Source: a virus
Length of the DNA: 64,000 nucleotides
IMG/VR virus record: IMGVR_UViG_3300044953_000102
Location: 50,944-114,943 of that record
Reading direction: 5' to 3' (one strand)
This document shows positions 1-64,000 of the stretch, in pieces. Each line of letters starts with the position of its first letter. Within the stretch, counting starts at the first letter, position 1. A model generated the notes under the pieces. The model was not told the DNA's origin, ran no database searches, and was given only the letters and a program-made list of their open reading frames with translations. Made by a program: the position numbers and the translations under genes.

Positions 1-1
1 A

Positions 2-1507
2 ACTGAGGTTGGTCTTAAAGGAACTATACAAGGTATGTCATTTGAGAAAGATCCAACAAATGGTGTAGGGGGTCCAGTTAAATACTTCTTTCATGAGGAG
101 GCTGGGATTGCTCCTAAGATGGATCAGACATATGAGTATATGAGACCAGCAATGAGATCAGGTCTCATCACTACGGGAATGTTTATAGCTGCAGGATCTG
201 TGGGGGATTTATCCCAATGTCTTCCACTTAAAGATATGATACTAAACCCTACTGCAAAAGATATATATGCGGTAGAAACAGATCTTATGGATGATAAAGG
301 TACTGTTGGTCTTTCTGGTTTATTTATTCCAGAACAATGGTCAATGCCACCATATATTGATAAATATGGTAATTCACTTGTAGAAGAAGCAGTAGATGCT
401 TTAGAAAAACAATTCAAACAATGGAGAGATGAACTTGCTCCAGAAGAATATCAGTTAAGAATTTCTCAGCATCCAAGAAATATAAAAGAAGCATTTGATC
501 ATAGAACAGTATCTGTATTCCCTCCACATCTTCTTGCAGCACAAGAAAGAAGAATAGAAGATAAAGAATATGGTTTTGAATTCTTAAATATTTCAGCAGA
601 TGCTGATGGTAGACCTGAAGTTACTAAAAGTAACAAAAGGCCTATCATAGAATTTCCAGTAAACAAAAAGACAGAAGATAAAACAGGATGTCTTGTTGTT
701 TGGGAAAGACCCGTTAAGGATCCAAATTTTGGTGATTACTATGCATCTGTTGACCCTGTATCAGAGGGTAAAACAACAACATCAGAATCATTATGTTCTA
801 TATATGTGATGAAAGCACCTATTCAAGTAACTAGACATACTGGTTCAGAATCAGAAACTTATATAGAACAAGGTAAAATTGTAGCAGCTTGGTGTGGTAG
901 ATATGATGATATTAATCAGACACATAAGCAACTAGAACTTATTATTGAATGGTATAATGCTTGGACACTTGTAGAGAATAATATATCATTGTTTATTCAA
1001 TACATGATATCTAGACGTAAGCAGAAATATCTTGTGCCAAAAAATCAAATCATGTTCTTAAAAGATCTTGGATCAAATAACAATGTATTCCAAGAATATG
1101 GGTGGAAAAATACGGGTACTTTATTTAAATCACATCTTCTTAGTTATGCCATAGAATATACTAAAGAAGAATTAGATCAAGAATTAAAATCTGATGGTAC
1201 TGTTGTAAGAACAACATATGGTATTGAACGTATACCAGACCCTATGTTAATCAAAGAGATGAGAGAATATGCAGATGGGGTTAACGTGGATAGACTAGTT
1301 TCTTTTGCAGCTCTTGTTGCTTTTATGAAAATTCAAGAGTCAAATAGAGGATATAGTAAAAGAACAATAATGGATGAGACTGCTAAAAACTTGCAAAAGT
1401 CAGAAAATTTGTTTAAATTAAATAAGAGTCCGTTTAGACATATGGGCAGTAAAATGAGCAACACTACTGGTAGATTTAAAAAATCTGCATTTAAAAATAT
1501 TAAATAA
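2..1507 (+). CDS. terL: Terminase large subunit (C-terminal part; gene begins upstream of window)
   Basis: Frame is open from base 2, so ATG35 is probably internal. Walker-B-like FFHEEAG, RNase-H-like nuclease motifs YYASVDPV, LVENN and NVDRLVS. Lies directly upstream of the portal. Confidence 0.92.
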   Translation, partial: TEVGLKGTIQGMSFEKDPTNGVGGPVKYFFHEEAGIAPKMDQTYEYMRPAMRSGLITTGMFIAAGSVGDLSQCLPLKDMILNPTAKDIYAVETDLMDDKGTVGLSGLFIPEQWSMPPYIDKYGNSLVEEAVDALEKQFKQWRDELAPEEYQLRISQHPRNIKEAFDHRTVSVFPPHLLAAQERRIEDKEYGFEFLNISADADGRPEVTKSNKRPIIEFPVNKKTEDKTGCLVVWERPVKDPNFGDYYASVDPVSEGKTTTSESLCSIYVMKAPIQVTRHTGSESETYIEQGKIVAAWCGRYDDINQTHKQLELIIEWYNAWTLVENNISLFIQYMISRRKQKYLVPKNQIMFLKDLGSNNNVFQEYGWKNTGTLFKSHLLSYAIEYTKEELDQELKSDGTVVRTTYGIERIPDPMLIKEMREYADGVNVDRLVSFAALVAFMKIQESNRGYSKRTIMDETAKNLQKSENLFKLNKSPFRHMGSKMSNTTGRFKKSAFKNIK

Positions 1508-1513
1508 TAGGTT

Positions 1514-4261
1514 ATGCAAGTATACAACGCATTACAACTTAAAAAAGGAGCTAAGACAGAACAAAATAGATTGGGTAGTATTACTCAGCCGTTGCAGTTT
1601 TTACCTAAAAAAGATAAAACAGAAGAGTGGGCTGCTTGGAACTTAGACTGGTTAGAATGGCAAGGATTAAAACAAATCCGTAGAAATGCCAGAAGATTAA
1701 TGAAAAACTACAAACTTGCAAAAGGTATTATTGATAGAACTGATTATATAATTGAAGAGGATAATGAATATAGAGATGTTGTAGAACTATTAACAAAAGA
1801 AGATGTATCTGCACTAGAATTAAAGTTCTATCCTATTATTCCAAATGTTGTTAATGTTTTAGTAGCAGAATTTGCTAAAAGATCAACAAGATTAACCTAT
1901 AGAGCTGTTGATGATTTTTCATACAATGAAATGCTTGAACAAAAAAGAGCACAAGTAGAACAAACATTAATGGCTGATGCTGCTACAAAAATGTTAGCGG
2001 CTATGTTAGAACAAGGACTAGATCCTGGGTCAGAAGAAGCCCAACAACAACTTACACCAGATAATTTAAAGACACTACCTGAAATAGAGCAATTCTTTAA
2101 AAAGGATTATAGATCTATGGTAGAACAATGGGCTGAACATCAACATAAAGTAGATGTTGAAAGATTTAGAATGGATGAACTTGAAGAAAGAGCATTTAGA
2201 GATATGCTTATTACAGATAGAGAGTTCTGGCATTTTTATATGATGGAAGATGATTACCAAGTAGAACTCTGGAATCCGGTGCTTACATTCTATCACAAAT
2301 CTCCAGATATTAGATACATATCACAAGGTAACTGGGTAGGTAAAACAGATATGTTTACTGTATCAGATGTTATTGATAAGTTTGGACATGTACTTACTGA
2401 AGAACAACATAGAGCACTTGAATCAGTATATCCAATTAGATCTGCTGCTTATAACATTGGTGGTTTACAAAATGATGGAAGTTTTTATGATGGAACTAAA
2501 ACACATGACTGGAATGTCAATATGCCATCTTTAGCATACAGACAGTATACATCATTTATGGCAGGTAATATTTTTGATGGTTCAGATATTATTGCACAGA
2601 TACTTGCCGAAGGTGAAGATTACTATGATCAGGGTACAGCATACTTGTTAAGAGTAACAACAGCATACTGGAAATCTCAAAAGAAAATTGGTCACTTAAC
2701 TAAAATATCAGAAGAAGGTGAAGTAACTAATGAAATTATTTCTGAAGATTATAGAATTACAGATAAGCCAATTTATGATACTAGACTCTTTAAAAATAAA
2801 ACAAAAGATAATTTACTCTTTGGAGAACATATTGATTGGATTTGGATTAATGAGGTTTGGGGTGGAATTAAAATAGGACCAAATGTACCATCATTCTGGG
2901 GTATGAATAATCCAGGTGGATTTTCTCCTATATACATTGGAGTAAATAGAAATCATATTGGACCAGTTAAATTTCAATTTAAAGGAGAAGCAAATCTATA
3001 TGGATGTAAACTTCCGGTAGAAGGTTCTGTATTCTCAGATAGAAATACTAAGTCTACTGCACTTATTGATTTAATGAAGCCATATCAGATTGGATATAAT
3101 ATTGTAAATAACCAGATTGCAGATATCTTAGTAGATGAGCTTGGTACTGTAATCATGCTTGATCAAAACTCATTACCTAGACATTCATTAGGAGAAGATT
3201 GGGGTAAAGGTAATTTAGCTAAAGCATATGTTGCAATGAAGAACTTCCAGATGTTACCTTTGGATACTTCAATTACAAATACAGAAAATGCATTAAACTT
3301 CTCTCATTTCCAAAAACTTGACTTAGAACAGACTAATAGACTTATGTCAAGGATTAACCTTGCAAACTATTTTAAACAGCAAGCATATGAAGTTATAGGT
3401 GTAAATCCACAAAGAATGGGACAACAACTATCACAGACTACTGCTACTGGAGTAGAGCAAGCAATGCAAGCATCTTATGCTCAAACAGAAACTTACTTTA
3501 TTCAACACTGTGATTATTTAATGCCAAGAGTACATGAAATGAGAACTGACTTAGCTCAGTATTATCATTCTACAAAACCTTCAGCAAGATTAACATATGT
3601 AACATCTGCAGATGAAAAAGTAAACTTTGAAATTAATGGAACAGATCTTTTACTTAGAGATCTTAATATTGCTATAAGTACTAATGCAAATCACAGAGCT
3701 ATTCTAGAGCAGTTAAAAAAAATGGCTATTCAGAATAATACAACAGGGGCTTCTATATATGACTTAGGTAAAATTGTACAATCTGACTCTATTGCTTCTC
3801 TTAACAGTGTTCTTAAAGATTCTGAACAAAAACAACAGCAGATGAAACAACAGGAGATGCAGCAACAACAGCAAATGCAACAAGAACAACTTCAAAAACA
3901 ACAAGAGATTGAACAAATGAAGATTGATTCAACTGCTGCTGAGAAAGAAAAAGATAGACAAAGAGATATTCTAGTTGCAGAAATTAGAGCTGCTGGCTAC
4001 GGATCTATGGCAGATGTTGATCAAAATCAAATGTCTGACTATAGAGATGCTATGAAAGATATTCGTGAAACAGAACAATATCAAGAACAAACTGGACTTC
4101 AAAGAGAAAAAGAAGTAAATAGAATGACTATTGAAAATCAAAAAACTCAGTTAGAACGTGAGAAAATACAAGCACAGAAACAAATTGCAGATAGACAATT
4201 ACAAATTGCACAAGAAAATAAAAACAAATTTGATGTAAAACCTCCTAAAGAAAATAAGTAG
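1514..4261 (+). CDS. Portal protein (crAss-like)
   Basis: 915 aa between terL and scaffold/MCP. YPIIPNVVNVLVAEF motif, LIDLMKPYQIGYNIVNNQI, GVNPQRMG and a Q-rich coiled-coil C-terminus, as recalled for crAss-like portals. Confidence 0.88.
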   Translation: MQVYNALQLKKGAKTEQNRLGSITQPLQFLPKKDKTEEWAAWNLDWLEWQGLKQIRRNARRLMKNYKLAKGIIDRTDYIIEEDNEYRDVVELLTKEDVSALELKFYPIIPNVVNVLVAEFAKRSTRLTYRAVDDFSYNEMLEQKRAQVEQTLMADAATKMLAAMLEQGLDPGSEEAQQQLTPDNLKTLPEIEQFFKKDYRSMVEQWAEHQHKVDVERFRMDELEERAFRDMLITDREFWHFYMMEDDYQVELWNPVLTFYHKSPDIRYISQGNWVGKTDMFTVSDVIDKFGHVLTEEQHRALESVYPIRSAAYNIGGLQNDGSFYDGTKTHDWNVNMPSLAYRQYTSFMAGNIFDGSDIIAQILAEGEDYYDQGTAYLLRVTTAYWKSQKKIGHLTKISEEGEVTNEIISEDYRITDKPIYDTRLFKNKTKDNLLFGEHIDWIWINEVWGGIKIGPNVPSFWGMNNPGGFSPIYIGVNRNHIGPVKFQFKGEANLYGCKLPVEGSVFSDRNTKSTALIDLMKPYQIGYNIVNNQIADILVDELGTVIMLDQNSLPRHSLGEDWGKGNLAKAYVAMKNFQMLPLDTSITNTENALNFSHFQKLDLEQTNRLMSRINLANYFKQQAYEVIGVNPQRMGQQLSQTTATGVEQAMQASYAQTETYFIQHCDYLMPRVHEMRTDLAQYYHSTKPSARLTYVTSADEKVNFEINGTDLLLRDLNIAISTNANHRAILEQLKKMAIQNNTTGASIYDLGKIVQSDSIASLNSVLKDSEQKQQQMKQQEMQQQQQMQQEQLQKQQEIEQMKIDSTAAEKEKDRQRDILVAEIRAAGYGSMADVDQNQMSDYRDAMKDIRETEQYQEQTGLQREKEVNRMTIENQKTQLEREKIQAQKQIADRQLQIAQENKNKFDVKPPKENK

Positions 4262-4295
4262 TTAGCCATATATTACAAAATTTTTTTTGCAGAGT

Positions 4296-4326
4296 TTTAA
4301 ATTTTTGAAGTTTATTTTATATATTG
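4296..4326 (+). promoter_or_regulatory. Putative late promoter TTTA-N20-TATATTG overlapped by a degenerate palindrome (4298-4316)
   Basis: Same architecture at five other intergenic sites; resembles the Bacteroidota -33 TTTG / -7 TAnnTTTG promoter. Confidence 0.55.
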
Positions 4327-4349
4327 ATATATAAACAAAAACCAACAGA

Positions 4350-5606
4350 ATGGAAACAACCAACACAAATCCTGAAAATCAGGTCCAAGATTCTACAACG
4401 GTAGAACAGGTAGATGTAAATATTGATGCCCTCTTTGGAATGCCTGGAGCAGAGAATGTAATGCTCCCTGCAGAAGAAGAAAAACCTAAATCAGTGTTTC
4501 ATAAAGAAACAGTTGATACATCGTTCTTTGACAACCCTACTGCTTCACCAGAAGAAAGACAACAAGAGCAAGAAAAGAAAATTGAAGTTCAAGAAACAAT
4601 TAATGAACTAGATAATCTAATTGCTCAAGAAGAAGAAGCCGGTAATAAAGGAAGACCAAAGGTTGATAAATCAGGTCTTGCAGAGTTAGCACAGAAAATG
4701 ATTGAGGATGGGTCTTTAGTACCTTTTGATGATGATAAACCATTAGAAGAATATACTACAAAAGATTTTCGTGAACTCTTTGAAGCAAATTTTCAAGAAA
4801 GAGAAAATCAAATAAGAAGAGATACTCCAAGAGAATTTTTTGAAGCATTACCAGAAGAACTTCAAGTTGCTGCTAAATATGTAGCTGATGGAGGACAAGA
4901 TTTGAAAGGTCTATTTAGAACTCTAGCTTATGTAGAGGAAATGAGACAACTTGATCCTGCTGATGAATATGATCAAGCAGAAATTGCAAGACAATATTTA
5001 CATGCTACAAACTTTGGTACTCCAGAAGAAATTGAACAAGAGATTCAAGACTGGAGAGATTTAAACCGACTTGAACAAAAAGCTAATCAGTTTAAACCAA
5101 AGTTGGATGCAATGCAAGAAGAAATTGTTGCAAGACAACTAGCAGAACAAGAGCATAGAAGAAATATGCAAGCAGAACAAGCTAAAGCATATCAAGAAAA
5201 TGTGTATAGTACACTTGCTGCAGGAACAATTGGTGGATTAAAACTAGATAAAAAAGTACAAGGTCTTTTATTTTCTGGATTAGTTCAACCTAATTATCCT
5301 TCTATCTCTGGTAAACCTACAAACTTACTAGGCCACCTTTTAGAGAAATATCAGTTTGTAGAACCAAGACATGACCTTATTGCTGAAGCACTTTGGTTAC
5401 TTGCAGATCCAAATGGATATAAGAATAGAGTAAGAGAACAAGGATCAAGACAAGCAGTAGAAAAAACTGTAAGACAATTGAAAACAGAGGAGTCTAGAAA
5501 GATTGCTTCTTCAACAAATACATTGTATGATGATGAACCAAGAAGAACACCTTCTAGATCTGAACCTAGAAAATTGTCAAAAAACAGTATGTTTAAAAGA
5601 TTTTAA
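4350..5606 (+). CDS. Acidic capsid assembly/scaffolding-like protein
   Basis: 418 aa, highly acidic, coiled-coil, basic C-terminal tip; immediately upstream of MCP, the conserved crAss position. Confidence 0.65.
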   Translation: METTNTNPENQVQDSTTVEQVDVNIDALFGMPGAENVMLPAEEEKPKSVFHKETVDTSFFDNPTASPEERQQEQEKKIEVQETINELDNLIAQEEEAGNKGRPKVDKSGLAELAQKMIEDGSLVPFDDDKPLEEYTTKDFRELFEANFQERENQIRRDTPREFFEALPEELQVAAKYVADGGQDLKGLFRTLAYVEEMRQLDPADEYDQAEIARQYLHATNFGTPEEIEQEIQDWRDLNRLEQKANQFKPKLDAMQEEIVARQLAEQEHRRNMQAEQAKAYQENVYSTLAAGTIGGLKLDKKVQGLLFSGLVQPNYPSISGKPTNLLGHLLEKYQFVEPRHDLIAEALWLLADPNGYKNRVREQGSRQAVEKTVRQLKTEESRKIASSTNTLYDDEPRRTPSRSEPRKLSKNSMFKRF

Positions 5607-5635
5607 ATTAAGTAACAAATAAAACAAATATAAAA

Positions 5636-7252
5636 ATGGCAACTCCAGTTTTAAACAATGGTATCTTTCTACGGGATACAGCCTACCAGGCAAGCTCACA
5701 CGTAGACTCCTACCACTTGGTTAACATGTTGAAGGATGCAGAACCAATGGACCTTGGTCCAGTAGACCTATGGGCTATGGCTCAGAAGGTGGAAATGCCC
5801 CTTTACCAAATGTCTAGCTTTGGTGGTAAGAATGTAATCATGGTGGATAACCACCGAGGAGAATATAGATGGCAGACTCCTGTATCTATTGATCTTCCAT
5901 ACATTGTTGAGGATATTGAACCTCAAGCAGCTTACAGAGGTACTGATGGATCTACCTTCCGTATCAAAATCAACAGACGTGAATTTGGACATGGTGATAT
6001 CATCACTTATCACAAATATAACGGAGTTGAGATGTACATCACTGACGAGGATATCCTTCCTGTAGGTGACGGTTATATCTATACTGTACAGTTGGTAAAC
6101 AACGATAACTACAAGTATCTAGATGCAAAATATCTTACTAATGGTACTAAAATCTTCCGTAAGGGTTCTGCCCGTGGGGAGTATGGTGAAAGATTCTCTG
6201 ACATCACAACAAGAACTGGTTTCCGTGAATTCTACAACTTTGTAGGAGGTGCTGAAGCTCACGTACATTATTCTATCTCTTCTCGTGCAGACTTGATGAT
6301 CAAAGGTGGAATGAATGCAGATGGTACAGTTCCTGTAACTGAGATCTGGAGAACTTTTGACAAAGGTATGGATCCTTCTATTTCTTCATTAGAAGATATG
6401 GTTAAAGTAATGGGTAAAGATAAAGTTAAACGTGCATTTGACAATGGTGACTTATCTAGAACATTCTTGACTCAAATGGAAGCTGCACACTTAAGTAAAG
6501 TTGCAAGTGACATTGAGACCTACTTAATGTGGGGACAAGGAGGTCGTGTACGTCAAGATGGACCAGATGACATTAGATTATCTGTGGGTCTTTGGAGACA
6601 GTTAGATAACTCATTTAAAAGAGTATATAACAAAAATAACTTTACACTTGATTTGTTCCGTGGAGAAATCTACAACTTCTTCAATGGTAAGGTTGAGTTC
6701 CAAGGTCCAGATCCAAAAAGATCTCTAGTAGTTCAAACTGGTATGGGTGGAATGAGAATGGTAAATGAAGCTATCAAAAGAGAAGCTGTTGCTTCTGGTC
6801 TATTGATTCAGGCTGCTGATATTGGTGCTATCACTGGTAAAGGTATGGACTTGAACTTTGGATTTGCTTATACTTCATATGTAATTCCATTCTTGGCAAA
6901 TGTTAAGTTTGTTCTTAACTCAGCATTTGACAATGTTCATACAAATGATATTGAGAACCCAATCATTGATGGTTTCCCATTATCTTCTTATAGCTTTATC
7001 ATCTTTGATATCACTGATAACACTAATGACAATATCTACTTATTGAAATTGTCTTGGGATAATCAATTGAAGTGGTGGTATCAAAATGGTACTATGGATT
7101 ACATGGGACGTACCCAAGGATTCCAGTCTTCTGGTCAATTCAACGGATACCGTGTAATGATGTCTCAAACAATGCCTGCAATTTGGGTAAAAGACCCAAC
7201 TAAGGTATTGAAGATTGTTATGAGAAACCCAGTAACCGGTGGTTCATTCTAA
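5636..7252 (+). CDS. Major capsid protein (HK97 fold, crAss-like)
   Basis: 538 aa; synteny; codon bias toward TTC/AAC/ATC/TAC/CGT suggests high expression; followed by a strong terminator; IETYLMWG and IWVKDPTK motifs. Confidence 0.88.
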   Translation: MATPVLNNGIFLRDTAYQASSHVDSYHLVNMLKDAEPMDLGPVDLWAMAQKVEMPLYQMSSFGGKNVIMVDNHRGEYRWQTPVSIDLPYIVEDIEPQAAYRGTDGSTFRIKINRREFGHGDIITYHKYNGVEMYITDEDILPVGDGYIYTVQLVNNDNYKYLDAKYLTNGTKIFRKGSARGEYGERFSDITTRTGFREFYNFVGGAEAHVHYSISSRADLMIKGGMNADGTVPVTEIWRTFDKGMDPSISSLEDMVKVMGKDKVKRAFDNGDLSRTFLTQMEAAHLSKVASDIETYLMWGQGGRVRQDGPDDIRLSVGLWRQLDNSFKRVYNKNNFTLDLFRGEIYNFFNGKVEFQGPDPKRSLVVQTGMGGMRMVNEAIKREAVASGLLIQAADIGAITGKGMDLNFGFAYTSYVIPFLANVKFVLNSAFDNVHTNDIENPIIDGFPLSSYSFIIFDITDNTNDNIYLLKLSWDNQLKWWYQNGTMDYMGRTQGFQSSGQFNGYRVMMSQTMPAIWVKDPTKVLKIVMRNPVTGGSF

Positions 7253-7267
7253 TCTATCATATATAAT

Positions 7268-7301
7268 AAAAAAGGGAGGGGGTAACTCCTCCCTCTTTTT
7301 T
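7268..7301 (+). terminator. Rho-independent terminator after MCP
   Basis: AGGGAGGGG-GTAA-CTCCTCCCT stem with GNRA loop followed by a T run. Confidence 0.88.
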
Positions 7302-7345
7302 AAAAAGTAATTTAATAACCAACAAAAATAAAAACCAACAAAAAC

Positions 7346-8368
7346 ATGGAAACAACAGGATTTACAATGGTAGAAGTAGGGGTAGGCAGCATTAAAAAAA
7401 CATCACTTGCTGTTAGACCTTACTTTGATAAACAAGCAACTAATATGGGGCTTGAAGAATATGGAATGAGTCTCTTTGATGGAGTAACTCATAATGAGCA
7501 ACTTGCATGCTTAGAATTAAATGGAGTAATTAGATATATCACAGGTTTAAATGAATTTGCACCTGAGATTAAATTACTTGACTCAGAAGTAAGAGAAGCA
7601 AGAATCAGAGAAATTAGAACTTCAATTGCAGAACTTGAAAAAGAACTTGCTGCAAATTTTATTGAAATTGATGATAAAGATTTTTGGAATAAAGTAAAAT
7701 TACTAAAACCTGATAATAAAGAGTTTTGGAATAAAATTGAGATATCATGTGGTAATGAACCATTATATTTAGATCCAACTAAACCATTTGATAAAATAAA
7801 ACTTCATGCAATTGAGGCAGGTGGTTTTCCAATGATAGCAAAAAGTTATGAAGATGCCAGAGCAAAAGCAGTACCACCTAAGTTTTATCTAGATAAAGAA
7901 GAAGAAACTGTAATGGCAAGAACTGAATACAAAAAGATGCGTAACAAAGCACTTTCAGAACTTCAGAAACTATATGATAAAAACAGTACTAAACTATTCT
8001 ATGTTGCTAAAGTAGTAGATGCAAATAGTTCTCAGTACAGAAAATCAACTCCACTAGATATTATTTATGAGAATATGGATAAATATATTTCTGGAGAAGG
8101 AGCTGAGTCAAACAAAGAAAGAGCTTCAAGAACATTCCTTGATGCAGTAAATTTAGATATGGAATCATTAAAAATTAAATCAATTGTACGAGATTCCGTA
8201 TTTTTTAAGTATATTATTAATAAGCCGGATGGATATATTTACCATGCTAAAACAAATGCTTTACTTGGTAGAAATGTATCTGATGTAATTGAACACTTAA
8301 AAAATCCTTTGAATGAGGATATTTTAAAAGATTTAATTGCATCCTGTGAAAAATATTGGAACACTTAA
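7346..8368 (+). CDS. Conserved crAss-like protein downstream of MCP, function unknown
   Basis: 340-aa ORF in the conserved post-MCP position; leader contains two AACCAACAAA boxes. Confidence 0.6.
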   Translation: METTGFTMVEVGVGSIKKTSLAVRPYFDKQATNMGLEEYGMSLFDGVTHNEQLACLELNGVIRYITGLNEFAPEIKLLDSEVREARIREIRTSIAELEKELAANFIEIDDKDFWNKVKLLKPDNKEFWNKIEISCGNEPLYLDPTKPFDKIKLHAIEAGGFPMIAKSYEDARAKAVPPKFYLDKEEETVMARTEYKKMRNKALSELQKLYDKNSTKLFYVAKVVDANSSQYRKSTPLDIIYENMDKYISGEGAESNKERASRTFLDAVNLDMESLKIKSIVRDSVFFKYIINKPDGYIYHAKTNALLGRNVSDVIEHLKNPLNEDILKDLIASCEKYWNT

Positions 8369-8379
8369 AATTAAATAAC

Positions 8380-8577
8380 ATGAAAGCAAAAATGCCAATG
8401 GTAACAAAAGACGGTAAACAAATACCAGCTTTTGCTGCAGATGGAAAAGGTAAAATGAAAATGGGTGGAGCTAAAAAACCAAAGATGATGGCTGGTGGTG
8501 CTAAACCAAAAGCTATGTATGGTACTGCTATGAAACCTAGTATGATGAAAAAAGGTGGAGCTAAAAAAATGAAATAA
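8380..8577 (+). CDS. Small Lys/Met-rich basic protein with repeated MxxGG motifs
   Basis: ATG at 8380 with an A-rich leader is preferred over TTG8356; KMKMGG, KMMAGG, MMKKGG; TAATG coupling to the next gene. Confidence 0.7.
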   Translation: MKAKMPMVTKDGKQIPAFAADGKGKMKMGGAKKPKMMAGGAKPKAMYGTAMKPSMMKKGGAKKMK

Positions 8578-8774
8578 TGGCCACTAAGAAGACAACTAAA
8601 AGCAAAGTAAACCAGGCTGGTGTTTATACTAAGCCTGGTATGCGTAAGTCTTTGTTTGAAAGAATTAAAGCTGGTACAAAGGGAGGAGATCCTGGAGAAT
8701 GGTCTGCAAGAAAAGCACAACTTTTAGCTAAAGAATATAAGTCTAAGGGTGGTGGTTATAAAACTAAGAAGTAA
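8577..8774 (+). CDS. Small basic protein, N-terminal half of a DUF5872-like family
   Basis: YTKPGMRKSLFERIKAGTKGGDPGEWSARKAQLLAKEYKSKGGGY motif; family name from recall. Confidence 0.65.
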   Translation: MATKKTTKSKVNQAGVYTKPGMRKSLFERIKAGTKGGDPGEWSARKAQLLAKEYKSKGGGYKTKK

Positions 8775-9040
8775 TGGCTAAAGATCCTCAGCAAAGTTTA
8801 AGAGATTGGTCAGCACAAAAGTGGATGACATCTGGAACTTATGCAAATAAGAAGAAAGGTTCTTCTAAAGAGGTAAAGTCAAAAGGTAAAAAAAGGTATT
8901 TACCTGAAGCTGCTTGGGGTTCTTTATCAGCAGGAGAAAAAGCAGCTACAAATAAAGCAAAGGCTAAAGGTAATAGTAAAGGAAAACAATTTGTTAAACA
9001 GCCAAAGGGTATAGCCCAAAAAGCAGCAAGATTTAGATAG
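8774..9040 (+). CDS. Small basic protein, C-terminal half of a DUF5872-like family
   Basis: QQSLRDWSAQKW...RYLPEAAW...KGKQFVKQP motif; TAATG-coupled to the previous gene. Confidence 0.65.
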   Translation: MAKDPQQSLRDWSAQKWMTSGTYANKKKGSSKEVKSKGKKRYLPEAAWGSLSAGEKAATNKAKAKGNSKGKQFVKQPKGIAQKAARFR

Positions 9041-9042
9041 TT

Positions 9043-9282
9043 ATGGCAATTAAAAAAACAACAACAAAATCAACACCAGCTAAGAAAAGTTCTTCAGTTG
9101 GTATTTCTATTTTTGGTGGTAACAAAGCAGAAATGAGAAAATGGGAAGTTGAATCTGCTATGTCTACATTACAAAGAGCTTCTGAGATTCAGAAGAATGC
9201 AAAGTTAATGGCAGATGTAAAAAAGATGGCAGCTGAGAAAGCAAAAGAATTTAACAGTATTGCATCTGGTAAAAAGATTTAA
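9043..9282 (+). CDS. Small basic protein
   Basis: 79-aa Lys-rich ORF in a tightly packed cluster. Confidence 0.7.
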   Translation: MAIKKTTTKSTPAKKSSSVGISIFGGNKAEMRKWEVESAMSTLQRASEIQKNAKLMADVKKMAAEKAKEFNSIASGKKI

Positions 9283-9284
9283 TA

Positions 9285-9629
9285 ATGGCACAGGCAAAAA
9301 CTAAGAAAGTAAAAGTTACTGCCGGTGGTGAAAAACATGTAGTATATAAGAAGACTACAAAAAAAGGAGAAGGAAAGGTTGGTCATATTATGGTCAACCA
9401 TCCTACTAAAGATAAAGGACAGTGGGATACTATAGATTTAACTGCTAAAGCAAAAGCAAAAACAGTTAAACAAGGTGTGGCAGCAACTAGAAAATGGCAT
9501 AAAGAAAATCCTTATCCCAAACAAAAAATGAAGTTGGGTGGAAGTGCAAAGAGTTGTTGGCCTGGTTATGAAAAAAAAGGTACTAAAAAGATGTATGGTA
9601 AAACATATAACAACTGTGTAAAAAAATAG
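9285..9629 (+). CDS. Small basic protein with C-terminal CWPGYEKKG..NCVKK module
   Basis: 114 aa; a KMKLGG linker precedes a 2-Cys module I recall from basic proteins of aquatic phages. Confidence 0.7.
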   Translation: MAQAKTKKVKVTAGGEKHVVYKKTTKKGEGKVGHIMVNHPTKDKGQWDTIDLTAKAKAKTVKQGVAATRKWHKENPYPKQKMKLGGSAKSCWPGYEKKGTKKMYGKTYNNCVKK

Positions 9630-9631
9630 TC

Positions 9632-9952
9632 ATGGCAAGTAGTAGAGCACAACAAGCAGCAATAGCTATCTCAATGAAGAAAGCTGGTAAGAAACCTAAG
9701 ATGAAATCAGGTGGTTCTACTCCTGCTTGGACAAGAAAAGAAGGAAAATCTCCTTCTGGAGGACTTAATGCTAAAGGTAGAGCTTCTTATAACAAGTCTA
9801 CTGGTGGTAATCTTAAAGCTCCTCAACCAGAAGGAGGTCCTAGAAAAAAATCATTTTGTGCTAGATCTGCAGGTCAAATGAAGATGTGGCCTAAAGCAGC
9901 TAAGGATCCAAATAGTAGATTACGATTAGCTAGAAAGAAATGGAAGTGTTAA
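9632..9952 (+). CDS. Small basic protein, DUF6321-like
   Basis: TPAWTRKEGKSPSGGLNAKGRASYN...RKKSFCAR...DPNSR..WKC, preceded by a KMKSGG linker; family name from recall. Confidence 0.7.
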   Translation: MASSRAQQAAIAISMKKAGKKPKMKSGGSTPAWTRKEGKSPSGGLNAKGRASYNKSTGGNLKAPQPEGGPRKKSFCARSAGQMKMWPKAAKDPNSRLRLARKKWKC

Positions 9953-9982
9953 AAATATTATTAATTAAAAAATAAATGTATA

Positions 9983-10198
9983 ATGAAAAAGTTAGTAAAA
10001 AAACAAGTGGGTGGTCCAGTAAGACCTAAAAATGTACAAAGAACAAGCGGTTCACAACCTTTAACAGAATATAGTCCAAAGATTAATAGAGGAGGTGGAA
10101 ATCTTATACCTGTTGGAGCAACTAAACATCCTAAAACAGGAAAACCTTTAAAACCTTCTATGAAGAAAGGTGGAATTGTAAAAGGTAAGAAAAAATAA
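9983..10198 (+). CDS. Small basic protein flanked by xxxGG motifs
   Basis: KKQVGG at the N-terminus and SMKKGG at the C-terminus. Confidence 0.65.
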   Translation: MKKLVKKQVGGPVRPKNVQRTSGSQPLTEYSPKINRGGGNLIPVGATKHPKTGKPLKPSMKKGGIVKGKKK

Positions 10199-10290
10199 TG
10201 AAAGGTATGAAAGCTAAACTTACATCTGCTAAGACAGCTAATGATCCTAACTCTAGGATCAATAAGTCTTTAAGAAAGTGGAATTGTTAA
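10198..10290 (+). CDS. 30-aa orphan C-terminal segment of a DUF6321-like protein (small gene or remnant)
   Basis: Not in ORF track. MKGMKAKLTSAKTANDPNSRINKSLRKWNC is homologous to the C-terminus of 9632..9952; TAATG overlap. Confidence 0.55.
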   Translation: MKGMKAKLTSAKTANDPNSRINKSLRKWNC

Positions 10291-10307
10291 ACTAAAAATT
10301 ATAAGAA

Positions 10308-10973
10308 ATGAAAATGTGTGCTAAATGTGGTGGATCTATGAAAAAAGGTGGTGCTACAAAAAAGATGGCTAAAGGTGGTGTGCAAAAAATTGTTGGTATG
10401 CCTGGATATAATGCAACTCTTTACCCTACATCTTTTAAGAAAGGTGGTGTTAAGAAAATGCAGAGTGGTGGAGAAAAACCTGATAAAAGTGTTTTAAAAA
10501 ATATACTAGGTTTAATTGGTGGAGGATCTGGTATTTTAGCTGGCACAATATTAGGAAATAGAGAAAAGGATTCTGAAAAAGCTAATGAAAGAGATAATAA
10601 AAGAATCCAAAGAAAAAGTGATAGAAGGGAAAAGAAAGGTTACAAACCAATCTCTAGACCATCATTCAAAAATGGTGGTTCTACTTCTTTTGGTATGCTT
10701 TCAGTAAAAGCTGGTGTAGATAAAAATCCTAAACCAACTGCTGCTGATAGAATTGCTGGAGCTAAGATGAAAAAGAAAATGGGTGGTTCAGCAAAACCTT
10801 CTGCTGATCTTAGTGCAAAAACTAAATCTAACATTGCTAAAAAAGCTAGTGCTGGAAAAGACATTGGTAAGAAAGGTAAAGGTTTTGCAAAAGTAGCTGC
10901 TGCTGCAGGTGGTGGTGAAAAAGGTAAAAGAATTGCTGCAGCTGCAATGTGGAAAAATATTAAAAGAGGATAA
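10308..10973 (+). CDS. Lys-rich modular basic protein with six xxxGG motifs
   Basis: MKKGG, MAKGG, FKKGG, MQSGG, FKNGG and KKMGG separate short modules, one of them hydrophobic (ILGLIGGGSGILAGTIL). Confidence 0.7.
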   Translation: MKMCAKCGGSMKKGGATKKMAKGGVQKIVGMPGYNATLYPTSFKKGGVKKMQSGGEKPDKSVLKNILGLIGGGSGILAGTILGNREKDSEKANERDNKRIQRKSDRREKKGYKPISRPSFKNGGSTSFGMLSVKAGVDKNPKPTAADRIAGAKMKKKMGGSAKPSADLSAKTKSNIAKKASAGKDIGKKGKGFAKVAAAAGGGEKGKRIAAAAMWKNIKRG

Positions 10974-11671
10974 TGTTAAATAGTACTATTACCATAAAGA
11001 TTAAACAAAGACTCAATAAACTTGACAGTCAAGATTATGATAACATAACCTGCTGGCAAGTTGTTGAGGCTTTTAATAAAGCTCAGGTGGAATGGTCTAG
11101 GAGACAGCTACATGGTATTAATGTAGTTAAGGAAGGTGATGAACAATCTACTCGTAGAAAGGATGACCTTCAAAAACTTTTAATTAAAACACCTTTGACT
11201 TCAGTAAAGAAAGATCTTTATTATGAAGGAGATGTTCCTGTAAACTATTTACAATGGAAACGTGTAGACATCTATGCAAAAAAAGAGTGTTGTGATAAAA
11301 GAAGAATGACTGTATATCTTGCAGAAGAAGGGAATCTTAATCAACTTCTGAGAGATAAATCAAAACAACCAAGTTTTGAATGGGCAGAAACATTTGCAAC
11401 TTTAATCAACGACACAGTACATCTTTACACAAACAATGAATTTGAAGTAGAGGAAGCATACCTAACCTACTACAGACAACCGGTAAAAATACAAATTGAT
11501 GGATGTTCAGATCCATACACCGGGATTACTTCCACTACAAATGTAGATTGTGAATTTAAAGATGACATAATAGAATTAATAATTGATGAGGCAGTAAGTA
11601 TTCTAGCTGGAGACATAGAGTCTGGAAACCAATTCTCTAGAACACAAGAATCTGCTGAACGTAGTAACTAA
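10973..11671 (+). CDS. Head-tail ring/adaptor protein (crAss-like)
   Basis: LNKLDSQ...EAFNKAQ N-terminus, LTYYRQP and IIDEAVSIL C-terminal motifs, as recalled for crAss ring proteins. Confidence 0.65.
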   Translation: MLNSTITIKIKQRLNKLDSQDYDNITCWQVVEAFNKAQVEWSRRQLHGINVVKEGDEQSTRRKDDLQKLLIKTPLTSVKKDLYYEGDVPVNYLQWKRVDIYAKKECCDKRRMTVYLAEEGNLNQLLRDKSKQPSFEWAETFATLINDTVHLYTNNEFEVEEAYLTYYRQPVKIQIDGCSDPYTGITSTTNVDCEFKDDIIELIIDEAVSILAGDIESGNQFSRTQESAERSN

Positions 11672-11677
11672 TAAATA

Positions 11678-12295
11678 ATGGAATCAAAACCAAGAACTTT
11701 AAAAAGACCAGAAATTGTAAAAGTGCCTCAATCAACTGGCATACCAAATATTGATAAACCAAGTACAGGAACATCAAAAGATACTCCTGAATTTAAAACC
11801 ATGAACCCTCTAATTACAGAGTCATGTGTAGAATATCTTAATTATAGAATTCAACAAGAAGAATATTCTTCTAGAATCTACATGGCAATGACGATGTGGT
11901 TGGATGAAAAAGGATTTAAAGGAGCTGCTGGTCTTTGGAGAAAATATTCAGATGAAGAACTTACTCATGCTGACATAGCACGTAAGTATCTTTTATCTTT
12001 TGGTGTACAACCATTAACTCCAAGATTAGACCAACCTCAACAAGATTTTCCAGGAAGTCTTCCTGAGATTATTCAGTTATCTTATGAGCATGAGATAGAA
12101 GTATCTACTCAAATTAAAAAGATGGCTGATCATGCACTTGGCATGAAAGATCATATGTTATATGAATTATGTCTTGGTTATCTTAAAGAACAAGTTGAAG
12201 AGCATGATAAAATGCAAACATGGGTTGACAAATTAAAAACATTTGGTACAGATCCATTAGCTCTTAGATTACTTGATAATGATATGGCCGGATAA
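11678..12295 (+). CDS. Ferritin (FtnA-like) with ~40-aa N-terminal extension
   Basis: Ferroxidase residues in register: QQEEYSSRIY, DEELTH, HEIEV, KEQVEE. Confidence 0.85.
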   Translation: MESKPRTLKRPEIVKVPQSTGIPNIDKPSTGTSKDTPEFKTMNPLITESCVEYLNYRIQQEEYSSRIYMAMTMWLDEKGFKGAAGLWRKYSDEELTHADIARKYLLSFGVQPLTPRLDQPQQDFPGSLPEIIQLSYEHEIEVSTQIKKMADHALGMKDHMLYELCLGYLKEQVEEHDKMQTWVDKLKTFGTDPLALRLLDNDMAG

Positions 12296-12307
12296 TTTTT
12301 ATAATAA

Positions 12308-12338
12308 TTTGGATAATTAAAAACTTTTGACTATATTA
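12308..12338 (+). promoter_or_regulatory. Putative late promoter TTTG-N20-TATATTA
   Basis: Intergenic; matches the recurring architecture. Confidence 0.6.
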
Positions 12339-12370
12339 TAGTATATATTTATTAACTAAAACAAAAAACA

Positions 12371-13720
12371 ATGGCTTATTTTGATCATGCGTACAGAAAA
12401 GTCCTTTTGGCAACAAATGGAGTTTCTAACCTAACAGGTGTACAATTAGGTACTCCTACTGCACCTGGTGCAACAACTACTTACCAGCTTGCTCCTGGTA
12501 CAATTACATTTATCAACCCTGAAACATTTATTGTTGATGATGCTCCTGCATCTTGTTGTGATGTAATTCTTGCTGCTGGTTCAATCTATCCTAAAGATAA
12601 GATTGGTCCTTTCCACGGAGGTTATCAAGAGTCTAACAAAACTAAGACTATCAAACCTCAGTATGTAAGCAAGTATTGGTATGTTAATGCTAATGCACCT
12701 TCTAACTATATTATCCATGTTGGATATACTCCATGGACAGATGCAAATCCACCTTCAAGCAGCAACCCTGGTGAAACAGGAGGTACTTGTTGTAAAGAGT
12801 TCTTATGTGGTGAGACTTATTATCTACGTTTAGATGTTAAAGGTTCTCCTGCAATGAGATACTTAAATCACAATGCATATGAGACTCTTGAGGCTTATAC
12901 AGGATGTTGTGATCCTGCTGCAATTGCACCTACTCCAGTTGATCCACGTAAAGTATATCTTGCTTGGGCTAATCAACTTTTAGAGTCTCCAATTGTAAAT
13001 CCTTTTGCATATCCAGTAGTTACTTTCTCAAATGATGGTGGAGCAACTTGGACATACTACTATCCAAATAATGTTAATACTGCTACATTACCTGTAATCC
13101 CAGGTGTAACATATGCAAATTATGAGGATTGGACTGAGCAAGTTTATGCAAACACAATGTGTGCTGGTTTAGCTTTAACTGGTGCTTATGTTGATACTAA
13201 GTTTGGTAACTGTACATTCCAAGTTTCTGACTTCTATGAATTAGAGCCAGTAAGACTTTATGCTTCTGAAGTAGATTACACAGGTTCACCTTGTGAGTTT
13301 AACTCACTTTGTGTTGGTGTAGAATGTTATGGATTACAAGCAAATGGTACTGGAGAAACTGTAGCAAGAGATTACATCTTGTCAGAATCTTACAGACAAA
13401 GCTACTTTGCAACTGACTTCCGTATCAGAGAGATTACTCAAGGAGATGCAATTGTTGGATGTAATGGATTTATTGATAGAAACTCTCTATATGATAGAAT
13501 CTACTTACTACACAATGTACCTCGTTTCTACAATCCTACTGGAACATTTGACAATGATCAATATTTAGTAGAAGTTATTGTAGATCAAGGAGACATTTTA
13601 AATCCAAATGGTGTTTGGAATGCAATCTCTGATTGGTTAACAAACTGTTCAAGTTGTAATGCTGAACCTAATGTAACAGGTACCAACTGTCCTACTCCAG
13701 TGGTTCCATTACCAGCATAA
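12371..13720 (+). CDS. Abundant virion structural protein (auxiliary capsid/decoration-like)
   Basis: Own promoter and terminator, MCP-like codon bias, synteny with the crAss auxiliary capsid gene; Cys-rich. Confidence 0.55.
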   Translation: MAYFDHAYRKVLLATNGVSNLTGVQLGTPTAPGATTTYQLAPGTITFINPETFIVDDAPASCCDVILAAGSIYPKDKIGPFHGGYQESNKTKTIKPQYVSKYWYVNANAPSNYIIHVGYTPWTDANPPSSSNPGETGGTCCKEFLCGETYYLRLDVKGSPAMRYLNHNAYETLEAYTGCCDPAAIAPTPVDPRKVYLAWANQLLESPIVNPFAYPVVTFSNDGGATWTYYYPNNVNTATLPVIPGVTYANYEDWTEQVYANTMCAGLALTGAYVDTKFGNCTFQVSDFYELEPVRLYASEVDYTGSPCEFNSLCVGVECYGLQANGTGETVARDYILSESYRQSYFATDFRIREITQGDAIVGCNGFIDRNSLYDRIYLLHNVPRFYNPTGTFDNDQYLVEVIVDQGDILNPNGVWNAISDWLTNCSSCNAEPNVTGTNCPTPVVPLPA

Positions 13721-13741
13721 TAGAACATAGTAATAACTCAT

Positions 13742-13780
13742 AAGGAGAGTGAGAGTCTATCTCTCCTCTCCTTTTTTATT
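13742..13780 (+). terminator. Rho-independent terminator
   Basis: AAGGAGAG(T)GAGAG-TCTAT-CTCTCCTCTCCTT followed by a T run. Confidence 0.8.
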
Positions 13781-13788
13781 ATAAAAAA

Positions 13789-14331
13789 ATGGCAAATCAT
13801 GTATTAAGTTTGGAGATACCTACTGTATCAAATCCATGTGTGTTCAAAATCTTTGACACAAGTGTATACTCACCACTGGTTGGAATATTTAATCCAAGAC
13901 TTTATGTAGTTGTTCCTGGATTTAAAAATACTGCTGAGTTATCTTTTGTACCAGAATCTAGTCCTACACTTACTGCTTGTGACTTTGGTTTACAAACTGA
14001 AGGATGTGGTAGTACATATGCTAATCTTCCAGATGGTATATATGGTATTAAATATTCTGTAGATCCTGAGTGTAAAGTTTACGTAGAATACAATCATTTA
14101 AGAATTACATGTGCATTGAATAGATATGAAAAAATACTGTGCACATTGAGTATTTCAGATTGTGATCCTCCAGTAAAAATAAAACAAAAGCTACGAGATC
14201 TTCATTTAATTAAAATGTATTTGGAAGCAGCTAAGGCAAAAGTTGAAACGTGTCATGAAAATCAAGAAAGTATGACATTGTTTAACTATGCAGTTAAGCT
14301 TCTAAATAAATTTGAATGTAAAAATTGTTAA
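13789..14331 (+). CDS. Putative tail hub/collar protein
   Basis: 180 aa; LPDGIYGIKYSV Ig-like part plus helical C-terminus; position at the start of the tail module. Confidence 0.5.
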   Translation: MANHVLSLEIPTVSNPCVFKIFDTSVYSPLVGIFNPRLYVVVPGFKNTAELSFVPESSPTLTACDFGLQTEGCGSTYANLPDGIYGIKYSVDPECKVYVEYNHLRITCALNRYEKILCTLSISDCDPPVKIKQKLRDLHLIKMYLEAAKAKVETCHENQESMTLFNYAVKLLNKFECKNC

Positions 14332-14349
14332 ACTCTAAAAACCAACAAA

Positions 14350-14493
14350 ATGAGTGCATGTCCAAATTGCGGAAAAAAACTGTCTTGTGGATGTCAAAAG
14401 AAAAAAGCATCTAATGGACAAACTGTATGTAATGACTGTAAAGTACAGTATGAGCAGCAGTTACAACAACAAATGAAAAAATTTACTAAATAA
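14350..14493 (+). CDS. 47-aa Cys-rich (zinc-ribbon-like) protein
   Basis: Not in ORF track. MSACPNCGKKLSCGCQKKKASNGQTVCNDCKVQYEQQLQQQMKKFTK; fills the gap, TAATG-coupled to the next gene, AAACCAACAAA leader. Confidence 0.75.
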   Translation: MSACPNCGKKLSCGCQKKKASNGQTVCNDCKVQYEQQLQQQMKKFTK

Positions 14494-16640
14494 TGTGTAC
14501 AATTGTTCCAGGTTCCCTTACCGTAAGAGTCTCAGAATGTGACCCAGATACAGGATTATATTCAATATCAGGAGAAGTTGATGTTATCAACCCTCCTGGA
14601 CAAATGAATTCTGGAACAACAGGTTATGCAGTATTTGGTACTACATGTAGTGGAGGGGGATCAAGTCCAGAAGTTGTTTCTGGATTGTTTCCAGATCTTC
14701 CAGTTGTAACAGTAAGTTATACAATTATTAATTTAATTGCTAATGGTGTTAATGGTTGTATACTTTCTGTAGAATTTTATGATAATACTTTTCCAACAAA
14801 TAATTTAGATCCTGTAGTTGTTTGTTCTGCTGAATTAGAATTTAATGCACCAGAGCCATGTTTTACAGAGTTTCTTTATTATGAGTTTACAAACTGTTGT
14901 AATCCAGATGAAGTAATATCATTTAATCCAGGACAAGATCCTTTTGTTACAATTACTCCAGGAACATATTTATATTCTGGTCCAGCATATCAAGGTTTAT
15001 TACCTAATACATGCTATACTATATCAGAGGCATTTACAATAGATCCTGCATTTTTTACTAATCTCCCAAATGTACCATTAAACATTCCAGCAAATTACAC
15101 AGAAGCTGTTGATTGTAATGATACACTTGTTTGTCCAGGATGTGATGTAAAATGTTATAGACTTTTTTCTTGTGCAGGTACAGCATTACCTTTTAATACA
15201 CATACAAATCTTTCTGCATACTTAGGTCAGTTTATAGAAATAAGTTTGGTTGGTCAAACTTCAATTGGTTGTTTTTATGTACAAGAAGTTGATCCTTTTA
15301 CTTGTTCTGATGCTGTTGAGATAGAAGTTCTTGGTACAGGTTGTAATTGTGAATGCTTATGCTATACAATATTAGGAACTGTTAAAAAATTACAATACTT
15401 ATCTTGTGATAATCAAATAATAAAAGATCCTACTGTAAGTCAATTTTGTTCAAGAATATATCCTATAGTTTCTGGCACACCTGGTGAATATCAAATAAAT
15501 CAAGGTTTACCGTGTGTAGATGGTGAATGTCCTGAAGTTTGTTATTTACTAACTAATTGTCAAACCGGTGCTACAATTACTACACAAAATAATCTGTCTC
15601 AGTATTATTTAAGTAATCAGGTAGTTGTAATAGTTGGAGAAGAAGGATGTTGGGAAATTGAAATTGCTGAAGCTTGTGATTGTCCACAAGAAGTTATAGT
15701 TGCACAATTCTATGATGATTGTCCATCATGTATTCCACCGATTGCATATAAGTTAATAAACTGTACAACACAACAAGTACAATTTTATACAACTACAGAT
15801 TTATCTGCCTATGTAGGCAAAAGTGTAGAAATAGATTGTGGTTGTTATTTTGTAGAGCAAATAAATATTATACCCCCAACAGATACACCTATTGTAGTTG
15901 AATTTGTTTTTGATGATTGTATTGCTTGTAAAAAAGTTTATTACAGATTACAAGATTGTTTTGATCAAACTAATGTAATTTATACAACAACTGATTTAAG
16001 TTTATACCTTAATGAAGTAATTAAAATAAAAGGTTGCGATAACTGTTGGCAAGTAACAGAAACAAGAACTTTTACCACATTAGAAAATGTAGAGGTAGTA
16101 CAGGATTTTCTAACCTGTGAAGATTGTTATGTAGATGCTCCATGTATCTGTACTAAGATAACTAATCTTACTCTTACAACACAAACTATTAGTTATATAG
16201 ACTGTGAAAATAATGAAGTAGATCTAACACTGTTAGTAAATGAAACATCAGATAAGATATGTGCTAAAAGATGGATTCTTCCAGATCTACCTGCTGGTCA
16301 ATTCCTTTACCAAGAAACATTTGGAGAATGTCAACAAGGAGTGTGTCCACAGCCAGTATTTAAAAATAATAGAACAGTACGTCCAGGATATAATACACCA
16401 ATTTGTACACCGGCAAAATATGATGAAATAACTTGCAAGTTTGCAGACATCTTATATAAGATTGCTCTTGAGAAAAGATATGGTATTACAAATTGTTGTC
16501 CTGAAGATGATGACAAGTGGTTGATTAAAAAAGAACTTATAGATCTTCAAGCTTTAAAAGATCCAAATTATGATTGTAAAGAATGTACGTGTGGTTGCAA
16601 TCCAGTAAATGCATGCTCTACTTGCAATTGTAAAAATTAA
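14493..16640 (+). CDS. Cys-rich repeat tail/virion protein
   Basis: 715 aa with ~65-70-aa repeats (YxLxxC...TTTDLSxY..V.I..C.C[WY]xV) and a helical C-terminal domain (KFADILY..KRYGI..CC). Confidence 0.6.
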   Translation: MCTIVPGSLTVRVSECDPDTGLYSISGEVDVINPPGQMNSGTTGYAVFGTTCSGGGSSPEVVSGLFPDLPVVTVSYTIINLIANGVNGCILSVEFYDNTFPTNNLDPVVVCSAELEFNAPEPCFTEFLYYEFTNCCNPDEVISFNPGQDPFVTITPGTYLYSGPAYQGLLPNTCYTISEAFTIDPAFFTNLPNVPLNIPANYTEAVDCNDTLVCPGCDVKCYRLFSCAGTALPFNTHTNLSAYLGQFIEISLVGQTSIGCFYVQEVDPFTCSDAVEIEVLGTGCNCECLCYTILGTVKKLQYLSCDNQIIKDPTVSQFCSRIYPIVSGTPGEYQINQGLPCVDGECPEVCYLLTNCQTGATITTQNNLSQYYLSNQVVVIVGEEGCWEIEIAEACDCPQEVIVAQFYDDCPSCIPPIAYKLINCTTQQVQFYTTTDLSAYVGKSVEIDCGCYFVEQINIIPPTDTPIVVEFVFDDCIACKKVYYRLQDCFDQTNVIYTTTDLSLYLNEVIKIKGCDNCWQVTETRTFTTLENVEVVQDFLTCEDCYVDAPCICTKITNLTLTTQTISYIDCENNEVDLTLLVNETSDKICAKRWILPDLPAGQFLYQETFGECQQGVCPQPVFKNNRTVRPGYNTPICTPAKYDEITCKFADILYKIALEKRYGITNCCPEDDDKWLIKKELIDLQALKDPNYDCKECTCGCNPVNACSTCNCKN

Positions 16641-16651
16641 TTTGTATATTA
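16621..16651 (+). promoter_or_regulatory. Putative late promoter CTTG-N20-TATATTA
   Basis: Recurring architecture upstream of 16667. Confidence 0.5.
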
Positions 16652-16666
16652 TAAATAGAACAAAAT

Positions 16667-18376
16667 ATGAAGCCTTTAAATTTAGATAACAGACCATGCT
16701 CTCCAATATCATCTAATTGTGTGATATGGCAAGGACCTACATTAGATTGTATTAGTCTATGTACTGGAGATACTATATCTGATGTTGTAGCAAAAATGGC
16801 TACAGAACTTTGTACATTACTTGATCAAACTAATGTTACAAATTATGACCTTACTTGTCTTGGAATTACATCTTGTGGTCCTCAAGATTTTCAAGCTCTT
16901 ATACAATTACTAATTGATAAAATTTGTGAACTTCAAGGTTTACCAGTTAATCAACTTCAGTCAACTTCTACATGTCCAGATTGTTTGGTTTCAGTAGCTC
17001 CATGTTTTGTAGAAAATGGTCAAACTACAATGCAGTTGATTGACTATGTTCAAATGATTGCAAATAAACTTTGTGATTTAATTGCACAAATTGCAGACAT
17101 ACAAACTCAAATAGACAATTTGGATATTAGAGTTACTGTATTAGAAAATACTCCTCCACCATCATTTACACTTCCAAGTATAGCAGTAGATTGTACATTA
17201 TCAGATGGTGTTATTGTTGGAGGAAATGCTTATACAATTGATCTTATACTAAATGCATTAGTAAATGATGATACTTATGGATACTGTGCACTATTGGGTG
17301 CAACAGGTTTACCTGCTGATATTATCTCTGCAGTATCTGGTGCATGTATTACATCTACCACTCCAACATTGTCTAATGCACCAACACCTTATGGTACTGA
17401 GTATTTAGGTTCTTGGGTTAATACCCCTACTACGGTTGCTGATGCAATTACTAATATTTGGATTGTACTTTGTGATATTTATCAATACTTACAAAGTCCA
17501 ACTTTAAATGTAACTGACACAACTACTGTAAATCTAACATATTCATCTGGAACACTATCTGCACAAGTACAAGATACTGGTTGGCTTGATTTAGATGGTT
17601 TTTCATTTATGGCATCAAATGCTAATAGACCTCAGTGTAGAAGAATAGGAAATGAAGTACATTTTAGAGGATATGTAACAGTACCAATGGGAAATGCTGA
17701 TTCTGGAGGAAGTGGTAGTGTTAATCCTGCAACAAATGCTAATGATTATGTAGGATTAGCTTATGGTAATACATTTAATACTGTGCAATCTGGAAATGCA
17801 CCTGACTCATGTAAATTAGTTACTTATAATAGTGGTGTTTGGGCTGCAGGTAATGTGGGTATTGGATTAAGTTTTAATCTTGGTAATTCTGTTATTCCTT
17901 CTGGAATACTTGCTCCTGGACAACTTTTTGATGGTAGTTATGCTTTAGGTGGTGGGACAAGAAATATTATTTTTAGAACTGTAAGAACTACTGGTGGTAA
18001 AAATGCAGCTCTTCATTCATTAGGAAGTCTTTCTATATCAAGCACTGGTATATTATTTTGGGGAGGCCCATTATATGATGAGACATATCCTTCAGCAGTT
18101 TCTGGTTGGGAATATAGTGGGATTGGTAGAAGTATGATAAGTAATATAATATCTGGAGAAAATGTACCAACATTTACACCAACAGCACCATCAAGTTATA
18201 ATGCAACTGGAGCAGGAGCATATACTCCAAGTTTAACAGGGGTTGCAGATACATGGGCATTTACTCAAAATGCTGGTCATGCAGATCAACTTGGTGGATT
18301 TATAATTAGAATAGATGGTTTAAAAGCATTTATTGATCCTTGTGATCCAATAATACCAACACCATCACCTTGTTAA
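16667..18376 (+). CDS. Tail fibre/spike-like protein
   Basis: Cys-rich N-terminal attachment domain, coiled coil, DTGW..RRIGNEVHFRG receptor-binding-type motif. Confidence 0.6.
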   Translation: MKPLNLDNRPCSPISSNCVIWQGPTLDCISLCTGDTISDVVAKMATELCTLLDQTNVTNYDLTCLGITSCGPQDFQALIQLLIDKICELQGLPVNQLQSTSTCPDCLVSVAPCFVENGQTTMQLIDYVQMIANKLCDLIAQIADIQTQIDNLDIRVTVLENTPPPSFTLPSIAVDCTLSDGVIVGGNAYTIDLILNALVNDDTYGYCALLGATGLPADIISAVSGACITSTTPTLSNAPTPYGTEYLGSWVNTPTTVADAITNIWIVLCDIYQYLQSPTLNVTDTTTVNLTYSSGTLSAQVQDTGWLDLDGFSFMASNANRPQCRRIGNEVHFRGYVTVPMGNADSGGSGSVNPATNANDYVGLAYGNTFNTVQSGNAPDSCKLVTYNSGVWAAGNVGIGLSFNLGNSVIPSGILAPGQLFDGSYALGGGTRNIIFRTVRTTGGKNAALHSLGSLSISSTGILFWGGPLYDETYPSAVSGWEYSGIGRSMISNIISGENVPTFTPTAPSSYNATGAGAYTPSLTGVADTWAFTQNAGHADQLGGFIIRIDGLKAFIDPCDPIIPTPSPC

Positions 18377-18409
18377 TGTATATATAAGTTTAATTAAAAA
18401 ATAAAAAAA

Positions 18410-19711
18410 ATGGCAACTAATAACTGTGGAAATTCAAATTGTGGATGCACAAATACATATACTGTAACGGCACCATGTCCTCCTTCATGCCCTGAAGTAT
18501 TTAATTCATCTTGTATTGTTTACACAGGTACTGATATTTTATGTAATCAAGATACTGTAATTAGCAGATATGATTATCTTGATACTATTATTACTAAACT
18601 AGTAAACTACATCTGTAGCGTTCAAGCTCCAGTAACAGTTGTAGTAGGATCTACTTATGTTGATGTATCTCAAAATACAGTAGGTAATACAACTACATAT
18701 ACTGTATCTGTAGATATTCCTGCACTTCAAGCATATTTTGATATAATTATTTCTCAAACAATTGCAGCTTCAATTTTTGAAGGGCCTGGTATTGATGTAA
18801 GTGTTAATCCAATTACAAATGCTGTAACTATTTCTCATGAAGATACATCAACTGTAGCAAACTTATCAAGCAGTAATTCAGGTAATACTTTTATTCAAGA
18901 TATCTTCTTTACATTTGACACCTTTGGACATGTTACTGGTGCATCAGTTGTTCCTAGTTCTGTAACTCCTCCAAATGATTTTGATAGAGCTCAGATTAAT
19001 CCTGATTTAGGATTTACATGGGGACCTAATAATGATCCAACTAATATTCAAATTGCTGATGCTCCTGGAGATACATTAAACTTTGTGGCTGGAACAGGTA
19101 TTACACTTAATGCAAGTACTGTACCTACTACTGACGCAATTAGAATTACTAACTCTGATCCAGGTTCTGCAGTTACACTTACTTCAGCCGGTGGTACAGA
19201 AACTTTAGTAAATAATGGTACAGGACCTGCTTTAGCAACAAAAGGACTTACTGCAGGAACAGGTATTTCATTAACTGGTACAGCAACTGCAATTACGTTG
19301 ACTAATACAGATCCAGGATCTGCTGTTACTTTAACAGATGCTGGTACTACTGCACATGAATCATTAGTAAATAATGGGGTTGGTCCAGCTCTAGCTACTA
19401 AAGGATTAAAAGCAGGTACTGGAATTTCATTAAGTGCTACTGGTACAGATATTACTATTACTAATACCATTACTTCAGTTGTTCAAAAATACACAACAAC
19501 AACTTTTCTTCCGGGAGCAGGTAGTGTTACTATCACACATAACTTAAACACACTAGATATTGTTGTTGCTGTCTCTCAAGATGGAGTTCCTCCATTAAAT
19601 GGTTTAGTACCTGGTGTTGACTACACTTACACCATTACAAGTTTAAATACAATAAATGTTAATGATGCAGCATTTGGTGGTGGCTCTATTAGAGTTACTG
19701 TTATAGGATAA
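18410..19711 (+). CDS. Tail/head fibre protein with tandem repeats
   Basis: Shares the N-terminal SSC[IV]x[YW]xG..C domain with 16667; TFDTFGHVT, AGTGI repeats and C-terminal TITHNLNT motif. Confidence 0.6.
   Translation: MATNNCGNSNCGCTNTYTVTAPCPPSCPEVFNSSCIVYTGTDILCNQDTVISRYDYLDTIITKLVNYICSVQAPVTVVVGSTYVDVSQNTVGNTTTYTVSVDIPALQAYFDIIISQTIAASIFEGPGIDVSVNPITNAVTISHEDTSTVANLSSSNSGNTFIQDIFFTFDTFGHVTGASVVPSSVTPPNDFDRAQINPDLGFTWGPNNDPTNIQIADAPGDTLNFVAGTGITLNASTVPTTDAIRITNSDPGSAVTLTSAGGTETLVNNGTGPALATKGLTAGTGISLTGTATAITLTNTDPGSAVTLTDAGTTAHESLVNNGVGPALATKGLKAGTGISLSATGTDITITNTITSVVQKYTTTTFLPGAGSVTITHNLNTLDIVVAVSQDGVPPLNGLVPGVDYTYTITSLNTINVNDAAFGGGSIRVTVIG
19148..19460 (+). repeat. Two tandem ~153-nt (51-53 aa) coding repeats in fibre gene
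   Basis: TN[ST]DPGSAVTLT.AG..E[TS]LVNNG.GPALATKGL.AGTGISL starts at 19148 and 19301. Confidence 0.85.
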
Positions 19712-19779
19712 GGTTGCAGGTTTGTTGGTTTCTGTAACAAACAGACAAGCCCTCACACTCGTGGGGGTTTTGTTTTATT
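19712..19779 (+). ncRNA. Candidate 3'-UTR-derived small RNA (hairpin with UUUGUUGGUU loop plus terminator)
   Basis: Stem 19713-19720/19731-19738; loop is the reverse complement of the AACCAACAAA boxes before three start codons. Function inferred. Confidence 0.4.
19745..19779 (+). terminator. Rho-independent terminator after fibre operon
   Basis: GCCCTCAC-ACTC-GTGGGGGT stem followed by TTTGTTTT. Confidence 0.8.
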
Positions 19780-19785
19780 AGTATA

Positions 19786-19816
19786 TTTGTTAAAGTCATT
19801 AATTTTTAGTATATTA
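19786..19816 (+). promoter_or_regulatory. Putative promoter TTTG-N20-TATATTA (a canonical TATATTTG also lies at 19782-19789)
   Basis: Recurring architecture; Bacteroidota -7 consensus TAnnTTTG. Confidence 0.55.
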
Positions 19817-19818
19817 AT

Positions 19819-20400
19819 ATGAGGGAATTTAATAAACCAAATGTAAAGGCTTCAAGGTATCGACCTGAAGTAAACACTATTTTAAACAAAGAGTTCTTTG
19901 AAAATTTTAAAAAGAAACATCCTAAGTATAAAGACTTAGATAATAAAATGCTTAGAAAAATTATTAAAAGGTTTAATCAAGTATTGCATCAAACAGTTAT
20001 TGATACAAGGGATGGTGTTCAGTTACCCGAACAAATTGGTTGGATCTTTATTGGTACTTGTGAGAGAAGTAAAAAGGACAATATTGATTATGCCAAATCA
20101 AACAAGTATGGTGTAAAGGTAACTAATAACAACTGGGACACAGATGGCAAACTAGCAAAAATATTTTTTACAAACTATGCTCCAAAACACAGAATGAAGA
20201 ACAGAGAATTTTGGGGGTTTCAAGCATGCAGAGATTTTAAAAGAGCAGTAGCTAAAACATATCCTGAAAATTGGAATATGTATGTACAAGTCTTACCAGA
20301 ATCAAAAATTAATAAAGTTTATAATAGTGTACTTTACAAGGATTATATGAATAAAGTTAAAACAAAAGCTCTTAAGAGCTATAATGAATTTGACATATGA
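19819..20400 (+). CDS. IHF/HU-like DNA-binding protein (crAss-like)
   Basis: Basic; RKIIKRFNQ...DGVQLPEQIGWIFI HU-fold pattern; conserved position before tail tube genes. Confidence 0.65.
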   Translation: MREFNKPNVKASRYRPEVNTILNKEFFENFKKKHPKYKDLDNKMLRKIIKRFNQVLHQTVIDTRDGVQLPEQIGWIFIGTCERSKKDNIDYAKSNKYGVKVTNNNWDTDGKLAKIFFTNYAPKHRMKNREFWGFQACRDFKRAVAKTYPENWNMYVQVLPESKINKVYNSVLYKDYMNKVKTKALKSYNEFDI

Positions 20401-21059
20401 CAACAATAGGTGAAGCCGTATCAAGAGTTAGAAATGCATTAAAAGCTGTTAAGGAAGATCCTTTCTTAACAGATAGAACTATTTATTATGCATTAACTAA
20501 GTATGGTCAGACACTTCTTAAAAGAGAAGACAATCAATTTAGACTAATGAAAATTAGTTCTATATTCAAGGTTCTTCCCTATATTGAACTTATTGATGTA
20601 GATAAAGTAGAAGCAGGATGTATTGGAGTATATTCTGGTTGTTACTTTAAAAGATCAAAAGAAAAACTACCTACTATATTTGATGGTGCTCTAGGTCCTA
20701 TTATACGTACTGTGTCTTCAATAGATGGTACAATAGAAATGTTTAGAACTGATCCAGGTACTTGGATTTCTATAACTAAATCTACAACTTTTAAATATAA
20801 TACAAGAAAATACTTTTGGTATTTAAACGGATACTTGTATGCACCAAATATTGATTGGGATGCTGTAAGAATGGAAGCAGTGTTTGAAGGTAAAGTAGAT
20901 GCATGTGATACAGATCCTTGTCTTATTAGACAAGATGATCCACTTCCTTTTCCAGAATATTTATTTTCTGAGGTAGAGCAATTTGTAATAAAAGAATTAA
21001 CTATAGCTATGCAAGTACCTACAGATGGTGCTGATGATAGTCAAAATGTACTTAGATAA
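20397..21059 (+). CDS. Tail ring/tube protein
   Basis: 220 aa; YFWYLNGYLY and DDPLPFPEYL motifs; ATGA overlap; synteny. Confidence 0.6.
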   Translation: MTTIGEAVSRVRNALKAVKEDPFLTDRTIYYALTKYGQTLLKREDNQFRLMKISSIFKVLPYIELIDVDKVEAGCIGVYSGCYFKRSKEKLPTIFDGALGPIIRTVSSIDGTIEMFRTDPGTWISITKSTTFKYNTRKYFWYLNGYLYAPNIDWDAVRMEAVFEGKVDACDTDPCLIRQDDPLPFPEYLFSEVEQFVIKELTIAMQVPTDGADDSQNVLR

Positions 21060-22057
21060 TGGACTTTAACTATACTCTTAAATATAGAACATTTGACCAA
21101 CTCTTGGAAGATGTAACTATTGACTTACATACTTTTGCTCTAGAAAATATGATAGAGCCTCAGCAACTTATAAAGCTTGTAAGAAAAGTTAATTATCAGT
21201 TAGGTCTTAGAATTAACCAAACAAAGGAAGTTATATTAGATGTAACTCATCACAAAGTAAAATTACCGGATGATTTTTATACATTCAATTATGCACTTAT
21301 TTGTGGTGATTTTAAAGAAGTAATAGGTTATGATGGTATGGCTGGTGGTACAAATATTCAAGAATTACCATATACTGATTGGCCAAATAATATTACAGAG
21401 TGTGGTTGTCCTGTAGATAACACATGTTGTTTAAATGGTAAAGAAGGAATATGCATTACACATAATCCACAAGAACCATATGGTGATCCATTAGCAAAAC
21501 CAAGGGTGTTTCTAAATTGTAAGAATGAGGCATATGAACTTATTCAAGTGATTAATCCAAGTGTAACTAGATTATTTAGATATCTCAAACCTTTGAGAAT
21601 GAAATCTAGTCAAGAGATTGAATGTGAATGTCCAAATCTTTATTATAATACTGCAGATCAAGGTTGGATTAAAGATGGATTTTTAAATACAACATTTGAA
21701 TGTGGTAAAGTATATTTAAATTATCAGGGAGATATGACTGATGACAATGGACACTTGCTTGTTCCAGATCATGAGTTACTTAATGAATATTATGAGTATG
21801 CATTAAAATCTAGAATCTTTGAAAATTTATTTTTAAATGGTGAAGATGTTTCACAAAGAATGCAAGTTGTTGAAACTAGACTTAGAGAGGCTAGAAATAA
21901 TGCTATTAGTTTAGTTAATACACCAAACTTTAGAGAAATGGAAAAACTTTGGTGGACAAATAGAAAAGCAATGTATGGCAAGTATTACTATATGTTTATG
22001 AGCCATTCACCAAATAATCCATACATAAGAGGAAATACAAACAATAGAGTTCTTTAA
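21059..22057 (+). CDS. Tail tubular protein (P22 gp4-like ring)
   Basis: GFLNTTFECGKVYLNY..DDNGHLLVPD motif; immediately upstream of muzzle/Tstab. Confidence 0.65.
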   Translation: MDFNYTLKYRTFDQLLEDVTIDLHTFALENMIEPQQLIKLVRKVNYQLGLRINQTKEVILDVTHHKVKLPDDFYTFNYALICGDFKEVIGYDGMAGGTNIQELPYTDWPNNITECGCPVDNTCCLNGKEGICITHNPQEPYGDPLAKPRVFLNCKNEAYELIQVINPSVTRLFRYLKPLRMKSSQEIECECPNLYYNTADQGWIKDGFLNTTFECGKVYLNYQGDMTDDNGHLLVPDHELLNEYYEYALKSRIFENLFLNGEDVSQRMQVVETRLREARNNAISLVNTPNFREMEKLWWTNRKAMYGKYYYMFMSHSPNNPYIRGNTNNRVL

Positions 22058-22059
22058 TT

Positions 22060-25000
22060 ATGGCGAAATATCAAGGATTACAAGATACTAGCAAATCTTT
22101 TACTAATTCATTTACTAAAGGATTAAATAAAGACTCAGACCCTTCATTTGTACAAGAAGGGATGTGGACACATGCTATCAATGTTGTAAATAATACAATT
22201 GAAGGTGACGTAGGTACATTATCTAATGAAACATCAAATATCTTATGTGCCTCAGTAGGTAGATCAATGCCTGCAACAGTAACTGAAAAATTTATTCTGG
22301 GTGCAATTTATTTATACTCTGATAAATGGATAATTTATTCTGTAGGTTATAATGCAATAGGATTAGCCGTTACTTCAGAAATAGGATTGCTTGAAGAAGA
22401 TGTTTGTACATATAGAGAAATAGTTCAAGATCCTTGTTTAAGCTTTGATAAGCATTACCTTATATCTGGAGCATCAAGGGAAAAAGAAGATTGTTCTTGG
22501 CAAGTATATTGGGCAGATGGTTTAAATCCAGATAGATTTTTAAATATAGGAGATCCTAAACTTTGGCCAACTCCAGATTATCAGTGGGTAGGGGGAACAA
22601 TCAATATGAATTTCTATTCTAATGGTTCAGATACAACCTTTCTTTGGCCTGGAGTTCAATGGGAACAAACTTGTCCTACTCCTGCACCAGCTGGTGGTGG
22701 ACCATATGTTTTAGATTGTGAGCATTGTAGAGATGTAAATAAATTAGATTGTCCTAAAACAAGAATTGCAAGACTAATGGAAACACCATGTCTTAATTTA
22801 ATATTAGGTCAATCTGGTGGGACACTTGCCAACGGTACATATTTTGCAGTAATAGCATATTCAATAAAAGGTCAAAAAGTAACTGATTGGTTTTCTCAAA
22901 GTAATTTTCAGTTTGTTTATACAGAAAATGACTTAGAGGGTTCTTTAACTGTTGAGGTAAGTGCTGACTCAGAAAATTTTGATGAGTTTATTCTAGCAAT
23001 AGTAGAATCAACAAATCAACAAACAGTAGCTACACAGATGGGAATTTATTCTACTAAAACTAGTAGAATTGCTATTGATCAAATTAATCCAAGTAATATT
23101 AAAATCCCATTAGAACAAATACCCATACAAACACCAGTATTTGAAACATCTGATCAAATGACAGATGTTAATGGATATTTAATGAGGGTAGGACCCAGAT
23201 CTAAATTTGATTTTAATTATCAACCTCTCGCTAATTTAATTAGAGCTAAATGGACAAGTGTTGAATACCCGGCAGATTATTATGTAAAGGGTGGTAATAA
23301 AACAAATTATCTTAGAGATGAAGTATATACTTTTTATATAAGATGGATTTATGATACAGGAGATAAATCAGCATCATATCACATTCCTGGTAGGCCCTCA
23401 AAGAATTTTCAAATTCCAGGAGGGATATCTATGGCTGAGACAGATTTCTTTAATGTAACAAATGATAAAAACGTATTAGCAACAGATGACCAAGTATTTG
23501 AAGTATATAACACAGCTTCATTTAGTCCATATCCTACAACATTACCTGGAGCAACACTTGTAAATGGTAAATGGGTTTTACCAGATGGAGGTACATTACT
23601 TGCTGTTGGTGAGATGGGTTATTGGCAATCATCAGAAAGATACCCAAATAATAGACCAGATATATGGAATCCAAGTAAATATTGTTGGACTGGTCCTGCT
23701 GCACAAATTCAACCTGGTCAAACAGAAGGTTACTATGATCTTTGTGGTAAAAACATAAGACATCATAAATTTCCAGAAGACTTTATAAATAATAGTGCTA
23801 ATACAGAAGTAATGCACTTTAGACCTACAACAAATGCAGCAACATCTGGAGATGAATACTTTATAAGGATCATGGGAGTAATGTTTGAAAACATTATTCT
23901 CCCTAAAGATCAAGATGGAAATGATATTCCTGGTATTGTAGGTTATGAAATATTAAGAGGTTCAAGAGAAGGTAACAAAACTATTGTTGCTAAAGGAATG
24001 GTAAATAACTTTAGGACATTTGAGTTAAAAGGTGCACTTGCAAAAAACAGAACAGGGTTATATCCTAACTATCCATATAACACAATACAACCAATTGGTT
24101 GGTCAATAAATCAAAATGACCATAACTATAATGTGAATGATCCTTATATAAAAAATGTAGGTAATAATAATGATGTAGTTAATCAAGATATACCAACTGA
24201 TATATTTACATTTCATTCTCCGGATACAATGTTCCGGACTCCGTTTCTTTCTACTACAGAATTTAAACTGTATGGATCATTAAATGGGTATGCTGATATG
24301 AATTTTCAGGAACCTAATGGTCATCCTAAATTTAAACTGCTTTCTGATTATGTGGTTTTACCAATGATTATAGCTGGAGTTGCAGAAGCAATAATATCTA
24401 TGATTGGTAGAAGAACTATTAATTCTCCAACTATTGTTCCAGGTTCAGGTGCAAGTGATGCAGCAGGTGCTGCTTCTGCAGCAGCTTTAGCAGCAATGCC
24501 AATTGTTACTGGTGCAGCTGCGTCATACAATGCATTTATTGGATCATATTATAGTTCTGGTCAAGCATTAGCAGATGTTTTTTTAATGTTAGCTGGTGGA
24601 TATGGTGCAACACAACTTTCAGCTTTTGATCAAGGTCTTGCTGCTGCCACAGCTGCTGCAGCTACATCAAATGTAGTAGTTCCTGCAACAATAGCTGGAA
24701 CAATAGAATTACCAGATTTTGCATATTTAGATCCAATAACAAGAACTCTTGGAGCATTAAATCAAATTGTATATTATTTTTCAGAAGGTGCAGATATTGC
24801 ATTAAAAATATTTTATGCAATTACACCATATAGACAATATGCATTACAACAAGTAAGTCATGGATATTATAACACTATGTCTAGAATTTCTAATTCTTTA
24901 TTGAAAAGATTTAGAATAGATGACAGTTTTTACATGAGAGATAATATTCAACAAGTATCTAAATATCAAGATGTTACAACTGGTAATTATTATAATTATA

Positions 25001-27561
25001 CAATTAATAATTTACAAAGATCTGATGCTGTTGTAATTAGAACAATGTCTGGTCCACAATATTTGGGTGGTGTAAATATTGGACCACATCTAATAACATC
25101 AGGTTTTCAAGATAAATCACTAGTTACTTTAGGAACTCTAGTTCAAAATAGTTCTGATCCTGCAATTTTACCAGGACTTCTTCCAGATTTTAATGATGAT
25201 AAAAAAGACTTACCATTTAGTTTACAAATAGCAAGTCATTATGGTGCAATCAAAGGAAGAGTGAGAAATCAATATGGTCAATTGGGTAGTGAATTTCAAA
25301 CAGTTATTACACCATGTGAACAAAAATTATCAAATTATAATGTACAACCTGCCGGGTGGATTTGTCCTACAATTAATGGACAAAATTATAGTGCAAATGT
25401 AATTACAAGAACTCCAATATTTTTTGGAGGAGATACTTATATAAATAGATATACGGAGAAGAACAACATGATGTTCTTTTATAATTGGTTATATGGACAA
25501 CCAGATGGGTTTGAATATAACTACTTCTTATATAGTATGATACCAAGTGCAAGATTTGCTACAAATAGTATTGCATATGATCCAGGAGATTTAGCAGAAG
25601 TTTTTAATTTTAATTCTCCTGCTGTACCTGGTACAGGTGCATTTCCAGGAAGATTTTATAATTTGGACTACTATGTACCAGGTATACTTGGTAATAGAAA
25701 ATATAATTATAATGATGATACTAAAGGTGGTTCTCCAGGATTTTTTCCTTTTCAAAATTTTGTAGAAAGAGAAAAAGGTTTATGGTCAGTAAGAGATGCA
25801 TACTTTTATTTAGCTAACTCAGGAGTAAGGGATTTCTTTGTTGAATCTGAAGTACTTATTGATTTTAGAAAACAAAGTACAAGAGAGGGTGGTAAACATT
25901 ATGATCCTTATAAATATACTGATATTGAAGCTATGTTTGATATGAACCCAGATATTATGGGTAGACTTAGTGAATATATCTATGATTACTCATTAAGTGT
26001 TTCTAAACTATACAATCAATATTTTTCTGTAGGTAGTTTACAATCAAGATATTATGACCCAGAAGTAGCTAAATATTGTTACACATATTATCCAGATAGA
26101 ATAATTTATTCATTACCTCAACAAGATGAAGCAATAAAAGATAGTTGGTTTATCTATTTAGTAAATAACTATAAGGAATTTAAAGGGCAAATATCTGGTG
26201 TTAAGTCAATTAACAAATCTGGTATATTTATTACTTTTAAAAATGAAAGCCCATTAATGTATCAAGGTGTAGATACACTTGAGACAGATTTAAATACTAA
26301 GATTACTATTGGGGATGGTGGATTATTTTCTCAGCCACAACAATCTGTTTCTAATGCCGATAAGGCATATGAATATGGATCATCACAAAATAGATTATCT
26401 GTAATATCTACACCAGCAGGTATATTCTATATGTCTCAAAATCAAGGTAGAATATTTAGTTATGGTCAAGGTTTACAAGAGATATCCCAATCAGGATTAA
26501 AGTGGTGGTTTATTTTATATATGCCATATCAATTAACTTTAGATTTTCCTGAATATCCTTGGACAGATAATCCTGTAGCTGGTATTGGATGTCAAGCAAC
26601 TTATGACAGTTCTAGTGCAGTTCTTTATTTTGCTAAAAAAGACTACCGTCTTAAAAAAGAATTTAAAGGAAGAGTTACATATGAACCATTAGATAGAAAA
26701 GGATTTGGAGATGTTTTTATTCTTGATGGATCTAAAAATTCTAAATACAGACTAGGAGATCCTTATCTTTTTGATGATGCTTCTTGGACAGTGAGCTATG
26801 ACCCTAAACAACAATACTGGGTAAGTTTTCATGACTGGCATCCTGATTTATTAATACCAACTAAAGATATATTCTTAAGTACAAAAGGTAATGGTATATG
26901 GAAACATAATTTTATCTGTGATGGTTTCTGTAATTTCTATGGTCAACAATATGGCTTTGAAATAGAATTTCCAATTGTTACTGGTCAAACAGTAATGACC
27001 ACTAGATCAATGGAATATATTTTAGAAGCATACAGAAGACGTGGTGATAGTTGTATAGATCAACATCATGTTCTTGATTACAACTTTGATACAGCTGTAG
27101 TTTATAATTCAGAACAAGTTTCCGGATACTTAAATTTAAATATATATCCTAAGAACGATATTAATCTATCACTACAATATCCTAAGATAGGTACAAACCA
27201 GTCTTCATACGATATATTATTTTCTAAAGAAGAACAGAAGTATAGATTCAATCAATTCTGGGATATTACAAAAGATCGTGCAGAGTTCCCTATAGGTTCT
27301 AATTATCCTCCTACAGGTCCATTAGTTCCAGGTACTACTCAACTTCTTGGTAATTACTCTTCTGAAAATACTTGGATTACAGCTGCAGATGGATACAGTA
27401 GAATATTAAATCCAAATAATATGGATTATAGTAAACCTGAATTGCAAAGAAAAAAATTCAGACATTACTTGAATTTCTTAAATTTAAGAAAAGAGCAGTG
27501 TAATGATGTTAACGTCATACTCAAAATGTCAAATAGTAAAAATCAATATTCTTCAAGGTAA
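22060..27561 (+). CDS. Tail stabilisation/muzzle protein (P22 gp10-like)
   Basis: 1833 aa; NSFTKGLNKD N-terminus, YLRDEVYTFYI, FFGGDTYINRY and WTVSY..WVSFHDW motifs recalled for crAss Tstab. Confidence 0.8.
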   Translation: MAKYQGLQDTSKSFTNSFTKGLNKDSDPSFVQEGMWTHAINVVNNTIEGDVGTLSNETSNILCASVGRSMPATVTEKFILGAIYLYSDKWIIYSVGYNAIGLAVTSEIGLLEEDVCTYREIVQDPCLSFDKHYLISGASREKEDCSWQVYWADGLNPDRFLNIGDPKLWPTPDYQWVGGTINMNFYSNGSDTTFLWPGVQWEQTCPTPAPAGGGPYVLDCEHCRDVNKLDCPKTRIARLMETPCLNLILGQSGGTLANGTYFAVIAYSIKGQKVTDWFSQSNFQFVYTENDLEGSLTVEVSADSENFDEFILAIVESTNQQTVATQMGIYSTKTSRIAIDQINPSNIKIPLEQIPIQTPVFETSDQMTDVNGYLMRVGPRSKFDFNYQPLANLIRAKWTSVEYPADYYVKGGNKTNYLRDEVYTFYIRWIYDTGDKSASYHIPGRPSKNFQIPGGISMAETDFFNVTNDKNVLATDDQVFEVYNTASFSPYPTTLPGATLVNGKWVLPDGGTLLAVGEMGYWQSSERYPNNRPDIWNPSKYCWTGPAAQIQPGQTEGYYDLCGKNIRHHKFPEDFINNSANTEVMHFRPTTNAATSGDEYFIRIMGVMFENIILPKDQDGNDIPGIVGYEILRGSREGNKTIVAKGMVNNFRTFELKGALAKNRTGLYPNYPYNTIQPIGWSINQNDHNYNVNDPYIKNVGNNNDVVNQDIPTDIFTFHSPDTMFRTPFLSTTEFKLYGSLNGYADMNFQEPNGHPKFKLLSDYVVLPMIIAGVAEAIISMIGRRTINSPTIVPGSGASDAAGAASAAALAAMPIVTGAAASYNAFIGSYYSSGQALADVFLMLAGGYGATQLSAFDQGLAAATAAAATSNVVVPATIAGTIELPDFAYLDPITRTLGALNQIVYYFSEGADIALKIFYAITPYRQYALQQVSHGYYNTMSRISNSLLKRFRIDDSFYMRDNIQQVSKYQDVTTGNYYNYTINNLQRSDAVVIRTMSGPQYLGGVNIGPHLITSGFQDKSLVTLGTLVQNSSDPAILPGLLPDFNDDKKDLPFSLQIASHYGAIKGRVRNQYGQLGSEFQTVITPCEQKLSNYNVQPAGWICPTINGQNYSANVITRTPIFFGGDTYINRYTEKNNMMFFYNWLYGQPDGFEYNYFLYSMIPSARFATNSIAYDPGDLAEVFNFNSPAVPGTGAFPGRFYNLDYYVPGILGNRKYNYNDDTKGGSPGFFPFQNFVEREKGLWSVRDAYFYLANSGVRDFFVESEVLIDFRKQSTREGGKHYDPYKYTDIEAMFDMNPDIMGRLSEYIYDYSLSVSKLYNQYFSVGSLQSRYYDPEVAKYCYTYYPDRIIYSLPQQDEAIKDSWFIYLVNNYKEFKGQISGVKSINKSGIFITFKNESPLMYQGVDTLETDLNTKITIGDGGLFSQPQQSVSNADKAYEYGSSQNRLSVISTPAGIFYMSQNQGRIFSYGQGLQEISQSGLKWWFILYMPYQLTLDFPEYPWTDNPVAGIGCQATYDSSSAVLYFAKKDYRLKKEFKGRVTYEPLDRKGFGDVFILDGSKNSKYRLGDPYLFDDASWTVSYDPKQQYWVSFHDWHPDLLIPTKDIFLSTKGNGIWKHNFICDGFCNFYGQQYGFEIEFPIVTGQTVMTTRSMEYILEAYRRRGDSCIDQHHVLDYNFDTAVVYNSEQVSGYLNLNIYPKNDINLSLQYPKIGTNQSSYDILFSKEEQKYRFNQFWDITKDRAEFPIGSNYPPTGPLVPGTTQLLGNYSSENTWITAADGYSRILNPNNMDYSKPELQRKKFRHYLNFLNLRKEQCNDVNVILKMSNSKNQYSSR

Positions 27562-30500
27562 TGTATAATAAAAAAATTCTTATTGATGCGCTAAAGAAGT
27601 TAGGAAGTGCCAAAGCTCCAGCTCAAAAAAAAGACATAGTAGTAGGTTCAAATAATCCTACTGAAATGTTTGCTATGCAAAAAGGTTTTTCACCATATGA
27701 CAAAAAGTTAAATGTAAAAAAATCTAACATACATGGTAAAGGTTTATTTACTGAACAACCACTTAAAAAAGGAGAACTAATTGGTTTAGCACATGTTAAT
27801 AATCAACCTACACCTATTGTTGGTAATTTTCATAATCATTCTGAAAATAATGCAACAGCATTAAGTATACGTAGGGGTAATCAAAGATATTTAGTTGCTG
27901 CAAAAGATTTAGAACCCGGTACAGAAATTACAACTAATTATAGATTGCAACCTGAATTAGGTCAACCAGAAGATTTTTTACATTCAATAAATGAAACTCC
28001 TACTGCTAGACGTGGTGGTTCAGCTCCAAAACTTCCAAATAAAAAAAACTCAAGAGCCTACTCAAGAAGTCTTGATGCTACTAATAGACTATTTGCAGAA
28101 CATCCTTGGTTTAAAAAATCTAAATCTAGAAAGAATAAGATTTATGATCCTAATGCTAAATACTATCAGGATGGTGGAGAACAAGGATGTCCAGAAGGTT
28201 ATACATACAATCCAGAAACAAAAAGATGTACAAGAAAAAACACAAATTGTCCTGAAGGTTATTTCTTTGATGCACAAGAAGGAAGATGTAAATCTAAAGC
28301 TTATAGAGAAAAATTTGAATTATATAATAAAGGCACTAAAATTACACCAACTGAAGAAGAAGAATCTTATTCTTATTGGCCAGATGATCTTACTTTAAAA
28401 TATCTAGATAAAGATATAATGAATAATCCAGAAGGTTCTGAAGTTAATAGACCATTTTTAATAAACCCTATTAAAACAATTGGTATTTATAATCCTGAAA
28501 GAGAATATGAAGAAGATATTGATGACAGATATCTAGCTGATACATACGTTAATGTATATCCAGATTTAAATTACCAAGTAGTTGTAGATCCTAGTAAGCC
28601 AAAAGGATATAATGCAGACAAATCTATATACTATGTTCCTGATGAGAATAATTTTGAATTTGAAAAATTTAAACAATATAAAAAACTAAAAGAAATTGAA
28701 AAAGAAAACTTATCAAATCTTGCAAAATATCCAAATTTAATAACAAAAGAATGGCAAGAAGATTATAAGTATCGTCCACAGGATGATCCTAAACTATTTT
28801 TAGATGCTGAATATTATGGTCAAGGTCTTCCGGGTTATTATACAAACCTAACAAACATGCCTTTTGATAAATATAAAAATTCAATAAAAAGAGAATTTAA
28901 TACGGGTTGTAAAGATTGTAAATATCATTATGGTATAAGTCATGAATATAATGATGATTATAATATCAACTTAATTAATCTTGGACATGTAAAAAAAGGT
29001 CTTAAAAGCAATGACCCTTCTTATGACATAAGAAATATAAAAGAATATGATTATGTAGATCTTCCAGATGAATCTATAATACCAAGATTTGACTTAGAAT
29101 CTGCTGATACAGAACCACCTATTTATAGAGAAGGTGATCCAAGTATGCTAGTACCTCATATGAGATTAGAACCTGGCAAAAAAAAATCTAAAAAACATAG
29201 AGGACGTTTAATGTATGGTAAAGGTCAAAAATATAAATGGACTACTTATAGACAAACTAAAGATTTAGAGTTTGGTACACATAAAACTAATAGACCTATA
29301 CCAGCTTTAGTTCAAAAATTTACAGGTTATGATCCTAAATATTATCAAGGTTATGATAAAGAAGTAGGTGATGAAACTGAATTTGTTCCTGGAGAAATTG
29401 AAAGAGCAGAGCAAGAAGGAAGAAAAGTTAACTTTAAAGGTGCGGCTACACTTAGAGATTTAAAAAAACAAAAGGAGTATGAAAGACAATGGTTAGAATA
29501 TCAAAAACAAAAAGATGAAGTAAGACAAAGAAATGAGGATTACTTAAAACAATATAATATTACCCCTGAAGAATATGAACAATACTATGGTCCTTTTAGA
29601 AGAGGAGGACAATTACCTAAAGCTCAATATGGAATACCACAAGAGTTTTATCAAAACTGGTATCAAAATAGGGTAATGCCTACTCCAGAAGGACAAAAAC
29701 TTTTAGATAAAATACGTCCTGAAGCTTTAGAAAGATCAAGACAAATGATACCTTATATTTATTCTGATAAACTAAAACTAGATGATGCAGGATATTATGA
29801 TACAAAAACTCAAGAAATAATTTTAAATAAGTTTTTACCAGAAGCACAAATAGAAGCTACAAAACAACACGAGTTTGGACATCATATACAAGCAGGAAAT
29901 AAATTTTATAATGTTTTAGATAAACCACATCAATTTCTTGTTGAACAAAATATTGTAGAGCCTGAAAAAATAAGTACAGGAAATTCAGAATGGGATGAAA
30001 AATTAAAAGAAAACTATGATTATGTAACTCAACCAGACGAAATGCATGCAAGAGTAATGACTCTTAGAAGATTAGCTGGATTTCAACCTAATCAAGTTAT
30101 TACTGAAAAAGATCTTAAAGATTATTTTAATAGAGTAAAGGAAGCTGGGGAAGCATTAGACCCAGATATAGAAGATCTAAGAGGAGTTACTAAAGGAAAT
30201 CAATCTATAGTAAATCTATTAAATGATATGGTCTCTGTTCCTAGTAATAGAGAAGATTTACAAGTTGCTAAGTATGGTGTTGAATTAGATCTTACAGAAG
30301 ATGAAATTAAAAAATATGTGGATAGAGGTTATGTGGTAGAAGACATTTCTATACCTTCATTAACAAAGATGAAAAAAGGTGGTTTACCTTGTCCACCTTT
30401 TTGTTCACCATTAATTGAACTTTCAAAAGGCTTGTCATCTATTGCACAAAATATTCCAAAAACAAATTTTTTAGGAAGGGGAATAGCAAATACTGCAACA

Positions 30501-31562
30501 ATTTTAGATGAAGGTTTGGGACAAGCTTTTTTAGCTAAGTCTAACGCAGATGCAATATCTGCAGGTAATAAATGGTTACATAATTGGATACAACATCCTA
30601 CAACACAAATGAAAATTCAAGCTGATATGTTGGATGTAATAAACAATAAAAATTTAAATCCTTACAGGATTAAATATGAAACACCAAGATATGGAGATAT
30701 TGTTCTCAATCCAGAAGAACAATATACAGAAGCATTAAAGATTGCTCAAAATTATATGCCTGATGCTAAACCATATTCTTTTGAAAATTTCTTTTCTAAT
30801 TTAAAAGAGGATAAATTAAATCCAATGTTTGATGTTATGGGTATAACATACAAACATCAGTCAGATCCTATTATGCGTAGTTTATATAGTCATGCATTTT
30901 TTAAACCAAACAGTACTCAAATTGATACTGACTATAAACCTTTTAAACATTATGGGACATTTATTAGAAGAAGTCCATCATTTAGTCCTTATCAAAAAGA
31001 ATTAGTAACAATACATGAAGGTACACATGAGTGGATAACAGATAAATTGTTAAAAGAAACTGGTCAAAAAGATTTAATCTTAAGCAGTATTGATCCAGAA
31101 ATTAAAAAACTTTTTGATAAATGGTCAGTAGATCGTGAAACAAAAGATTTAACTGAGGATGAAAAAAAGCTTGCTTATCTATCAAATCCAACAGAAGTGC
31201 ATGCAAGAATAATGGAATTAAGAAGACATAATAATTTAACTCCTTCTGATTATGTTGATGAAAATATGGCAAAAAAATTTCTTGAACAAATTAAAAATAA
31301 AGAAATATCTGGCGGCAAAGAATTTGCAACAGTTTTAAAAAATGATCCTAAAACATTATCTAAATTAATGAATGATTTATATAATATTTCAATTCCTTTG
31401 GGTGTTGGTATTGGAGGAGCATCTTTATTAAAAAATCCATACAAAGAAGAATCACCAATTGGTGGATATAAAATGGGTGGAGAGTTTGAATTAGGTGATG
31501 AAGTAGATGAAGTTACTATGAAAGAATTAAAAAAATTAGGTTTTACATTTGAAAAAATATAA
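27561..31562 (+). CDS. Modular virion cargo protein: SET domain, Cys hairpins, two zincin-like (HExxH) domains
   Basis: SET motifs KSNIHGKGLF, FHNHS, GTEITTNY (~27708-27950); CPEGY repeats; HEFGH (29868) and HEGTH (31014), each followed by PxExHAR. Confidence 0.7.
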   Translation: MYNKKILIDALKKLGSAKAPAQKKDIVVGSNNPTEMFAMQKGFSPYDKKLNVKKSNIHGKGLFTEQPLKKGELIGLAHVNNQPTPIVGNFHNHSENNATALSIRRGNQRYLVAAKDLEPGTEITTNYRLQPELGQPEDFLHSINETPTARRGGSAPKLPNKKNSRAYSRSLDATNRLFAEHPWFKKSKSRKNKIYDPNAKYYQDGGEQGCPEGYTYNPETKRCTRKNTNCPEGYFFDAQEGRCKSKAYREKFELYNKGTKITPTEEEESYSYWPDDLTLKYLDKDIMNNPEGSEVNRPFLINPIKTIGIYNPEREYEEDIDDRYLADTYVNVYPDLNYQVVVDPSKPKGYNADKSIYYVPDENNFEFEKFKQYKKLKEIEKENLSNLAKYPNLITKEWQEDYKYRPQDDPKLFLDAEYYGQGLPGYYTNLTNMPFDKYKNSIKREFNTGCKDCKYHYGISHEYNDDYNINLINLGHVKKGLKSNDPSYDIRNIKEYDYVDLPDESIIPRFDLESADTEPPIYREGDPSMLVPHMRLEPGKKKSKKHRGRLMYGKGQKYKWTTYRQTKDLEFGTHKTNRPIPALVQKFTGYDPKYYQGYDKEVGDETEFVPGEIERAEQEGRKVNFKGAATLRDLKKQKEYERQWLEYQKQKDEVRQRNEDYLKQYNITPEEYEQYYGPFRRGGQLPKAQYGIPQEFYQNWYQNRVMPTPEGQKLLDKIRPEALERSRQMIPYIYSDKLKLDDAGYYDTKTQEIILNKFLPEAQIEATKQHEFGHHIQAGNKFYNVLDKPHQFLVEQNIVEPEKISTGNSEWDEKLKENYDYVTQPDEMHARVMTLRRLAGFQPNQVITEKDLKDYFNRVKEAGEALDPDIEDLRGVTKGNQSIVNLLNDMVSVPSNREDLQVAKYGVELDLTEDEIKKYVDRGYVVEDISIPSLTKMKKGGLPCPPFCSPLIELSKGLSSIAQNIPKTNFLGRGIANTATILDEGLGQAFLAKSNADAISAGNKWLHNWIQHPTTQMKIQADMLDVINNKNLNPYRIKYETPRYGDIVLNPEEQYTEALKIAQNYMPDAKPYSFENFFSNLKEDKLNPMFDVMGITYKHQSDPIMRSLYSHAFFKPNSTQIDTDYKPFKHYGTFIRRSPSFSPYQKELVTIHEGTHEWITDKLLKETGQKDLILSSIDPEIKKLFDKWSVDRETKDLTEDEKKLAYLSNPTEVHARIMELRRHNNLTPSDYVDENMAKKFLEQIKNKEISGGKEFATVLKNDPKTLSKLMNDLYNISIPLGVGIGGASLLKNPYKEESPIGGYKMGGEFELGDEVDEVTMKELKKLGFTFEKI

Positions 31563-31564
31563 TC

Positions 31565-34156
31565 ATGGCTAAGTATAGAATTACCAGTATACCACAGTCT
31601 TTACCAAAAGCGCAATTAGGTTTATTTAAAAATAAAAATACATCTCCATTATGGGAAGCTCAATCTGTTCCAGTTTTTCCAGATCAAGAATCTTCTATTG
31701 AAGATGTTATGCCTAGAAGAACTGCTGAAGAACAAGCTAATATTTTTCCTATTATAAATCCAGATTTGTCAGGTTCTGCTGAATATGATTTTTCAAAAAG
31801 TTGTCCAAATCGTCAAATTTTTTATAGAGGTCAATGTGTTAGTGAAGATGTATTAAATGTAATTCTTCAAAGAGAACAAGAAACTGAAAAATTTCAAGCT
31901 AAAGAAAGTTTTAGAAATCAACAAATTGCACATAATAAAATGCTTGATGATTTGTATATAAAAAATATGCAAATAGCTCAAGAAGAAAAAAATCTTGCTC
32001 AAAAAATTAAACATGAAGATTATGTAAAAGATTTTAAAAAATCAAAAAAATCTACACAAATAAAACCATTAGACGTATTTGATACAAATACATTAAGTGA
32101 AATGGTTCCAGTTATTGGGGATGATGGAAAAGTAGTAATGGATGAAGAGACTGGTAAACCAAAAATGCAAACAAGAAGAGAAGCACTTAGTTCACAATAT
32201 CTTTTAATTGATAATGATGAAAATAGTAACATTGGTTCAACTGGAACTACTTCTGCTTGGCCATTAGCAGTTGTTGCAGATAGAATTTACAATAGTGGAT
32301 TTCAACCAACACAGTTTAAAACAATATGGAAATTTAATGATGACCAAGTAAGACAAGTAAAAGAACAAACTGGTTCATTAATGGAAAATGCAAAAAATGC
32401 ATATGATAATGAAGCATATAATAGAATTTTAAAAAAAGCACTTGAGCTCAACATTACACCAGAAGAAGCTGCAAAAATTGTTGCTGGAAAAAATTCTAGT
32501 TTTGGATATGCAGAAAGTCTAACAAAAGAATATGCTCCCAATGTTCAGAAAATTATAAATACAGCATTTGAAGATCTTATGAAAAAAACAGGATCAAGTG
32601 CTGATGCAGAAAAACTTAGTCCTACTCAAAAAGAATTATTGCTTAATTTAGAAGAAACAAAGGATCAACAATTCTTAAATATAAATGGTGGTCATTATGT
32701 AACAGATAAAGATGGTTATAAAATATGGGTTCCTCCCGGAGTAGGAGCAAATATAATGCCACTACCTGCTGAAAGTACTGCAGTAAGAAATAAGATAGGT
32801 GCATGGACTACAGATCCTGCAACAGGTAAAAAACAGTGGGTTGCACCTAATAATAATACAGCTTATGAAAATGCTCAAGCTGAAAAACTAATTAAAGAGC
32901 AAGAAAATATGGTTGCTCAAATACAATATGCTGCTTTAAGAAGATTAATTGAATCTCCAGATGTTACTGATGCAGAAAGATTAAAAATAGCTAACGATCC
33001 AAAAAAACTTGAAAAACTAATAAGTGAATATGTAAATTGGTCTTATTCACCTGAAGGAGAATTTGATCCACGTAGAGAACAAACTCAAGGTGAATATAGA
33101 TATACTCCTGGACATTTAAAATCAGATTTTAAAATAACTCCTGAAGGTGCACAATGGTCTCCTGGTCGCTATGGTCAGGGAAGATATATTGATGGTCCTG
33201 TAAATATGGTTTATCCTGAGAAATATGTTATGGGACCTGGTGCAGGAGTTCTTGGTGGAGGTCTTAGATTACTTAATAAACCACTTGCTAGTTTTATTGG
33301 AAGTAGTGCTGCACCTTGGTTAACTGCTGGTAATTTATTTGGTGCTTATACTATATATAATGCAGTTAGACCAGAAGGAACTATTTCAAGTGCATATGAT
33401 AAATTTTCAGAGGGTGATTATAAAGGTGGTGCTTTAAAAAGTCTTGAAGCAGCATTGGAGTTGTTTCCCACTGTAGGTATTATTTCAAAAGGTGCTAAAT
33501 TATTAAAGTCAACACCAAGATTTTTTGAATATACTGCTCCTTCAGGTAGAACTTTTGGTCTTGGAAATGCAAACTTACCAAATATAACAACTGCAGAAAA
33601 ACCTGAGCAATTTCTTAGTTTAATGACAGGTAGTAATGCTTCTCAGTTAAAAAATTTATATTCAACAGAAGCTGATATTATAAATGCAGAAAAAGCACTT
33701 GCTAGTGGTCAAGCATTTCCAAGATATACATTTACTCATCCTGCAAAAACACAATTACAACTTGAACAAGCATATCAGAATTTAGATCCTAAAGAATTTA
33801 TGCTTAAGAATTTAGGATTTAGATTAGGAGAAAGTTCACCTATTGAATTTGGAACTTTTAGTCAACCTACAAAATATTCAACAAAATTTGGAGAATTTAC
33901 TTTTGGCCCTAAAAGATTTTATCCTGCTAAACTTGAGAGTATAGATTTTAAATCACCCACGGTCTATGATGAAGGTTCTGTAAATATGTTAGGTCTTAAA
34001 GAAGGAGGTTATCTACCACAAGCTCAAGGAGGGTTAATTGCATTAGCTAAAAATTTATCTAAAGGTTTAGCAATTCCAGTTTCATCTACAGTGTCTGCAT
34101 TAAGAAAAATACCAGCAACATATACTGCAATTGCTGAAGGTGGTAATTTATTTTAA
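31565..34156 (+). CDS. Putative virion cargo protein (probably continues by +1 frameshift to 34478)
   Basis: 863 aa; N-terminal MAKYRI..PKAQLG, internal LKEGGYLPQAQGG; ends TTT-TAA. Confidence 0.65.
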   Translation: MAKYRITSIPQSLPKAQLGLFKNKNTSPLWEAQSVPVFPDQESSIEDVMPRRTAEEQANIFPIINPDLSGSAEYDFSKSCPNRQIFYRGQCVSEDVLNVILQREQETEKFQAKESFRNQQIAHNKMLDDLYIKNMQIAQEEKNLAQKIKHEDYVKDFKKSKKSTQIKPLDVFDTNTLSEMVPVIGDDGKVVMDEETGKPKMQTRREALSSQYLLIDNDENSNIGSTGTTSAWPLAVVADRIYNSGFQPTQFKTIWKFNDDQVRQVKEQTGSLMENAKNAYDNEAYNRILKKALELNITPEEAAKIVAGKNSSFGYAESLTKEYAPNVQKIINTAFEDLMKKTGSSADAEKLSPTQKELLLNLEETKDQQFLNINGGHYVTDKDGYKIWVPPGVGANIMPLPAESTAVRNKIGAWTTDPATGKKQWVAPNNNTAYENAQAEKLIKEQENMVAQIQYAALRRLIESPDVTDAERLKIANDPKKLEKLISEYVNWSYSPEGEFDPRREQTQGEYRYTPGHLKSDFKITPEGAQWSPGRYGQGRYIDGPVNMVYPEKYVMGPGAGVLGGGLRLLNKPLASFIGSSAAPWLTAGNLFGAYTIYNAVRPEGTISSAYDKFSEGDYKGGALKSLEAALELFPTVGIISKGAKLLKSTPRFFEYTAPSGRTFGLGNANLPNITTAEKPEQFLSLMTGSNASQLKNLYSTEADIINAEKALASGQAFPRYTFTHPAKTQLQLEQAYQNLDPKEFMLKNLGFRLGESSPIEFGTFSQPTKYSTKFGEFTFGPKRFYPAKLESIDFKSPTVYDEGSVNMLGLKEGGYLPQAQGGLIALAKNLSKGLAIPVSSTVSALRKIPATYTAIAEGGNLF

Positions 34157-34478
34157 TATAGGTTCAGCAAAAGGTGTTCCTGGTCGTGCTACAGATCCAT
34201 TAACTAATACCGCAAGAGGAACTGGTTTACATACAAGACAATGGATAAGTGGTAAGGGAAATCAAATAGGCACTATTGATCCTACTTTTAGATTTACGGA
34301 TATGAACAAAATGAGTGCTAAAGATTATTTAGAAATGGAAAGAGAAAAAGAAGACTTAATAAAGCTTTTTAATACTGGTTGGAGAGGTCATTATAAAAAA
34401 GGTGGTGTTTCAATGAAACTTTCTAAAAAAGAAATTGATCAATATATCAAAGATGGATATATAGTTGAGGATGAATAA
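34131..34478 (+). CDS. +1-frame continuation of 31565 ORF (C-terminal part)
   Basis: Poor TTG start; overlaps the upstream stop; ends with the cargo C-terminal motif YKKGG..LSKKEIDQYIKDGYIVEDE. Confidence 0.55.
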   Translation: MLKVVIYFNIGSAKGVPGRATDPLTNTARGTGLHTRQWISGKGNQIGTIDPTFRFTDMNKMSAKDYLEMEREKEDLIKLFNTGWRGHYKKGGVSMKLSKKEIDQYIKDGYIVEDE

Positions 34479-34519
34479 ACTTTATAAGTTTATTGATTAA
34501 ATTAAAATTTAGTATATTT
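34474..34519 (+). promoter_or_regulatory. Perfect palindrome AATAAACTT-TAT-AAGTTTATT overlapping putative promoter TTTA-N20-TATATTT
   Basis: 9-bp inverted repeat at 34474-34494; near-copies at 4298 and 42786. Confidence 0.6.
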
Positions 34520-34536
34520 AATATATAATATATCTT

Positions 34537-37500
34537 ATGAAAAAATCTGTAAGAATAAGAAAAGCACTTCCAGGAGAAAAACCAGGGTATTATAATAAGA
34601 CAGCCAAGTTTTTGAAAAAGGCTCAAATGGGCATGGAAGTAAATTCACCAAGTAATGATCCTCAAAGATTAAATGCAATATATACTAATGTATATGCTTC
34701 TTTAATGTCTGACATTACTCCAGATGTAATTTATAGTTCATTAATTGGTGAGTATGCTTTAGATGAGAATACTGCTCTTATGATATTAAGATCTGCATTA
34801 GGAAAACTTGCAGAAGAAGGTAAAATTGATCCAGAGTCTTTAGAGGGTGGTAATTCACAACAAAATCAAAAACAAGAAGAACAACCTAGTGAAACACAAG
34901 ACAGAGAAAGTCAAGAAGAATATGATCAACGCATGTCTGAAGATGCTGAACAAGATGAGTTGGCAATGTCAGATGAAGGTTATTATGATGAAGAAGAAGC
35001 AGCAAATAATGATAATTCTCATTTAGATACCGAACAAGAACAACAACAACAGGCTTTTGCATTTGGTGGTTACTATGATACGGGTGGTGAGTCAGATGAA
35101 GATTATTCAGATTACTATGATGATTCAAATCAAAGTTCTTCTCCAGAAAATGCTGTTATAAATCAATATAATAATCCTGGTCAAAATAAAATGAAGAAAC
35201 CTTTTTCTATGGAAGATCTAATAAATATGACACCAGGTATTCAAGGTACTCAATCTGTACCAGGTATAGAAGATTATTTAGGAGATTATAGACCTATATC
35301 AGAATCATATGGGTCAATGGATTACTTACCACAAGCACAATGGGGAGGATTAAGTTTACTACCTGGTTTAACAAGACAAGTTGAAAAAGGCATAGAAGCT
35401 TTTAATAAAGGCTATAGTGCAATTAGGGGTTTAAGTCCAATGACTAATGTATCAGGTATAAGAAAAGCACTTCCACTTGCTACATTAACAGGAGAAGCTT
35501 TAACTAAATTACCATATATTGGAAAAAAATTAGCTCCACAATTAAAAACCACATTTACACAAAACAGAAATCATTTATGGAAGGTTTTAAATGGTGCTGG
35601 TCCAAATCAAGAAATTTTTGGAAATGTTGGAACTCGTGCTAATCCTGATGGTAGTTTACAAGTAAATAGATTATTACTATATCAAGATGATGTAGCAAAA
35701 ATAGTTAGTCAAATTGAAGACTCTGGAAGTCCTGCTGCAGTTATAGAACCAGATGGTTCAATGAGTTGGGATTATAGCAAAACACTTCCTGAAAGAAAAG
35801 TATTTGAGCTTGGTGAAGTACAACCAATGGCTGCAGCAGATGGTTTAGTAAGTGGTGTATATCCCATGAATTCTAAAGTAACTGGTGGAGTGGATGATAA
35901 AGGAAATAAATTTTTTGAGATTTCACATAAATTTGGCCCTAATCAAACATTACCTTTTGGATCAACATCAAGTAAAGCAAAAGAATTAACATTTAAAAAT
36001 AGATTTTATTATAAAACTGTAGTTGATCCTGCTACTAATCAAACATCTATTAAAGTGTTTGGACCATTGGGAGAAGAATTAACACCTGGCACTCAAACTA
36101 AATTTAAAATACAAAGACCTTTTATACCATCTGTATTAAGAACTGTAGCAGAAAAATTTTTGCAAGATCCTAATACACCTTTTCCAAATTTTCAAGTAGA
36201 TTTTGGAAGAAATCCAAACGGTCCTTTTACAAGTAGGGTTGGTCGCGTAGATATTACTTCTACTCCACCATCTACAGTAGATAGGTTAAGTACTAGGGGT
36301 AAAATTGGTAGAGGTTTAGAAAATTTTGCTTTAAGTACTTATATACCACAAATATTTGGATTAGGTAATCCATTAAGAACATCTCCAAAAAATGTAACTC
36401 CATTAAAACTTCCAGTTCTTGGATATACAAGTTCTGCATTAGGTCCTAATGTTGTTAATCCAGCACTTGAAACTGGTGTTGCTAGTGACATTGCAAATGC
36501 AATGAACTATAAATATAGAATAGGACGTAATGCATTAATAGGAGCAGGAGGATTAGGTTACTTAGGGTATAAGACTTGGGATGCTTTTTATAATCAGTGT
36601 CAATGTGATAATCCAACAGGTAGAAATTATATGCCTAAAGATGAGTATGGTAATTGTCCTTGTGGAGGAGATGTTGATGATAAAAGAATACTAGATCCTA
36701 CAGAACAGCCGACTGTTCAAGATATTATGAAGTTTTTGGATGAGCAGGGTCTTTATCCTACTGAAAAAGATTACTATAGACTTAAAGGAAAAAATAAAAG
36801 AAGTAAAGCTGTTGATTATAAAACTGGAGGTATAACAGAAAAACAATTTGTAAAAGCATTCTCTTCTAAATTCCAAGATGGTGGACCTCAAGATCAATCA
36901 TTGGGTAAAGGTAAAAGAATGGATACCCTTACTAATGATGTAGAAGCTAGAAAAGATATCTTTAAAAGTAAACTTAAAGATAATTCTAATGTAGCTCTTA
37001 CAAAAGAAATTTATAAAAATGCACAAAGTAATCCTCAGATCTTAAACATGTTAATGCAAGATGGTCCTAAAGAAAATCTTGCTGAAGATACAGGAATGCA
37101 AACAGCACAATTTGGAGGAGTTCCTAATTGGTATACTGGATATAACACAGCTTTATCACCAAAAGAGTATAGAAAGTTATATAGACAAATGAAAAGAATG
37201 ATACCAAGAGGTCTAGATATATCTAGAGCTAACATGGCATCAAACTTTTATGACAATAGATTTATGCAGCCAGGTTACGGTACAGTAGTTACTACACCTG
37301 AGTATATGAATATGCTTGCTATGTCTTCATTACCATTGTACAAAAGTGCAGCCAATGTTTATGGAGGTGGTAGAAAACCTTCTGAATTACAAGCATATGA
37401 AGCTACAGCAATCAATAATGAAAAAGGAATACCATTACTTCCTGAAATGACTCCAGACTTTATTGATTCTCCATTAGTAAGGGGTTCAGGTGGTCAATTT

Positions 37501-39366
37501 ATCGCAGGTGATGAAAATCTTTTGACATATGATCAAGGAGGTTTTGTAGATATGGATGCTGAAAATCCTTTAGTAAGATTTATCTACGGTGGAGATGAAA
37601 CCGGATACTATGAACCAGAAGATTTACCAATGGCTCAATTTGGTCAAAATATAATGAATAAAGATCTTGAGCAAAGAGTAGTAGGGGATAAATTATCATA
37701 TGATGATTGGGTTGAGGGTGAAAGAGATGATTTTGCAACAACACATCCTGGTGAAGATTTTGATACTTGGAAAGCTGGTCAAACTGGTCAAGATGATTAT
37801 AAAAAATATGAAGATTTTTATGGTAAATCTTTATATGATTATACAAACTTTGATGATCCAAATGTAAATCCTAATCCAAATAATAATCCAAATAATAATA
37901 CACAAAATGGTAAAAATTGTCCTCAAGGATATGTTTGGAATGCAACATATAATGCATGTATACCGGTAGCTCAAGTTACTTATAATCCAAGAGTTGTTAG
38001 AGGTCAATCAGGATTATTTAGAAATTTAGCTCCTTGGAATCCAGCATTTGGTTATGCAGGATCTTGGACAAAACAAATGTCATTACCATATCAATTAGGT
38101 TCTCGTAATCCTTATATGGGTCAACTTACCGGTGCACCTGCTGCACGATATGTTACCAAAAAAGGAATATTTGGAAAACCTAAAAAATGGATTGATATTT
38201 ATGATGTTGATGCAGCAGATGATATTTTAAGTAATTACGATTATGTGGGTCCAGAAAATATAAACTCATATGATAATAATAATATGCAGCAAACTAGAAA
38301 AAAAAGTTCTGGTGATAGACTAGATAGACGGATTGCAAGATGGGATAGAAGAGCTGCAAGAAATGAAGAGGAGTATGAACCTATGGAAGGTGCTATTACA
38401 AACTATGAAAACCCAGATGATTTTTATAATGCAATAAATCCTGTTTCTAGAGAAGATGCTCAATTCTTAGGTGCTGGTTATACTGCTTCTGAAGATTATA
38501 AAAATAAAGGTAAAGTAAGAACAGTTAGAGATGCAGAAGGTAACTGGTATGATAGAGATGATAAAATGATACCTGGTAAAAAAGCTCCTTCAGAAGTTCC
38601 TGGATATTATGATAAAAAAAGTAATTTAACAAAAGATGAACTTAAGTTACTTGAAAATTTAAAATATTTTAGACATGGAGGTTTACATACATATGGGCCT
38701 GGTGGTGCTAATGATCCTAATACTAATCCACCGGCTTGGATGTCAGGTCCTAATCCAAAACAATATGGCACATATGATGGAAATATGATAAGTCAAGCAC
38801 CAATGGGTACAACCAAAGGTTTTGATGAGTTTGGTAATCCTGTAAGTCAAGCACCAGCATTTGGTATTCAACCACCAGCAGCTGCATCACCAGAAAACTA
38901 TTATGTTAAAGATCAAAATCCAATTAAAAGAAATTTAGTTGGGGTAGAAAATAAAAGAAAAGACATGTTTAATGTTGATTCAGAATCTTTTCTAAATCAA
39001 ACTAATGCATTTGCAAGAGGAGCTTTAAATTTATTTGATCCTGAGAAAAAAAGACAATGTGGTCCTGGAACTACTTGGAACTCAAGCACACAAACATGCC
39101 AACCTACAGATGCAATGGATATCTATGCTACAGCTACTGAACAAGATAGAGGTGACTGGACAGATATAGGTTCTAAGGCTGGTCTATATAGATATGATCA
39201 AGAAGGACAAGATAGAAGCAGTAGAGCAACCTTTGGTCAGTATGGTGGATACATGCAAGATGGTGGTTTTTATGACCCATATTACGAAGAGGATGAAGAA
39301 GTAATTATGACTCCTGAAGAATTAGAACAATTCTTGGCATCTGGAGGACAAGTTGAATATTTATAA
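34537..39366 (+). CDS. Large putative virion cargo/ejection protein
   Basis: 1609 aa; many xxxGG motifs, acidic stretch, hydrophobic ALIGAGGLGYLGY segment, Cys hairpins; position between muzzle and RNAP. Confidence 0.65.
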   Translation: MKKSVRIRKALPGEKPGYYNKTAKFLKKAQMGMEVNSPSNDPQRLNAIYTNVYASLMSDITPDVIYSSLIGEYALDENTALMILRSALGKLAEEGKIDPESLEGGNSQQNQKQEEQPSETQDRESQEEYDQRMSEDAEQDELAMSDEGYYDEEEAANNDNSHLDTEQEQQQQAFAFGGYYDTGGESDEDYSDYYDDSNQSSSPENAVINQYNNPGQNKMKKPFSMEDLINMTPGIQGTQSVPGIEDYLGDYRPISESYGSMDYLPQAQWGGLSLLPGLTRQVEKGIEAFNKGYSAIRGLSPMTNVSGIRKALPLATLTGEALTKLPYIGKKLAPQLKTTFTQNRNHLWKVLNGAGPNQEIFGNVGTRANPDGSLQVNRLLLYQDDVAKIVSQIEDSGSPAAVIEPDGSMSWDYSKTLPERKVFELGEVQPMAAADGLVSGVYPMNSKVTGGVDDKGNKFFEISHKFGPNQTLPFGSTSSKAKELTFKNRFYYKTVVDPATNQTSIKVFGPLGEELTPGTQTKFKIQRPFIPSVLRTVAEKFLQDPNTPFPNFQVDFGRNPNGPFTSRVGRVDITSTPPSTVDRLSTRGKIGRGLENFALSTYIPQIFGLGNPLRTSPKNVTPLKLPVLGYTSSALGPNVVNPALETGVASDIANAMNYKYRIGRNALIGAGGLGYLGYKTWDAFYNQCQCDNPTGRNYMPKDEYGNCPCGGDVDDKRILDPTEQPTVQDIMKFLDEQGLYPTEKDYYRLKGKNKRSKAVDYKTGGITEKQFVKAFSSKFQDGGPQDQSLGKGKRMDTLTNDVEARKDIFKSKLKDNSNVALTKEIYKNAQSNPQILNMLMQDGPKENLAEDTGMQTAQFGGVPNWYTGYNTALSPKEYRKLYRQMKRMIPRGLDISRANMASNFYDNRFMQPGYGTVVTTPEYMNMLAMSSLPLYKSAANVYGGGRKPSELQAYEATAINNEKGIPLLPEMTPDFIDSPLVRGSGGQFIAGDENLLTYDQGGFVDMDAENPLVRFIYGGDETGYYEPEDLPMAQFGQNIMNKDLEQRVVGDKLSYDDWVEGERDDFATTHPGEDFDTWKAGQTGQDDYKKYEDFYGKSLYDYTNFDDPNVNPNPNNNPNNNTQNGKNCPQGYVWNATYNACIPVAQVTYNPRVVRGQSGLFRNLAPWNPAFGYAGSWTKQMSLPYQLGSRNPYMGQLTGAPAARYVTKKGIFGKPKKWIDIYDVDAADDILSNYDYVGPENINSYDNNNMQQTRKKSSGDRLDRRIARWDRRAARNEEEYEPMEGAITNYENPDDFYNAINPVSREDAQFLGAGYTASEDYKNKGKVRTVRDAEGNWYDRDDKMIPGKKAPSEVPGYYDKKSNLTKDELKLLENLKYFRHGGLHTYGPGGANDPNTNPPAWMSGPNPKQYGTYDGNMISQAPMGTTKGFDEFGNPVSQAPAFGIQPPAAASPENYYVKDQNPIKRNLVGVENKRKDMFNVDSESFLNQTNAFARGALNLFDPEKKRQCGPGTTWNSSTQTCQPTDAMDIYATATEQDRGDWTDIGSKAGLYRYDQEGQDRSSRATFGQYGGYMQDGGFYDPYYEEDEEVIMTPEELEQFLASGGQVEYL

Positions 39367-39374
39367 CATAACCA

Positions 39375-42300
39375 ATGATAAAAGTTAGAATTAAAAAGTT
39401 ACCTCAAGCAAGAACTGGATACCAAGTTCAAGGAGCATTAGTAAATGACGTACCTGCTATGGGAGGTGCAGACTATAATGCATACATTGGTGCACCAAAA
39501 CTTCGGGAAAGTAAATACATCAAAGCTGTCCCTAGAGATGAAGCAAATCTAGAAGCAGAAGGTAGAGAAACAGTATATGGAGACATCAATGGTGATGGAA
39601 TGCCAGAACATAAAATTATTGTTGGTCCAAGACATGCTCAAGGTGGAGTTCCTTTAAATCTTCCAGAAGATACTTTTATTTTCTCTGACACAAGAGCAAT
39701 GAGAATAAAAGATCCAGAATTACTAAACATGTTTGGTAAAGGAGGTACAAATAAATCTTATACTCCGGCAGAACTAGCTAAACAATACGATGTACAGAAG
39801 TATAGAAAAATACTAGAAGATCCTGAGACAGATGCAATAGAAAGAAAGACTGCAGAGTTAATGATCAAAAAGTATGTTGTTAAACTAGGCTGTCTTGCTC
39901 TTGCACAAGAATCTATGAAAGGATTCCCACAGGGTATCCCAGCAGTAGCAAAACCATGTATGGAAGCTAGAGGTTTAACTGAGCAAGATATTCTACCTAA
40001 TAAAGAAATATCTGTTCTAAATGATCAGTTAAAAAAACAAATGGAACAAGAAGGAGCGACAGATGAAAACATACTTCAACAAGCTGAAGAGATGAATGAT
40101 GGTAATCCTGTTGCACAACCACAAGAAATGGGTCCTCCTCAAGAACAAATGGAAGCTCCTTCACCAGAAGAAATGATGATGTATAGTGGATATAGAAGAA
40201 GATTAAGAAGAGCACAAGAAGGAATGCAACAACCATCTCCTGAAGAAATGGCAATGATGCAACAGCAACAACAAGGTGGTCAAGATGAAATGGGTGAGAT
40301 AATGAAAGAAGTTGCAAATGCTCTTCAAAGAGGTGCTGATCCTTCTGAAGTTGTTATGAGTTTATTACAGAACAACATTCCACCAGATGCAATTGTACAA
40401 ATATTTACACAACTTGGTGCTGAACCACAACAAGCTGCTCAAATAGTACAGCAAGTAATAGCACAGGCCCAAGGTGGTGGTCAAGAACAAATGATGCCAC
40501 AAGAACAACCTATGTCAGAAGAAGAAGCAATGATGATGCAACAACAACAGATGCAACAACAAGCTCCTCCTATGGCACAGTATGGTATGACAATGGGTGG
40601 TTATGATATGCCATTCTATGATATGCCAGAAGCTGCTTATGGTATGGCAATGGGTTCTGGTCAATCTCAAAACTATCAAGGAAGGCCTAAAAGAATTCCT
40701 GGATCAGGTCCTATGTTTCCATTAACTAAAGCAGGGAATGGAATAACTATTGATGCTTCTAATATGACTAATGAACAACTTCAAAGAGCTATTTGGGATG
40801 CACAACAAAAAGATAAAAATGCTGAAATTACTGTAACTCGTAAAGATGCTAATGGTCAAGTAAAAACACAAAAACTTAAATCATCAGGATTTATGATTCC
40901 TGAAGGTAAGGATATTACAGATTTAAAAGGTTTTCCAGATACACCTGCAGGAAGGGTTGCTGCAGCACAATATTTATTAATTGAAGAAAACTTAAATAAT
41001 TCTACAGTTAAAGCTGAGATTATTAAAAATACTAAAGAAGCACTTGAAAATCCAGATGCTTGGACAGGTAAAGGTGGTACAAGAAATGCTAATAATACTT
41101 GGTCAAATAAATATGGTGCATTACCTTCTGATGAGGAAATTATAAAACAAGCATTAAATCATCAAAAAAGAAATTTGATGTTTGAAGCTAATGAAATTGA
41201 TCCGCAATTATTTTCTGATGTTGGTCATAAACTTGATGATGTTGATACTGTACTTAATAAAGGGTACGTTAATCCAAAAACTGGACAAAAATATACAAGA
41301 GCTGAGGCAGAAGCAGCACTTAAATCTCTTAATGTTAAAGGTTTTACTAATGTTGCTGCAATGTCAAATATACTAGGAGTTCCTTTAGACCCTAAAGGAA
41401 AAGATAGAGTTCTCCAGCAAGGAACAATGCACGGATATGCAAAAGCATATCAAAACTTTTCATCTGGTGCTTATAACTCTAATCCAGATGCAAAATATGC
41501 TATGGATAATTTTTTGGGTAATGTAAGTTTAGTTCACTCAGGTGCGGATGATGAAACTTCAATGGGAGCTTTGTATGGATCAATAGGTAATAGAATATCT
41601 CCTCTTGATGATAAATATGATTATTCAGATAATAATTGGTATCAAAAAAATTCTGGCAGATTAGTGAAAGGTAAGTTTACTACTTATGGAGATACAACAG
41701 CTGGTCATAAATATATGGTTGGTAAAAGAAATCTAGAATTTGAAGATATTCCAGAAAGTGGACCTTGTCAATGTGAAAAAGATAAATTACCTGATGGATC
41801 ACCGGACCCTTCATATAAACCAAAAGATGCTCAAGGTAATTGTACTTGTGATCCTCCAAAACCTAAAGATTGTCCATGTCAAAAATCTGATGGTACAGTA
41901 ATAAACATGACTGCAAATGCAGATGGTACTTGCCCGCCTTGTACAGAACCTAAAGATATACCTGTACCAGGTCCTCCTGCTGAATGGTGGTTACAAGATA
42001 CAATTAAAACTACCGGTGCATTTGGAGATTTAATGGGAGTTAAAAAGTATATGCCGTGGGCAGCTCCTGCAAAACTTCAAACACCAAGACCTACATTCTT
42101 AGATCCAACAAGAGAACTTGCTGCTAATGCAGAACAAGCAAATATACAAACTGCAGGTATGGCACAGTTTGCTGGACCACAAGCACTATCTGCAAGATCA
42201 TCAAGTGTTCAAGGTCAAGCTTCTAAGAATGCTGCAGATATACTTTCTAAATATAATAATGCTAATGTTAACATAGCAAATCAGTTTGAGATGAAAGCTA

Positions 42301-42788
42301 CAGACATTAGAAACCAGGAAAGTATGTTGAATCAAGCAACACAGCAAAGATTGTATGATCAAAATACAATTGCTAATCAACAGTTTGATAATGCTAAGTT
42401 GGCAATGAGAAACAACTTAAGAAATTACTATACTAACGCAATTACCAATAGATGGAAAACTGATGCATTAAATCAGATGTTCCCGAACTATCAAGTATCT
42501 CCAGGAGTAGGTGGACAAATGTATTATCAACCTACAGCAAAAACAACTAATCCTTCACAAACTTCAGGAAAAACTAAAGAAGAATGGTTTAAGTGGTGTA
42601 AAGATAATGGTGATCCAAATCCTTCTGCATGTGCTAATAGAATGATGAGTGGTAATAATTCAAATTCAGGAGGTGGAGCAGATCCAAATATGGTAAATAC
42701 TATGTATGGAACAGCTAGAGATGGTGGAGAAATGTTTGAAGATGGTGGTTTTGTTTATATTGATTCATGGCTTCCATTTATCATGTAA
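39375..42788 (+). CDS. Cargo protein (crAss cargo-1-like N-terminal domain)
   Basis: NLEAEGRET...GPRHAQGGV..FIFSD motif recalled from crAss cargo proteins; Q/M/P-rich linker; N/Q-rich coiled C-terminus. Confidence 0.65.
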   Translation: MIKVRIKKLPQARTGYQVQGALVNDVPAMGGADYNAYIGAPKLRESKYIKAVPRDEANLEAEGRETVYGDINGDGMPEHKIIVGPRHAQGGVPLNLPEDTFIFSDTRAMRIKDPELLNMFGKGGTNKSYTPAELAKQYDVQKYRKILEDPETDAIERKTAELMIKKYVVKLGCLALAQESMKGFPQGIPAVAKPCMEARGLTEQDILPNKEISVLNDQLKKQMEQEGATDENILQQAEEMNDGNPVAQPQEMGPPQEQMEAPSPEEMMMYSGYRRRLRRAQEGMQQPSPEEMAMMQQQQQGGQDEMGEIMKEVANALQRGADPSEVVMSLLQNNIPPDAIVQIFTQLGAEPQQAAQIVQQVIAQAQGGGQEQMMPQEQPMSEEEAMMMQQQQMQQQAPPMAQYGMTMGGYDMPFYDMPEAAYGMAMGSGQSQNYQGRPKRIPGSGPMFPLTKAGNGITIDASNMTNEQLQRAIWDAQQKDKNAEITVTRKDANGQVKTQKLKSSGFMIPEGKDITDLKGFPDTPAGRVAAAQYLLIEENLNNSTVKAEIIKNTKEALENPDAWTGKGGTRNANNTWSNKYGALPSDEEIIKQALNHQKRNLMFEANEIDPQLFSDVGHKLDDVDTVLNKGYVNPKTGQKYTRAEAEAALKSLNVKGFTNVAAMSNILGVPLDPKGKDRVLQQGTMHGYAKAYQNFSSGAYNSNPDAKYAMDNFLGNVSLVHSGADDETSMGALYGSIGNRISPLDDKYDYSDNNWYQKNSGRLVKGKFTTYGDTTAGHKYMVGKRNLEFEDIPESGPCQCEKDKLPDGSPDPSYKPKDAQGNCTCDPPKPKDCPCQKSDGTVINMTANADGTCPPCTEPKDIPVPGPPAEWWLQDTIKTTGAFGDLMGVKKYMPWAAPAKLQTPRPTFLDPTRELAANAEQANIQTAGMAQFAGPQALSARSSSVQGQASKNAADILSKYNNANVNIANQFEMKATDIRNQESMLNQATQQRLYDQNTIANQQFDNAKLAMRNNLRNYYTNAITNRWKTDALNQMFPNYQVSPGVGGQMYYQPTAKTTNPSQTSGKTKEEWFKWCKDNGDPNPSACANRMMSGNNSNSGGGADPNMVNTMYGTARDGGEMFEDGGFVYIDSWLPFIM

Positions 42789-42830
42789 ACTTTATAGGTT
42801 TATTAAACTAAAAAAATTTTAATAGTTTTA
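42786..42830 (+). promoter_or_regulatory. Palindrome TAAACTTTATAGGTTTATT overlapping putative promoter TTTA-N20-TAGTTTT
   Basis: 18/19 identity to the 34476 element; same spacing to a TAnnTTT box. Confidence 0.55.
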
Positions 42831-42844
42831 CACAAAGACAAATT

Positions 42845-45800
42845 ATGGCAACGTATCTACAAGGAGTCACAGATTTTATACCAGATTATCAGCCGTTTCA
42901 ACCTGATTTAAATTTCTATGGAAATCTATTGCAAACTAAACAAACGCAATATGATACTAATTGGAAACAGTTAAATAATCTGTATGGCCAGTTATATGGT
43001 GCTGACCTTACTCATGACATGAATCTTAAAAAGAAAGATGAGTTACTAAAACAAATTGATTTTAATCTTAAAAGAGTTTCAGGATTAGATCTTTCTTTAG
43101 AACAAAATGTAAATCAAGCTATGCAAGTATTTAGACCTTTTTATGAGGATAAGTACTTAATGAAAGATATGGCTTGGACTAAAAATTGGAAAAATACTTA
43201 TGAATCTGCCAATGCTCTTAAAAATTCACAAGATGAAAAACAAAGAAAACAATGGTGGAGTACAGGTATACAAGGACTTGAGTTAAGAAAACAAATGTTT
43301 AAGGATGCAACATTAGATGAAACCTTAAACATGGCAAATGCAAAATATACTGCTAATGTAAATGATTTCCAGGAGTATTTAGATCTTGCTAAAAAATATA
43401 ACATTGGTGCAGTTGTACAAGAACCAGATAAGTCTGGATTATACTTTGTAAGAAAAAAGAATGGAGAATTAATTTTACCAACTCTTCAACAAATGTTTTT
43501 AGCAGAGTATGCTAATAGACCTGATATACAAGATAAGTATAGAGAAGAAGCATTTGTAGAAAGGATGAACTATGCATATCAGAATAAAGAAAAATTTGGT
43601 AGTACTCTTGAAGCTGAAAAAGATTATATTAAACAAAAGTACGACTACATTAAAAAATATGCTGAGCAAAAAGATGGAAAAGCTCAAGATGAATTAAATA
43701 CTACTCAGAACCTTATTGGTAATTTAGAAAAAAATGTTAATTCTGGTAATGTAAATCCTCAACAAAAATCATATTATGAGAGACTTACAGAAAGTTTACA
43801 AGTAAATGCAACAATTGCACAAAATACAAGTAACTTAAATAATCAAATCAATGACAAAAAAGCAGCTGGAGAAGAGGGTCCAGATGATATACTAAGTGAT
43901 ATAGAATTAGCAAGACTTAAAGTAGATGCAGGATATGCAGCTATTGCAGCAGAACAAAAAATAATGGGTGCTGCAAATGCTTATGCTTTTGCAAACTATG
44001 AAGTAGAATATAAAGCAAATCCTGTTGGTCTTGAATTTTTAAGACATAAACATGCAAGTCAAAGACAACAACAAGCTCATAGAAATAGAGAAGAAGAACT
44101 CAGATTGCAACATGAGCAAAGAATGTTTGAAAAAGCTGCTGATCATAATGTTAGTCTAGGGTATTGGTCATATGATCAAAATGGTAGATTAATTACTAAT
44201 CCACAAGCAAATGGATTTAACTTAGATTTTACAGTTCCTGGAGGTACAGGTTCAGAAACTGAAGGTAAATTTACATTTGATGAACTACAAAGAATTAGTA
44301 GAAATCAAATGTTAAGTGGTGCAGTAGAAGGTGGAAACCATTTAATGAAAACAATTCAAAACGGTATTACTACTGGATCATTTAGTGCATCACAACTAGC
44401 ACAACTTATATTAAACTTTAACCCATCACATAAAGTAGCAAATAAAATTATTGATGCAGGGAAAGCAGGTAGTACAGATGCCAATAAAAAACTAATGAAA
44501 GAAGCATGGAATGGTATCTGGACTGAATACAAAAAAGACAATAATAGCTTTATTAAAAAAATGGCTGATTCTGGCCAGTTATGGGAAGTAAATTCATATA
44601 TGCAAAGTTGGGCATCGTTGAAACAAGGAGATCCTCTTTCTAAAGTATATTCAAATGACCCAGCAATATATAATTTGCAACAATTAAAAAGAGTTGATGA
44701 TGCATTGCTTCAAATTAGAAATCAAAACTATGATAACATTAGGGCTAAGTTTAAAAAAGATTTAAATCACATAGTTTCAAAAGTAAAAGCAAAAGATCCT
44801 GAAACATATAAAAATGTAACTCAAGAAAAAATTGATCAAGCCGTTGATTTGATGATGAATCGTTATGTGTTAGATGGTAACGGTCATACAGAAGAGTTTT
44901 ATAAAATTGCAGATCAAGTTGACAGACAAATTGGAAAAATTTTAGGATTTAATATTTCTAAAACGACTAATCGTCCAGCAACATTAAAATGGTATAATTA
45001 TGTATTTCCTATAACAAATATTGGAAAAATATTTGGTGATGGAAGAGAAGATGTTCATGAAACAGCTTCTTGGGTAAGAGATGTATTTGATAAATCATTT
45101 GATGAACTTACAAACATGGATCCTGAAAAAGGTGGTTTATACTCTTATATTCCTGGAACATCAAGTAAAAAAGGAAAAGATAATATATATGGGCTTAAGT
45201 CAGAAACAGGTATGATGCAAGTTGCGCCTGGAGTAAACTGGGATCCAGGAAATCAATCTGCATCAAGTATGTTCAATACTGTTTTATCAACAATTTGGAA
45301 TCGTGATAATTCACAATATAGAATTACTACAAAAGGAAATCAAAAACCTGCTAATAGTGATGATCCAACAGGGATAGAACAAAGTGAAGCACTTGCAATT
45401 GTGGCTGAACTTAAAAATCAATTAAACACTAATAAAGAATTAAAACCATTCTTTATTGGAGCAACTACAATATCTATGGAAAATGAAAAACTTGGGTCAA
45501 TGAAATTGATGGCTCCAAGAGAAGTAATTGAAAAAGTTATTAAAAGTATGGCCGGGGATGATGTTAAAGAAAATGATATTAAAGCTAAGATTGATAAGAT
45601 TTATCAAAATGGTATTACATTTATTGCACCTAAAGATACTTGGGCAGGTAATAAGTTGTACAATAAACAGTTTCCCACACCTATGGAAACTTTACTAAAT
45701 CAAAAAAGCTATGAGTATAATGATCCAAATGGAACGGGTAATTATAGAATTGAAAAAGTTCCTGGATCAGGAGATTATATTGCATCCGGTACTACCTATG

Positions 45801-46036
45801 AATTAAGACCTGATGGATCTAAAGTAGAACATAAATTTCAGTGGGATCTTAATTCTAGAAGTGGTAAAAAAATTGATGCAAAAGATGAAGAAACTTTTGG
45901 AATGTTTCAAAAGCTTACATCTTTAAACTTTGATACTTATAGAAAAATACATCAGTCAGGCAATAAAAACTTAATTGAAAAAGCAAATACAAACTTTGGT
46001 GGTACAGTAAATAATCCTTTTTGGAGGTGGAAATAA
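42845..46036 (+). CDS. Ejection/cargo protein (RNAP-associated cluster)
   Basis: 1063 aa; N-terminal YQPFQPD..LLQTKQTQYD motif; helical; first of three large genes ending in vRNAP. Confidence 0.6.
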   Translation: MATYLQGVTDFIPDYQPFQPDLNFYGNLLQTKQTQYDTNWKQLNNLYGQLYGADLTHDMNLKKKDELLKQIDFNLKRVSGLDLSLEQNVNQAMQVFRPFYEDKYLMKDMAWTKNWKNTYESANALKNSQDEKQRKQWWSTGIQGLELRKQMFKDATLDETLNMANAKYTANVNDFQEYLDLAKKYNIGAVVQEPDKSGLYFVRKKNGELILPTLQQMFLAEYANRPDIQDKYREEAFVERMNYAYQNKEKFGSTLEAEKDYIKQKYDYIKKYAEQKDGKAQDELNTTQNLIGNLEKNVNSGNVNPQQKSYYERLTESLQVNATIAQNTSNLNNQINDKKAAGEEGPDDILSDIELARLKVDAGYAAIAAEQKIMGAANAYAFANYEVEYKANPVGLEFLRHKHASQRQQQAHRNREEELRLQHEQRMFEKAADHNVSLGYWSYDQNGRLITNPQANGFNLDFTVPGGTGSETEGKFTFDELQRISRNQMLSGAVEGGNHLMKTIQNGITTGSFSASQLAQLILNFNPSHKVANKIIDAGKAGSTDANKKLMKEAWNGIWTEYKKDNNSFIKKMADSGQLWEVNSYMQSWASLKQGDPLSKVYSNDPAIYNLQQLKRVDDALLQIRNQNYDNIRAKFKKDLNHIVSKVKAKDPETYKNVTQEKIDQAVDLMMNRYVLDGNGHTEEFYKIADQVDRQIGKILGFNISKTTNRPATLKWYNYVFPITNIGKIFGDGREDVHETASWVRDVFDKSFDELTNMDPEKGGLYSYIPGTSSKKGKDNIYGLKSETGMMQVAPGVNWDPGNQSASSMFNTVLSTIWNRDNSQYRITTKGNQKPANSDDPTGIEQSEALAIVAELKNQLNTNKELKPFFIGATTISMENEKLGSMKLMAPREVIEKVIKSMAGDDVKENDIKAKIDKIYQNGITFIAPKDTWAGNKLYNKQFPTPMETLLNQKSYEYNDPNGTGNYRIEKVPGSGDYIASGTTYELRPDGSKVEHKFQWDLNSRSGKKIDAKDEETFGMFQKLTSLNFDTYRKIHQSGNKNLIEKANTNFGGTVNNPFWRWK

Positions 46037-46046
46037 ACATTAAAAA

Positions 46047-49000
46047 ATGATAGAAGAAACATTAAACTCTGCAGAAAGTATTAATAATCAACAGTCAGCT
46101 TTTCAACAGCTGATGTCTCAGAATAATTATCTTGATCCAGCAAAGATTGAGCAACCTCTTGCGCCACAATTAAACTGGAAAGATAATTTTGTTAATCAAA
46201 CTAATTTTATAAAAGATAATACTGCAGGTGTTACACCAGATTATCCACCATCAGAAGTAAAAAGTTCACAAGCAAATGGTCAGACAGGAGGTTCATTTGA
46301 AGCTGTCATGAATGGTAGTTTGGCTAAAGTAAATAACATGACTGATCAGGGAGCATATGTACAACCATATGCTTATGATGCATCTCCACAAGGTACTTTT
46401 AGAAAAAAATATAAAGCTTATGGTCAAGAAACATATAATAAAGTAGGATTTCACCCACTAATTGATAATGAAAGTTGGTTTAATCAAAATACTACATTTG
46501 GAGATGATTTAAAAAGATGGGCAACACATTCTGCATGGCCAATGTTGTCAAAAGGATTTATGGATCCTATTAAATCATACCAAAGTATTTTAAATGGTGA
46601 TGGTTTATTTTATGCAGATGAACAAAGTGCAAGAGACTATGAGTACTACAATGCAATAGGTGCATCAACAAAAGGTGGTCTTGGAGGATTTACTGTAAAC
46701 CTACTCAACTCTGCATCATACTCAATGGGTATTCTTGCAGAAGGTGCTGTTGAAGGTGCTTTGATTGGAGGTTTGTTTGGTGGAGGTAATGTTGCTACTG
46801 GTGCTTTAGAGGGTGCTGGTACTTTTTTAAATAAACTTGGTAGTTTACCAAGAGCATTAGTTGATGCTAGTAAAGCTATTGGTAAATTAATGTCTGGTGT
46901 AAAAAATTATTCAAATCTATCAAAAGCAAAAGAACTATTTGGTTCTGCTTCAAGACATTTTGGAAACTTTATTAATCCTTTACACAATACTACAGCTGCA
47001 TATCAACAATTAAAGAATACAGATAATATAACTAATCTTGCAAGAAGTTCTGTTACTGCTGGTGCACTTTGGCATGATATGATGTCTATGAACTTAGCAC
47101 TATCAGAAGGTAAACTTGAAGGAGGTTTTACAAAATATCAAGCATATGATAGATTATATAATGATTATGTAGCAGAAAACGGAGCACCACCTAGTCTTGA
47201 ACAACAAGAATCTATGATGAAACAAGCATCTAAAGGTGCATTCTGGAATACTTTATCTAACACAGCTTTAATTTACTATAGTTACAAACTTGTTTTTCCA
47301 TCAATTACAAATGCAAGTTTTTTAAAAGGAGTACCAAAATTTGCTTTTGGAAAAACTGTTGCAAATGTTGGTAAAGAGTTTCAAATCTTATTTGATCCAG
47401 GTAAAAAAGCTTTAGAAGGTGCTTTTACTAAACAAAGAGTCAATTTTGTAAATGCAATAAAGTCACTAGCAAAACCTCAAACATATGGTAAAGTAGGTCT
47501 TAATTACTTTAAAGCCAATGTTGTTGAAGGTAGTCAAGAAGTTATGCAAGATATCTTACAAGATACATTTCAAAACTACTATGTAAATACTTATAAAAAT
47601 AAAGATGCTAGAAACTTTAGATATGGTTTAGGATTAATGGGGGATGCTATTGAAAAACAATGGAGTGCTCAAGGTCTTGAAACATTTTTATCTGGTTTCT
47701 TAATGGGGACTATACTGCAAGCTCCTGGTTTTATTAAAAAATATGCCACAATTGGGTATAATGATTACCTTAAAAAAGATGCATCATACAAAGAATATCT
47801 AGATGGTAGAGAAGAATTAGCAGATACTGTTGTAGACCAATTAAATACTATGTATAAAAATGGTCACTTCTTTTTTGATCCTAGAATTAATAACTATGCT
47901 AATCAAGCTCTGGTAGCTAATGTTGTAGACAATCCAGAAGAGCATACTACTAAAGAAATAAAAGATGCAGAGTTTGCTGCATTTCAATCTGCTGTACTTG
48001 GTTCATTACAGAATGGAACCTTTGACATGTTTATAAAACACTATGAAGGTTACAAACAAGCATCAGCAGAAGATATAGAACAAGCATGGAGTTTAAAACC
48101 TGGTCAAGGTACAAAAGCATTAGAAAGATTTGACAAAGCATTAGAGAATGCAAAACAAATCAAAGACCGTTGGAATACTGCTAAAGAAAAAATGAAGTTC
48201 CAAGTTGATGCAACTCAGTATGCAGAAGGTACTGAAGAAAGAGCAATAGCAGAGATTTATAATAAAGCATATAGTCAGTCTCTTTATAATTATGTTTTTC
48301 TACATAACTCATTTGATGATAATGCAAAAAGATTAAATAAATTATATGAAGGAATAGCTTCTTTATCAGTACTGAAAAAATCTAATTTTGCAAACTTTGT
48401 TGGCTTTACAGATCCAACAAGATTAACAAGAGAGATAGAAATGCTTAAAACTGAGGTAGAAAACTTAGAAAGTTTTGGTACTTCAGAAGCTCTTGAGGAA
48501 GCAGCAAAGAAAAGAGAACTTGTAGAATTATATTCTAAGTTTAATGAAAAACAAGAAGCACTTGTAGACTTGTTTATTGATAAAACATTAGGAGAAAGCA
48601 ATATTATTACAACAAGACTAAACGAAATTAAAAAAAGAATTCTTGAATCTAATACTAATTTAGATGAAGATCAAGCCGCAAGTCAAGCTATTGAACAATT
48701 AGTTGATCAATATGAGTCTGGTGAAACTAATGAGTTTTTAGAATATAAAGAAGCATTCACTGAATTACTTTTTGGACTTGCAGATACTGCAGAAGAAAGA
48801 ATGCAGCTTGAACAAGAAATTCAAAGTAAAGGTGGAATAGATGATCTTTTTACAGATCTATTAGATACACATATACTTAAAAATGAAAATGCAAAACTTA
48901 TTGAGTATGTAAATATGCTTGCTACTCCAAGAGAGTTTTATGAGCATTTACAGAGAAACTTTAAGTTTATGAAAGATCTCTACAATAATAGAGAAGAGAT

Positions 49001-52000
49001 AGCAAAAGAGATCGTTAATCAAGAAATTGCAGCTATTGAAAACAATACTTTATTAAACACTTTAGCTGACCAAGGAGTATATGTAGATTTGGACGAATTT
49101 GCAGAATGGATTGAAACCAGAAAATTACCAGAACAATTTTTTGATGTTCCTAATAAAAGAATAATTAACAAGGGTTCAGTATTATATGAAGATTATATTG
49201 ATATATTCTATAGAGCTGCAGAATTAGCAAATAAAAAACCTGCTGGTGAACCATTTACTCAAAAACAATTACTTGATAAAAGAATTGAAGAACTTGAAAG
49301 TGAAAAAGCCGGTTTACTTGATAAAGAAAAAGAAAAGTTTGATGCTAAATTTCAAGAGGTCTATGGAATGACTTTGGAAGAATATAGAATAAAAGAATCT
49401 GAGAGAGTTACTGCAGAAACTTTAACTGATGAAGAAAGACAAAAGTTAGAAAATGAGAAAAAACTTTTAACAAAAGCTGCTGAACAGCTACAGTCTGATA
49501 ACTATGTAGAGGTGCAAGCAGCAGCAGAAGTTGTTGCAGAAGAAATCTTTACTAAGAAAAATGAAAGTGCTGAAGATTTCTTTAATCAGCAAACAGAAGT
49601 TCTTAAAAATGATCGTGATAAAAATAAATCTGTTTTCCAACTTTCTCAAAAGTACGACACTTCTGATATAGAAGATGCTCAAGAACAATTCAATGAAAGA
49701 ATAGATACTGCATTAAAATCTATAATTTATTCACAAGCTGTTTCTGGAAGACTTGCTGAGATAGAACAAGAACTTACTAAAGAACCTGCAGCTCCAGAAA
49801 TAGATGTAGAAAATACTAAAGAATTTTTAGCATATCAGGAAGCTGTTGATGCCATTAATGAAAAGTATGATAATCTTATATCTGAAGTTAAAGAAGACTT
49901 TAGAAGTAAAGGTATAGATGAAAATACTCCAGATCAATATACAACTAAGACAGAATTTTCTGACTTTGATGCACCATTCCGTGAACAAATCACTGAAGAG
50001 TTTGATACTTATTTAGTAGATGTATTAGGGGAGTCTTTAGATATTAAAACCAAAAATCCTTTAGAGTACGAAAGACTTAGAAAAAATTGGTTAGAAACAC
50101 AGACTAATTTAATTAACCAGTTTAATGAAGAAGCTAAAAGACTTGCAGGAGAAAGAGCTGCAAAACTTGCAGAACCACCTGTATTGAAATTTTCTAATAC
50201 TCAAATTGGAGCTAATACTCCTACATGGATTATTGCTAAAATGATTGATAGATACCAGTCATATTTAGAAGCTGGAGAATATCCTAATCCTCAAAAGGTA
50301 GATGAAAAAATTCAACTAACTCCAGAAACTATTGCTATGATCAATGAAGACATAGCAAGTCTAAATGGTTATTTGAATGCAAGAGTTAAGATGGCTCAAC
50401 CTAGAAACATTGCAGAAGAAACTATTGAAATTATACAAGAAAATGTAATTAATAAACAAGATGAAATAGTTGAGATACGTGATGAAGATGGTAATGTAAT
50501 TGGTAGAAATTTTAAAGATAGAGGTCCTACTGATCCAAGACCAGATCGTGTTACCGAAGTTGCTGAAGAAGTTGAAAATTCTATAAAGGAAAAAGAACCT
50601 TTTACATATAGTCCAATTAAACCTGTAGTAGATGCGGAAGGAAATGTATCACCATCTCCTGTAGAAAATCTATATAATCAATTCTTTAATGATCCTGAAA
50701 TAGTTCCAGAAGATCGCATTAGACTTTTTATGGAAGCATTTAAGAAAGAAGTATATAGAGGTAAAACTTCTGGATGGAAAGAATTTAGATTTGATGAAAA
50801 ATTAGAAGCTGTAGAAAACTCACTTAAAACTGTAGGTACTTACGAAGACTTAAGAAATACAATTGAGAAGTATGCTTTTAAAGAATCATCTGATGCCGGA
50901 GATTATGTTGATGGATTAATCAGAATATTCTTGACACCTAATGCAGCTACAGCATCTAAGTTTAGTGAGTTTAACTATAACTCAACTGTAGAGTTAAAAG
51001 GACGGCAAATTAAAATATCAGATGTAATGTCTAGAAAAGCATTTGATAAATTATTTGCTCCGGTAACTTCAACAAGTCAAGGAGGTATAGTTACTAAATT
51101 TAGACTTGGTATTGTAGATGGTACTTATACTATTCTTTCTGAAAATGTTAAATTATTTGACAAATCTTTAAGAGACGGTAAAGGTGTAACTGGTGAGGTA
51201 GATTTACTTCTTATAAAAGAAGATGGTTCTGTAGCTATTGTAGATATCAAAACTAAAAAAAGCTGGAAAACTTTTGGAGATCCAAAAGCAAAATATGAAA
51301 GCTCAACCTACTTTAGAGCACAACAATCAATCTATGCAAATTTATTTTACAATAATACAGGAATAACTCCAGAGATTAAATTAATGCCTTTTGAAGTTAC
51401 TCTTAGTTCTGATAAAATAGGTTATATAGATGATATTGAATTAGCTAGTATTGTACCTGCTGGACAAGATACATTTGATTTAGAATACTTACCAGAAGTT
51501 GAAAACTTTGGAATTGTAAAAATCAAACCAGAAATAAAAACACCAGTTAAAAAAACAGAAACTCCTACTCAAGAAATGGGACAAGGAATTCCTGAGTCTG
51601 ATCCAGTAATGAATAAACTAAAAGATAATGTAGATAAAGCAGTCATCTTTAATGGACGTACAGGTAAGCTTGTTAGAATGTCTAATGGGGCTTTTGGAGT
51701 AGAAGTAGTTGTAAATAGTAACATAACTGGATTACAACTTACACTTGATGCATTACAAGCTAATCTAGCAATTGAAAAAGGAGAGTTTGGAAATCCTGAA
51801 CTTATTGGAGAAATTGAAAACCAAATCAAAAAAATATCTGAAGCAATTGAATCTACTAAAGGTTTAACAGAAGTATTTCCATTACAGGTTGATTCTAAAA
51901 ATGTAACTAATGGTGACGTAACTTTAGATAAAGCAGGAGTACAACTTGTTATTCCAATCCAATCAATTGGTCAGCTATCTACTGTAAATGGTCAAGTAAT

Positions 52001-53468
52001 TAATGCAGCATTTTCAAATAAAGAAAAATCAATTGCTACAATAAATGGTGTTAAGTATGAAGTACTAAGAGATGCTAGTGGAAATATAACAGTTCTTAGT
52101 TATATGTCAAATGATGAAATGATCAGTCAAATCAACAAACAAGTTGGAAAAATGGCTGCTAAAATTTCAGATCTCCGAAACTCTGTTACTGTAGAAGCAA
52201 ACACAAATAGAAAAGATAGTTTACTAAATAGAATAGCAAAACTACAAGAAGATATTAGAACTCTTGATGGTAAAAGAAAATCTTTAATAGAGTCTAATAA
52301 AAAGATGTATCTTTATGGGGAGAATGCAAACAATTATATTTTTGCATTAAATAGATTACCAAATAACTTCCAGAGACTTACTGCAAATGCAACTAAAGCA
52401 AATGAAACACAAGATCTTAAGTCTATTAGTAATTTATCTTCAGACAGCACTATTGCAGATAATATTACAGAAATACTTTCTGATCAATATCCTGAAGCAT
52501 TAGACAAGCTTATAGATGGAGAAACAAAAGATTTAACTTCTGGAGATCTTTTAAAAATTCAGTTGTGGATAGAAGACTCAATAGAAAGATTAAATCAATT
52601 AGGATATACGGTAATTAACAGGGGTGATATTATTGATGATATAACAAATCAAATTAATGCCCTCAATGAAGTAAGAAATAACTTAGAATTAATTAAATTA
52701 ACTAAAGATGGAAAAATCTTCAACTACAAACAAATCGCAAAAATCTTCAGTGGATCAGAAGTACAGGAAGGGACTGGTGTATCTAAGGATGCGGGGACTA
52801 CCAGAAAACCGTCAGAAGGAGTTTCTAGACCAGCTACAAGAGAGGAACTTAAAGACCTTGTCAAACAAGCAAGAGAAGAAAATCTAGGTGAAACATTTGG
52901 AGAACCTACAGCACCAACAGTAAATTCTGCTGCTGTAGAAAAAATAATGAATGCTACACTAAGTAATATTGAAGAAGTTTATCAAACTGAGTTCCTTAAA
53001 GCTCAAGCAAATGATGAAGATATTACAGGATTAACTGAAGCATACAACACTAGACTACAAGAATTAAAGACTGTTGTGTCTATACAAAATGTAGAAGTTG
53101 GTGAATATCTTATTACTAAAAATTTTATTTTTGTAGGACCTACTAAAGTAGGTACTAATGAAATAGTTATTGTAACTAAAGTAAATAGTGATAAAGTCAC
53201 TTTAAAGAACATTAAAACAAATGTATCTAGAGAATTTACAGAAGCAGAACTTGTAGAAAATTTTGAAAAAACAACTATGGAAGCAACACAACCAGAACCA
53301 GAAGCAACATTAACACCAAATGATGTTGAAGATTCTAAAGAGTCAAAAGATACTGTTAAAGAAGTTATGAATGACCAAGAAGCTCTTAATAAATCAAAAG
53401 AGCAATCTAAAGCATCAAATAAAACTTCACGATGGAAGAAATTAGGAGAAAACTCAAATCTTTGTTAA
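46047..53468 (+). CDS. Giant ejection protein with Gly/Ala-rich membrane-like region and PD-(D/E)XK nuclease-like domain
   Basis: 2473 aa; hydrophobic G/A-rich segment ~46670-46830; VTGEVDLLLIKEDGSVAIVDIKT and QQSIYA at ~51183-51340. Confidence 0.7.
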   Translation: MIEETLNSAESINNQQSAFQQLMSQNNYLDPAKIEQPLAPQLNWKDNFVNQTNFIKDNTAGVTPDYPPSEVKSSQANGQTGGSFEAVMNGSLAKVNNMTDQGAYVQPYAYDASPQGTFRKKYKAYGQETYNKVGFHPLIDNESWFNQNTTFGDDLKRWATHSAWPMLSKGFMDPIKSYQSILNGDGLFYADEQSARDYEYYNAIGASTKGGLGGFTVNLLNSASYSMGILAEGAVEGALIGGLFGGGNVATGALEGAGTFLNKLGSLPRALVDASKAIGKLMSGVKNYSNLSKAKELFGSASRHFGNFINPLHNTTAAYQQLKNTDNITNLARSSVTAGALWHDMMSMNLALSEGKLEGGFTKYQAYDRLYNDYVAENGAPPSLEQQESMMKQASKGAFWNTLSNTALIYYSYKLVFPSITNASFLKGVPKFAFGKTVANVGKEFQILFDPGKKALEGAFTKQRVNFVNAIKSLAKPQTYGKVGLNYFKANVVEGSQEVMQDILQDTFQNYYVNTYKNKDARNFRYGLGLMGDAIEKQWSAQGLETFLSGFLMGTILQAPGFIKKYATIGYNDYLKKDASYKEYLDGREELADTVVDQLNTMYKNGHFFFDPRINNYANQALVANVVDNPEEHTTKEIKDAEFAAFQSAVLGSLQNGTFDMFIKHYEGYKQASAEDIEQAWSLKPGQGTKALERFDKALENAKQIKDRWNTAKEKMKFQVDATQYAEGTEERAIAEIYNKAYSQSLYNYVFLHNSFDDNAKRLNKLYEGIASLSVLKKSNFANFVGFTDPTRLTREIEMLKTEVENLESFGTSEALEEAAKKRELVELYSKFNEKQEALVDLFIDKTLGESNIITTRLNEIKKRILESNTNLDEDQAASQAIEQLVDQYESGETNEFLEYKEAFTELLFGLADTAEERMQLEQEIQSKGGIDDLFTDLLDTHILKNENAKLIEYVNMLATPREFYEHLQRNFKFMKDLYNNREEIAKEIVNQEIAAIENNTLLNTLADQGVYVDLDEFAEWIETRKLPEQFFDVPNKRIINKGSVLYEDYIDIFYRAAELANKKPAGEPFTQKQLLDKRIEELESEKAGLLDKEKEKFDAKFQEVYGMTLEEYRIKESERVTAETLTDEERQKLENEKKLLTKAAEQLQSDNYVEVQAAAEVVAEEIFTKKNESAEDFFNQQTEVLKNDRDKNKSVFQLSQKYDTSDIEDAQEQFNERIDTALKSIIYSQAVSGRLAEIEQELTKEPAAPEIDVENTKEFLAYQEAVDAINEKYDNLISEVKEDFRSKGIDENTPDQYTTKTEFSDFDAPFREQITEEFDTYLVDVLGESLDIKTKNPLEYERLRKNWLETQTNLINQFNEEAKRLAGERAAKLAEPPVLKFSNTQIGANTPTWIIAKMIDRYQSYLEAGEYPNPQKVDEKIQLTPETIAMINEDIASLNGYLNARVKMAQPRNIAEETIEIIQENVINKQDEIVEIRDEDGNVIGRNFKDRGPTDPRPDRVTEVAEEVENSIKEKEPFTYSPIKPVVDAEGNVSPSPVENLYNQFFNDPEIVPEDRIRLFMEAFKKEVYRGKTSGWKEFRFDEKLEAVENSLKTVGTYEDLRNTIEKYAFKESSDAGDYVDGLIRIFLTPNAATASKFSEFNYNSTVELKGRQIKISDVMSRKAFDKLFAPVTSTSQGGIVTKFRLGIVDGTYTILSENVKLFDKSLRDGKGVTGEVDLLLIKEDGSVAIVDIKTKKSWKTFGDPKAKYESSTYFRAQQSIYANLFYNNTGITPEIKLMPFEVTLSSDKIGYIDDIELASIVPAGQDTFDLEYLPEVENFGIVKIKPEIKTPVKKTETPTQEMGQGIPESDPVMNKLKDNVDKAVIFNGRTGKLVRMSNGAFGVEVVVNSNITGLQLTLDALQANLAIEKGEFGNPELIGEIENQIKKISEAIESTKGLTEVFPLQVDSKNVTNGDVTLDKAGVQLVIPIQSIGQLSTVNGQVINAAFSNKEKSIATINGVKYEVLRDASGNITVLSYMSNDEMISQINKQVGKMAAKISDLRNSVTVEANTNRKDSLLNRIAKLQEDIRTLDGKRKSLIESNKKMYLYGENANNYIFALNRLPNNFQRLTANATKANETQDLKSISNLSSDSTIADNITEILSDQYPEALDKLIDGETKDLTSGDLLKIQLWIEDSIERLNQLGYTVINRGDIIDDITNQINALNEVRNNLELIKLTKDGKIFNYKQIAKIFSGSEVQEGTGVSKDAGTTRKPSEGVSRPATREELKDLVKQAREENLGETFGEPTAPTVNSAAVEKIMNATLSNIEEVYQTEFLKAQANDEDITGLTEAYNTRLQELKTVVSIQNVEVGEYLITKNFIFVGPTKVGTNEIVIVTKVNSDKVTLKNIKTNVSREFTEAELVENFEKTTMEATQPEPEATLTPNDVEDSKESKDTVKEVMNDQEALNKSKEQSKASNKTSRWKKLGENSNLC

Positions 53469-53469
53469 A

Positions 53470-56400
53470 ATGGCATGTAGTTTAAATAGAGATCAAGTAT
53501 TAGATCTTTATGAAGTAATTTATGGTGAAATCATTGATAGAATTAAAGATTCTAATTTACCAGCTATTGATATTAATCAATTAATAAAAGAAACATATAG
53601 TGTTGTAAAAGAAGGTTCTGGTGATCAAGTAAAAGCTTTATTATATGCTCAGGCAATTCCAGATGTATTTCAATTAGTTACACAGGATGAAGAAGTAAAT
53701 GATTATCTAGTAGATAATAATTTTGACTTTACTGGTCTTGCAAAAATGAGAAAAAGATTTGCAGATCTTGCTGAAGTAGGAAAAGATGTTGCTCAAGAAA
53801 AAATGAGTAAGGATGAAATAGATTCAAAGATTAAAGAAACTAATAAATCTAAAAAAGATTTTTCTCTTAAAGTGGATGTTGATCCAAAGATTCTTTGGTC
53901 TTTTAATGAAGAGAATGGTGCAAAGGTCAGTAGTGTGTGGACTACTACTATTCAAATGGCTGTTGCACAAAATCCAGAAACAGTTTCTGATGAAGACAGA
54001 AATAAAATGGATCCTGAGAAAAAGTTATTTTCTGATGTTGTTAAATCAATTGCAAGAATTGCTAAGGAAAGATCAGGAAATGAACCAATTATTTATCAGG
54101 GAAGAGTGTTAACTCTAACAGCATTACTAACTAGAAACATAGATCGTGATTTATTAACTACAAGTGATAAAACACATATGGAGAAAAACCCTGATGACAA
54201 GGGTATATCTGCAGTTATAACAGATGAAGATGGTAATTTCTTATATTTTACCGAAGAAGGTAATATAACAGATAATCCTGAAGAGGGTCGCATTGTATAT
54301 CAGTATTTAAGAAGAGTAACTAATCAGAATGGTGAGCTCTATATTGGTAATCCTCAAAATAAACAAGGTAGAAAATATACACTCATTGATCCAGAAGTTC
54401 TTGCTAAAAGACATGCTGAAAAAATTGAAGAAAATGGTGGTAAGGTTTCCAAAGAGTTACTTAACTCACTAATAAAACAATATACTGAAAATCAATTAAG
54501 ACAAGTTAATCAGCTTTATGAGCTCAGAAAATTAATTGAAAATGGTAATGTTGAACAAATTATACTTCCAATTACGAGAGCTACATTTGGTGTTGCACCT
54601 ACGGCAACCAAAAGAGTTACTATTGTAGAGGCAGGTATAACTGAAGCAGATGTTAAAAGAGCTGTACCAATCACTAGTGGAAAGTATAGGGGTTATCAAT
54701 ATCTAATAGTTCAAAAAAATAAACCTGGTGAAATTGTTGCAGAACAAGAACTTTTAATAAGTTATTCATCTATAACACCAGAAATTGCAGAAAAAATTGC
54801 AACCGTTCTTACTACAAAAGCTTTATTAAAAGGTAGAGAATTAACTCCTGATGAAAGAAAAGCATATTTTGAACTCTTTATTAATAATACAAAAAAAAAT
54901 GATTCAAATACAAATCGTGATAGAATACAAGTTTTTACAAGAGTAATAAATGGTGAAAAAACTTTTGTTGTAGAAATTGCCGGAAAAAAAATTCCAGAGA
55001 CAGTTCTTTATACAGAAGAAGGTAAACAAATGATAGTAGATCATTTACTTGGTGTAAGTAATACAGCAAGACCTAAATATGTTGCAACAGGTAAAGAAAT
55101 AGGTTCTAATGAATATTGGCCTGCAAATGTTTCTTTCAACTTTACTGGAATGAAAAAACCATTTCCTGATTATGAAATTGAGGGTAATACAATAAAAGAA
55201 ACTTTAAAAAATTACTTTGATACAATCAAATCATTTGTCAGAGTAGTATATACAGATCAAACGTTAGCAGAAGAGGAAGGATTAAATGCATATATTAATT
55301 ATGTAATCCCTGAAGGTACTATTGATAATGAAGGAACTATTCCATTGTATAGACCTAAAACACAAACACAACCTCAAACAAAAACTAAAACTGATAAAGA
55401 AGTAACAAAACCTACTACAAAATCACAGTCACGGAATAAACCGGCTAATACATCTACACCACAAAAGGAATCAACATATACCATTTCTATGAAAAACCAG
55501 ATAAAAGATGCTGGTGGTAAAGTTGAGAATTACAAACCAAGAATGAAAGTAGATGAGTTAGCTAAAGCTGTTGGTCTTACAGAGAAACAAATCATTCAGT
55601 TTAGAGCAAATGCATTAGATGCAAGTCCAGATATAAAATCTACTGTACCAGCTAAACCTTTAACAGAAGCAGAAGTTAAAGAAACTAATGTTGAAAATAA
55701 TCCAGCAACTAGAGTAAATTTATTTGCTGATATTCTTGAAGGTTCTTCTAACAGTGCTTTATATAAAAAAGCAGAAAAGAATGGTCTTAATAGAGACAAA
55801 CTAAGAGGAAAATTTCTTGATAAAGTATTCACATCCAAAGCAGATAGAGAAGCTGCTGAAAGATGGTGGAAAAATTCTCCATTAAGTAAATTCATCTCTC
55901 TTGAGAGAATTACTGAAGTAGTAAACTCTGATGCATTTGCAACCTGGGCAGGATATGGTATTACACTTTATGAAGCTGATGGCGGTACATCAGTAGATCT
56001 TTACCACGAAGCATGGCATGGATTCTCACAGTTGTTCCTAAGTAAGAACACTAAGATAGACATGTATGAAAAACTATTAAAACTTCCAAAATATGCAAAT
56101 AGAAAATATGCTACAAAAGAAGATGCATACTTTGATATAGAAGAAGACTTGGCTGAAGAGTTTAGAGATTATGCAAAGTCTAAAGGTAAAAAAACAACTA
56201 AAGGATTCTTAAGTAAGATTTTTGATGCAATTTATCAGTTCATCAAGAATATGTTTGGTAGAACTAACAAGAAACAGGTTGCTACAAATCTTCAAGATAT
56301 CGATACTGTTAAAGAAATGTTTGACAAGTTGTATAGAGCTTCAGAAAATCCAGAGATTCTATCTAATCTAAAACCTTCTATGGATAATGTAATGTTTGGG

Positions 56401-59400
56401 AAACTAAACAGAGCAAAAACCATCAATGATAATTTTACATTAGAAGAGTCTAAAAAGATTTCTAATGCTATGGATAGTATGATGGCTGTTATATTCCAAA
56501 ACTATAACAGAGACTTTAATACTTCTGCCGCAGCAATAAAACTTTTAAAGAATCCTGAGTATAAAAAAGATCTTTATAAAGATATCTATGATAGATTTGA
56601 AAGACTTAGAATATCTTATATAGATCAGCTTGAACTTAATGATGAGTTACTGTTAGATCCTAAGTTTGTTAAAGAGTACGATCTTTTAGTTAAAATTACT
56701 GATAACTATGGTAATCTTACCGGAACACTTGACGGTAAAGAAAAAAATAATGTTATTGCTTATCACTTAGAGAAATCTAAATTTAAAATTCTTAGAGAGC
56801 AATATATTGAAATAGAAGATCCAAGTAATATTGAAAAGAGTTCAATATTTATAAAGAATGATGGCAATACAATTTCAGCAAAAGAATTAGCAAGTATAGA
56901 AACTATGATGTTACTTGCTAGTGTCTTTAAAGTAACAAGAATTAATGGTGAAGTTGTACAAAGTAGAGAAGGTTTATTTGGTCTTCCTGAACTTCAAGAT
57001 GTAGATATCACATGGAATAGACTTGCTAAAATACTACAAGGTTCATATGATGAAATGGATATGTACATTAGAATTTATGAAAATTCTGAAAACTATCCTG
57101 AGCTTAAGCAATTACTAAATCTTTTACCAGATCCATTTAAAATTAAAATGGGTTCTGAATATGAATCTAGTCTTGAATTTGATTCAGAAACAAATTTCTG
57201 GCAGGACTTTAAGAAACCAAGAATTCCTTATATACAGCTTAATCTAAACAAAGAGTATAAAAAATCTGAAGGAGCACCTACTATTAAGGAATATGAAGCC
57301 AGAATAGCAAAAGCTAATTTTGATGTATACCAAGTAATTCAGGATTGGAAATCTAATTTTGCAACAGCAGATTCTACAATCAATCCATATATTATAAAAG
57401 ATAAGTATGATAGAAACTTGTTAAACACAGCTAAAATAGTTGCAGACTTTGGGACTGATGGACGTTTCAATTATAAAAAAGCAAATGAGTTTCTTCAAGC
57501 ACTTGGTATTGTATTAGATCAATCAAGTACTGCTATTCAATCCATACTAAATAATACTACCAAACCTTTTAGTGCAACATTTGGTGTTGATAGAATGTAT
57601 GAGGTAATTAAAAAAGTAAATAAAAGTATTTCCCCAGATGCATTTCTATTCAAAAGAGATCCATTGACGTTTTTACTAAATGGTCTTCCTAGTTCATTAA
57701 GGGATAATGAAAAACAAAGTGAAGAAGTAAGAGGTAGACTTAGAGCTATTGCTGAAATACAAAATAAATTTTCAGACAGTTATTCTAACTTTAGTGTTCA
57801 GACTCCTGAAGGTAATAGAGTTTGGGAACACATGGTAGATAATACTATTACAAGAATTGTAACGGCAATAAACTTTGCTAAAAACTGGCAAGAGTTAACT
57901 ACAGATGCCGCAGATCCTGCTGGTAGATTTAAACAAATGAGATGGTTGAATGAAGCCAATAATACTTTCTCTCCATTCTCTAAAATATTAAGATCTATTT
58001 TTGATCTTGATCCAATGTCATCTACATATGGTGAGAAAATAACAGATACTAAACTTACTCTAAGTAATGTGGCTGGAACACAAATGGTAAGTTATAAAAA
58101 TGAAGGTGGGACATCTACTGCAGCTATGGATGCTACAAGTAAGTATCTACAAGAGTTTCATACAATGCTGTTGAATGGTGTAGAAGAGTTTATGAGACAT
58201 GCTTCTAAAAACACTGCAATGGGTCTTTCTGTAGATGGGGATATAATAACTTATAATGGTAAAAAGGCTGGTAGATTATATGTAGATATAGAATCCTTTT
58301 TAGAGTATGCTGACGGAGAAATTAAAGGATATGATATAGTTGAAGGTTATATTGCCGCAGAAGCAAATAGAATAGTTAGATTCCAACAAGACATAGATAA
58401 ATATAAAAACTATGCAGGATATAACAGAAAAGTAAAAAGAAAAGACAATCAGAAAACTCCAGTAATGGCTGGACAAGCATTTACAGCATTTGATGATGTT
58501 TTATCTCAGGGAGTTCAAGCTGAAATATATTCTATTCTAGATAAAGTTTCTAAAAATCCATTAGCTGATTTTAATTTTATTTCTGAACTTGATAATAATC
58601 CAGAACTACGAAACAAAATAAGAAAAGATGTAGCTGAATATTTTAATCAAGATACAGATGAAAATTTAAAAAGATTACAAAAAGCTAAATATATAGATAA
58701 GGGATTATTTAATAGAGTAAAAATAACTAATGATCAACTTACAGATGATGAGGTAGAACGTGCTTTAGTAAAAGCATACACTTATAACTCATTTATCCAT
58801 AAAATGGAAACTGTAATCTTAGCATATGGTGATTTAGCACAATACAATCATGCTAAAGAAGAGTTTCATAAAAGAAATGCTGGTTTAGGTTCTGGTGGTA
58901 GAGGGTTCCGTGCAGATGCAAGAGCACAAGTATATCTTAGTTCTTTAAAGAATTACTATGCTGAAAGAAGAGGTTATAATGTAAGAAACTATGATGGAAC
59001 TTTAGTTACAGCTATAATGAAAGAAATGACTTTCAATTCTGTAATGTACAAAGAATACAGAGATGCAATTGAAGAGGCTGTATTTGAAAGAACTAAAGAC
59101 AAGAAAAAAGCAAAAGAAATTGCAGATATCTCAGCATCAGAATACTTCAATGAAGATAAACCACAGATGAAAATTGCTGATGGTCAAGGTCTAATTTCAT
59201 TTGAATGGTATAGAATACTTAAAAATGCTGAAGGAAATTGGAGTGCTGAACAAGAGTTACTGTATAGAAAAGTTTCATTAGGAGAAAATATTACTGCAGA
59301 AGATGTGGTAGAGTTCTTTCCACCATATAAATTGCAGTACTTTGGTAATATAGAAGCAACTGGTCTTCCTATAAATTCATTTCATAAATTTTCACTTGCA

Positions 59401-62400
59401 CCAATAATTCCAGGAGTATGGAAAGAAGGTACACCAATATTTGATTTACATGAAAAAATGATGGAAGATCAAGTAGATTATGTTTTATTTGAGTCTGGAT
59501 CTAAAGTGTCACATCTTGGTTCTGGAGATCAAATACTTAATCCTAATGGCACATTTAATAAAGATGTTAAGTTTACTAAAAATATAATTTTTGCTGATTT
59601 CTTAAAGAATCAAACTGAAATAAACTCAAGCTATAAAGATAAATCAATCTTTTCTACACAGATGAGAAAAATGATTTTAGAAGGTCTTTATGAAAGAGGT
59701 AAAATTAAGTCTACTAAATATAATGATATTACTAATGATAGAGTAAAAAAATATATACGTAATGTAGAAGAATACACAAATCTATTAAAACTAGAACTTC
59801 TAGAAGAAATGGGTTATGAAGAAACTTCTCCAGGAGTTTATAAAACAAAAGACAATTCTAGTACAGGTAAGCTTTTAAATATGATTAGACAAAATCTTGA
59901 AAGAGAAGATCTTTTAAGTGATGATCTTATTGAGTTTATTGATGTATATGATGAGTCTGGAGAACTTGAACATGATTTGTCTTTCCATCCAGAAGCTGCT
60001 AAAATAGAGAAGTTATTACTCTCTATGATTAATAAGAGAATTATCAAACAAAAAGTTTCTGGGGAACCACTAGTACAAGTATCTGTAGGTCTTACTGCTG
60101 GTCAATTTACTAAACCTGATTTAAGAAAAGCAACAAAAGATGAAATAAAAAAGTGGGCATCAGCTACATATCTACTTCCTGGTTATCATAGAAAATCTAA
60201 TGGTTATACTGCAGCATCCAAAGTAATGATTGCAATGCGTGGTACATATTATAATCTTTTCAATTTAGAATACCAAGATGGAGAAACTGTTGGTGTATAC
60301 TTTGAAGATGGTAAACTGGATATGGATGCTTCATTAGCAAGATTAAATGAAAAGATTAAAGATGATGCTTGGTTAGATGCAGACAATGAAGCTAACAGAA
60401 AAGCAATAACTCTTGTTGGTGTAAGAATTCCAGTACAAGGTCTTGCACAAATGGAGTTTGCTGAAGTGTTTGAATTTTTACCACCTCAAGCAGGAAATAT
60501 TATCATTGTTCCAGCAGATATTGTTGCTAAGTCTGGGGCTGACTTTGATATTGATAAAATGACTACATATATTACTACACTTGATGAACAAGGTAAAGTA
60601 ATAAAAAGAGAATATAAAGACAATGATGAAATTAAAAAGCTTAGAGGAACTGATCAATTTTTGCAAGCTATTACTTTACAAAAAATAGCATTAGAAAATG
60701 AGATGATTCAGGATATGAAAAATATTTTGGAGCTTCCAGAAAATTATGCTTCTTTGATTATGCCAAACGGTACTTTTATTCTTAAAGAAATTGCAGATAA
60801 ACTAGCATCAAAGGTCATGGAATATAATCCTAAGAAGAATAAAATGACTGAAGATACTGGAGAAATTAGTCCTACGAGAGTACTTGAAGCATTATATAAT
60901 GTATACAAACATGAATCAAATATTGTAGGTAAGAAAACTTTAGGTCTGGGGGCAATTGAAAATACATTCAATGTGATCATGAATACATTGGGTGCCTACA
61001 TGCCTGATGAATATATTATCAGCAAAGAGGTAAGAAAAAGTAATATGCGGTTGAGACATAACAAAATGGATAAAAATGGCAAAGAAGTTATTTCTATGTC
61101 AGACCTCTATGATGTTGATGGAACAAATAAAATCTCAGATGTTATATCACAAATGATGAACGGATGGGTAGACGTTGAAAAGGATGCATGGATCTTCTTT
61201 ATTCAGGGTAACTATGAGGTTGCTCCAACATTACTCTATCTTGTTAAAGCTGGTGTGCCAGTAAAAGAAGCAATTTATTTTGTGTCAAATCCATTAGTTA
61301 GAGAATATGTAGATGAACAACGTCTTGCTAAATCTACATTTGCTGATGTGCTTGGTAAAAAACCTAAAAGTCCAGGACTTGCAAAATATCAAGCTGCATC
61401 AAATATTATTAAAAAATACTTTGATAAAGATCAATTGAAAGGAACATCTAAAAATGATGAAAGATATTTAGCAGGTCAAGACTTATTAAATGAGTTTTTT
61501 AAAGGTAAAAAGCAAAAGCATTTTACGGAAAATGAAATGTTAGATCTAATTGAAACAGATAATAGAAATAGTGATATAGCAAAAGCAATGTTCTTACATT
61601 ATCTAGAATTAGAACAACAGATTGCTGGCTATACTGCATTGAAGATGTCATCTAATCCAGATACAAGTACTAAGTCTACTCTGTCTGATGTAGAACAAAC
61701 AGAAGCAAATATTGAAGATTTATTCTTTGATAAAAGAGTTCCAACAGAAATAGTTGAAGCTATGATTGATGACTCAATTTTAAAGTCATTTTTTAATGGT
61801 CCTTTAGCTCTGGCTGTAAGTAGACCTTTATTTAAATTAAGATATCATAAGACAATTAGTGATTACTTAATTGGCAAGAAAGATAAAATACGAGAAGATT
61901 TAGAAATTACATTCCCTGGTAAAAACATTGAAATGTTTAGTAATGTATTTAGAAATGACTTGGTAAGTTTTATATTTCAAAATGCCATTAGAAAATATAA
62001 AAAAGAAGATGGTTTTATATCTTTAAACATGGATACCACTATTCCAACATCTATGGCAAAAGAACTTAAGAGAGGTGCATTTGTTAAGAATGGTACTTTA
62101 TATCTTGATATGAAGCAGCTTCAAAAAGAGTTTAAAGAAAAAGCTTGGATTAAAAATTCTGAAGCAGAAAATAGTTATGAAAATAGAGGTTTATATCCTT
62201 TACATCCATCAACATTCATGAATAACTTTGAAGTTAACTTCAATGAGTATTTAAATTTTGTATCTCAAAGAGAATATTTAAGGTCTATTACTCCAATGAC
62301 TCAAGAGTATGTTGATTCATTCTATTTCAAAGAAGAACTTAAAAATACAAAAGAACTATTTGAAGATTTGTCTAATGAAAAAGCCGTAAGATATACTTAT

Positions 62401-64000
62401 GAAAAACTGTTAGCTGTACAAGCATTAGATAATGCATTTAATTTCTTCCATCTTTTTCAAGATAATGAGAATTCATTTGCTGTTAGAATGACACAGCTTT
62501 TACAGAATTATCCAAATCTTAAAAAAGATTTTCCTGTTTTGTCTAAATTAAAATTTGATTCTTCAAAACAAGAATCTGCATTTAATTTATATATAGCTGA
62601 TAAAGATTTTGATAATGATAAATCTAATCTATATACAAATGACTTAAAGAAGCTTGCTGATCCTACAGTTAACAAAGTAAATGACCCTGTAGAAAATGCA
62701 AGAATAAGTTCTATGTTTAAATATCTAAATCTATATGCATTCTTACAAACAGGATTAAATAAAACTAAATTAAGCTTTACAAATATCACTGACTTTACTG
62801 ATATACTAACTATCTTAGAAAGTGAAGCTGAATTATTTATGAATGCATTAGATAAAAATGGGGTTAATCTTTTAGATAATTTTTATGATTTATTTGTAAG
62901 ACAAAATAACTCAGATATAAATACTAATAAATCACGGTTTAAAGATTATCTTTCTAATATAGATTATGAAAATCCTGAAAAAATTAAACGTCCTGAAACA
63001 GCAACTGAGTTAACTGCTCAACAACCCACTCAAGGTAGTGTTAAACCAGGAGTAGATGAACTATTTGAATCTAATCCTGAATTAGCTAATCAGATACACG
63101 AGGTTTTAGGATTTAAAATAGAGTTAAACGATACTTTTATAAATAACTTAAAAACCACTGGTTATAATAAGTATAAAAAGTTAAATACATACGATTTAGA
63201 AAAAGAAGCGTCTAAATTAGGTGTCACTTTAAAAAAAGTAGAAGCAGGAATACCCATTCCTTTTAATAAATTTCAAGACATTAATAGTGCTTTTCAATAT
63301 ATATTGAGTTCTTCTTTACCTAATAGATTAAATATAGACTCTCTTATTAAACTAAAAAAAGAGTATTTGATTAAAGTACAATCAGAAAACGACAGGCAAT
63401 TAGGATTAAACAGTATAGATTATTTAATTGAGTTGTTAAATAATCAAGTAACTCCGCAACAAAAACAACAAGCTCAACAACTTTATTCTCAATATCTAAA
63501 TACTATATTTCCAGATAGTAAAGTGAAGGATATTGTTTATCATGGTACTAAAGGAGAAAAATTTGATAAGTTTATATCTTCTGAAAAAGGAGAATTTGGC
63601 AAAGGTGTTTATTTTGGAAATTATCAAACAGCTTTAGAAAATACGGATACGTTAGATGATTTTACATTAGAACCGAAGATAGGTTTTAATAAAAATAAAA
63701 TCATAGCTGCTGTAATAAATACTCAAAATATATTTGAAAGAAATTTAGGAGGAAATGGAGTTAGAAATGAATATGTAGTTGAACCAGAACAAATCCACAT
63801 ATTAGGTAGTAAACAAGATATAGAAGGGTTTAAAGAGTTTGTTAGTCAACCATCTACTCAACAACAAGGTAGTGTTACAAATAATCCAGCAGAATATACT
63901 AATTATCATGGAGGTGCTAAAAAGTATGATACTTATTGGGAAACTGATGGTAAAACTTTTGGAGTGGAAAAACATACTGTGTACACTACTGATTCTTATG
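53470..64000 (+). CDS. Virion-packaged DNA-dependent RNA polymerase polyprotein (crAss-type), 3'-truncated
   Basis: ATG53470; absent from the ORF track, consistent with no stop before the window end (>3500 aa). Catalytic KSGADFDIDK at 60529-60558, RIPVQG ~60424, ADGQG ~59176; zincin HEAWH at 56005; ART-like VYHGT at ~63535. Confidence 0.9.
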   Translation, partial: MACSLNRDQVLDLYEVIYGEIIDRIKDSNLPAIDINQLIKETYSVVKEGSGDQVKALLYAQAIPDVFQLVTQDEEVNDYLVDNNFDFTGLAKMRKRFADLAEVGKDVAQEKMSKDEIDSKIKETNKSKKDFSLKVDVDPKILWSFNEENGAKVSSVWTTTIQMAVAQNPETVSDEDRNKMDPEKKLFSDVVKSIARIAKERSGNEPIIYQGRVLTLTALLTRNIDRDLLTTSDKTHMEKNPDDKGISAVITDEDGNFLYFTEEGNITDNPEEGRIVYQYLRRVTNQNGELYIGNPQNKQGRKYTLIDPEVLAKRHAEKIEENGGKVSKELLNSLIKQYTENQLRQVNQLYELRKLIENGNVEQIILPITRATFGVAPTATKRVTIVEAGITEADVKRAVPITSGKYRGYQYLIVQKNKPGEIVAEQELLISYSSITPEIAEKIATVLTTKALLKGRELTPDERKAYFELFINNTKKNDSNTNRDRIQVFTRVINGEKTFVVEIAGKKIPETVLYTEEGKQMIVDHLLGVSNTARPKYVATGKEIGSNEYWPANVSFNFTGMKKPFPDYEIEGNTIKETLKNYFDTIKSFVRVVYTDQTLAEEEGLNAYINYVIPEGTIDNEGTIPLYRPKTQTQPQTKTKTDKEVTKPTTKSQSRNKPANTSTPQKESTYTISMKNQIKDAGGKVENYKPRMKVDELAKAVGLTEKQIIQFRANALDASPDIKSTVPAKPLTEAEVKETNVENNPATRVNLFADILEGSSNSALYKKAEKNGLNRDKLRGKFLDKVFTSKADREAAERWWKNSPLSKFISLERITEVVNSDAFATWAGYGITLYEADGGTSVDLYHEAWHGFSQLFLSKNTKIDMYEKLLKLPKYANRKYATKEDAYFDIEEDLAEEFRDYAKSKGKKTTKGFLSKIFDAIYQFIKNMFGRTNKKQVATNLQDIDTVKEMFDKLYRASENPEILSNLKPSMDNVMFGKLNRAKTINDNFTLEESKKISNAMDSMMAVIFQNYNRDFNTSAAAIKLLKNPEYKKDLYKDIYDRFERLRISYIDQLELNDELLLDPKFVKEYDLLVKITDNYGNLTGTLDGKEKNNVIAYHLEKSKFKILREQYIEIEDPSNIEKSSIFIKNDGNTISAKELASIETMMLLASVFKVTRINGEVVQSREGLFGLPELQDVDITWNRLAKILQGSYDEMDMYIRIYENSENYPELKQLLNLLPDPFKIKMGSEYESSLEFDSETNFWQDFKKPRIPYIQLNLNKEYKKSEGAPTIKEYEARIAKANFDVYQVIQDWKSNFATADSTINPYIIKDKYDRNLLNTAKIVADFGTDGRFNYKKANEFLQALGIVLDQSSTAIQSILNNTTKPFSATFGVDRMYEVIKKVNKSISPDAFLFKRDPLTFLLNGLPSSLRDNEKQSEEVRGRLRAIAEIQNKFSDSYSNFSVQTPEGNRVWEHMVDNTITRIVTAINFAKNWQELTTDAADPAGRFKQMRWLNEANNTFSPFSKILRSIFDLDPMSSTYGEKITDTKLTLSNVAGTQMVSYKNEGGTSTAAMDATSKYLQEFHTMLLNGVEEFMRHASKNTAMGLSVDGDIITYNGKKAGRLYVDIESFLEYADGEIKGYDIVEGYIAAEANRIVRFQQDIDKYKNYAGYNRKVKRKDNQKTPVMAGQAFTAFDDVLSQGVQAEIYSILDKVSKNPLADFNFISELDNNPELRNKIRKDVAEYFNQDTDENLKRLQKAKYIDKGLFNRVKITNDQLTDDEVERALVKAYTYNSFIHKMETVILAYGDLAQYNHAKEEFHKRNAGLGSGGRGFRADARAQVYLSSLKNYYAERRGYNVRNYDGTLVTAIMKEMTFNSVMYKEYRDAIEEAVFERTKDKKKAKEIADISASEYFNEDKPQMKIADGQGLISFEWYRILKNAEGNWSAEQELLYRKVSLGENITAEDVVEFFPPYKLQYFGNIEATGLPINSFHKFSLAPIIPGVWKEGTPIFDLHEKMMEDQVDYVLFESGSKVSHLGSGDQILNPNGTFNKDVKFTKNIIFADFLKNQTEINSSYKDKSIFSTQMRKMILEGLYERGKIKSTKYNDITNDRVKKYIRNVEEYTNLLKLELLEEMGYEETSPGVYKTKDNSSTGKLLNMIRQNLEREDLLSDDLIEFIDVYDESGELEHDLSFHPEAAKIEKLLLSMINKRIIKQKVSGEPLVQVSVGLTAGQFTKPDLRKATKDEIKKWASATYLLPGYHRKSNGYTAASKVMIAMRGTYYNLFNLEYQDGETVGVYFEDGKLDMDASLARLNEKIKDDAWLDADNEANRKAITLVGVRIPVQGLAQMEFAEVFEFLPPQAGNIIIVPADIVAKSGADFDIDKMTTYITTLDEQGKVIKREYKDNDEIKKLRGTDQFLQAITLQKIALENEMIQDMKNILELPENYASLIMPNGTFILKEIADKLASKVMEYNPKKNKMTEDTGEISPTRVLEALYNVYKHESNIVGKKTLGLGAIENTFNVIMNTLGAYMPDEYIISKEVRKSNMRLRHNKMDKNGKEVISMSDLYDVDGTNKISDVISQMMNGWVDVEKDAWIFFIQGNYEVAPTLLYLVKAGVPVKEAIYFVSNPLVREYVDEQRLAKSTFADVLGKKPKSPGLAKYQAASNIIKKYFDKDQLKGTSKNDERYLAGQDLLNEFFKGKKQKHFTENEMLDLIETDNRNSDIAKAMFLHYLELEQQIAGYTALKMSSNPDTSTKSTLSDVEQTEANIEDLFFDKRVPTEIVEAMIDDSILKSFFNGPLALAVSRPLFKLRYHKTISDYLIGKKDKIREDLEITFPGKNIEMFSNVFRNDLVSFIFQNAIRKYKKEDGFISLNMDTTIPTSMAKELKRGAFVKNGTLYLDMKQLQKEFKEKAWIKNSEAENSYENRGLYPLHPSTFMNNFEVNFNEYLNFVSQREYLRSITPMTQEYVDSFYFKEELKNTKELFEDLSNEKAVRYTYEKLLAVQALDNAFNFFHLFQDNENSFAVRMTQLLQNYPNLKKDFPVLSKLKFDSSKQESAFNLYIADKDFDNDKSNLYTNDLKKLADPTVNKVNDPVENARISSMFKYLNLYAFLQTGLNKTKLSFTNITDFTDILTILESEAELFMNALDKNGVNLLDNFYDLFVRQNNSDINTNKSRFKDYLSNIDYENPEKIKRPETATELTAQQPTQGSVKPGVDELFESNPELANQIHEVLGFKIELNDTFINNLKTTGYNKYKKLNTYDLEKEASKLGVTLKKVEAGIPIPFNKFQDINSAFQYILSSSLPNRLNIDSLIKLKKEYLIKVQSENDRQLGLNSIDYLIELLNNQVTPQQKQQAQQLYSQYLNTIFPDSKVKDIVYHGTKGEKFDKFISSEKGEFGKGVYFGNYQTALENTDTLDDFTLEPKIGFNKNKIIAAVINTQNIFERNLGGNGVRNEYVVEPEQIHILGSKQDIEGFKEFVSQPSTQQQGSVTNNPAEYTNYHGGAKKYDTYWETDGKTFGVEKHTVYTTDSY
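63031..63877 (+). repeat. 13-bp direct repeats CAAGGTAGTGTTA (63031-63043, 63865-63877) flanking an in-frame domain cassette
   Basis: Both encode QGSV within Q/P/T-rich linkers that bracket the ART-like module. Confidence 0.6.

Follow-up and report, generated by a model that had tools for sequence, protein, structure and literature searches.

The adenovirus protease adenain cleaves sites with Met, Leu or Ile at P4 and Gly-Gly at P2-P1. In phage T4, the capsid targeting sequence is present as one N-terminal copy, which the prohead protease cleaves off behind a Glu. Encapsulin cargo-loading peptides are short, composed of Gly and hydrophobic residues, often C-terminal, and dock uncut inside the HK97-fold shell. 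Among candidate processing enzymes, thermolysin-like zincins prefer aromatic or aliphatic residues at P1'. For polyvalent proteins, processing by zincins was predicted (PMC5512222). In phage crAss001, docked segments of the cargo protein C1 (gp45) were resolved, namely helix 214-245 and the portal-bound domain 425-552 (PMC10172136; PDB 7QOG); neither the motif described below nor processing is mentioned in that structure paper (Bayfield et al. 2023, PMC10172136).

The window, i.e. the whole stretch of DNA analysed here (64,000 nucleotides of a distant crAss-like phage, an uncultured virus recovered by metagenomics), contains a gene for a muzzle protein of 1,833 aa (22060..27561, plus strand as all features below; Pfam PF25731 crAss_MUZ, E 1.6e-26). 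Given this identity, the four downstream genes on the same strand, which are rich in the motif [MFY]-x-x-G-G, were classed as cargo-position genes. C1 and C2 (gp45, gp46) of crAss001 are likewise encoded directly downstream of the muzzle gene (PMC10172136) and, like the cargo proteins here, are long and partly unstructured; in contrast to C1/C2, the proteins of the present locus are four in number and larger, and contain enzyme-like modules as well as many more copies of the motif. A basic cassette, absent from crAss001, is also found here. Searches for sequence homology between the cargo genes and crAss001 C1 using PF25725 crAss_CARG1, BLASTP and hhalign were all negative. By synteny with crAss001, the cargo proteins are most likely stored in the tail barrel/portal region and injected first.

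Definition and frequency of the motif

The motif core was defined as [MFY]-x-x-G-G, with Lys, Gln or Ala usually at position 2 and any residue at position 3. Copies were counted in 13 basic and cargo-position proteins (5,809 aa) and, for contrast, in the other 86 proteins (30,287 aa) of the 115-kb genome, and expected values were obtained from 2,000 per-protein, composition-preserving shuffles. A preliminary description of this DNA had made its proposal depend on a frequency above that expected from composition; the 13 proteins contained 28 copies against 4.9 ± 2.2 after shuffling, with a maximum of 14 in any shuffle. The peptides listed there were found in place (Gly-Gly contexts, codons and positions were checked), and the restriction to small basic proteins and to the genes directly after the Pfam-confirmed muzzle gene held, the other 86 proteins being at chance (10 copies, 11.7 ± 3.4 expected). 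Of the two forms described, the strict Gly-Gly form stood (z 10.1 in the window), whereas the single-Gly form [MFYA]-x-x-G, which had been put in the title, was barely enriched (117 vs 93, z 2.8 in the window).

Met, Phe or Tyr is found three residues upstream of the Gly pair at 27 of 65 sites (background 11%), and [LIV]-x-x-G-G is not enriched in the window (z 1.3). The bare Gly-Gly pair occurs 77 times in the window (45.7 expected) and the companion A-Q-x-G 12 times (2.0 expected, z 6.9), with no copy in the other proteins. The gene set had been picked after the motif was already seen; since the same gene positions were motif-enriched in five other complete genomes of relatives, and 44 independent related basic-gene cassettes held 323 motifs against 34.5 ± 5.6 expected, selection bias cannot explain the enrichment. 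The motif signal is real, conserved and specific to the proteins of the basic cassette and the cargo position. That it arises merely by chance or from the composition of proteins rich in Gly and Lys, as their Gly content and the low z of the single-Gly form might suggest, is hardly conceivable against a z of about 10 in the shuffled window, the excess in the cassettes and the replication in five genomes, and this explanation was rejected by the composition-preserving shuffle tests.

Following the Gly pair, Tyr (3.6-fold) and Phe (2.8-fold) are overrepresented at +1 and Val/Ile (2.5-fold) at +2; an aromatic residue and then Val/Ile is usual downstream of the core in cargo proteins, a small residue in basic proteins, and Pro stands immediately C-terminal to the pair at some sites. 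The core is often extended to L-P-K-A-Q-x-G or embedded in an acidic tag of ~20 residues. Tandem doublets with a spacing of 7-10 residues occur, and copies are also located 3-12 residues from protein ends. The composition of the flanks is no more disorder-like than that of the remainder of the same proteins.

Basic cassette, cargo-position genes and giant proteins

The cassette comprises eight small, very basic ORFs (8380..10973; K+R 0.2-0.3) between a post-capsid gene and ring-like genes, with core motifs at 8455-8469, 8485-8499, 8545-8559, 9528-9542, 9701-9715, 10160-10174, 10338-10352, 10365-10379, 10434-10448, 10458-10472 and 10665-10679. Across 44 related loci it is hypervariable (1.4-4.9 kb, 5-11 genes), and the capsid protein is nevertheless at least 90% identical. 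One of its proteins (9632..9952) has a flexible N-terminal stretch, followed by the motif (9701-9715) and a DUF6321 domain (residues 38-104; Pfam PF19846, E 8e-18). AlphaFold, run with 65 sequences, gave a pLDDT of 88-94 over residues 30-106, as against less than 50 at residues 12-24, and the motif is predicted by this model to be a flexible stretch directly ahead of the DUF6321 fold. Among the 150 best representatives of DUF6321, the motif directly precedes the domain core in most fused forms (rough count ~85), and ~20 stand-alone forms begin right after the motif position. Through the motif, DUF6321 is linked to many unrelated N-terminal parts in diverse proteins, and its carriers include ART-PolyVal, a polyvalent-protein domain.

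The first cargo-position protein (27561..31562; 1,333 aa) unites in one polypeptide a SET-like module, Cys-knot modules and two zincin-like modules whose HExxH stands at residues 770 and 1152. Its homology to relatives is block-wise, and the BLAST blocks stop at residues 206-207 and 941, i.e. at motif ends. It matched Pfam SET (2e-05) and the metallo-protease family phrog_87 (E 6e-04); its score with DUF6782 was 23.1 bits, under the cut-off of 27. Core motifs are at 28164-28178, 29595-29609, 30369-30383 and 31467-31481, and A-Q-x-G at 28272-28283 and 29622-29633. The M-Q-K-G copy previously assigned ahead of SET has a single Gly and does no better than chance. The second protein (31565..34156; 863 aa) carries an N-terminal L-P-K-A-Q-x-G with A-Q-x-G at 31610-31621, and a C-terminal composite of a Leu-type motif and A-Q-x-G (34022-34033). 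A small ORF (34302..34478) consists of the motif (34392-34406) plus an acidic C-terminal tag of ~20 residues and nothing else; tblastn relates it, at 50% identity, to the C-terminal residues 1034-1061 of the orthologue that a relative has for the neighbouring gene, but it lies in a different frame.

The third protein (34537..39366; 1,609 aa) is the richest in the motif, with 9 core copies against 1.8 expected (35056-35070, 35074-35088, 36817-36831, 36871-36885, 37528-37542, 37579-37593, 38668-38682, 38692-38706 and 39253-39267), four A-Q-x-G (34621, 35335, 37105 and 37633) and a C-terminal tag that terminates in a Gly-Gly turn. The fourth (39375..42788; 1,137 aa) is the best conserved of the four in an alignment of six orthologues, in all or most of which the motif sites near residues 27-31 and 400-415 and the C-terminal doublet (42714-42749) are kept; other sites turn over between orthologues. 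Its AlphaFold model reached a pLDDT of 80-88 for residues 45-210, and residues 45-187 are tentatively regarded as a folded domain resembling the portal-bound domain of crAss001 C1 (VIA-align with 7qog_M residues 425-548: Z 4.5, 88 aligned residues, 24% identity, a weak match). Some motif copies lie inside folded parts, e.g. at residues 86-97 of this protein. Where cargo proteins are encoded separately, they start on the latter half of the composite junction.

The muzzle protein itself contains the motif at chance (2 copies, 1.6 expected). Three giant proteins (42845..63999; 1,063, 2,473 and >3,510 aa), whose place corresponds to that of the RNA-polymerase-associated cargo in crAss001, had no Pfam matches and contain no core motif (0, 0 and 0 against 0.6-1.0 expected); the last of them carries at residue 846 an HExxH that is retained across six genomes and also in gp47 of crAss001. 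Because their homologues are packaged in crAss001, the motif is unnecessary for packaging as such, and the earlier idea of a general capsid-loading tag was abandoned.

Module borders and rival explanations

Homology endpoints were compared with motif positions. At most 5 aa separated endpoint and motif in 35 of 189 cases in the cargo proteins (8.8 ± 2.9 expected) and in 261 of 961 cases in the basic cassette (135 ± 11 expected), with block ends peaking precisely at the second Gly. In pairs with 45-85% overall identity, the two Gly residues were identical in 94% and 91%, other Gly in 82% and the flanks in 57%. The association with module boundaries that had been suggested from the window was thus borne out by the homology breakpoints and the DUF6321 junction, as was the suggestion that relatives swapped modules at these places. 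Such alignments indicate that the motif is a joint between exchangeable modules, placed where modules are swapped among mosaic relatives. New here are the pile-up of breakpoints on the second Gly, the best-kept Gly pair amid fast-evolving flanks, the fusion of DUF6321 through the motif and the predicted flexibility of the motif ahead of the fold (AlphaFold).

Breakpoints on the motif could also arise from a signal in the DNA, the repeated codons providing micro-homology at which modules would recombine in frame, and GGT serves as first Gly codon in 76% of the motif pairs vs 61% of other Gly pairs. However, the pair is encoded by at least four synonymous codon combinations, the three upstream codons are freely variable, conservation is at the amino-acid level, and alignment mechanics alone would be expected to put breakpoints at a conserved island, which makes a DNA-level cause very improbable. 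Several longer conserved cassettes include the motif (an acidic helix/Gly-Gly/strand tag and three other elements of 15-40 residues), and together with the copies in folded parts and the turnover of sites between orthologues this would fit a common turn or linker with no signalling role, passed on along with a family of related junction cassettes and distributed as modules were shuffled. We judge this to be distinctly unlikely, given that the same core with strict Met/Phe/Tyr and no Leu/Ile/Val recurs in unrelated contexts (basic, acidic, Cys-knot), that DUF6321 is joined by it to many unrelated partners, and that the Gly pair is better kept than the surrounding linker.

The reading we favour, at a probability of about 0.45, is that of an uncut junction, hinge or docking peptide. 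The Gly pair would serve as a hinge in beads-on-a-string proteins threaded unfolded through portal and tail, and the hydrophobic residues on either side may let such proteins dock weakly and multivalently on a conserved partner in the virion, putatively portal, ring or scaffold; we infer both the hinge or docking function and the absence of cutting. Tandem doublets and near-terminal copies suit multivalent binding better than module release. In crAss001 C1, related sites with an aromatic residue and Gly-Gly flank the tail-barrel-bound helix and the portal-bound domain, and one of them (residues 427-433) is within the continuously modelled domain 425-552. Stand-alone DUF6321 forms starting just past the Gly pair, and genes starting on half a composite junction, would be what cleavage products look like, and both count against an uncut junction, as do the HExxH domains of the cargo and the giant protein, the failure to find full-length gp45 (below), the motif-free giants and the flanks' ordinary composition.

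Proteolytic maturation, in which the cargo and basic polyproteins would be cut at or beside the Gly pair, either within the head or once injected, is unlikely in our view, though it deserves serious weight. A virion-carried zincin (the HExxH of the giant protein or the cargo zincins) or a host protease would free effector modules and basic peptides. Besides the two kinds of start just named, a Gly-Gly with a fixed upstream hydrophobic residue has the look of a typical protease site, the motif lies exactly on module borders, HExxH is present in the cargo as well as, conserved in all six genomes and crAss001 gp47, in the giant protein, and the aromatic or aliphatic residues that follow the pair are of the kind that a thermolysin-like zincin would favour at P1'. 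Carriers also include polyvalent-protein domains, for which zincin processing is predicted (PMC5512222), and, as indirect evidence, in a re-analysis of published crAss001 gel-band mass lists gp45 was not detected at its full-length size of 91 kDa.

Against cutting, gp47, gp49 and gp50 of crAss001 run at full length, the cryo-EM model passes unbroken through one gp45 site, some sites have Pro directly behind the Gly pair, and doublets and copies 3-12 residues from the termini would give useless tiny peptides. No C5, C48, C39, M23, S77, S78, S14 or S49 family was detected in profile searches: six-frame searches of the complete genome with PF00770, PF02902 and PF03412 gave no hit at E <= 1, a threshold that a very divergent enzyme could escape, and no match was obtained for PF03420 (S77 prohead protease), for PF04586, PF00574 and PF01343 (S78, S14 and S49 prohead proteases) or, in the genome, for MPTase-PolyVal PF18818. 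The 418-aa and 340-aa head-module proteins belong to no Pfam or PHROG family. The preliminary description had rightly recognised no dedicated maturation protease; its candidates, the cargo zincins, cannot be a general processing protease because they are not conserved among relatives. Its analogy to cleavage in adenovirus and ASFV fails on the register, with the hydrophobic residue one position further out, on the unused Leu/Ile and on the lack of a C5, C48 or C39 match. A cutting code of a previously unknown tailed-phage maturation system, with the Gly pair cut by the giant-protein zincin or an unrecognised protease, is doubtful; if true, it would parallel adenovirus core maturation, and what was described for crAss001 as 'one protein in both tail and capsid' would be reread as separate fragments.

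Comparison with known systems

The adenain (C5) sites in pVII/pX and the Gly-Gly-X sites of ASFV pS273R resemble the motif in being short, Gly-Gly-ended and preceded by a Met-type residue, and in occurring in very basic DNA-associated and internal virion proteins. They differ in that the hydrophobic residue of the motif would be P5 if cut after the Gly pair, compared with P4 for adenain, that Phe and Tyr are used here and not Leu/Ile, and that no CE-clan protease is detectable; the register is also unlike that of PLpro and C39 sites. As with the T4 internal proteins, the cassette is a hypervariable set of small basic proteins beside head genes that share only a short peptide, but unlike the T4 signal this peptide is multi-copy and internal or terminal, and no S77 protease was found. 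Encapsulin peptides differ from the motif in that motif copies are also internal and motif-free giants are packaged in crAss001; the likeness is that of a short peptide of Gly and hydrophobic residues with, here, a putative docking role. For the polyvalent proteins (Iyer et al. 2017, PMC5512222), domains are defined in a text from which the junction peptide is absent ('linker' and 'glycine', 0 occurrences); they share with the cargo proteins of this locus the many unrelated effector-type modules per packaged polypeptide (two to fifteen domains by definition), the mosaic evolution and the presence of zincin-like domains, which here do not match the MPTase-PolyVal model.

Genomic setting and sequence statistics of the Gly-Gly motif

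In the right-hand 64 kb of the 114,943-bp virus record all large genes are carried on the + strand, and the large terminase, portal and major capsid protein were identified using PHROGs. Portal relatives belonged to crAss-like phages, Leptolyngbya phage Lbo-JY46 being the closest cultured one (34% identity), followed by Cellulophaga, Flavobacterium and gut crassviruses (23–28%). Few known phages are as abundant as crassviruses; relatives of the capsid protein occurred in more than 599 IMG/VR stretches among the matches listed, the best 80 being 90–96% identical, and the lineage itself is, judged by these matches, very abundant. The 1,833-aa protein encoded at 22060–27561 was assigned to the Pfam crassvirus muzzle family (PF25731, E 1.6e-26). 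In Bacteroides phage crAss001, the muzzle gene is followed by the genes of cargo proteins C1 and C2 and then by those of three RNA-polymerase-associated giants, all of which were detected in the virion (PMC10172136). By this gene order, the four genes at 27561–42788 would occupy the C1/C2 position, and the region from 42845 to the end of the window would hold the giant set. The last ORF (53470–63999, >3,510 aa) runs past the contig end; since it is open there and the record carries a linear classification with 96% completeness, this giant may be longer or resume at the other genome end (G000:C1:115-4242). In two related records, G003 and G002 (L114/L109 and L120/L115), the contig ends cut a cargo gene in two, and a stretch repeated on either side points to a probable terminal repeat or an overlap in the assembly, not to a pair of genes.

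All Gly-Gly contexts were listed and mapped to coordinates, and the peptides quoted in the preliminary description were all recovered. Using composition-preserving shuffles over the whole genome, 28 copies of [MFY]-x-x-G-G were counted in the 13 basic and cargo-position proteins versus 4.9 ± 2.2 expected, the remaining 86 proteins containing 10 (11.7 expected), so that chance is a practically negligible explanation. The residue three positions upstream of the Gly pair was Met, Phe or Tyr in 27/65 sites, with no enrichment of Leu, Ile or Val (z 1.3). The excess over composition is thus strong for the strict Gly-Gly form and slight (z 2.8) for the loose single-Gly form put forward in the preliminary description. 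The companion motif A-Q-x-G was present in 12 copies (2.0 expected), none of them outside the basic and cargo-position set. Codons of the motif vary, and the signal therefore acts at the protein level; a DNA-level recombination signal, for which a modest GGT bias was the only sign, is very improbable. Since Phe and Tyr occupy the same position as Met, initiation of translation within the genes at the Met copies was rejected as an explanation of the motif in general.

For replication, five complete relatives with muzzle proteins 53–67% identical were used. Enrichment was found in the same two places in each, one being the small basic ORFs that follow the capsid genes and the other the three or four genes downstream of the muzzle, while portal, muzzle and giant proteins were at chance in each of the five. 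In 44 IMG/VR loci containing both flanking genes, the basic cassette held 323 motif copies versus 34.5 ± 5.6 expected, with the consensus Lys, Met, Lys, Lys, Gly, Gly, small residue, Val/Lys/Thr, Lys and with doublets 8–9 residues apart. In pairs 45–85% identical, identity was 94% and 91% at the two motif Gly, compared with 82% at other Gly, 70% at all remaining positions and 57% in the motif flanks; disorder propensity of these flanks equalled the background of the proteins. Among six orthologues of the 1,137-aa protein (39375–42788), some copies were kept in all and others turned over. The literature searched contained no paper linking Crassvirales with Gly-Gly and no description of the motif. 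It is a genuine, conserved junction peptide of the cargo-position and small basic proteins.

Module boundaries and extended junction elements

Cargo proteins in the six genomes have a mosaic make-up, and the proposed association of the motif with domain boundaries was borne out: 35/189 internal BLASTP block endpoints lay within 5 residues of a motif, whereas random placement of the motifs gave 8.8 ± 2.9, and the ends of blocks accumulated exactly at the second Gly. By the same 5-residue criterion, 261/961 endpoints were near a motif in the cassette (135 ± 11 expected), where ends peaked at the second Gly and starts at the hydrophobic residue or just past the pair; such a pile-up is partly expected for any conserved island within divergent linkers, and an island of this kind is itself the claim. 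The junctions marked by the motif are sites of module exchange. The motif accounts for in-frame exchange of effector modules and supplies a simple rule by which giant phage proteins that lack annotation can be divided into modules and then annotated. That it is merely a structural linker spread by shuffling is improbable.

The core was frequently lengthened into conserved elements: the pair with Tyr/Gln and then L-P-K-A-Q-x-G behind it; a lead-in ending Tyr-Tyr-x-x-Gly-Gly before Cys-knot modules; acidic doublets; and an acidic tag of ~20 residues, running from a helix-like stretch through the pair to a hydrophobic strand-like stretch, found both internally and at the very C-terminus of proteins. 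Separately encoded cargo proteins begin with a basic stretch and the L-P-x-A-Q-x-G half. The pair was followed by Tyr (3.6×) or Phe (2.8×) and then Val/Ile (2.5×) in cargo proteins, and by Ser, Ala or Thr in basic proteins. A small ORF in the 34131–34478 region consists of the motif and the acidic C-terminal tag only; the same tag forms the C-terminus of the upstream gene's orthologue in a relative and lies in another frame in the window. The ORF probably reflects detachment of the tag, a frameshift or an error in sequencing.

Cys-bracketed mini-modules (Cys, Pro/Trp, x, Gly, Tyr ... Cys) were located at 28180–28300, 37900–37960, 39040–39110 and 9540–9629. They gave weak matches to chitin-binding peritrophin-A, recur in cargo and basic proteins and also occur upstream of DUF6321 in other phages. 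Searched by sequence homology against solved structures, the cargo proteins gave no match at E ≤ 1. The polyvalent-protein paper describes no linker motif (PMC5512222).

The basic cassette and DUF6321

The cassette at 8380–10973 is hypervariable, extending over 1.4–4.9 kb with 5–11 genes in the 44 IMG/VR loci (among L001–L080, capsid protein at least 90% identical). In this it is reminiscent of the loci for internal proteins in T4-like phages, and an arms-race function is possible. Its DUF6321 protein (9632–9952) was modelled by AlphaFold from 65 sequences with pLDDT 88–94 for residues 30–106 and <50 for residues 12–24; the motif at 23–28 falls among the low-confidence residues that immediately precede the fold (mean 55 for block 21–30) and, by this confidence profile, is predicted to be a flexible lead-in to DUF6321 and no part of the fold. 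The confident model had no PDB match, and no paper mentioning DUF6321 was found in the literature searched.

Among 1.84 billion cluster representatives, 1,826 relatives of DUF6321 were found (E ≤ 0.001), in which the domain is nearly always C-terminal in proteins of 90 to 1,800 residues, some of them also carrying ART-PolyVal, YkuD or peptidoglycan-binding domains. By a rough count of the best 150 of the 1,826, ~85 had Phe/Tyr/Met, Lys/Ala, x, Gly-Gly (at times with Ser or His), often as a doublet, directly before the domain core, and ~20 stand-alone proteins read Met-Ala and then the core, i.e. began right past the would-be pair. DUF6321, a promiscuous module with an invariant Gly-Gly-Leu in its interior and a Cys pair at its end, also occurred in 537 phage records, mostly of T4-like cyanophages and pelagiphages, two of which label it a structural protein. 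The 221-aa basic protein (10308–10973) matched only viral hypothetical clusters in the ESM Atlas; its residues 66–83 form a Gly-rich hydrophobic segment resembling a glycine-zipper membrane helix, which recalls the Gly-rich predicted transmembrane region of cargo protein C1 (gp45) of crAss001.

Joint or cleavage site, and comparison with crAss001

On the question of how megadaltons of protein are loaded, stored and injected by crassviruses, a five-residue peptide that marks exactly the first-ejected cargo-position proteins and delimits swappable modules offers a concrete, mutable handle on loading, threading or processing. We favor an uncut hinge or docking handle, at a probability of roughly 45%. 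A putative cleavage site, which would imply a new maturation system in tailed phages, is the less likely reading. It draws on the stand-alone modules that begin exactly past the pair and on the HExxH domains. Two of these are in the 1,333-aa cargo protein (27561–31562) and are not conserved, relatives carrying different zincins or none; one, at residue 846 of the giant at 53470–63999, is conserved across the six genomes and likewise in gp47 of crAss001. The 1,333-aa protein also contains a SET-like methyltransferase module, and ~60 residues past each of its two paralogous HExxH modules lies a conserved His-Ala-Arg...Leu-Arg-Arg element. Against cutting, and in agreement with the preliminary description, no dedicated maturation protease of families C5, C48, C39, M23, S77, S78, S14 or S49 was recognizable in six frames of the genome; moreover, cutting at doublets or near-terminal copies would yield tiny products, the pair is followed by Pro at some sites, and one crAss001 site is continuous in the structural model.

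Published crAss001 MALDI gel-band peak lists (PMC6235969 supplement) were subjected to peptide-mass fingerprinting. Full-length sizes were obtained for gp50 and gp47 (270-kDa band), gp49 and gp44 (150-kDa band), portal, gp26/gp22, gp25 and gp23, and full-length gp47, gp49 and gp50 likewise speak against cleavage. The 91-kDa gp45 never rose above decoy level in bands ≥70 kDa, though equimolar portal was detected, which would fit processing; this is a weak point, because the gp45 comparison was confined to these bands and mixtures suppress minor components (band 10 had only seven peaks). Neither gp45 nor gp46 is listed among the identified bands of the original paper (PMC6235969), the LC-MS/MS data of 2023, obtained from one gel band, carry no size information, and neither processing nor size-resolved gp45 data are reported in the crAss001 papers.

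The conserved N-terminal domain of the 1,137-aa protein was compared with gp45 by PF25725, BLASTP and hhalign, all negative, and with the PDB by Foldseek, again without a match. Its predicted fold (pLDDT 80–88 for residues 45–210) gave a weak VIA-align match to 7qog_M (Z 4.5, rmsd 4.1, 88 aligned residues), whose 24% identity was the highest in the list, and may tentatively resemble the gp45 portal-bound domain.

Among known systems, adenain-type sites differ from the motif in register and residue choice, a further point against cutting; of the preliminary interpretation, the junction peptide at exchanged module borders of cargo-position and basic proteins stands, and the likeness to such sites does not. 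Conservation of the peptide extends from freshwater relatives as far as crAss001 gp45, in which related aromatic and Gly-Gly sites occur in four places: at 205–210, just upstream of the tail-barrel-bound helix 214–245; at 259–266, after that helix; at 427–433, at the start of the portal-bound domain and within the modelled 425–552; and at 559–565, just past this domain.

Follow-up and report, generated by a model that had tools for sequence, protein, structure and literature searches.

A conserved 3′-UTR hairpin of uncultivated crAss-like phages with a loop complementary to boxes at virion-gene starts

Directly downstream of a variable fibre-type gene, an uncultivated crAss-like phage carries a small hairpin joined to an intrinsic terminator, which comparison with relatives identifies as a conserved structured RNA element of the + strand. 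The hairpin presents an invariant loop, and short boxes complementary to this loop sit at the start codons of a small set of virion genes. The reading preferred here, with somewhat better than even confidence, is that translation of the boxed genes is controlled, probably by repression, through pairing of their leaders with the 3′-UTR loop. The element occurs in the genomes of well over 100 uncultivated phages from fresh and estuarine water.

Genome setting and the hairpin block

The window analysed here covers the final 64 kb of an IMG/VR virus record, which measures 114.9 kb, is 96% complete and has a G+C content of 32%. It represents the DNA of a phage found in lake, river and estuary metagenomes, and its gene layout is crAss-like, with a portal gene at 1514–4261, an MCP gene at 5636–7252 and giant genes farther downstream. 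DNA and protein searches of the INPHARED phages return no close cultured relative, and no host can be named from them; the best MCP match there, Leptolyngbya phage Lbo-JY46, reaches 28% identity, while neither the region from the fibre gene to the 193-aa gene nor the 193-aa protein itself has an INPHARED match. Across the whole genome, an SD-like tetramer (GGAG, GAGG or AGGA, at −20 to −4) occurs in only 4 of the 105 leaders, the leaders are A-rich, and TAnnTTTG motifs precede several genes. Such SD-poor, A-rich leaders point to SD-independent initiation, as in Bacteroidota, and SD-less leaders combined with TAnnTTTG motifs fit a Bacteroidota-type host.

The hairpin stem begins at 19713, past the TAA stop codon of the fibre-type gene (19709–19711), and consists of 8 bp, two of them G·U, closing the 10-nt loop TTTGTTGGTT at 19721–19730. 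Farther on, the terminator stem (19747–19770) contains 10 pairs, five of them G–C, and continues into the tail TGTTTTATTA, thus presenting on the transcribed strand the G+C-rich stem-loop and U run of an intrinsic terminator. The minimum-free-energy fold consists of exactly the hairpin and terminator described by the sequence-only reading (−25.1 kcal/mol, z = −3.5), and the positions it assigned to hairpin, terminator and boxes are all correct when checked against sequence and fold (Table 1).

Table 1. Positions of the hairpin block, the leader boxes and the promoter-like motifs (window coordinates unless marked genome)
Feature	Position	Strand	Sequence or detail
Leader box of 418-aa scaffold-position gene	4339..4349	+	AAACCAACAGA, directly before ATG 4350
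Second box of 418-aa scaffold-position gene	4358..4366	+	AACCAACAC, codons 3–6 (AACCAACA from 4358)
Distal box in 340-aa post-MCP gene leader	7317..7326	+	AACCAACAAA
Proximal box of 340-aa post-MCP gene	7332..7342	+	AAACCAACAAA, 3 nt before ATG 7346
Box of 47-aa Zn-ribbon ORF	14339..14349	+	AAACCAACAAA, directly before ATG 14350
Hairpin	19713..19738	+	5′ arm GTTGCAGG 19713–19720, loop, 3′ arm TCTGTAAC 19731–19738
Loop / proposed seed	19721..19731	+	UUUGUUGGUU(U); core UUGUUGGUU, minimal seed GUUGGUU
Spacer between hairpin and terminator	19739..19746	+	single-stranded, A/C-rich AAACAGAC; most relatives AACAA(C)
Intrinsic terminator	19747..19779	+	G+C-rich stem-loop, then T run
Promoter-like block of 193-aa gene (ATG 19819)	19782..19816	+	TATATTTG (TAnnTTTG) 19782–19789; GTATATTA 19809–19816
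Promoter-like motif sites	window 19782–19816, 16644–16651, 4311–4325; genome 41781, 44808, 33869(−)		

Because the hairpin stands 5–15 kb from its targets on the same strand, it falls outside the definition of a cis-encoded antisense RNA; placed directly downstream of a coding sequence and sharing the intrinsic terminator of that sequence, it has the location of a 3′-UTR-derived sRNA. Searches of Rfam 15, including the phage C4 antisense RNA and Bacteroidota sRNAs, give best hits of 16–26 bits against gathering scores of 47–114, and these sub-threshold hits, seen at a permissive E-value, are due largely to the terminator. Literature searches for sRNAs of crAss-like phages and for sRNAs encoded by phages return nothing on the hairpin element, and those with the loop/box motif string return only primer noise. 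Logan contigs of relatives from riverine metatranscriptomes cover 19184–19767 thinly, and such contigs cannot show RNA ends. Within a 17.5-kb stretch, the best-covered genes of close relatives in four riverine metatranscriptome assemblies are the MCP gene and the 449-aa gene (12371–13720). Contigs cannot rank expression, so that this coverage is no more than a hint at the two genes being transcribed most strongly.

On its two sides, the hairpin block adjoins regions of different character. The upstream 433-aa gene (18410–19711) keeps its first ~250 residues in relatives, its C-terminal part being replaced, and in contigs of relatives from RNA libraries position 18616 is joined to 19699, the stretch between being left out. 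This region is a putative cassette-like receptor-binding region with the hairpin block as its right boundary; the conserved N-terminus and variable C-terminus are consistent with the identity of the gene as a fibre, which no family hit confirms. On the downstream side, hairpin, terminator and the promoter-like block of the 193-aa gene are conserved as a single unit in 80 relatives. The underlying promoter-like motif, TTTATTT-N(1–3)-GTATATTA, sometimes with TAnnTTTG ahead, recurs 10–35 nt before several starts; relatives keep it ahead of the scaffold-position gene and likewise ahead of the 193-aa gene, where it ends just 2 nt from the ATG. It may be a middle or late promoter of the phage group.

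The 80 relatives are contigs located through homologues of the downstream 193-aa gene at 60–85% amino-acid identity; all of them carry the hairpin, the terminator and the promoter-like block, and the upstream gene differs among them. In total, over 100 related IMG/VR phage contigs contain hairpin plus terminator, with a single copy in each genome, and one exact 19-nt version of the hairpin is present as a single copy in each of 83 IMG/VR contigs. A covariance model comprising hairpin plus terminator (R1) likewise matches exactly one + strand copy per contig, recovering 57 of 65 loci (45–91 bits) and 13 of 20 more distant loci, and yields 78 hits on a set of 100. Bulged stems such as AGTCCACG...CGTGACT, which a simple hairpin-finder script misses, are detected by R1.

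Base pairing in the stem is maintained through extensive sequence change. Specifically, stem cells are paired at ~92–94% in relatives (91.7% over 72 distinct sequences), against 36–54% when the partner columns are slid (36–53% in the set of 72), and all seven aligned stem pairs have changed on both sides among the 72 distinct sequences, with which a hand-made alignment agrees. None of 500 shuffles reaches the covariation observed in this set. Distant clades possess wholly different stems, namely GTTGCAG/CTGTAAC, GTCGCAG/CTGTGGC, GTCATGG/CTATGAC, GTCCACG/CGTGAC, GCTGTGA/TCGCAGC, GTTACG/CGTAAC, GATTGCG/CGTAGTC and ATCAGG/CCTGAT. The loop stays fixed: nine columns, U-U-G-U-U-G-G-U-U, are invariant in 70–72 of the 72 distinct homologues (core UUGUUGGUU). 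The terminator helix is 98–99.6% paired in relatives, with many compensatory changes.

Additionally, the stem starts at a median of 6 nt past the stop codon of an ORF that encodes 100 aa or more, the distance being 0–15 nt in 57 of 72 contexts, so that the hairpin is a 3′-UTR element with no room for a conserved promoter of its own. G·U pairs are frequent in the stem and would become A·C on the other strand; the helix is therefore valid only on + strand RNA, which argues for an RNA-level element and against a double-stranded DNA site or cruciform. The spacer, (U)AACAA(C), is single-stranded and conserved in most clades, being absent from distant clades and from the L231/L233 clade. According to RNAalifold, the spacer at 19739–19746 could pair with the loop UUGUU in an alternative, seed-masking conformer. 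A consensus hairpin from the same program, joining the loop UUGUUG to a downstream (G)ACAA, was rejected, as it shows one-sided changes only and is missing in distant clades, and an H-type pseudoknot is ruled out by the length of the loop.

Boxes at the starts of virion genes

Three genes of the structural module carry boxes at their starts in this genome, namely the scaffold-position gene, the post-MCP gene and the Zn-ribbon ORF (Table 1), and the MCP leader carries none. The 10-mer of the distal post-MCP box recurs inside the proximal one (7333–7342) and inside the Zn-ribbon box (14340–14349). Tandem boxes in the post-MCP leader are common among relatives, and the second box of the scaffold-position gene is also found in some close relatives.

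Placement, and not abundance, distinguishes the motif. Within the window, AACCAACA occurs 7 times against 3.6 expected, a count that by itself is not significant. A genome-wide comparison of leaders with the remaining sequence, a check that the sequence-only reading had suggested, shows that 8 of the 11 copies outside the hairpin in the whole 114.9-kb genome lie between −20 and +40 of a start codon, a zone making up 2.8% of positions (binomial 6e-11). Moreover, no other non-homopolymeric 8-mer ranks above AACCAACA near start codons, and the 55 further words made of its letters in another order fall far below it.

Three more boxed genes lie outside the window, with genome starts at 14548(−), 44248 and 47596. 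The gene at genome 47596–47898 encodes an acidic protein of ~100 aa and holds its box within codons 2–5 (M-E-N-Q-Q, ATGGAAAACCAACAA), a position shared with two complete relatives (G006, 61982(−); G007, 40985); it could be a fourth conserved target, or the motif could merely reflect a conserved N-terminal peptide. The stop codon of the Zn-ribbon ORF (CxxC...CxxC; 14350–14495) overlaps the ATG of the 715-aa gene at 14493 as TAATG. This arrangement suggests that the 715-aa tail-module gene is translationally coupled to the boxed Zn-ribbon micro-ORF, and through this overlap control exerted at the Zn-ribbon box could extend to the tail module.

The same gene specificity holds among relatives. The survey covered 21-kb loci around the 449-aa gene, gathered in three successive searches, and scored AACCAA[CT] within −45 to +12 of the start in distinct leaders. 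For the scaffold-position gene the motif is present in 79 of 86 leaders, for the post-MCP gene in 98 of 105 and for the Zn-ribbon ORF in 87 of 97; control leaders have it in 2 of 89 cases for the MCP, 0 of 99 for the 180-aa gene and 1 of 70 for the 193-aa gene. The box 11-mer usually ends 0–3 nt before the ATG, with AACCAAC as its most conserved core. Complementarity between a conserved seed, here in the loop, and the initiation regions of several mRNAs is characteristic of 3′-UTR-derived sRNAs. Boxed leaders are predicted to be unstructured, and the computed energy of the loop:box duplex is ~−11 kcal/mol. Ranking all leaders by RNAduplex against the loop plus its stem flanks gave no discrimination, because the stem nucleotides found spurious partners.

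Complementarity and co-variation of loop and boxes

Loop and box are conserved independently of each other, and their 9-nt cores are exact complements. Where the box does vary, the changes tend to preserve pairing: position C8 is replaced by T in 27 cases, against 9 A and 1 G, and T gives a G·U pair with the loop G. The scaffold-gene box variant AAGACCAAC likewise pairs with the loop through G·U. One lineage, L231, provides the single instance of compensatory change between loop and box, combining the loop UUUUAUUGGUUUUU (seed G to A) with the scaffold-gene and Zn-ribbon boxes AAAACCAAUAAAA and AAAACCAAUAA (C to U). Its sister L222 has the loop G opposite a box U, representing the G·U intermediate, and the predicted pairs of the two lineages trace the classical path from G–C through G·U to A–U. 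Covariation between loop and box is limited to one lineage because both cores are so highly conserved.

Joint absence provides a second line of evidence, from a single sampled lineage. The near-complete genomes G001 and G002 contain no such hairpin anywhere, and the equivalent intergenic gap in G001 measures 20 nt. Only 1 of 16 AACCAAC copies in hairpin-less G001 lies near a start, versus 4 of 16 in G006, 3 of 16 in G007 and 8 of 19 in the present genome, which all bear the hairpin and have these copies at the orthologous genes. G001/G002 and L210 occupy long basal branches of the MCP tree, so that loss is indistinguishable from primary absence. The post-Zn-ribbon module of G001 (L335–L341, ~26.8–31.7 kb, gene-strand) is far more compact, with genes of 476, 183, 189 and 219 aa and gaps of at most 20 nt, and it contains no detectable homologue of the 193-aa gene.

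Several lineages depart from the full complementarity. In L210 and G010 the loop has changed to UUGGUUGG and most boxes are still AACCAACAA, leaving 6–8 bp. The L233/L246/L247 clade has boxes AAAACCAAA(U/A) that keep only ~8 bp, which defines the minimal seed as GUUGGUU with AACCAAC. An apparent occurrence of boxes without the hairpin in G008–G011 proved to be an artefact of R1 in both genomes inspected (G009 and G010): the model missed the ATCAGG/CCTGAT clade because it included the terminator, and direct inspection reveals the hairpin in both, with a new stem and an atypical terminator. The portion of G008 looked at shows no hairpin.

Collectively, these results strongly support the central proposal of the sequence-only reading, that the loop is antisense to the starts of the scaffold-position, post-MCP and Zn-finger genes, through the covarying stem, the invariant loop, the gene-specific boxes, the L231 change and the G001/G002 genomes. 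The covariance model built from relatives, which that reading had also called for, returns a covarying stem; the loop is conserved among relatives with boxes, an outcome that favours the proposal.

Proposed mechanism, alternatives and known systems

According to the favoured mechanism, the hairpin in the 3′ UTR of the last variable fibre-type gene would be transcribed on the + strand and end at its own intrinsic terminator, with the stem displaying the invariant loop 5′-UUGUUGGUU-3′ (minimal seed GUUGGUU). This loop would base-pair with AACCAAC(A) boxes at the Shine-Dalgarno-equivalent position, 0–3 nt before the ATG. In the structural module it would target the scaffold-position and post-MCP genes as well as the Zn-ribbon ORF, to which the 715-aa gene is coupled; a few genes outside the window are also boxed. 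Most likely, pairing over the ribosome landing site would lower translation of the boxed genes, and the effect would grow late in infection as fibre-operon transcripts, or a nuclease-resistant 3′ fragment of hairpin plus terminator, accumulate. Repression is favoured because ribosomes would have to land on sequence covered by a duplex that ends at −1 to −3. The element may work after being processed into a fragment or as part of the mRNA; from sequence we infer pairing in vivo, repression, and action either in trans as a processed small RNA or within and between long mRNAs. Among the points against pairing is its energetics: an A/U-rich duplex of 8–11 bp formed from a hairpin loop of 10–11 nt is modest in energy and topologically strained.

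The same pairing with the opposite outcome is an unlikely alternative. Here the duplex would activate or protect, raising or co-ordinating expression of the boxed genes, either by shielding the A-rich leader from endonuclease or by forming a long-range 5′–3′ mRNA tether within the structural transcript. All of the comparative evidence for pairing applies equally to this outcome, which also suits an element that lacks a promoter of its own, shares the strand and probably the transcripts of its targets, and has its boxes kept in structural genes required in quantity. However, a duplex positioned 0–3 nt before the ATG covers the 30S landing site, an arrangement that usually blocks initiation in characterised bacterial systems, and the MCP, the most abundant protein, has no box.

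Exact complementarity between two conserved 9-nt cores is very unlikely to arise by chance, and it is accordingly quite improbable that loop and box have separate functions, the hairpin as a protein-binding or mRNA-stabilising structure and the boxes as an SD-independent enhancer or the binding site of a translational regulator. With SD motifs in so few leaders, A/C-rich enhancers are plausible, and G010 and L210 tolerate loop changes without changes in the boxes; yet the L231 change, the G·U-compatible bias and the G001/G002 co-absence all require a link between the two elements, and a general enhancer would be expected on the MCP gene too. A protein that binds double-stranded AAACCAACAAA in either orientation, near starts and upstream of the 193-aa gene promoter, would account for a hairpin ~50–90 nt upstream of the conserved promoter-like block. 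Such a DNA-level motif is very improbable, because the stem covaries and its G·U pairs are A·C on the other strand, indicating selection on a single-stranded + strand molecule; the box position, moreover, is fixed relative to the ATG and not to promoters, and C to T opposite the loop G fits RNA wobble. Similarly far-fetched is a loop that targets host AACCAAC leaders for shut-off or imitates a host RNA, with the phage boxes secondary; co-conservation with three phage leaders and joint absence need no host target for their explanation. Each of these last three readings is less likely than loop–box pairing.

A more far-reaching form of the loop–box pairing, which we regard as doubtful, is a private translation code, in which a box at the SD position of selected virion genes and one phage RNA loop carrying its complement would gate ribosome loading. 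In a non-SD host, the phage RNA would then serve as a timed repressor or as a ribosome-recruiting adaptor.

As hairpin and boxes are retained jointly in relatives, the loop/box pair is probably a new phage RNA switch for translation. To our knowledge, hardly any conserved regulatory RNA has been described from crAss-like phages or from phages of SD-less hosts, and the architecture found here is clear, comprising a covarying stem, an invariant loop and a small, defined regulon of virion-gene leaders. If confirmed, the switch would show how such phages set post-transcriptionally how much of their scaffold, capsid-associated and tail proteins they make, or when, and it would supply a compact, naturally orthogonal seed/box pair for the study or engineering of translation in non-SD organisms. 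The L231 lineage represents a compensatory mutation already made by nature.

Among known systems, the c4 antisense RNA of phages P1 and P7, which controls icd/ant, is, like the hairpin element, a phage-encoded structured RNA. It measures ~70–80 nt, carries loops complementary to the ribosome-binding region of its target, belongs to the same strand and transcription units, and blocks translation. In contrast to the hairpin element, c4 lies upstream of its targets, is cut from the transcript, serves lysogenic immunity and applies two loops to two sites in one mRNA; the hairpin element has a single loop, resides in a 3′ UTR by a terminator, addresses at least three dispersed virion-gene leaders and belongs to a lytic-type crAss-like genome.

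Enterobacterial 3′-UTR sRNAs of the CpxQ, SroC and DapZ type share with the element the location directly past a stop codon, the use of the parental intrinsic terminator and a short conserved seed directed against the translation-initiation regions of several mRNAs. They differ in being Hfq-dependent and chromosomal, in having usually single-stranded seeds and in operating in SD-using hosts, whereas the element, known from its sequence, has a hairpin-loop seed, faces SD-less leaders and is encoded by a phage genome. GibS-type sRNAs of Bacteroides thetaiotaomicron are Hfq-independent and direct a conserved seed against the initiation regions of a few mRNAs in an SD-poor organism; unlike the hairpin element, they are host-encoded and stand-alone with promoters of their own, and they have no sequence or Rfam relationship to it. 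The 3′ cap-independent translation elements of plant RNA viruses also have a 3′-UTR loop complementary to a 5′ leader, and their long-range 3′–5′ kissing links the mRNA ends and controls translation, but they are eukaryotic, confined to a single mRNA, activating and bound by initiation factors.

Taken together, these analogies suggest that the element would act most like P1/P7 c4 and the 3′-UTR-derived sRNAs. By its predicted structure and its sequence it is outside the described families and represents a candidate for a new RNA family, found with its defined regulon in a large group of uncultivated phages.

Follow-up and report, generated by a model that had tools for sequence, protein, structure and literature searches.

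A junction module, continuous within and split between the cargo genes of a crAss-like phage, and its putative role in docking

In the genome of an uncultured crAss-like phage (114,943 bp), the acidic motifs at the C-termini of cargo proteins and the basic motifs at the N-termini of the proteins encoded next appear, from sequence comparison, to form the two halves of a single junction module linking cargo-protein cassettes, and we tentatively propose that these two halves dock. The window, a 64,000-nucleotide stretch of this genome, contains the cargo genes A (27561), B (31565), C (34537) and D (39375) directly after the muzzle gene. The module is a 45-residue element that consists, in order, of Gly-Gly, strand 1, a helix (LTxxEIxxY), Gly-Gly, strand 2 (YIVEE) and a tag, hPxAQxG(G). 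Inside the polyproteins it is unbroken; at A|B, B|C and C|D, a stop codon and a start codon interrupt it behind strand 2, and the downstream protein carries an additional basic strand (M..[KR]V[RK]I.K) ahead of the tag. We refer to the acidic, Gly-Gly-preceded strand-helix-strand at the C-termini of A, B and C, a mini-fold of about 30 residues, as the tail, and to the basic strand at the N-termini of B, C and D, which precedes the hPxAQxG tag, as the head. The features are located as follows.

22060..27561, plus strand: muzzle protein gene, start of the cargo block (Pfam PF25731 crAss_MUZ, 93.3 bits against a cut-off of 27)
27561..31562, plus strand: gene A, 1333-aa mosaic cargo polyprotein
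29604..29633, plus strand: free-standing junction tag GGQLPKAQYG in A (aa 682-691)
30249..30383, plus strand: internal junction module of A, (KYG)VELDL-TEDEIKKYVDRG-YVVEDI then SIPSLTKMKKGG (profile match, independent E-value 2.3e-6)
31461..31559, plus strand: A tail, GG-EFELGDEVDEVTMKELKKLGFTFEKI (stop codon 31560-31562)
31565..34156, plus strand: gene B, first frame, 863 aa
31565..31621, plus strand: B head, MAKYRIT (basic strand) and SIPQSLPKAQLG (tag), starting 2 nt past the A stop
34151..34157, plus strand: TTT-TAA-T, site where the +1 frame carries B on to its tail
34377..34475, plus strand: B tail, KKGG-VSMKL-SKKEIDQYIKDG-YIVEDE, in the +1 frame ORF 34155-34478 (best profile match of the genome, 53 bits)
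34476..34536, plus strand: B|C spacer with the conserved element TAAACTTTATAAGTTTA...TTTAGTATATTTA
34537..39366, plus strand: gene C, 1609 aa
34537..34635, plus strand: C head, MKKSVRIRK (basic strand) then ALPGEKPGYYNKTAKFLKKAQMG (hairpin, helix, tag; secondary structure read from an AlphaFold2 model of the homologous L031 head)
39265..39363, plus strand: C tail, DGG-FYDPYYEEDEEVIMTPEELEQFLASGGQVEYL
39375..42788, plus strand: gene D, 1137 aa
39375..39419, plus strand: D head, MIKVRIKK (basic strand) and LPQARTG (tag), starting 8 nt past the C stop
42845..46036, plus strand: gene E, without head, end point of the pattern

A profile of the tail motif detected exactly four copies in the 114,943-bp genome (independent E-values from 3e-15 to 2e-6) and nothing comparable on the opposite strand, and all four lie where the initial annotation had placed them. 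A chance origin of the copies was rejected, as the four matches reach E <= 2e-6 and the rest of the 115 kb has none. The annotation also held that the motif ends three consecutive proteins, which is the case for A and C; the B copy (to 34475) exists as well, but in the +1 frame relative to the ORF 31565-34156. This ORF stops at TTT-TAA (34151-34156), and the downstream frame lacks a good start codon. In the relatives L001, L005 and L007, one ORF covers the whole of B including this tail; TTT-TAA-T in the window may be due to a recent mutation, to an error of assembly or to programmed +1 frameshifting. The conserved element of the spacer that follows B recurs in the D|E spacer at 42786.

The internal motif copy itself (aa 897-929 of A; 30249-30347) belongs to a module that is present in gene A of every relative. 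When all window proteins were compared with each other by BLAST, the sole match was that between this internal copy and the B tail (E = 0.008), and broad paralogy was rejected as the source of the motifs. Among phages with protein bodies diverged beyond alignment, the tails are 52% identical. At identical residues, the same codon is used in 68% of the cases in the tail and in 67% in an interior stretch of D; because the synonymous divergence of the tail equals that of the D interior, conservation acts on the protein level, and conservation of the nucleotide sequence as such was rejected.

The basic N-terminal strands noted at 31565, 34537 and 39375 were borne out, being conserved in the relatives. 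A head profile applied to six-frame translations of 94 loci recovered 76 unique N-termini and no real internal site. The charges of the two elements are opposite, with acidic tails and heads at +4 to +5, which counts in favor of docking. Internal modules run on into the very tag that follows the heads (ISIPSLPKAQLG in L005, or ISVPELNQAQKGG), just as B starts with MAKYR-ITSIPQSLPKAQLG; judged by this similarity, the split and the continuous forms of the module are homologous. Tags of this kind are confined, in the window, to A-D, where they also stand alone at domain borders, and gene C has a second one (YLPQAQWGG, aa 263-272).

Across about 90 related contigs, every gene that ends in a tail is followed by a gene that bears a head (101 of 101 unique junctions, of which 92 were identified by automatic rules and 9, which are divergent, by eye), that is, consecutive proteins carry matched C-terminal and N-terminal motifs. 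A scan of loci starting from the tail-bearing proteins of the profile search yielded the same synteny again. The pairing of motifs in adjacent genes, as initially claimed, thus holds from tail to head but not in the reverse direction: the head is kept in seven lineages (L002/L051, L033/35/39, L050/72, L061, L067, L081 and L084) despite an upstream gene without a terminal tail, and among lineages of this type it is lost in just two (L042 and L046/49). The upstream proteins without a terminal tail still hold internal modules. In one clade, C and D are fused and the junction reads ..YGGVPHMKMGG-PKGKTGQQVDY...; the tail, the stop, the start and the basic strand are gone, and the flanking Gly-Gly and the tag are retained. 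As judged from this one evolutionary event, the motifs are dispensable when the two proteins are fused. However, a joint loss would be no less expected of two signals that each depend on a free terminus. The junction types are passed on with synteny and C and D fused only once, so that the independent events behind the association are few. Given that the fused clade has neither the tail nor the head strand, yet heads persist without an upstream tail, head-to-tail docking of A-D is plausible, and we advance it with caution.

The two motifs also stop together, as had been noticed: D has no tail and E no head, both in the window and at 62 unique D|E junctions of relatives. The C-terminus of D carries a different Gly-Gly-preceded tail, GGFVYIDSWLPFIM (42744-42785), conserved throughout the clade, and the N-terminus of E (MATYLQGVTD.IP..QPFQPD) is itself very conserved. 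At the other end of the block, neither tail nor head was found at the muzzle|A junction of the window or at 27 unique muzzle|A junctions. The motifs are absent from E and from the giant polymerase-like F and G, which are also expected to be cargo.

The tail profile matched 1113 representative proteins, and a survey of the modules in 150 representatives counted 229 internal and 122 terminal copies. The element is therefore not restricted to termini: about two thirds of the copies are internal, and this is the usual state of the module in A-type polyproteins. Because the internal copies have no free basic strand, the module must have a role that is independent of the head. The internal copy had been taken as the mark of an ancestral gene fusion; it is indeed the same kind of junction as that at the gene boundaries, but not a rare relic of one fusion.

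An AlphaFold2 prediction for one junction is compatible with strand addition. For the L030 C|D junction, a natural, in-frame read-through (stop codon replaced by Gly, spacer of 4 residues, 19 naturally paired rows) was predicted to form a strand (19-22), a helix (24-32), a strand (36-43) and the head strand (46-53), with a pLDDT of about 83; this fold would indicate compatibility only, as a short covalent link biases the prediction towards a hairpin. The model of a B|C read-through, with a spacer of 20 residues, was uninformative, as strands formed within the translated spacer. A Foldseek search of the C|D read-through model against the PDB returned nothing below E = 1.

Besides its single internal junction module and its terminal tail, gene A encodes a SET-like module (25.4 bits, cut-off 22.4) and two candidate zincin modules with an HExxH motif, HEFGH at about aa 780 and HEGTH at about aa 1163. 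The peptidase match to PF20573 reached 21.3 bits, under the cut-off of 27, and the metallo-protease family PHROG 87 matched at E = 6e-4. A and B show strong mosaicism: an alignment with relatives is confined to the N-terminus, the SET region, the modules and the tails, between which the cassettes differ. For C and E, megablast and tblastn searches against GenBank phages gave no match, and neither did a sequence search of the PDB with D and E. The muzzle protein retrieved, among cultured phages, distant relatives only (Flavobacterium phage FPSV-S29, Cellulophaga phage phi17:2 and a Leptolyngbya phage), and FPSV-S29 and phi17:2, the two examined, have no module and no head. PF25725 (crAss_CARG1) had no match in A-E at E <= 5, and its single match in the whole genome (12 bits) is in gene G; accordingly, the identification of A-D as cargo protein 1, a highly scored lead from the Atlas, was rejected by the profile search.

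Under the docking model, the basic N-terminal strand of the downstream protein would add to the acidic strand-helix-strand fold of the upstream one and would thereby replace, by a non-covalent contact, the covalent link that the module provides elsewhere. The four proteins A to D could then be packed as one chain in gene order and perhaps ejected N-to-C, and the close coupling of the genes, with spacings of 2 nt for A|B and 8-10 nt for C|D, would favor assembly on the same mRNA. It is possible, though slightly less probable, that this extends to a non-covalent A-B-C-D train in which gene order sets capsid stoichiometry and ejection order, covalent and non-covalent links being evolutionarily interchangeable.

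The main rival to docking is that tails, heads and internal modules are independent Gly-Gly-bounded tags for sorting or processing that do not bind each other. A common machinery would read them, either for incorporation into the procapsid, similarly to the T4 leader, or for cleavage by the putative zincin peptidases of gene A, and the motifs would occur at consecutive termini merely because gene boundaries fall within the junction module. This explanation is possible, though we hold it with reserve. The Gly-Gly dipeptides speak for it: one lies within 16 residues ahead of strand 1 in 86% of 351 modules compared to 14% of background windows, such dipeptides are 1.4-1.6 times as frequent as expected in A-D and 0.8-1.1 times in E-G, each head is followed by G or GG, and other Gly-Gly-preceded tails are found on D and in the 'alt' lineages (GG..KLxKFxx). 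The solitary tags of the GGQLPKAQYG type, the heads kept without upstream terminal tails and the two HExxH modules of gene A fit as well, and zincin peptidases are the commonest domain of polyvalent proteins, for which a role in processing these proteins has been proposed (Iyer et al. 2017, PMC5512222). However, a plain cleavage site needs neither a folded element of 30 residues nor a basic strand that is limited to N-termini, and the Pfam peptidase match is below its cut-off. Moreover, because E, F and G, expected cargo too, lack the motifs, these are not a general packaging signal.

That the junctions are chiefly homology arms at the DNA level for swaps of cargo cassettes, with the peptide a tolerated flexible linker, appears improbable. 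The mosaic structure of A and B is what such joints would leave, and variants without tails have arisen about nine times through replacement of the last cassette; but synonymous divergence is no slower in the tail than elsewhere, so that selection is on the peptide, the amino acid pattern is fold-like, with amphipathic strands, a helix and an invariant Gly, and a role as an exchange joint would, in any case, be compatible with a function of the protein. Even less credence is due to the terminal motifs being linker left-overs from the fission of a giant polyprotein gene, with no present intermolecular function. The homology of the split and continuous forms and the majority of internal copies agree with such an origin, but both halves have been retained in about 100 unique junctions, within a clade of 1113 representative proteins, while the bodies diverged beyond alignment, and the basic strand is an added element that occurs at N-termini only.

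The proposed docking resembles the docking domains of the beta-hairpin type that are reportedly used by NRPS/PKS assembly lines. In both cases, proteins encoded one after the other carry short complementary elements of opposite charge, C-terminal on the first and N-terminal on the second; these are proposed to make contact by strand addition and are absent when the proteins are fused. The phage elements differ in that their sequence is unrelated and the polarity is reversed, with the folded element C-terminal and the strand N-terminal; the folded element is also internal many times, and the proteins are putative virion cargo rather than biosynthetic enzymes. A second parallel is with the internal proteins of phage T4, which are said to be directed to the capsid by a targeting sequence. 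As in T4, a short conserved N-terminal element recurs on several putatively packaged proteins, with a candidate cleavage site behind it, here Gly-Gly or AQxG after every head. Unlike the T4 leader, which is reported on all internal proteins and is not known to have a C-terminal partner, the head is carried by B, C and D and missing from A, E, F and G.

With their mosaic multidomain architecture and exchangeable domains, A and B conform to the polyvalent proteins of phages and conjugative elements, large mosaics with exchangeable effector domains and zincin peptidases that are delivered with the DNA (Iyer et al. 2017, PMC5512222). That study, however, describes no conserved junction module (the word 'linker' does not occur in it) and no crAss-like phages (nor does 'crass'), and the junction of the present phage, a defined element of 45 residues, also occurs divided between genes. 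A literature search found no paper that describes the junction module. In crAss001, the cargo proteins gp45 and gp46 are likewise encoded directly after the muzzle gene, and their ejection through the tail in the N-to-C direction has been proposed, its order being suggested to depend on packing and on cargo-cargo interactions (Bayfield et al. 2023, PMC10172136). By analogy, the position after the muzzle gene suggests that A-D may be packaged in the virion and delivered to the host. The two systems show no detectable homology; here there are four or five genes as opposed to two, and terminal motifs are not reported for crAss001.

How podoviruses sort, count and order the proteins that are injected ahead of the DNA is an open question, and in the only structural study available for crassviruses (PMC10172136) the order is only suggested. 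The present analysis shows that a short conserved element marks every join of cargo cassettes, in at least 1113 representative proteins, and that a covalent version, a split version and one fused control all occur naturally. If the module serves for cutting, the specificity of the cargo peptidases is defined by it; if it serves for docking, it might also be used to load foreign proteins into phage particles.

Behind the muzzle gene of this crAss-like phage record, which is 114,943 bp long with an estimated completeness of 96% and whose right-hand 64 kb form the window, lie five consecutive genes, A to E, followed by two giant genes:

22060-27561, + strand, muzzle protein, crassvirus (PF25731, 93 bits)
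27561-31562, + strand, gene A, open reading frame behind the muzzle gene
31565-34156, + strand, gene B, open reading frame behind the muzzle gene
34537-39366, + strand, gene C, open reading frame behind the muzzle gene
39375-42788, + strand, gene D, open reading frame behind the muzzle gene
42845-46036, + strand, gene E, open reading frame behind the muzzle gene
starts at 46047 and 53470, + strand, two giant genes, open reading frames after E

The crAss001 cargo proteins are encoded directly downstream of the muzzle gene; the virion packs them in its capsid and tail and is proposed to eject them N-to-C (PMC10172136). The gene position of A-D suggests a cargo role in this clade as well; in a profile search, PF25725 (cargo protein 1) was undetectable in these four proteins. 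Gene A contains a SET-like module (25.4 bits against Pfam) and two putative HExxH zincin modules (regions 27702-27947 and 29800-31200), each flanked by Gly-Gly or junction elements.

The initial annotation described an acidic C-terminal motif (hereafter, tail) in four copies and a basic N-terminus (head) on three genes. Translation confirmed the three N-termini and the four tail copies at the coordinates given, of which the one ending at 34475 needs a frame correction, and a motif profile recovered exactly these four copies from the whole genome (independent E-values 3e-15 to 2e-6), with nothing comparable on the minus strand. The tail spans about 30 residues: Gly-Gly, a short strand, the helix [LM][TS]xxE[IL]xx[YF], Gly-Gly and a second strand that ends the protein. 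It comes in three flavours, each bound to one junction, namely GDEVDExTMxELxKLGYTFEKI (A-type), LTxKEIDxYIKxGYIVEDE (B-type) and (G)DEVxMTxEELxxFLAxGGxVEYL (C-type). The head consists of Met, 0-5 residues, [KR]-V-[RK]-I-x-K and the tag hPxAQxG(G), which in the window is found in A-D only; in C, a hairpin and helix (GxYxNKTxxFLxKAQxG) separate strand and tag. Tails are 52% identical across phages whose A and B bodies are no longer alignable, and their synonymous divergence is normal, which indicates that the peptide is the selected level. A tandem duplication of the D head, MPRVRIKRLPSNK-RKVRIKKYPS, is present in the related locus L084 (7187-7321).

The frame correction concerns gene B, whose open reading frame ends at TTT-TAA (34151-34156; TTT-TAA-T, 34151-34157). 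The tail copy lies outside this frame. It is encoded in the +1 frame, which lacks a plausible start and stays open over 108 codons up to the conserved tail. In L001, L005 and L007, B is a single open reading frame with the same tail at its end, so the window contains a +1 shift. Its origin may be an assembly error, a recent mutation or programmed frameshifting, for which the shifty stop is a candidate site. Gene C of L027 is broken (region 6401-6550) into 1315 and 249 aa, perhaps by a recent break or frameshift, and the new boundary has neither tail nor head.

Three viral-contig scans yielded 94 related loci of one large uncultured clade, across which the order muzzle-A-(B)-C-D-E is conserved; a further scan of viral contigs gave the same picture. 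No close relative was found among GenBank phages, and the motifs are absent from the two distant cultured relatives checked, Flavobacterium phage FPSV-S29 and Cellulophaga phage phi17:2, which are related via the muzzle protein. Among the unique junction sequences of the cargo block, 101 combine a tail with a head (92 by automatic rules and 9 divergent ones by inspection), and in none is a tail-ending gene followed by a head-less gene. Neither motif occurs at muzzle|A (27 junctions) or D|E (62 junctions). The proposed co-occurrence of the motifs in adjacent genes holds in one direction: tail implies head, but head does not imply an upstream terminal tail. On the E-protein tree, the terminal tail was lost about nine times in the gene upstream of C; the head was retained in seven of these lineages (L002/L051, L033/35/39, L050/72, L061, L067, L081 and L084) and is gone in two (L042 and L046/49). 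Because the upstream proteins of all tail-loss lineages still contain internal modules, the head could in principle find a module there, but such reasoning is a rescue and does not count as evidence.

An alternative tail, GG..KLxKFxx, recurs in L002/L051 and L033/35/39, where the head is retained. Written as GG-x(2-9)-KL-x-[KR]-F-x-x, it replaces the acidic tail upstream of C in four separate lineages (loci L002, L033, L039, L042, L046, L049 and L051), in two of which the next gene lacks the basic strand. The C-terminus of D is a conserved tail of another kind, likewise preceded by Gly-Gly, GGFVYIDSWLPFIM (42744-42785; ..YPFIL or ..FPFMFY in relatives), and the N-terminus of E, MATYLQGVTDYIPDYQPFQPD (42845-42910), is nearly invariant; these two could constitute a second, different junction pair.

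Many copies of the tail are internal. In the loci, the profile matched 120 terminal and 33 internal copies, and none on the minus strand. Among 1.84 billion representative proteins, a cut-off of E <= 0.001 gave 1113 matches, of which 213 reached E <= 1e-10; the best 150 of the 1113, for the most part A-type polyproteins that each have two to four modules, contain 122 terminal and 229 internal copies. Gly-Gly precedes 86% of internal copies, compared to 14% of background windows, and SVPxL[TN]xAQxG(G), DxYxxGG or PxAQxG follows. The latter half of the B head is the same sequence as this continuation (internal ..GGYIIED-ISIPSLPKAQLGK in L005 against MAKYR-ITSIPQSLPKAQLG in window B), so that tail and head tag form one junction module, with the gene boundaries falling inside it. 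The basic strand is restricted to N-termini (76 unique matches, no real internal match).

In L002/L076, L051, L059 and L069, C and D are a single protein, the C-terminal half of which aligns to D from residue 10-20 on. The split junction reads ..YGGYMQDGG-[tail]-stop-[MIKVRIKKL]-PQARTGYQVQGALVNDVPAMGG..., and the fused one ..SKYGGVPHMKMGG-PKGKTGQQVDYSLGIFPTAMGG... What the fused form lacks is precisely the tail plus the basic strand; the preceding Gly-Gly and the following tag are retained. The four fused loci comprise one clade (support 96/81), nested under midpoint rooting, and the fusion is most simply a single deletion. It shows that tail and head are both dispensable once the link is covalent, which fits docking but would equally be expected of two separate signals that work only at a free terminus.

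Natural in-frame read-throughs were folded with stop codons read as Gly. In the C|D read-through of L030 (4-residue spacer, 19 naturally paired rows), the tail is predicted as strand 19-22, helix 24-32 and strand 36-43, and the head as strand 46-53 (core pLDDT ~83); in this model the head can extend the sheet of the tail, an arrangement that the short covalent link itself favours. In the B|C read-through of L031 (20-residue spacer), the translated spacer itself became strands, and the model suggests a strand, strand, helix order for the C head. Foldseek found no similar solved fold.

The A|B and C|D spacers are only 2-10 nt long, which suggests coupling within each of the pairs [A,B] and [C,D]. 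The B|C (34476-34536) and D|E (42786-42844) spacers, of 46-65 nt, share a clade-conserved DNA element, also found in L001, L005, L007, L010, L014, L031 and L045. From the stop codon onward it reads TAAACTTTATAAGTTTA, which contains the inverted repeat AAACTT/AAGTTT, followed by ...TTTAGTATATTTA; it probably serves as a terminator/promoter unit. At the start of E in L012, L033, L037, L040, L070, L082 and L092, a small open reading frame of ~211 aa (MATYLQSSPGIYKITN..IYIGC) copies the first five or six residues of E; its motifs resemble, by eye only, those of GIY-YIG homing endonucleases, and it looks like an insertion of this kind.

Taken together, the best-supported interpretation is that tail and head make up the two sides of a junction module that is conserved in the mosaic cargo polyproteins. 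The initial annotation's docking chain survives insofar as the pair is conserved and both partners are absent from the fused form; it fares less well in that heads persist without terminal tails and the tail is mostly internal. Head-to-tail docking is a possible, if tentative, reading. It would explain why a tail is strictly followed by a head, why the basic strand is restricted to N-termini, why the two motifs carry opposite charges, why A|B and C|D are tightly coupled and why the fused form has neither motif. Slightly more doubtful is that the elements are independent, Gly-Gly-bounded packaging or processing tags. This would account for the majority of internal copies, the Gly-Gly frames, the putative peptidase modules within A, the heads that persist where no terminal tail precedes them, and the further tails preceded by Gly-Gly (that of D and the alternative type). 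These two readings are close and compatible, since docking of a pro-form could precede its trimming. The codon analysis, which places the peptide under selection, speaks against a role of the junctions at the DNA level alone, as recombination joints, even though cassette exchange clearly occurs at them.

The pair resembles the docking pairs of NRPS/PKS in position, charge and loss upon fusion, but there is no sequence relation, the polarity is reversed and the folded half is mostly internal. Literature searches found no crassvirus junction module, nor does the paper on polyvalent proteins with zincin peptidases (PMC5512222), a concept that the phage cargo proteins would fit, describe one. The element is a variation on known kinds, combining cargo or polyvalent polyproteins with terminal docking or targeting peptides.
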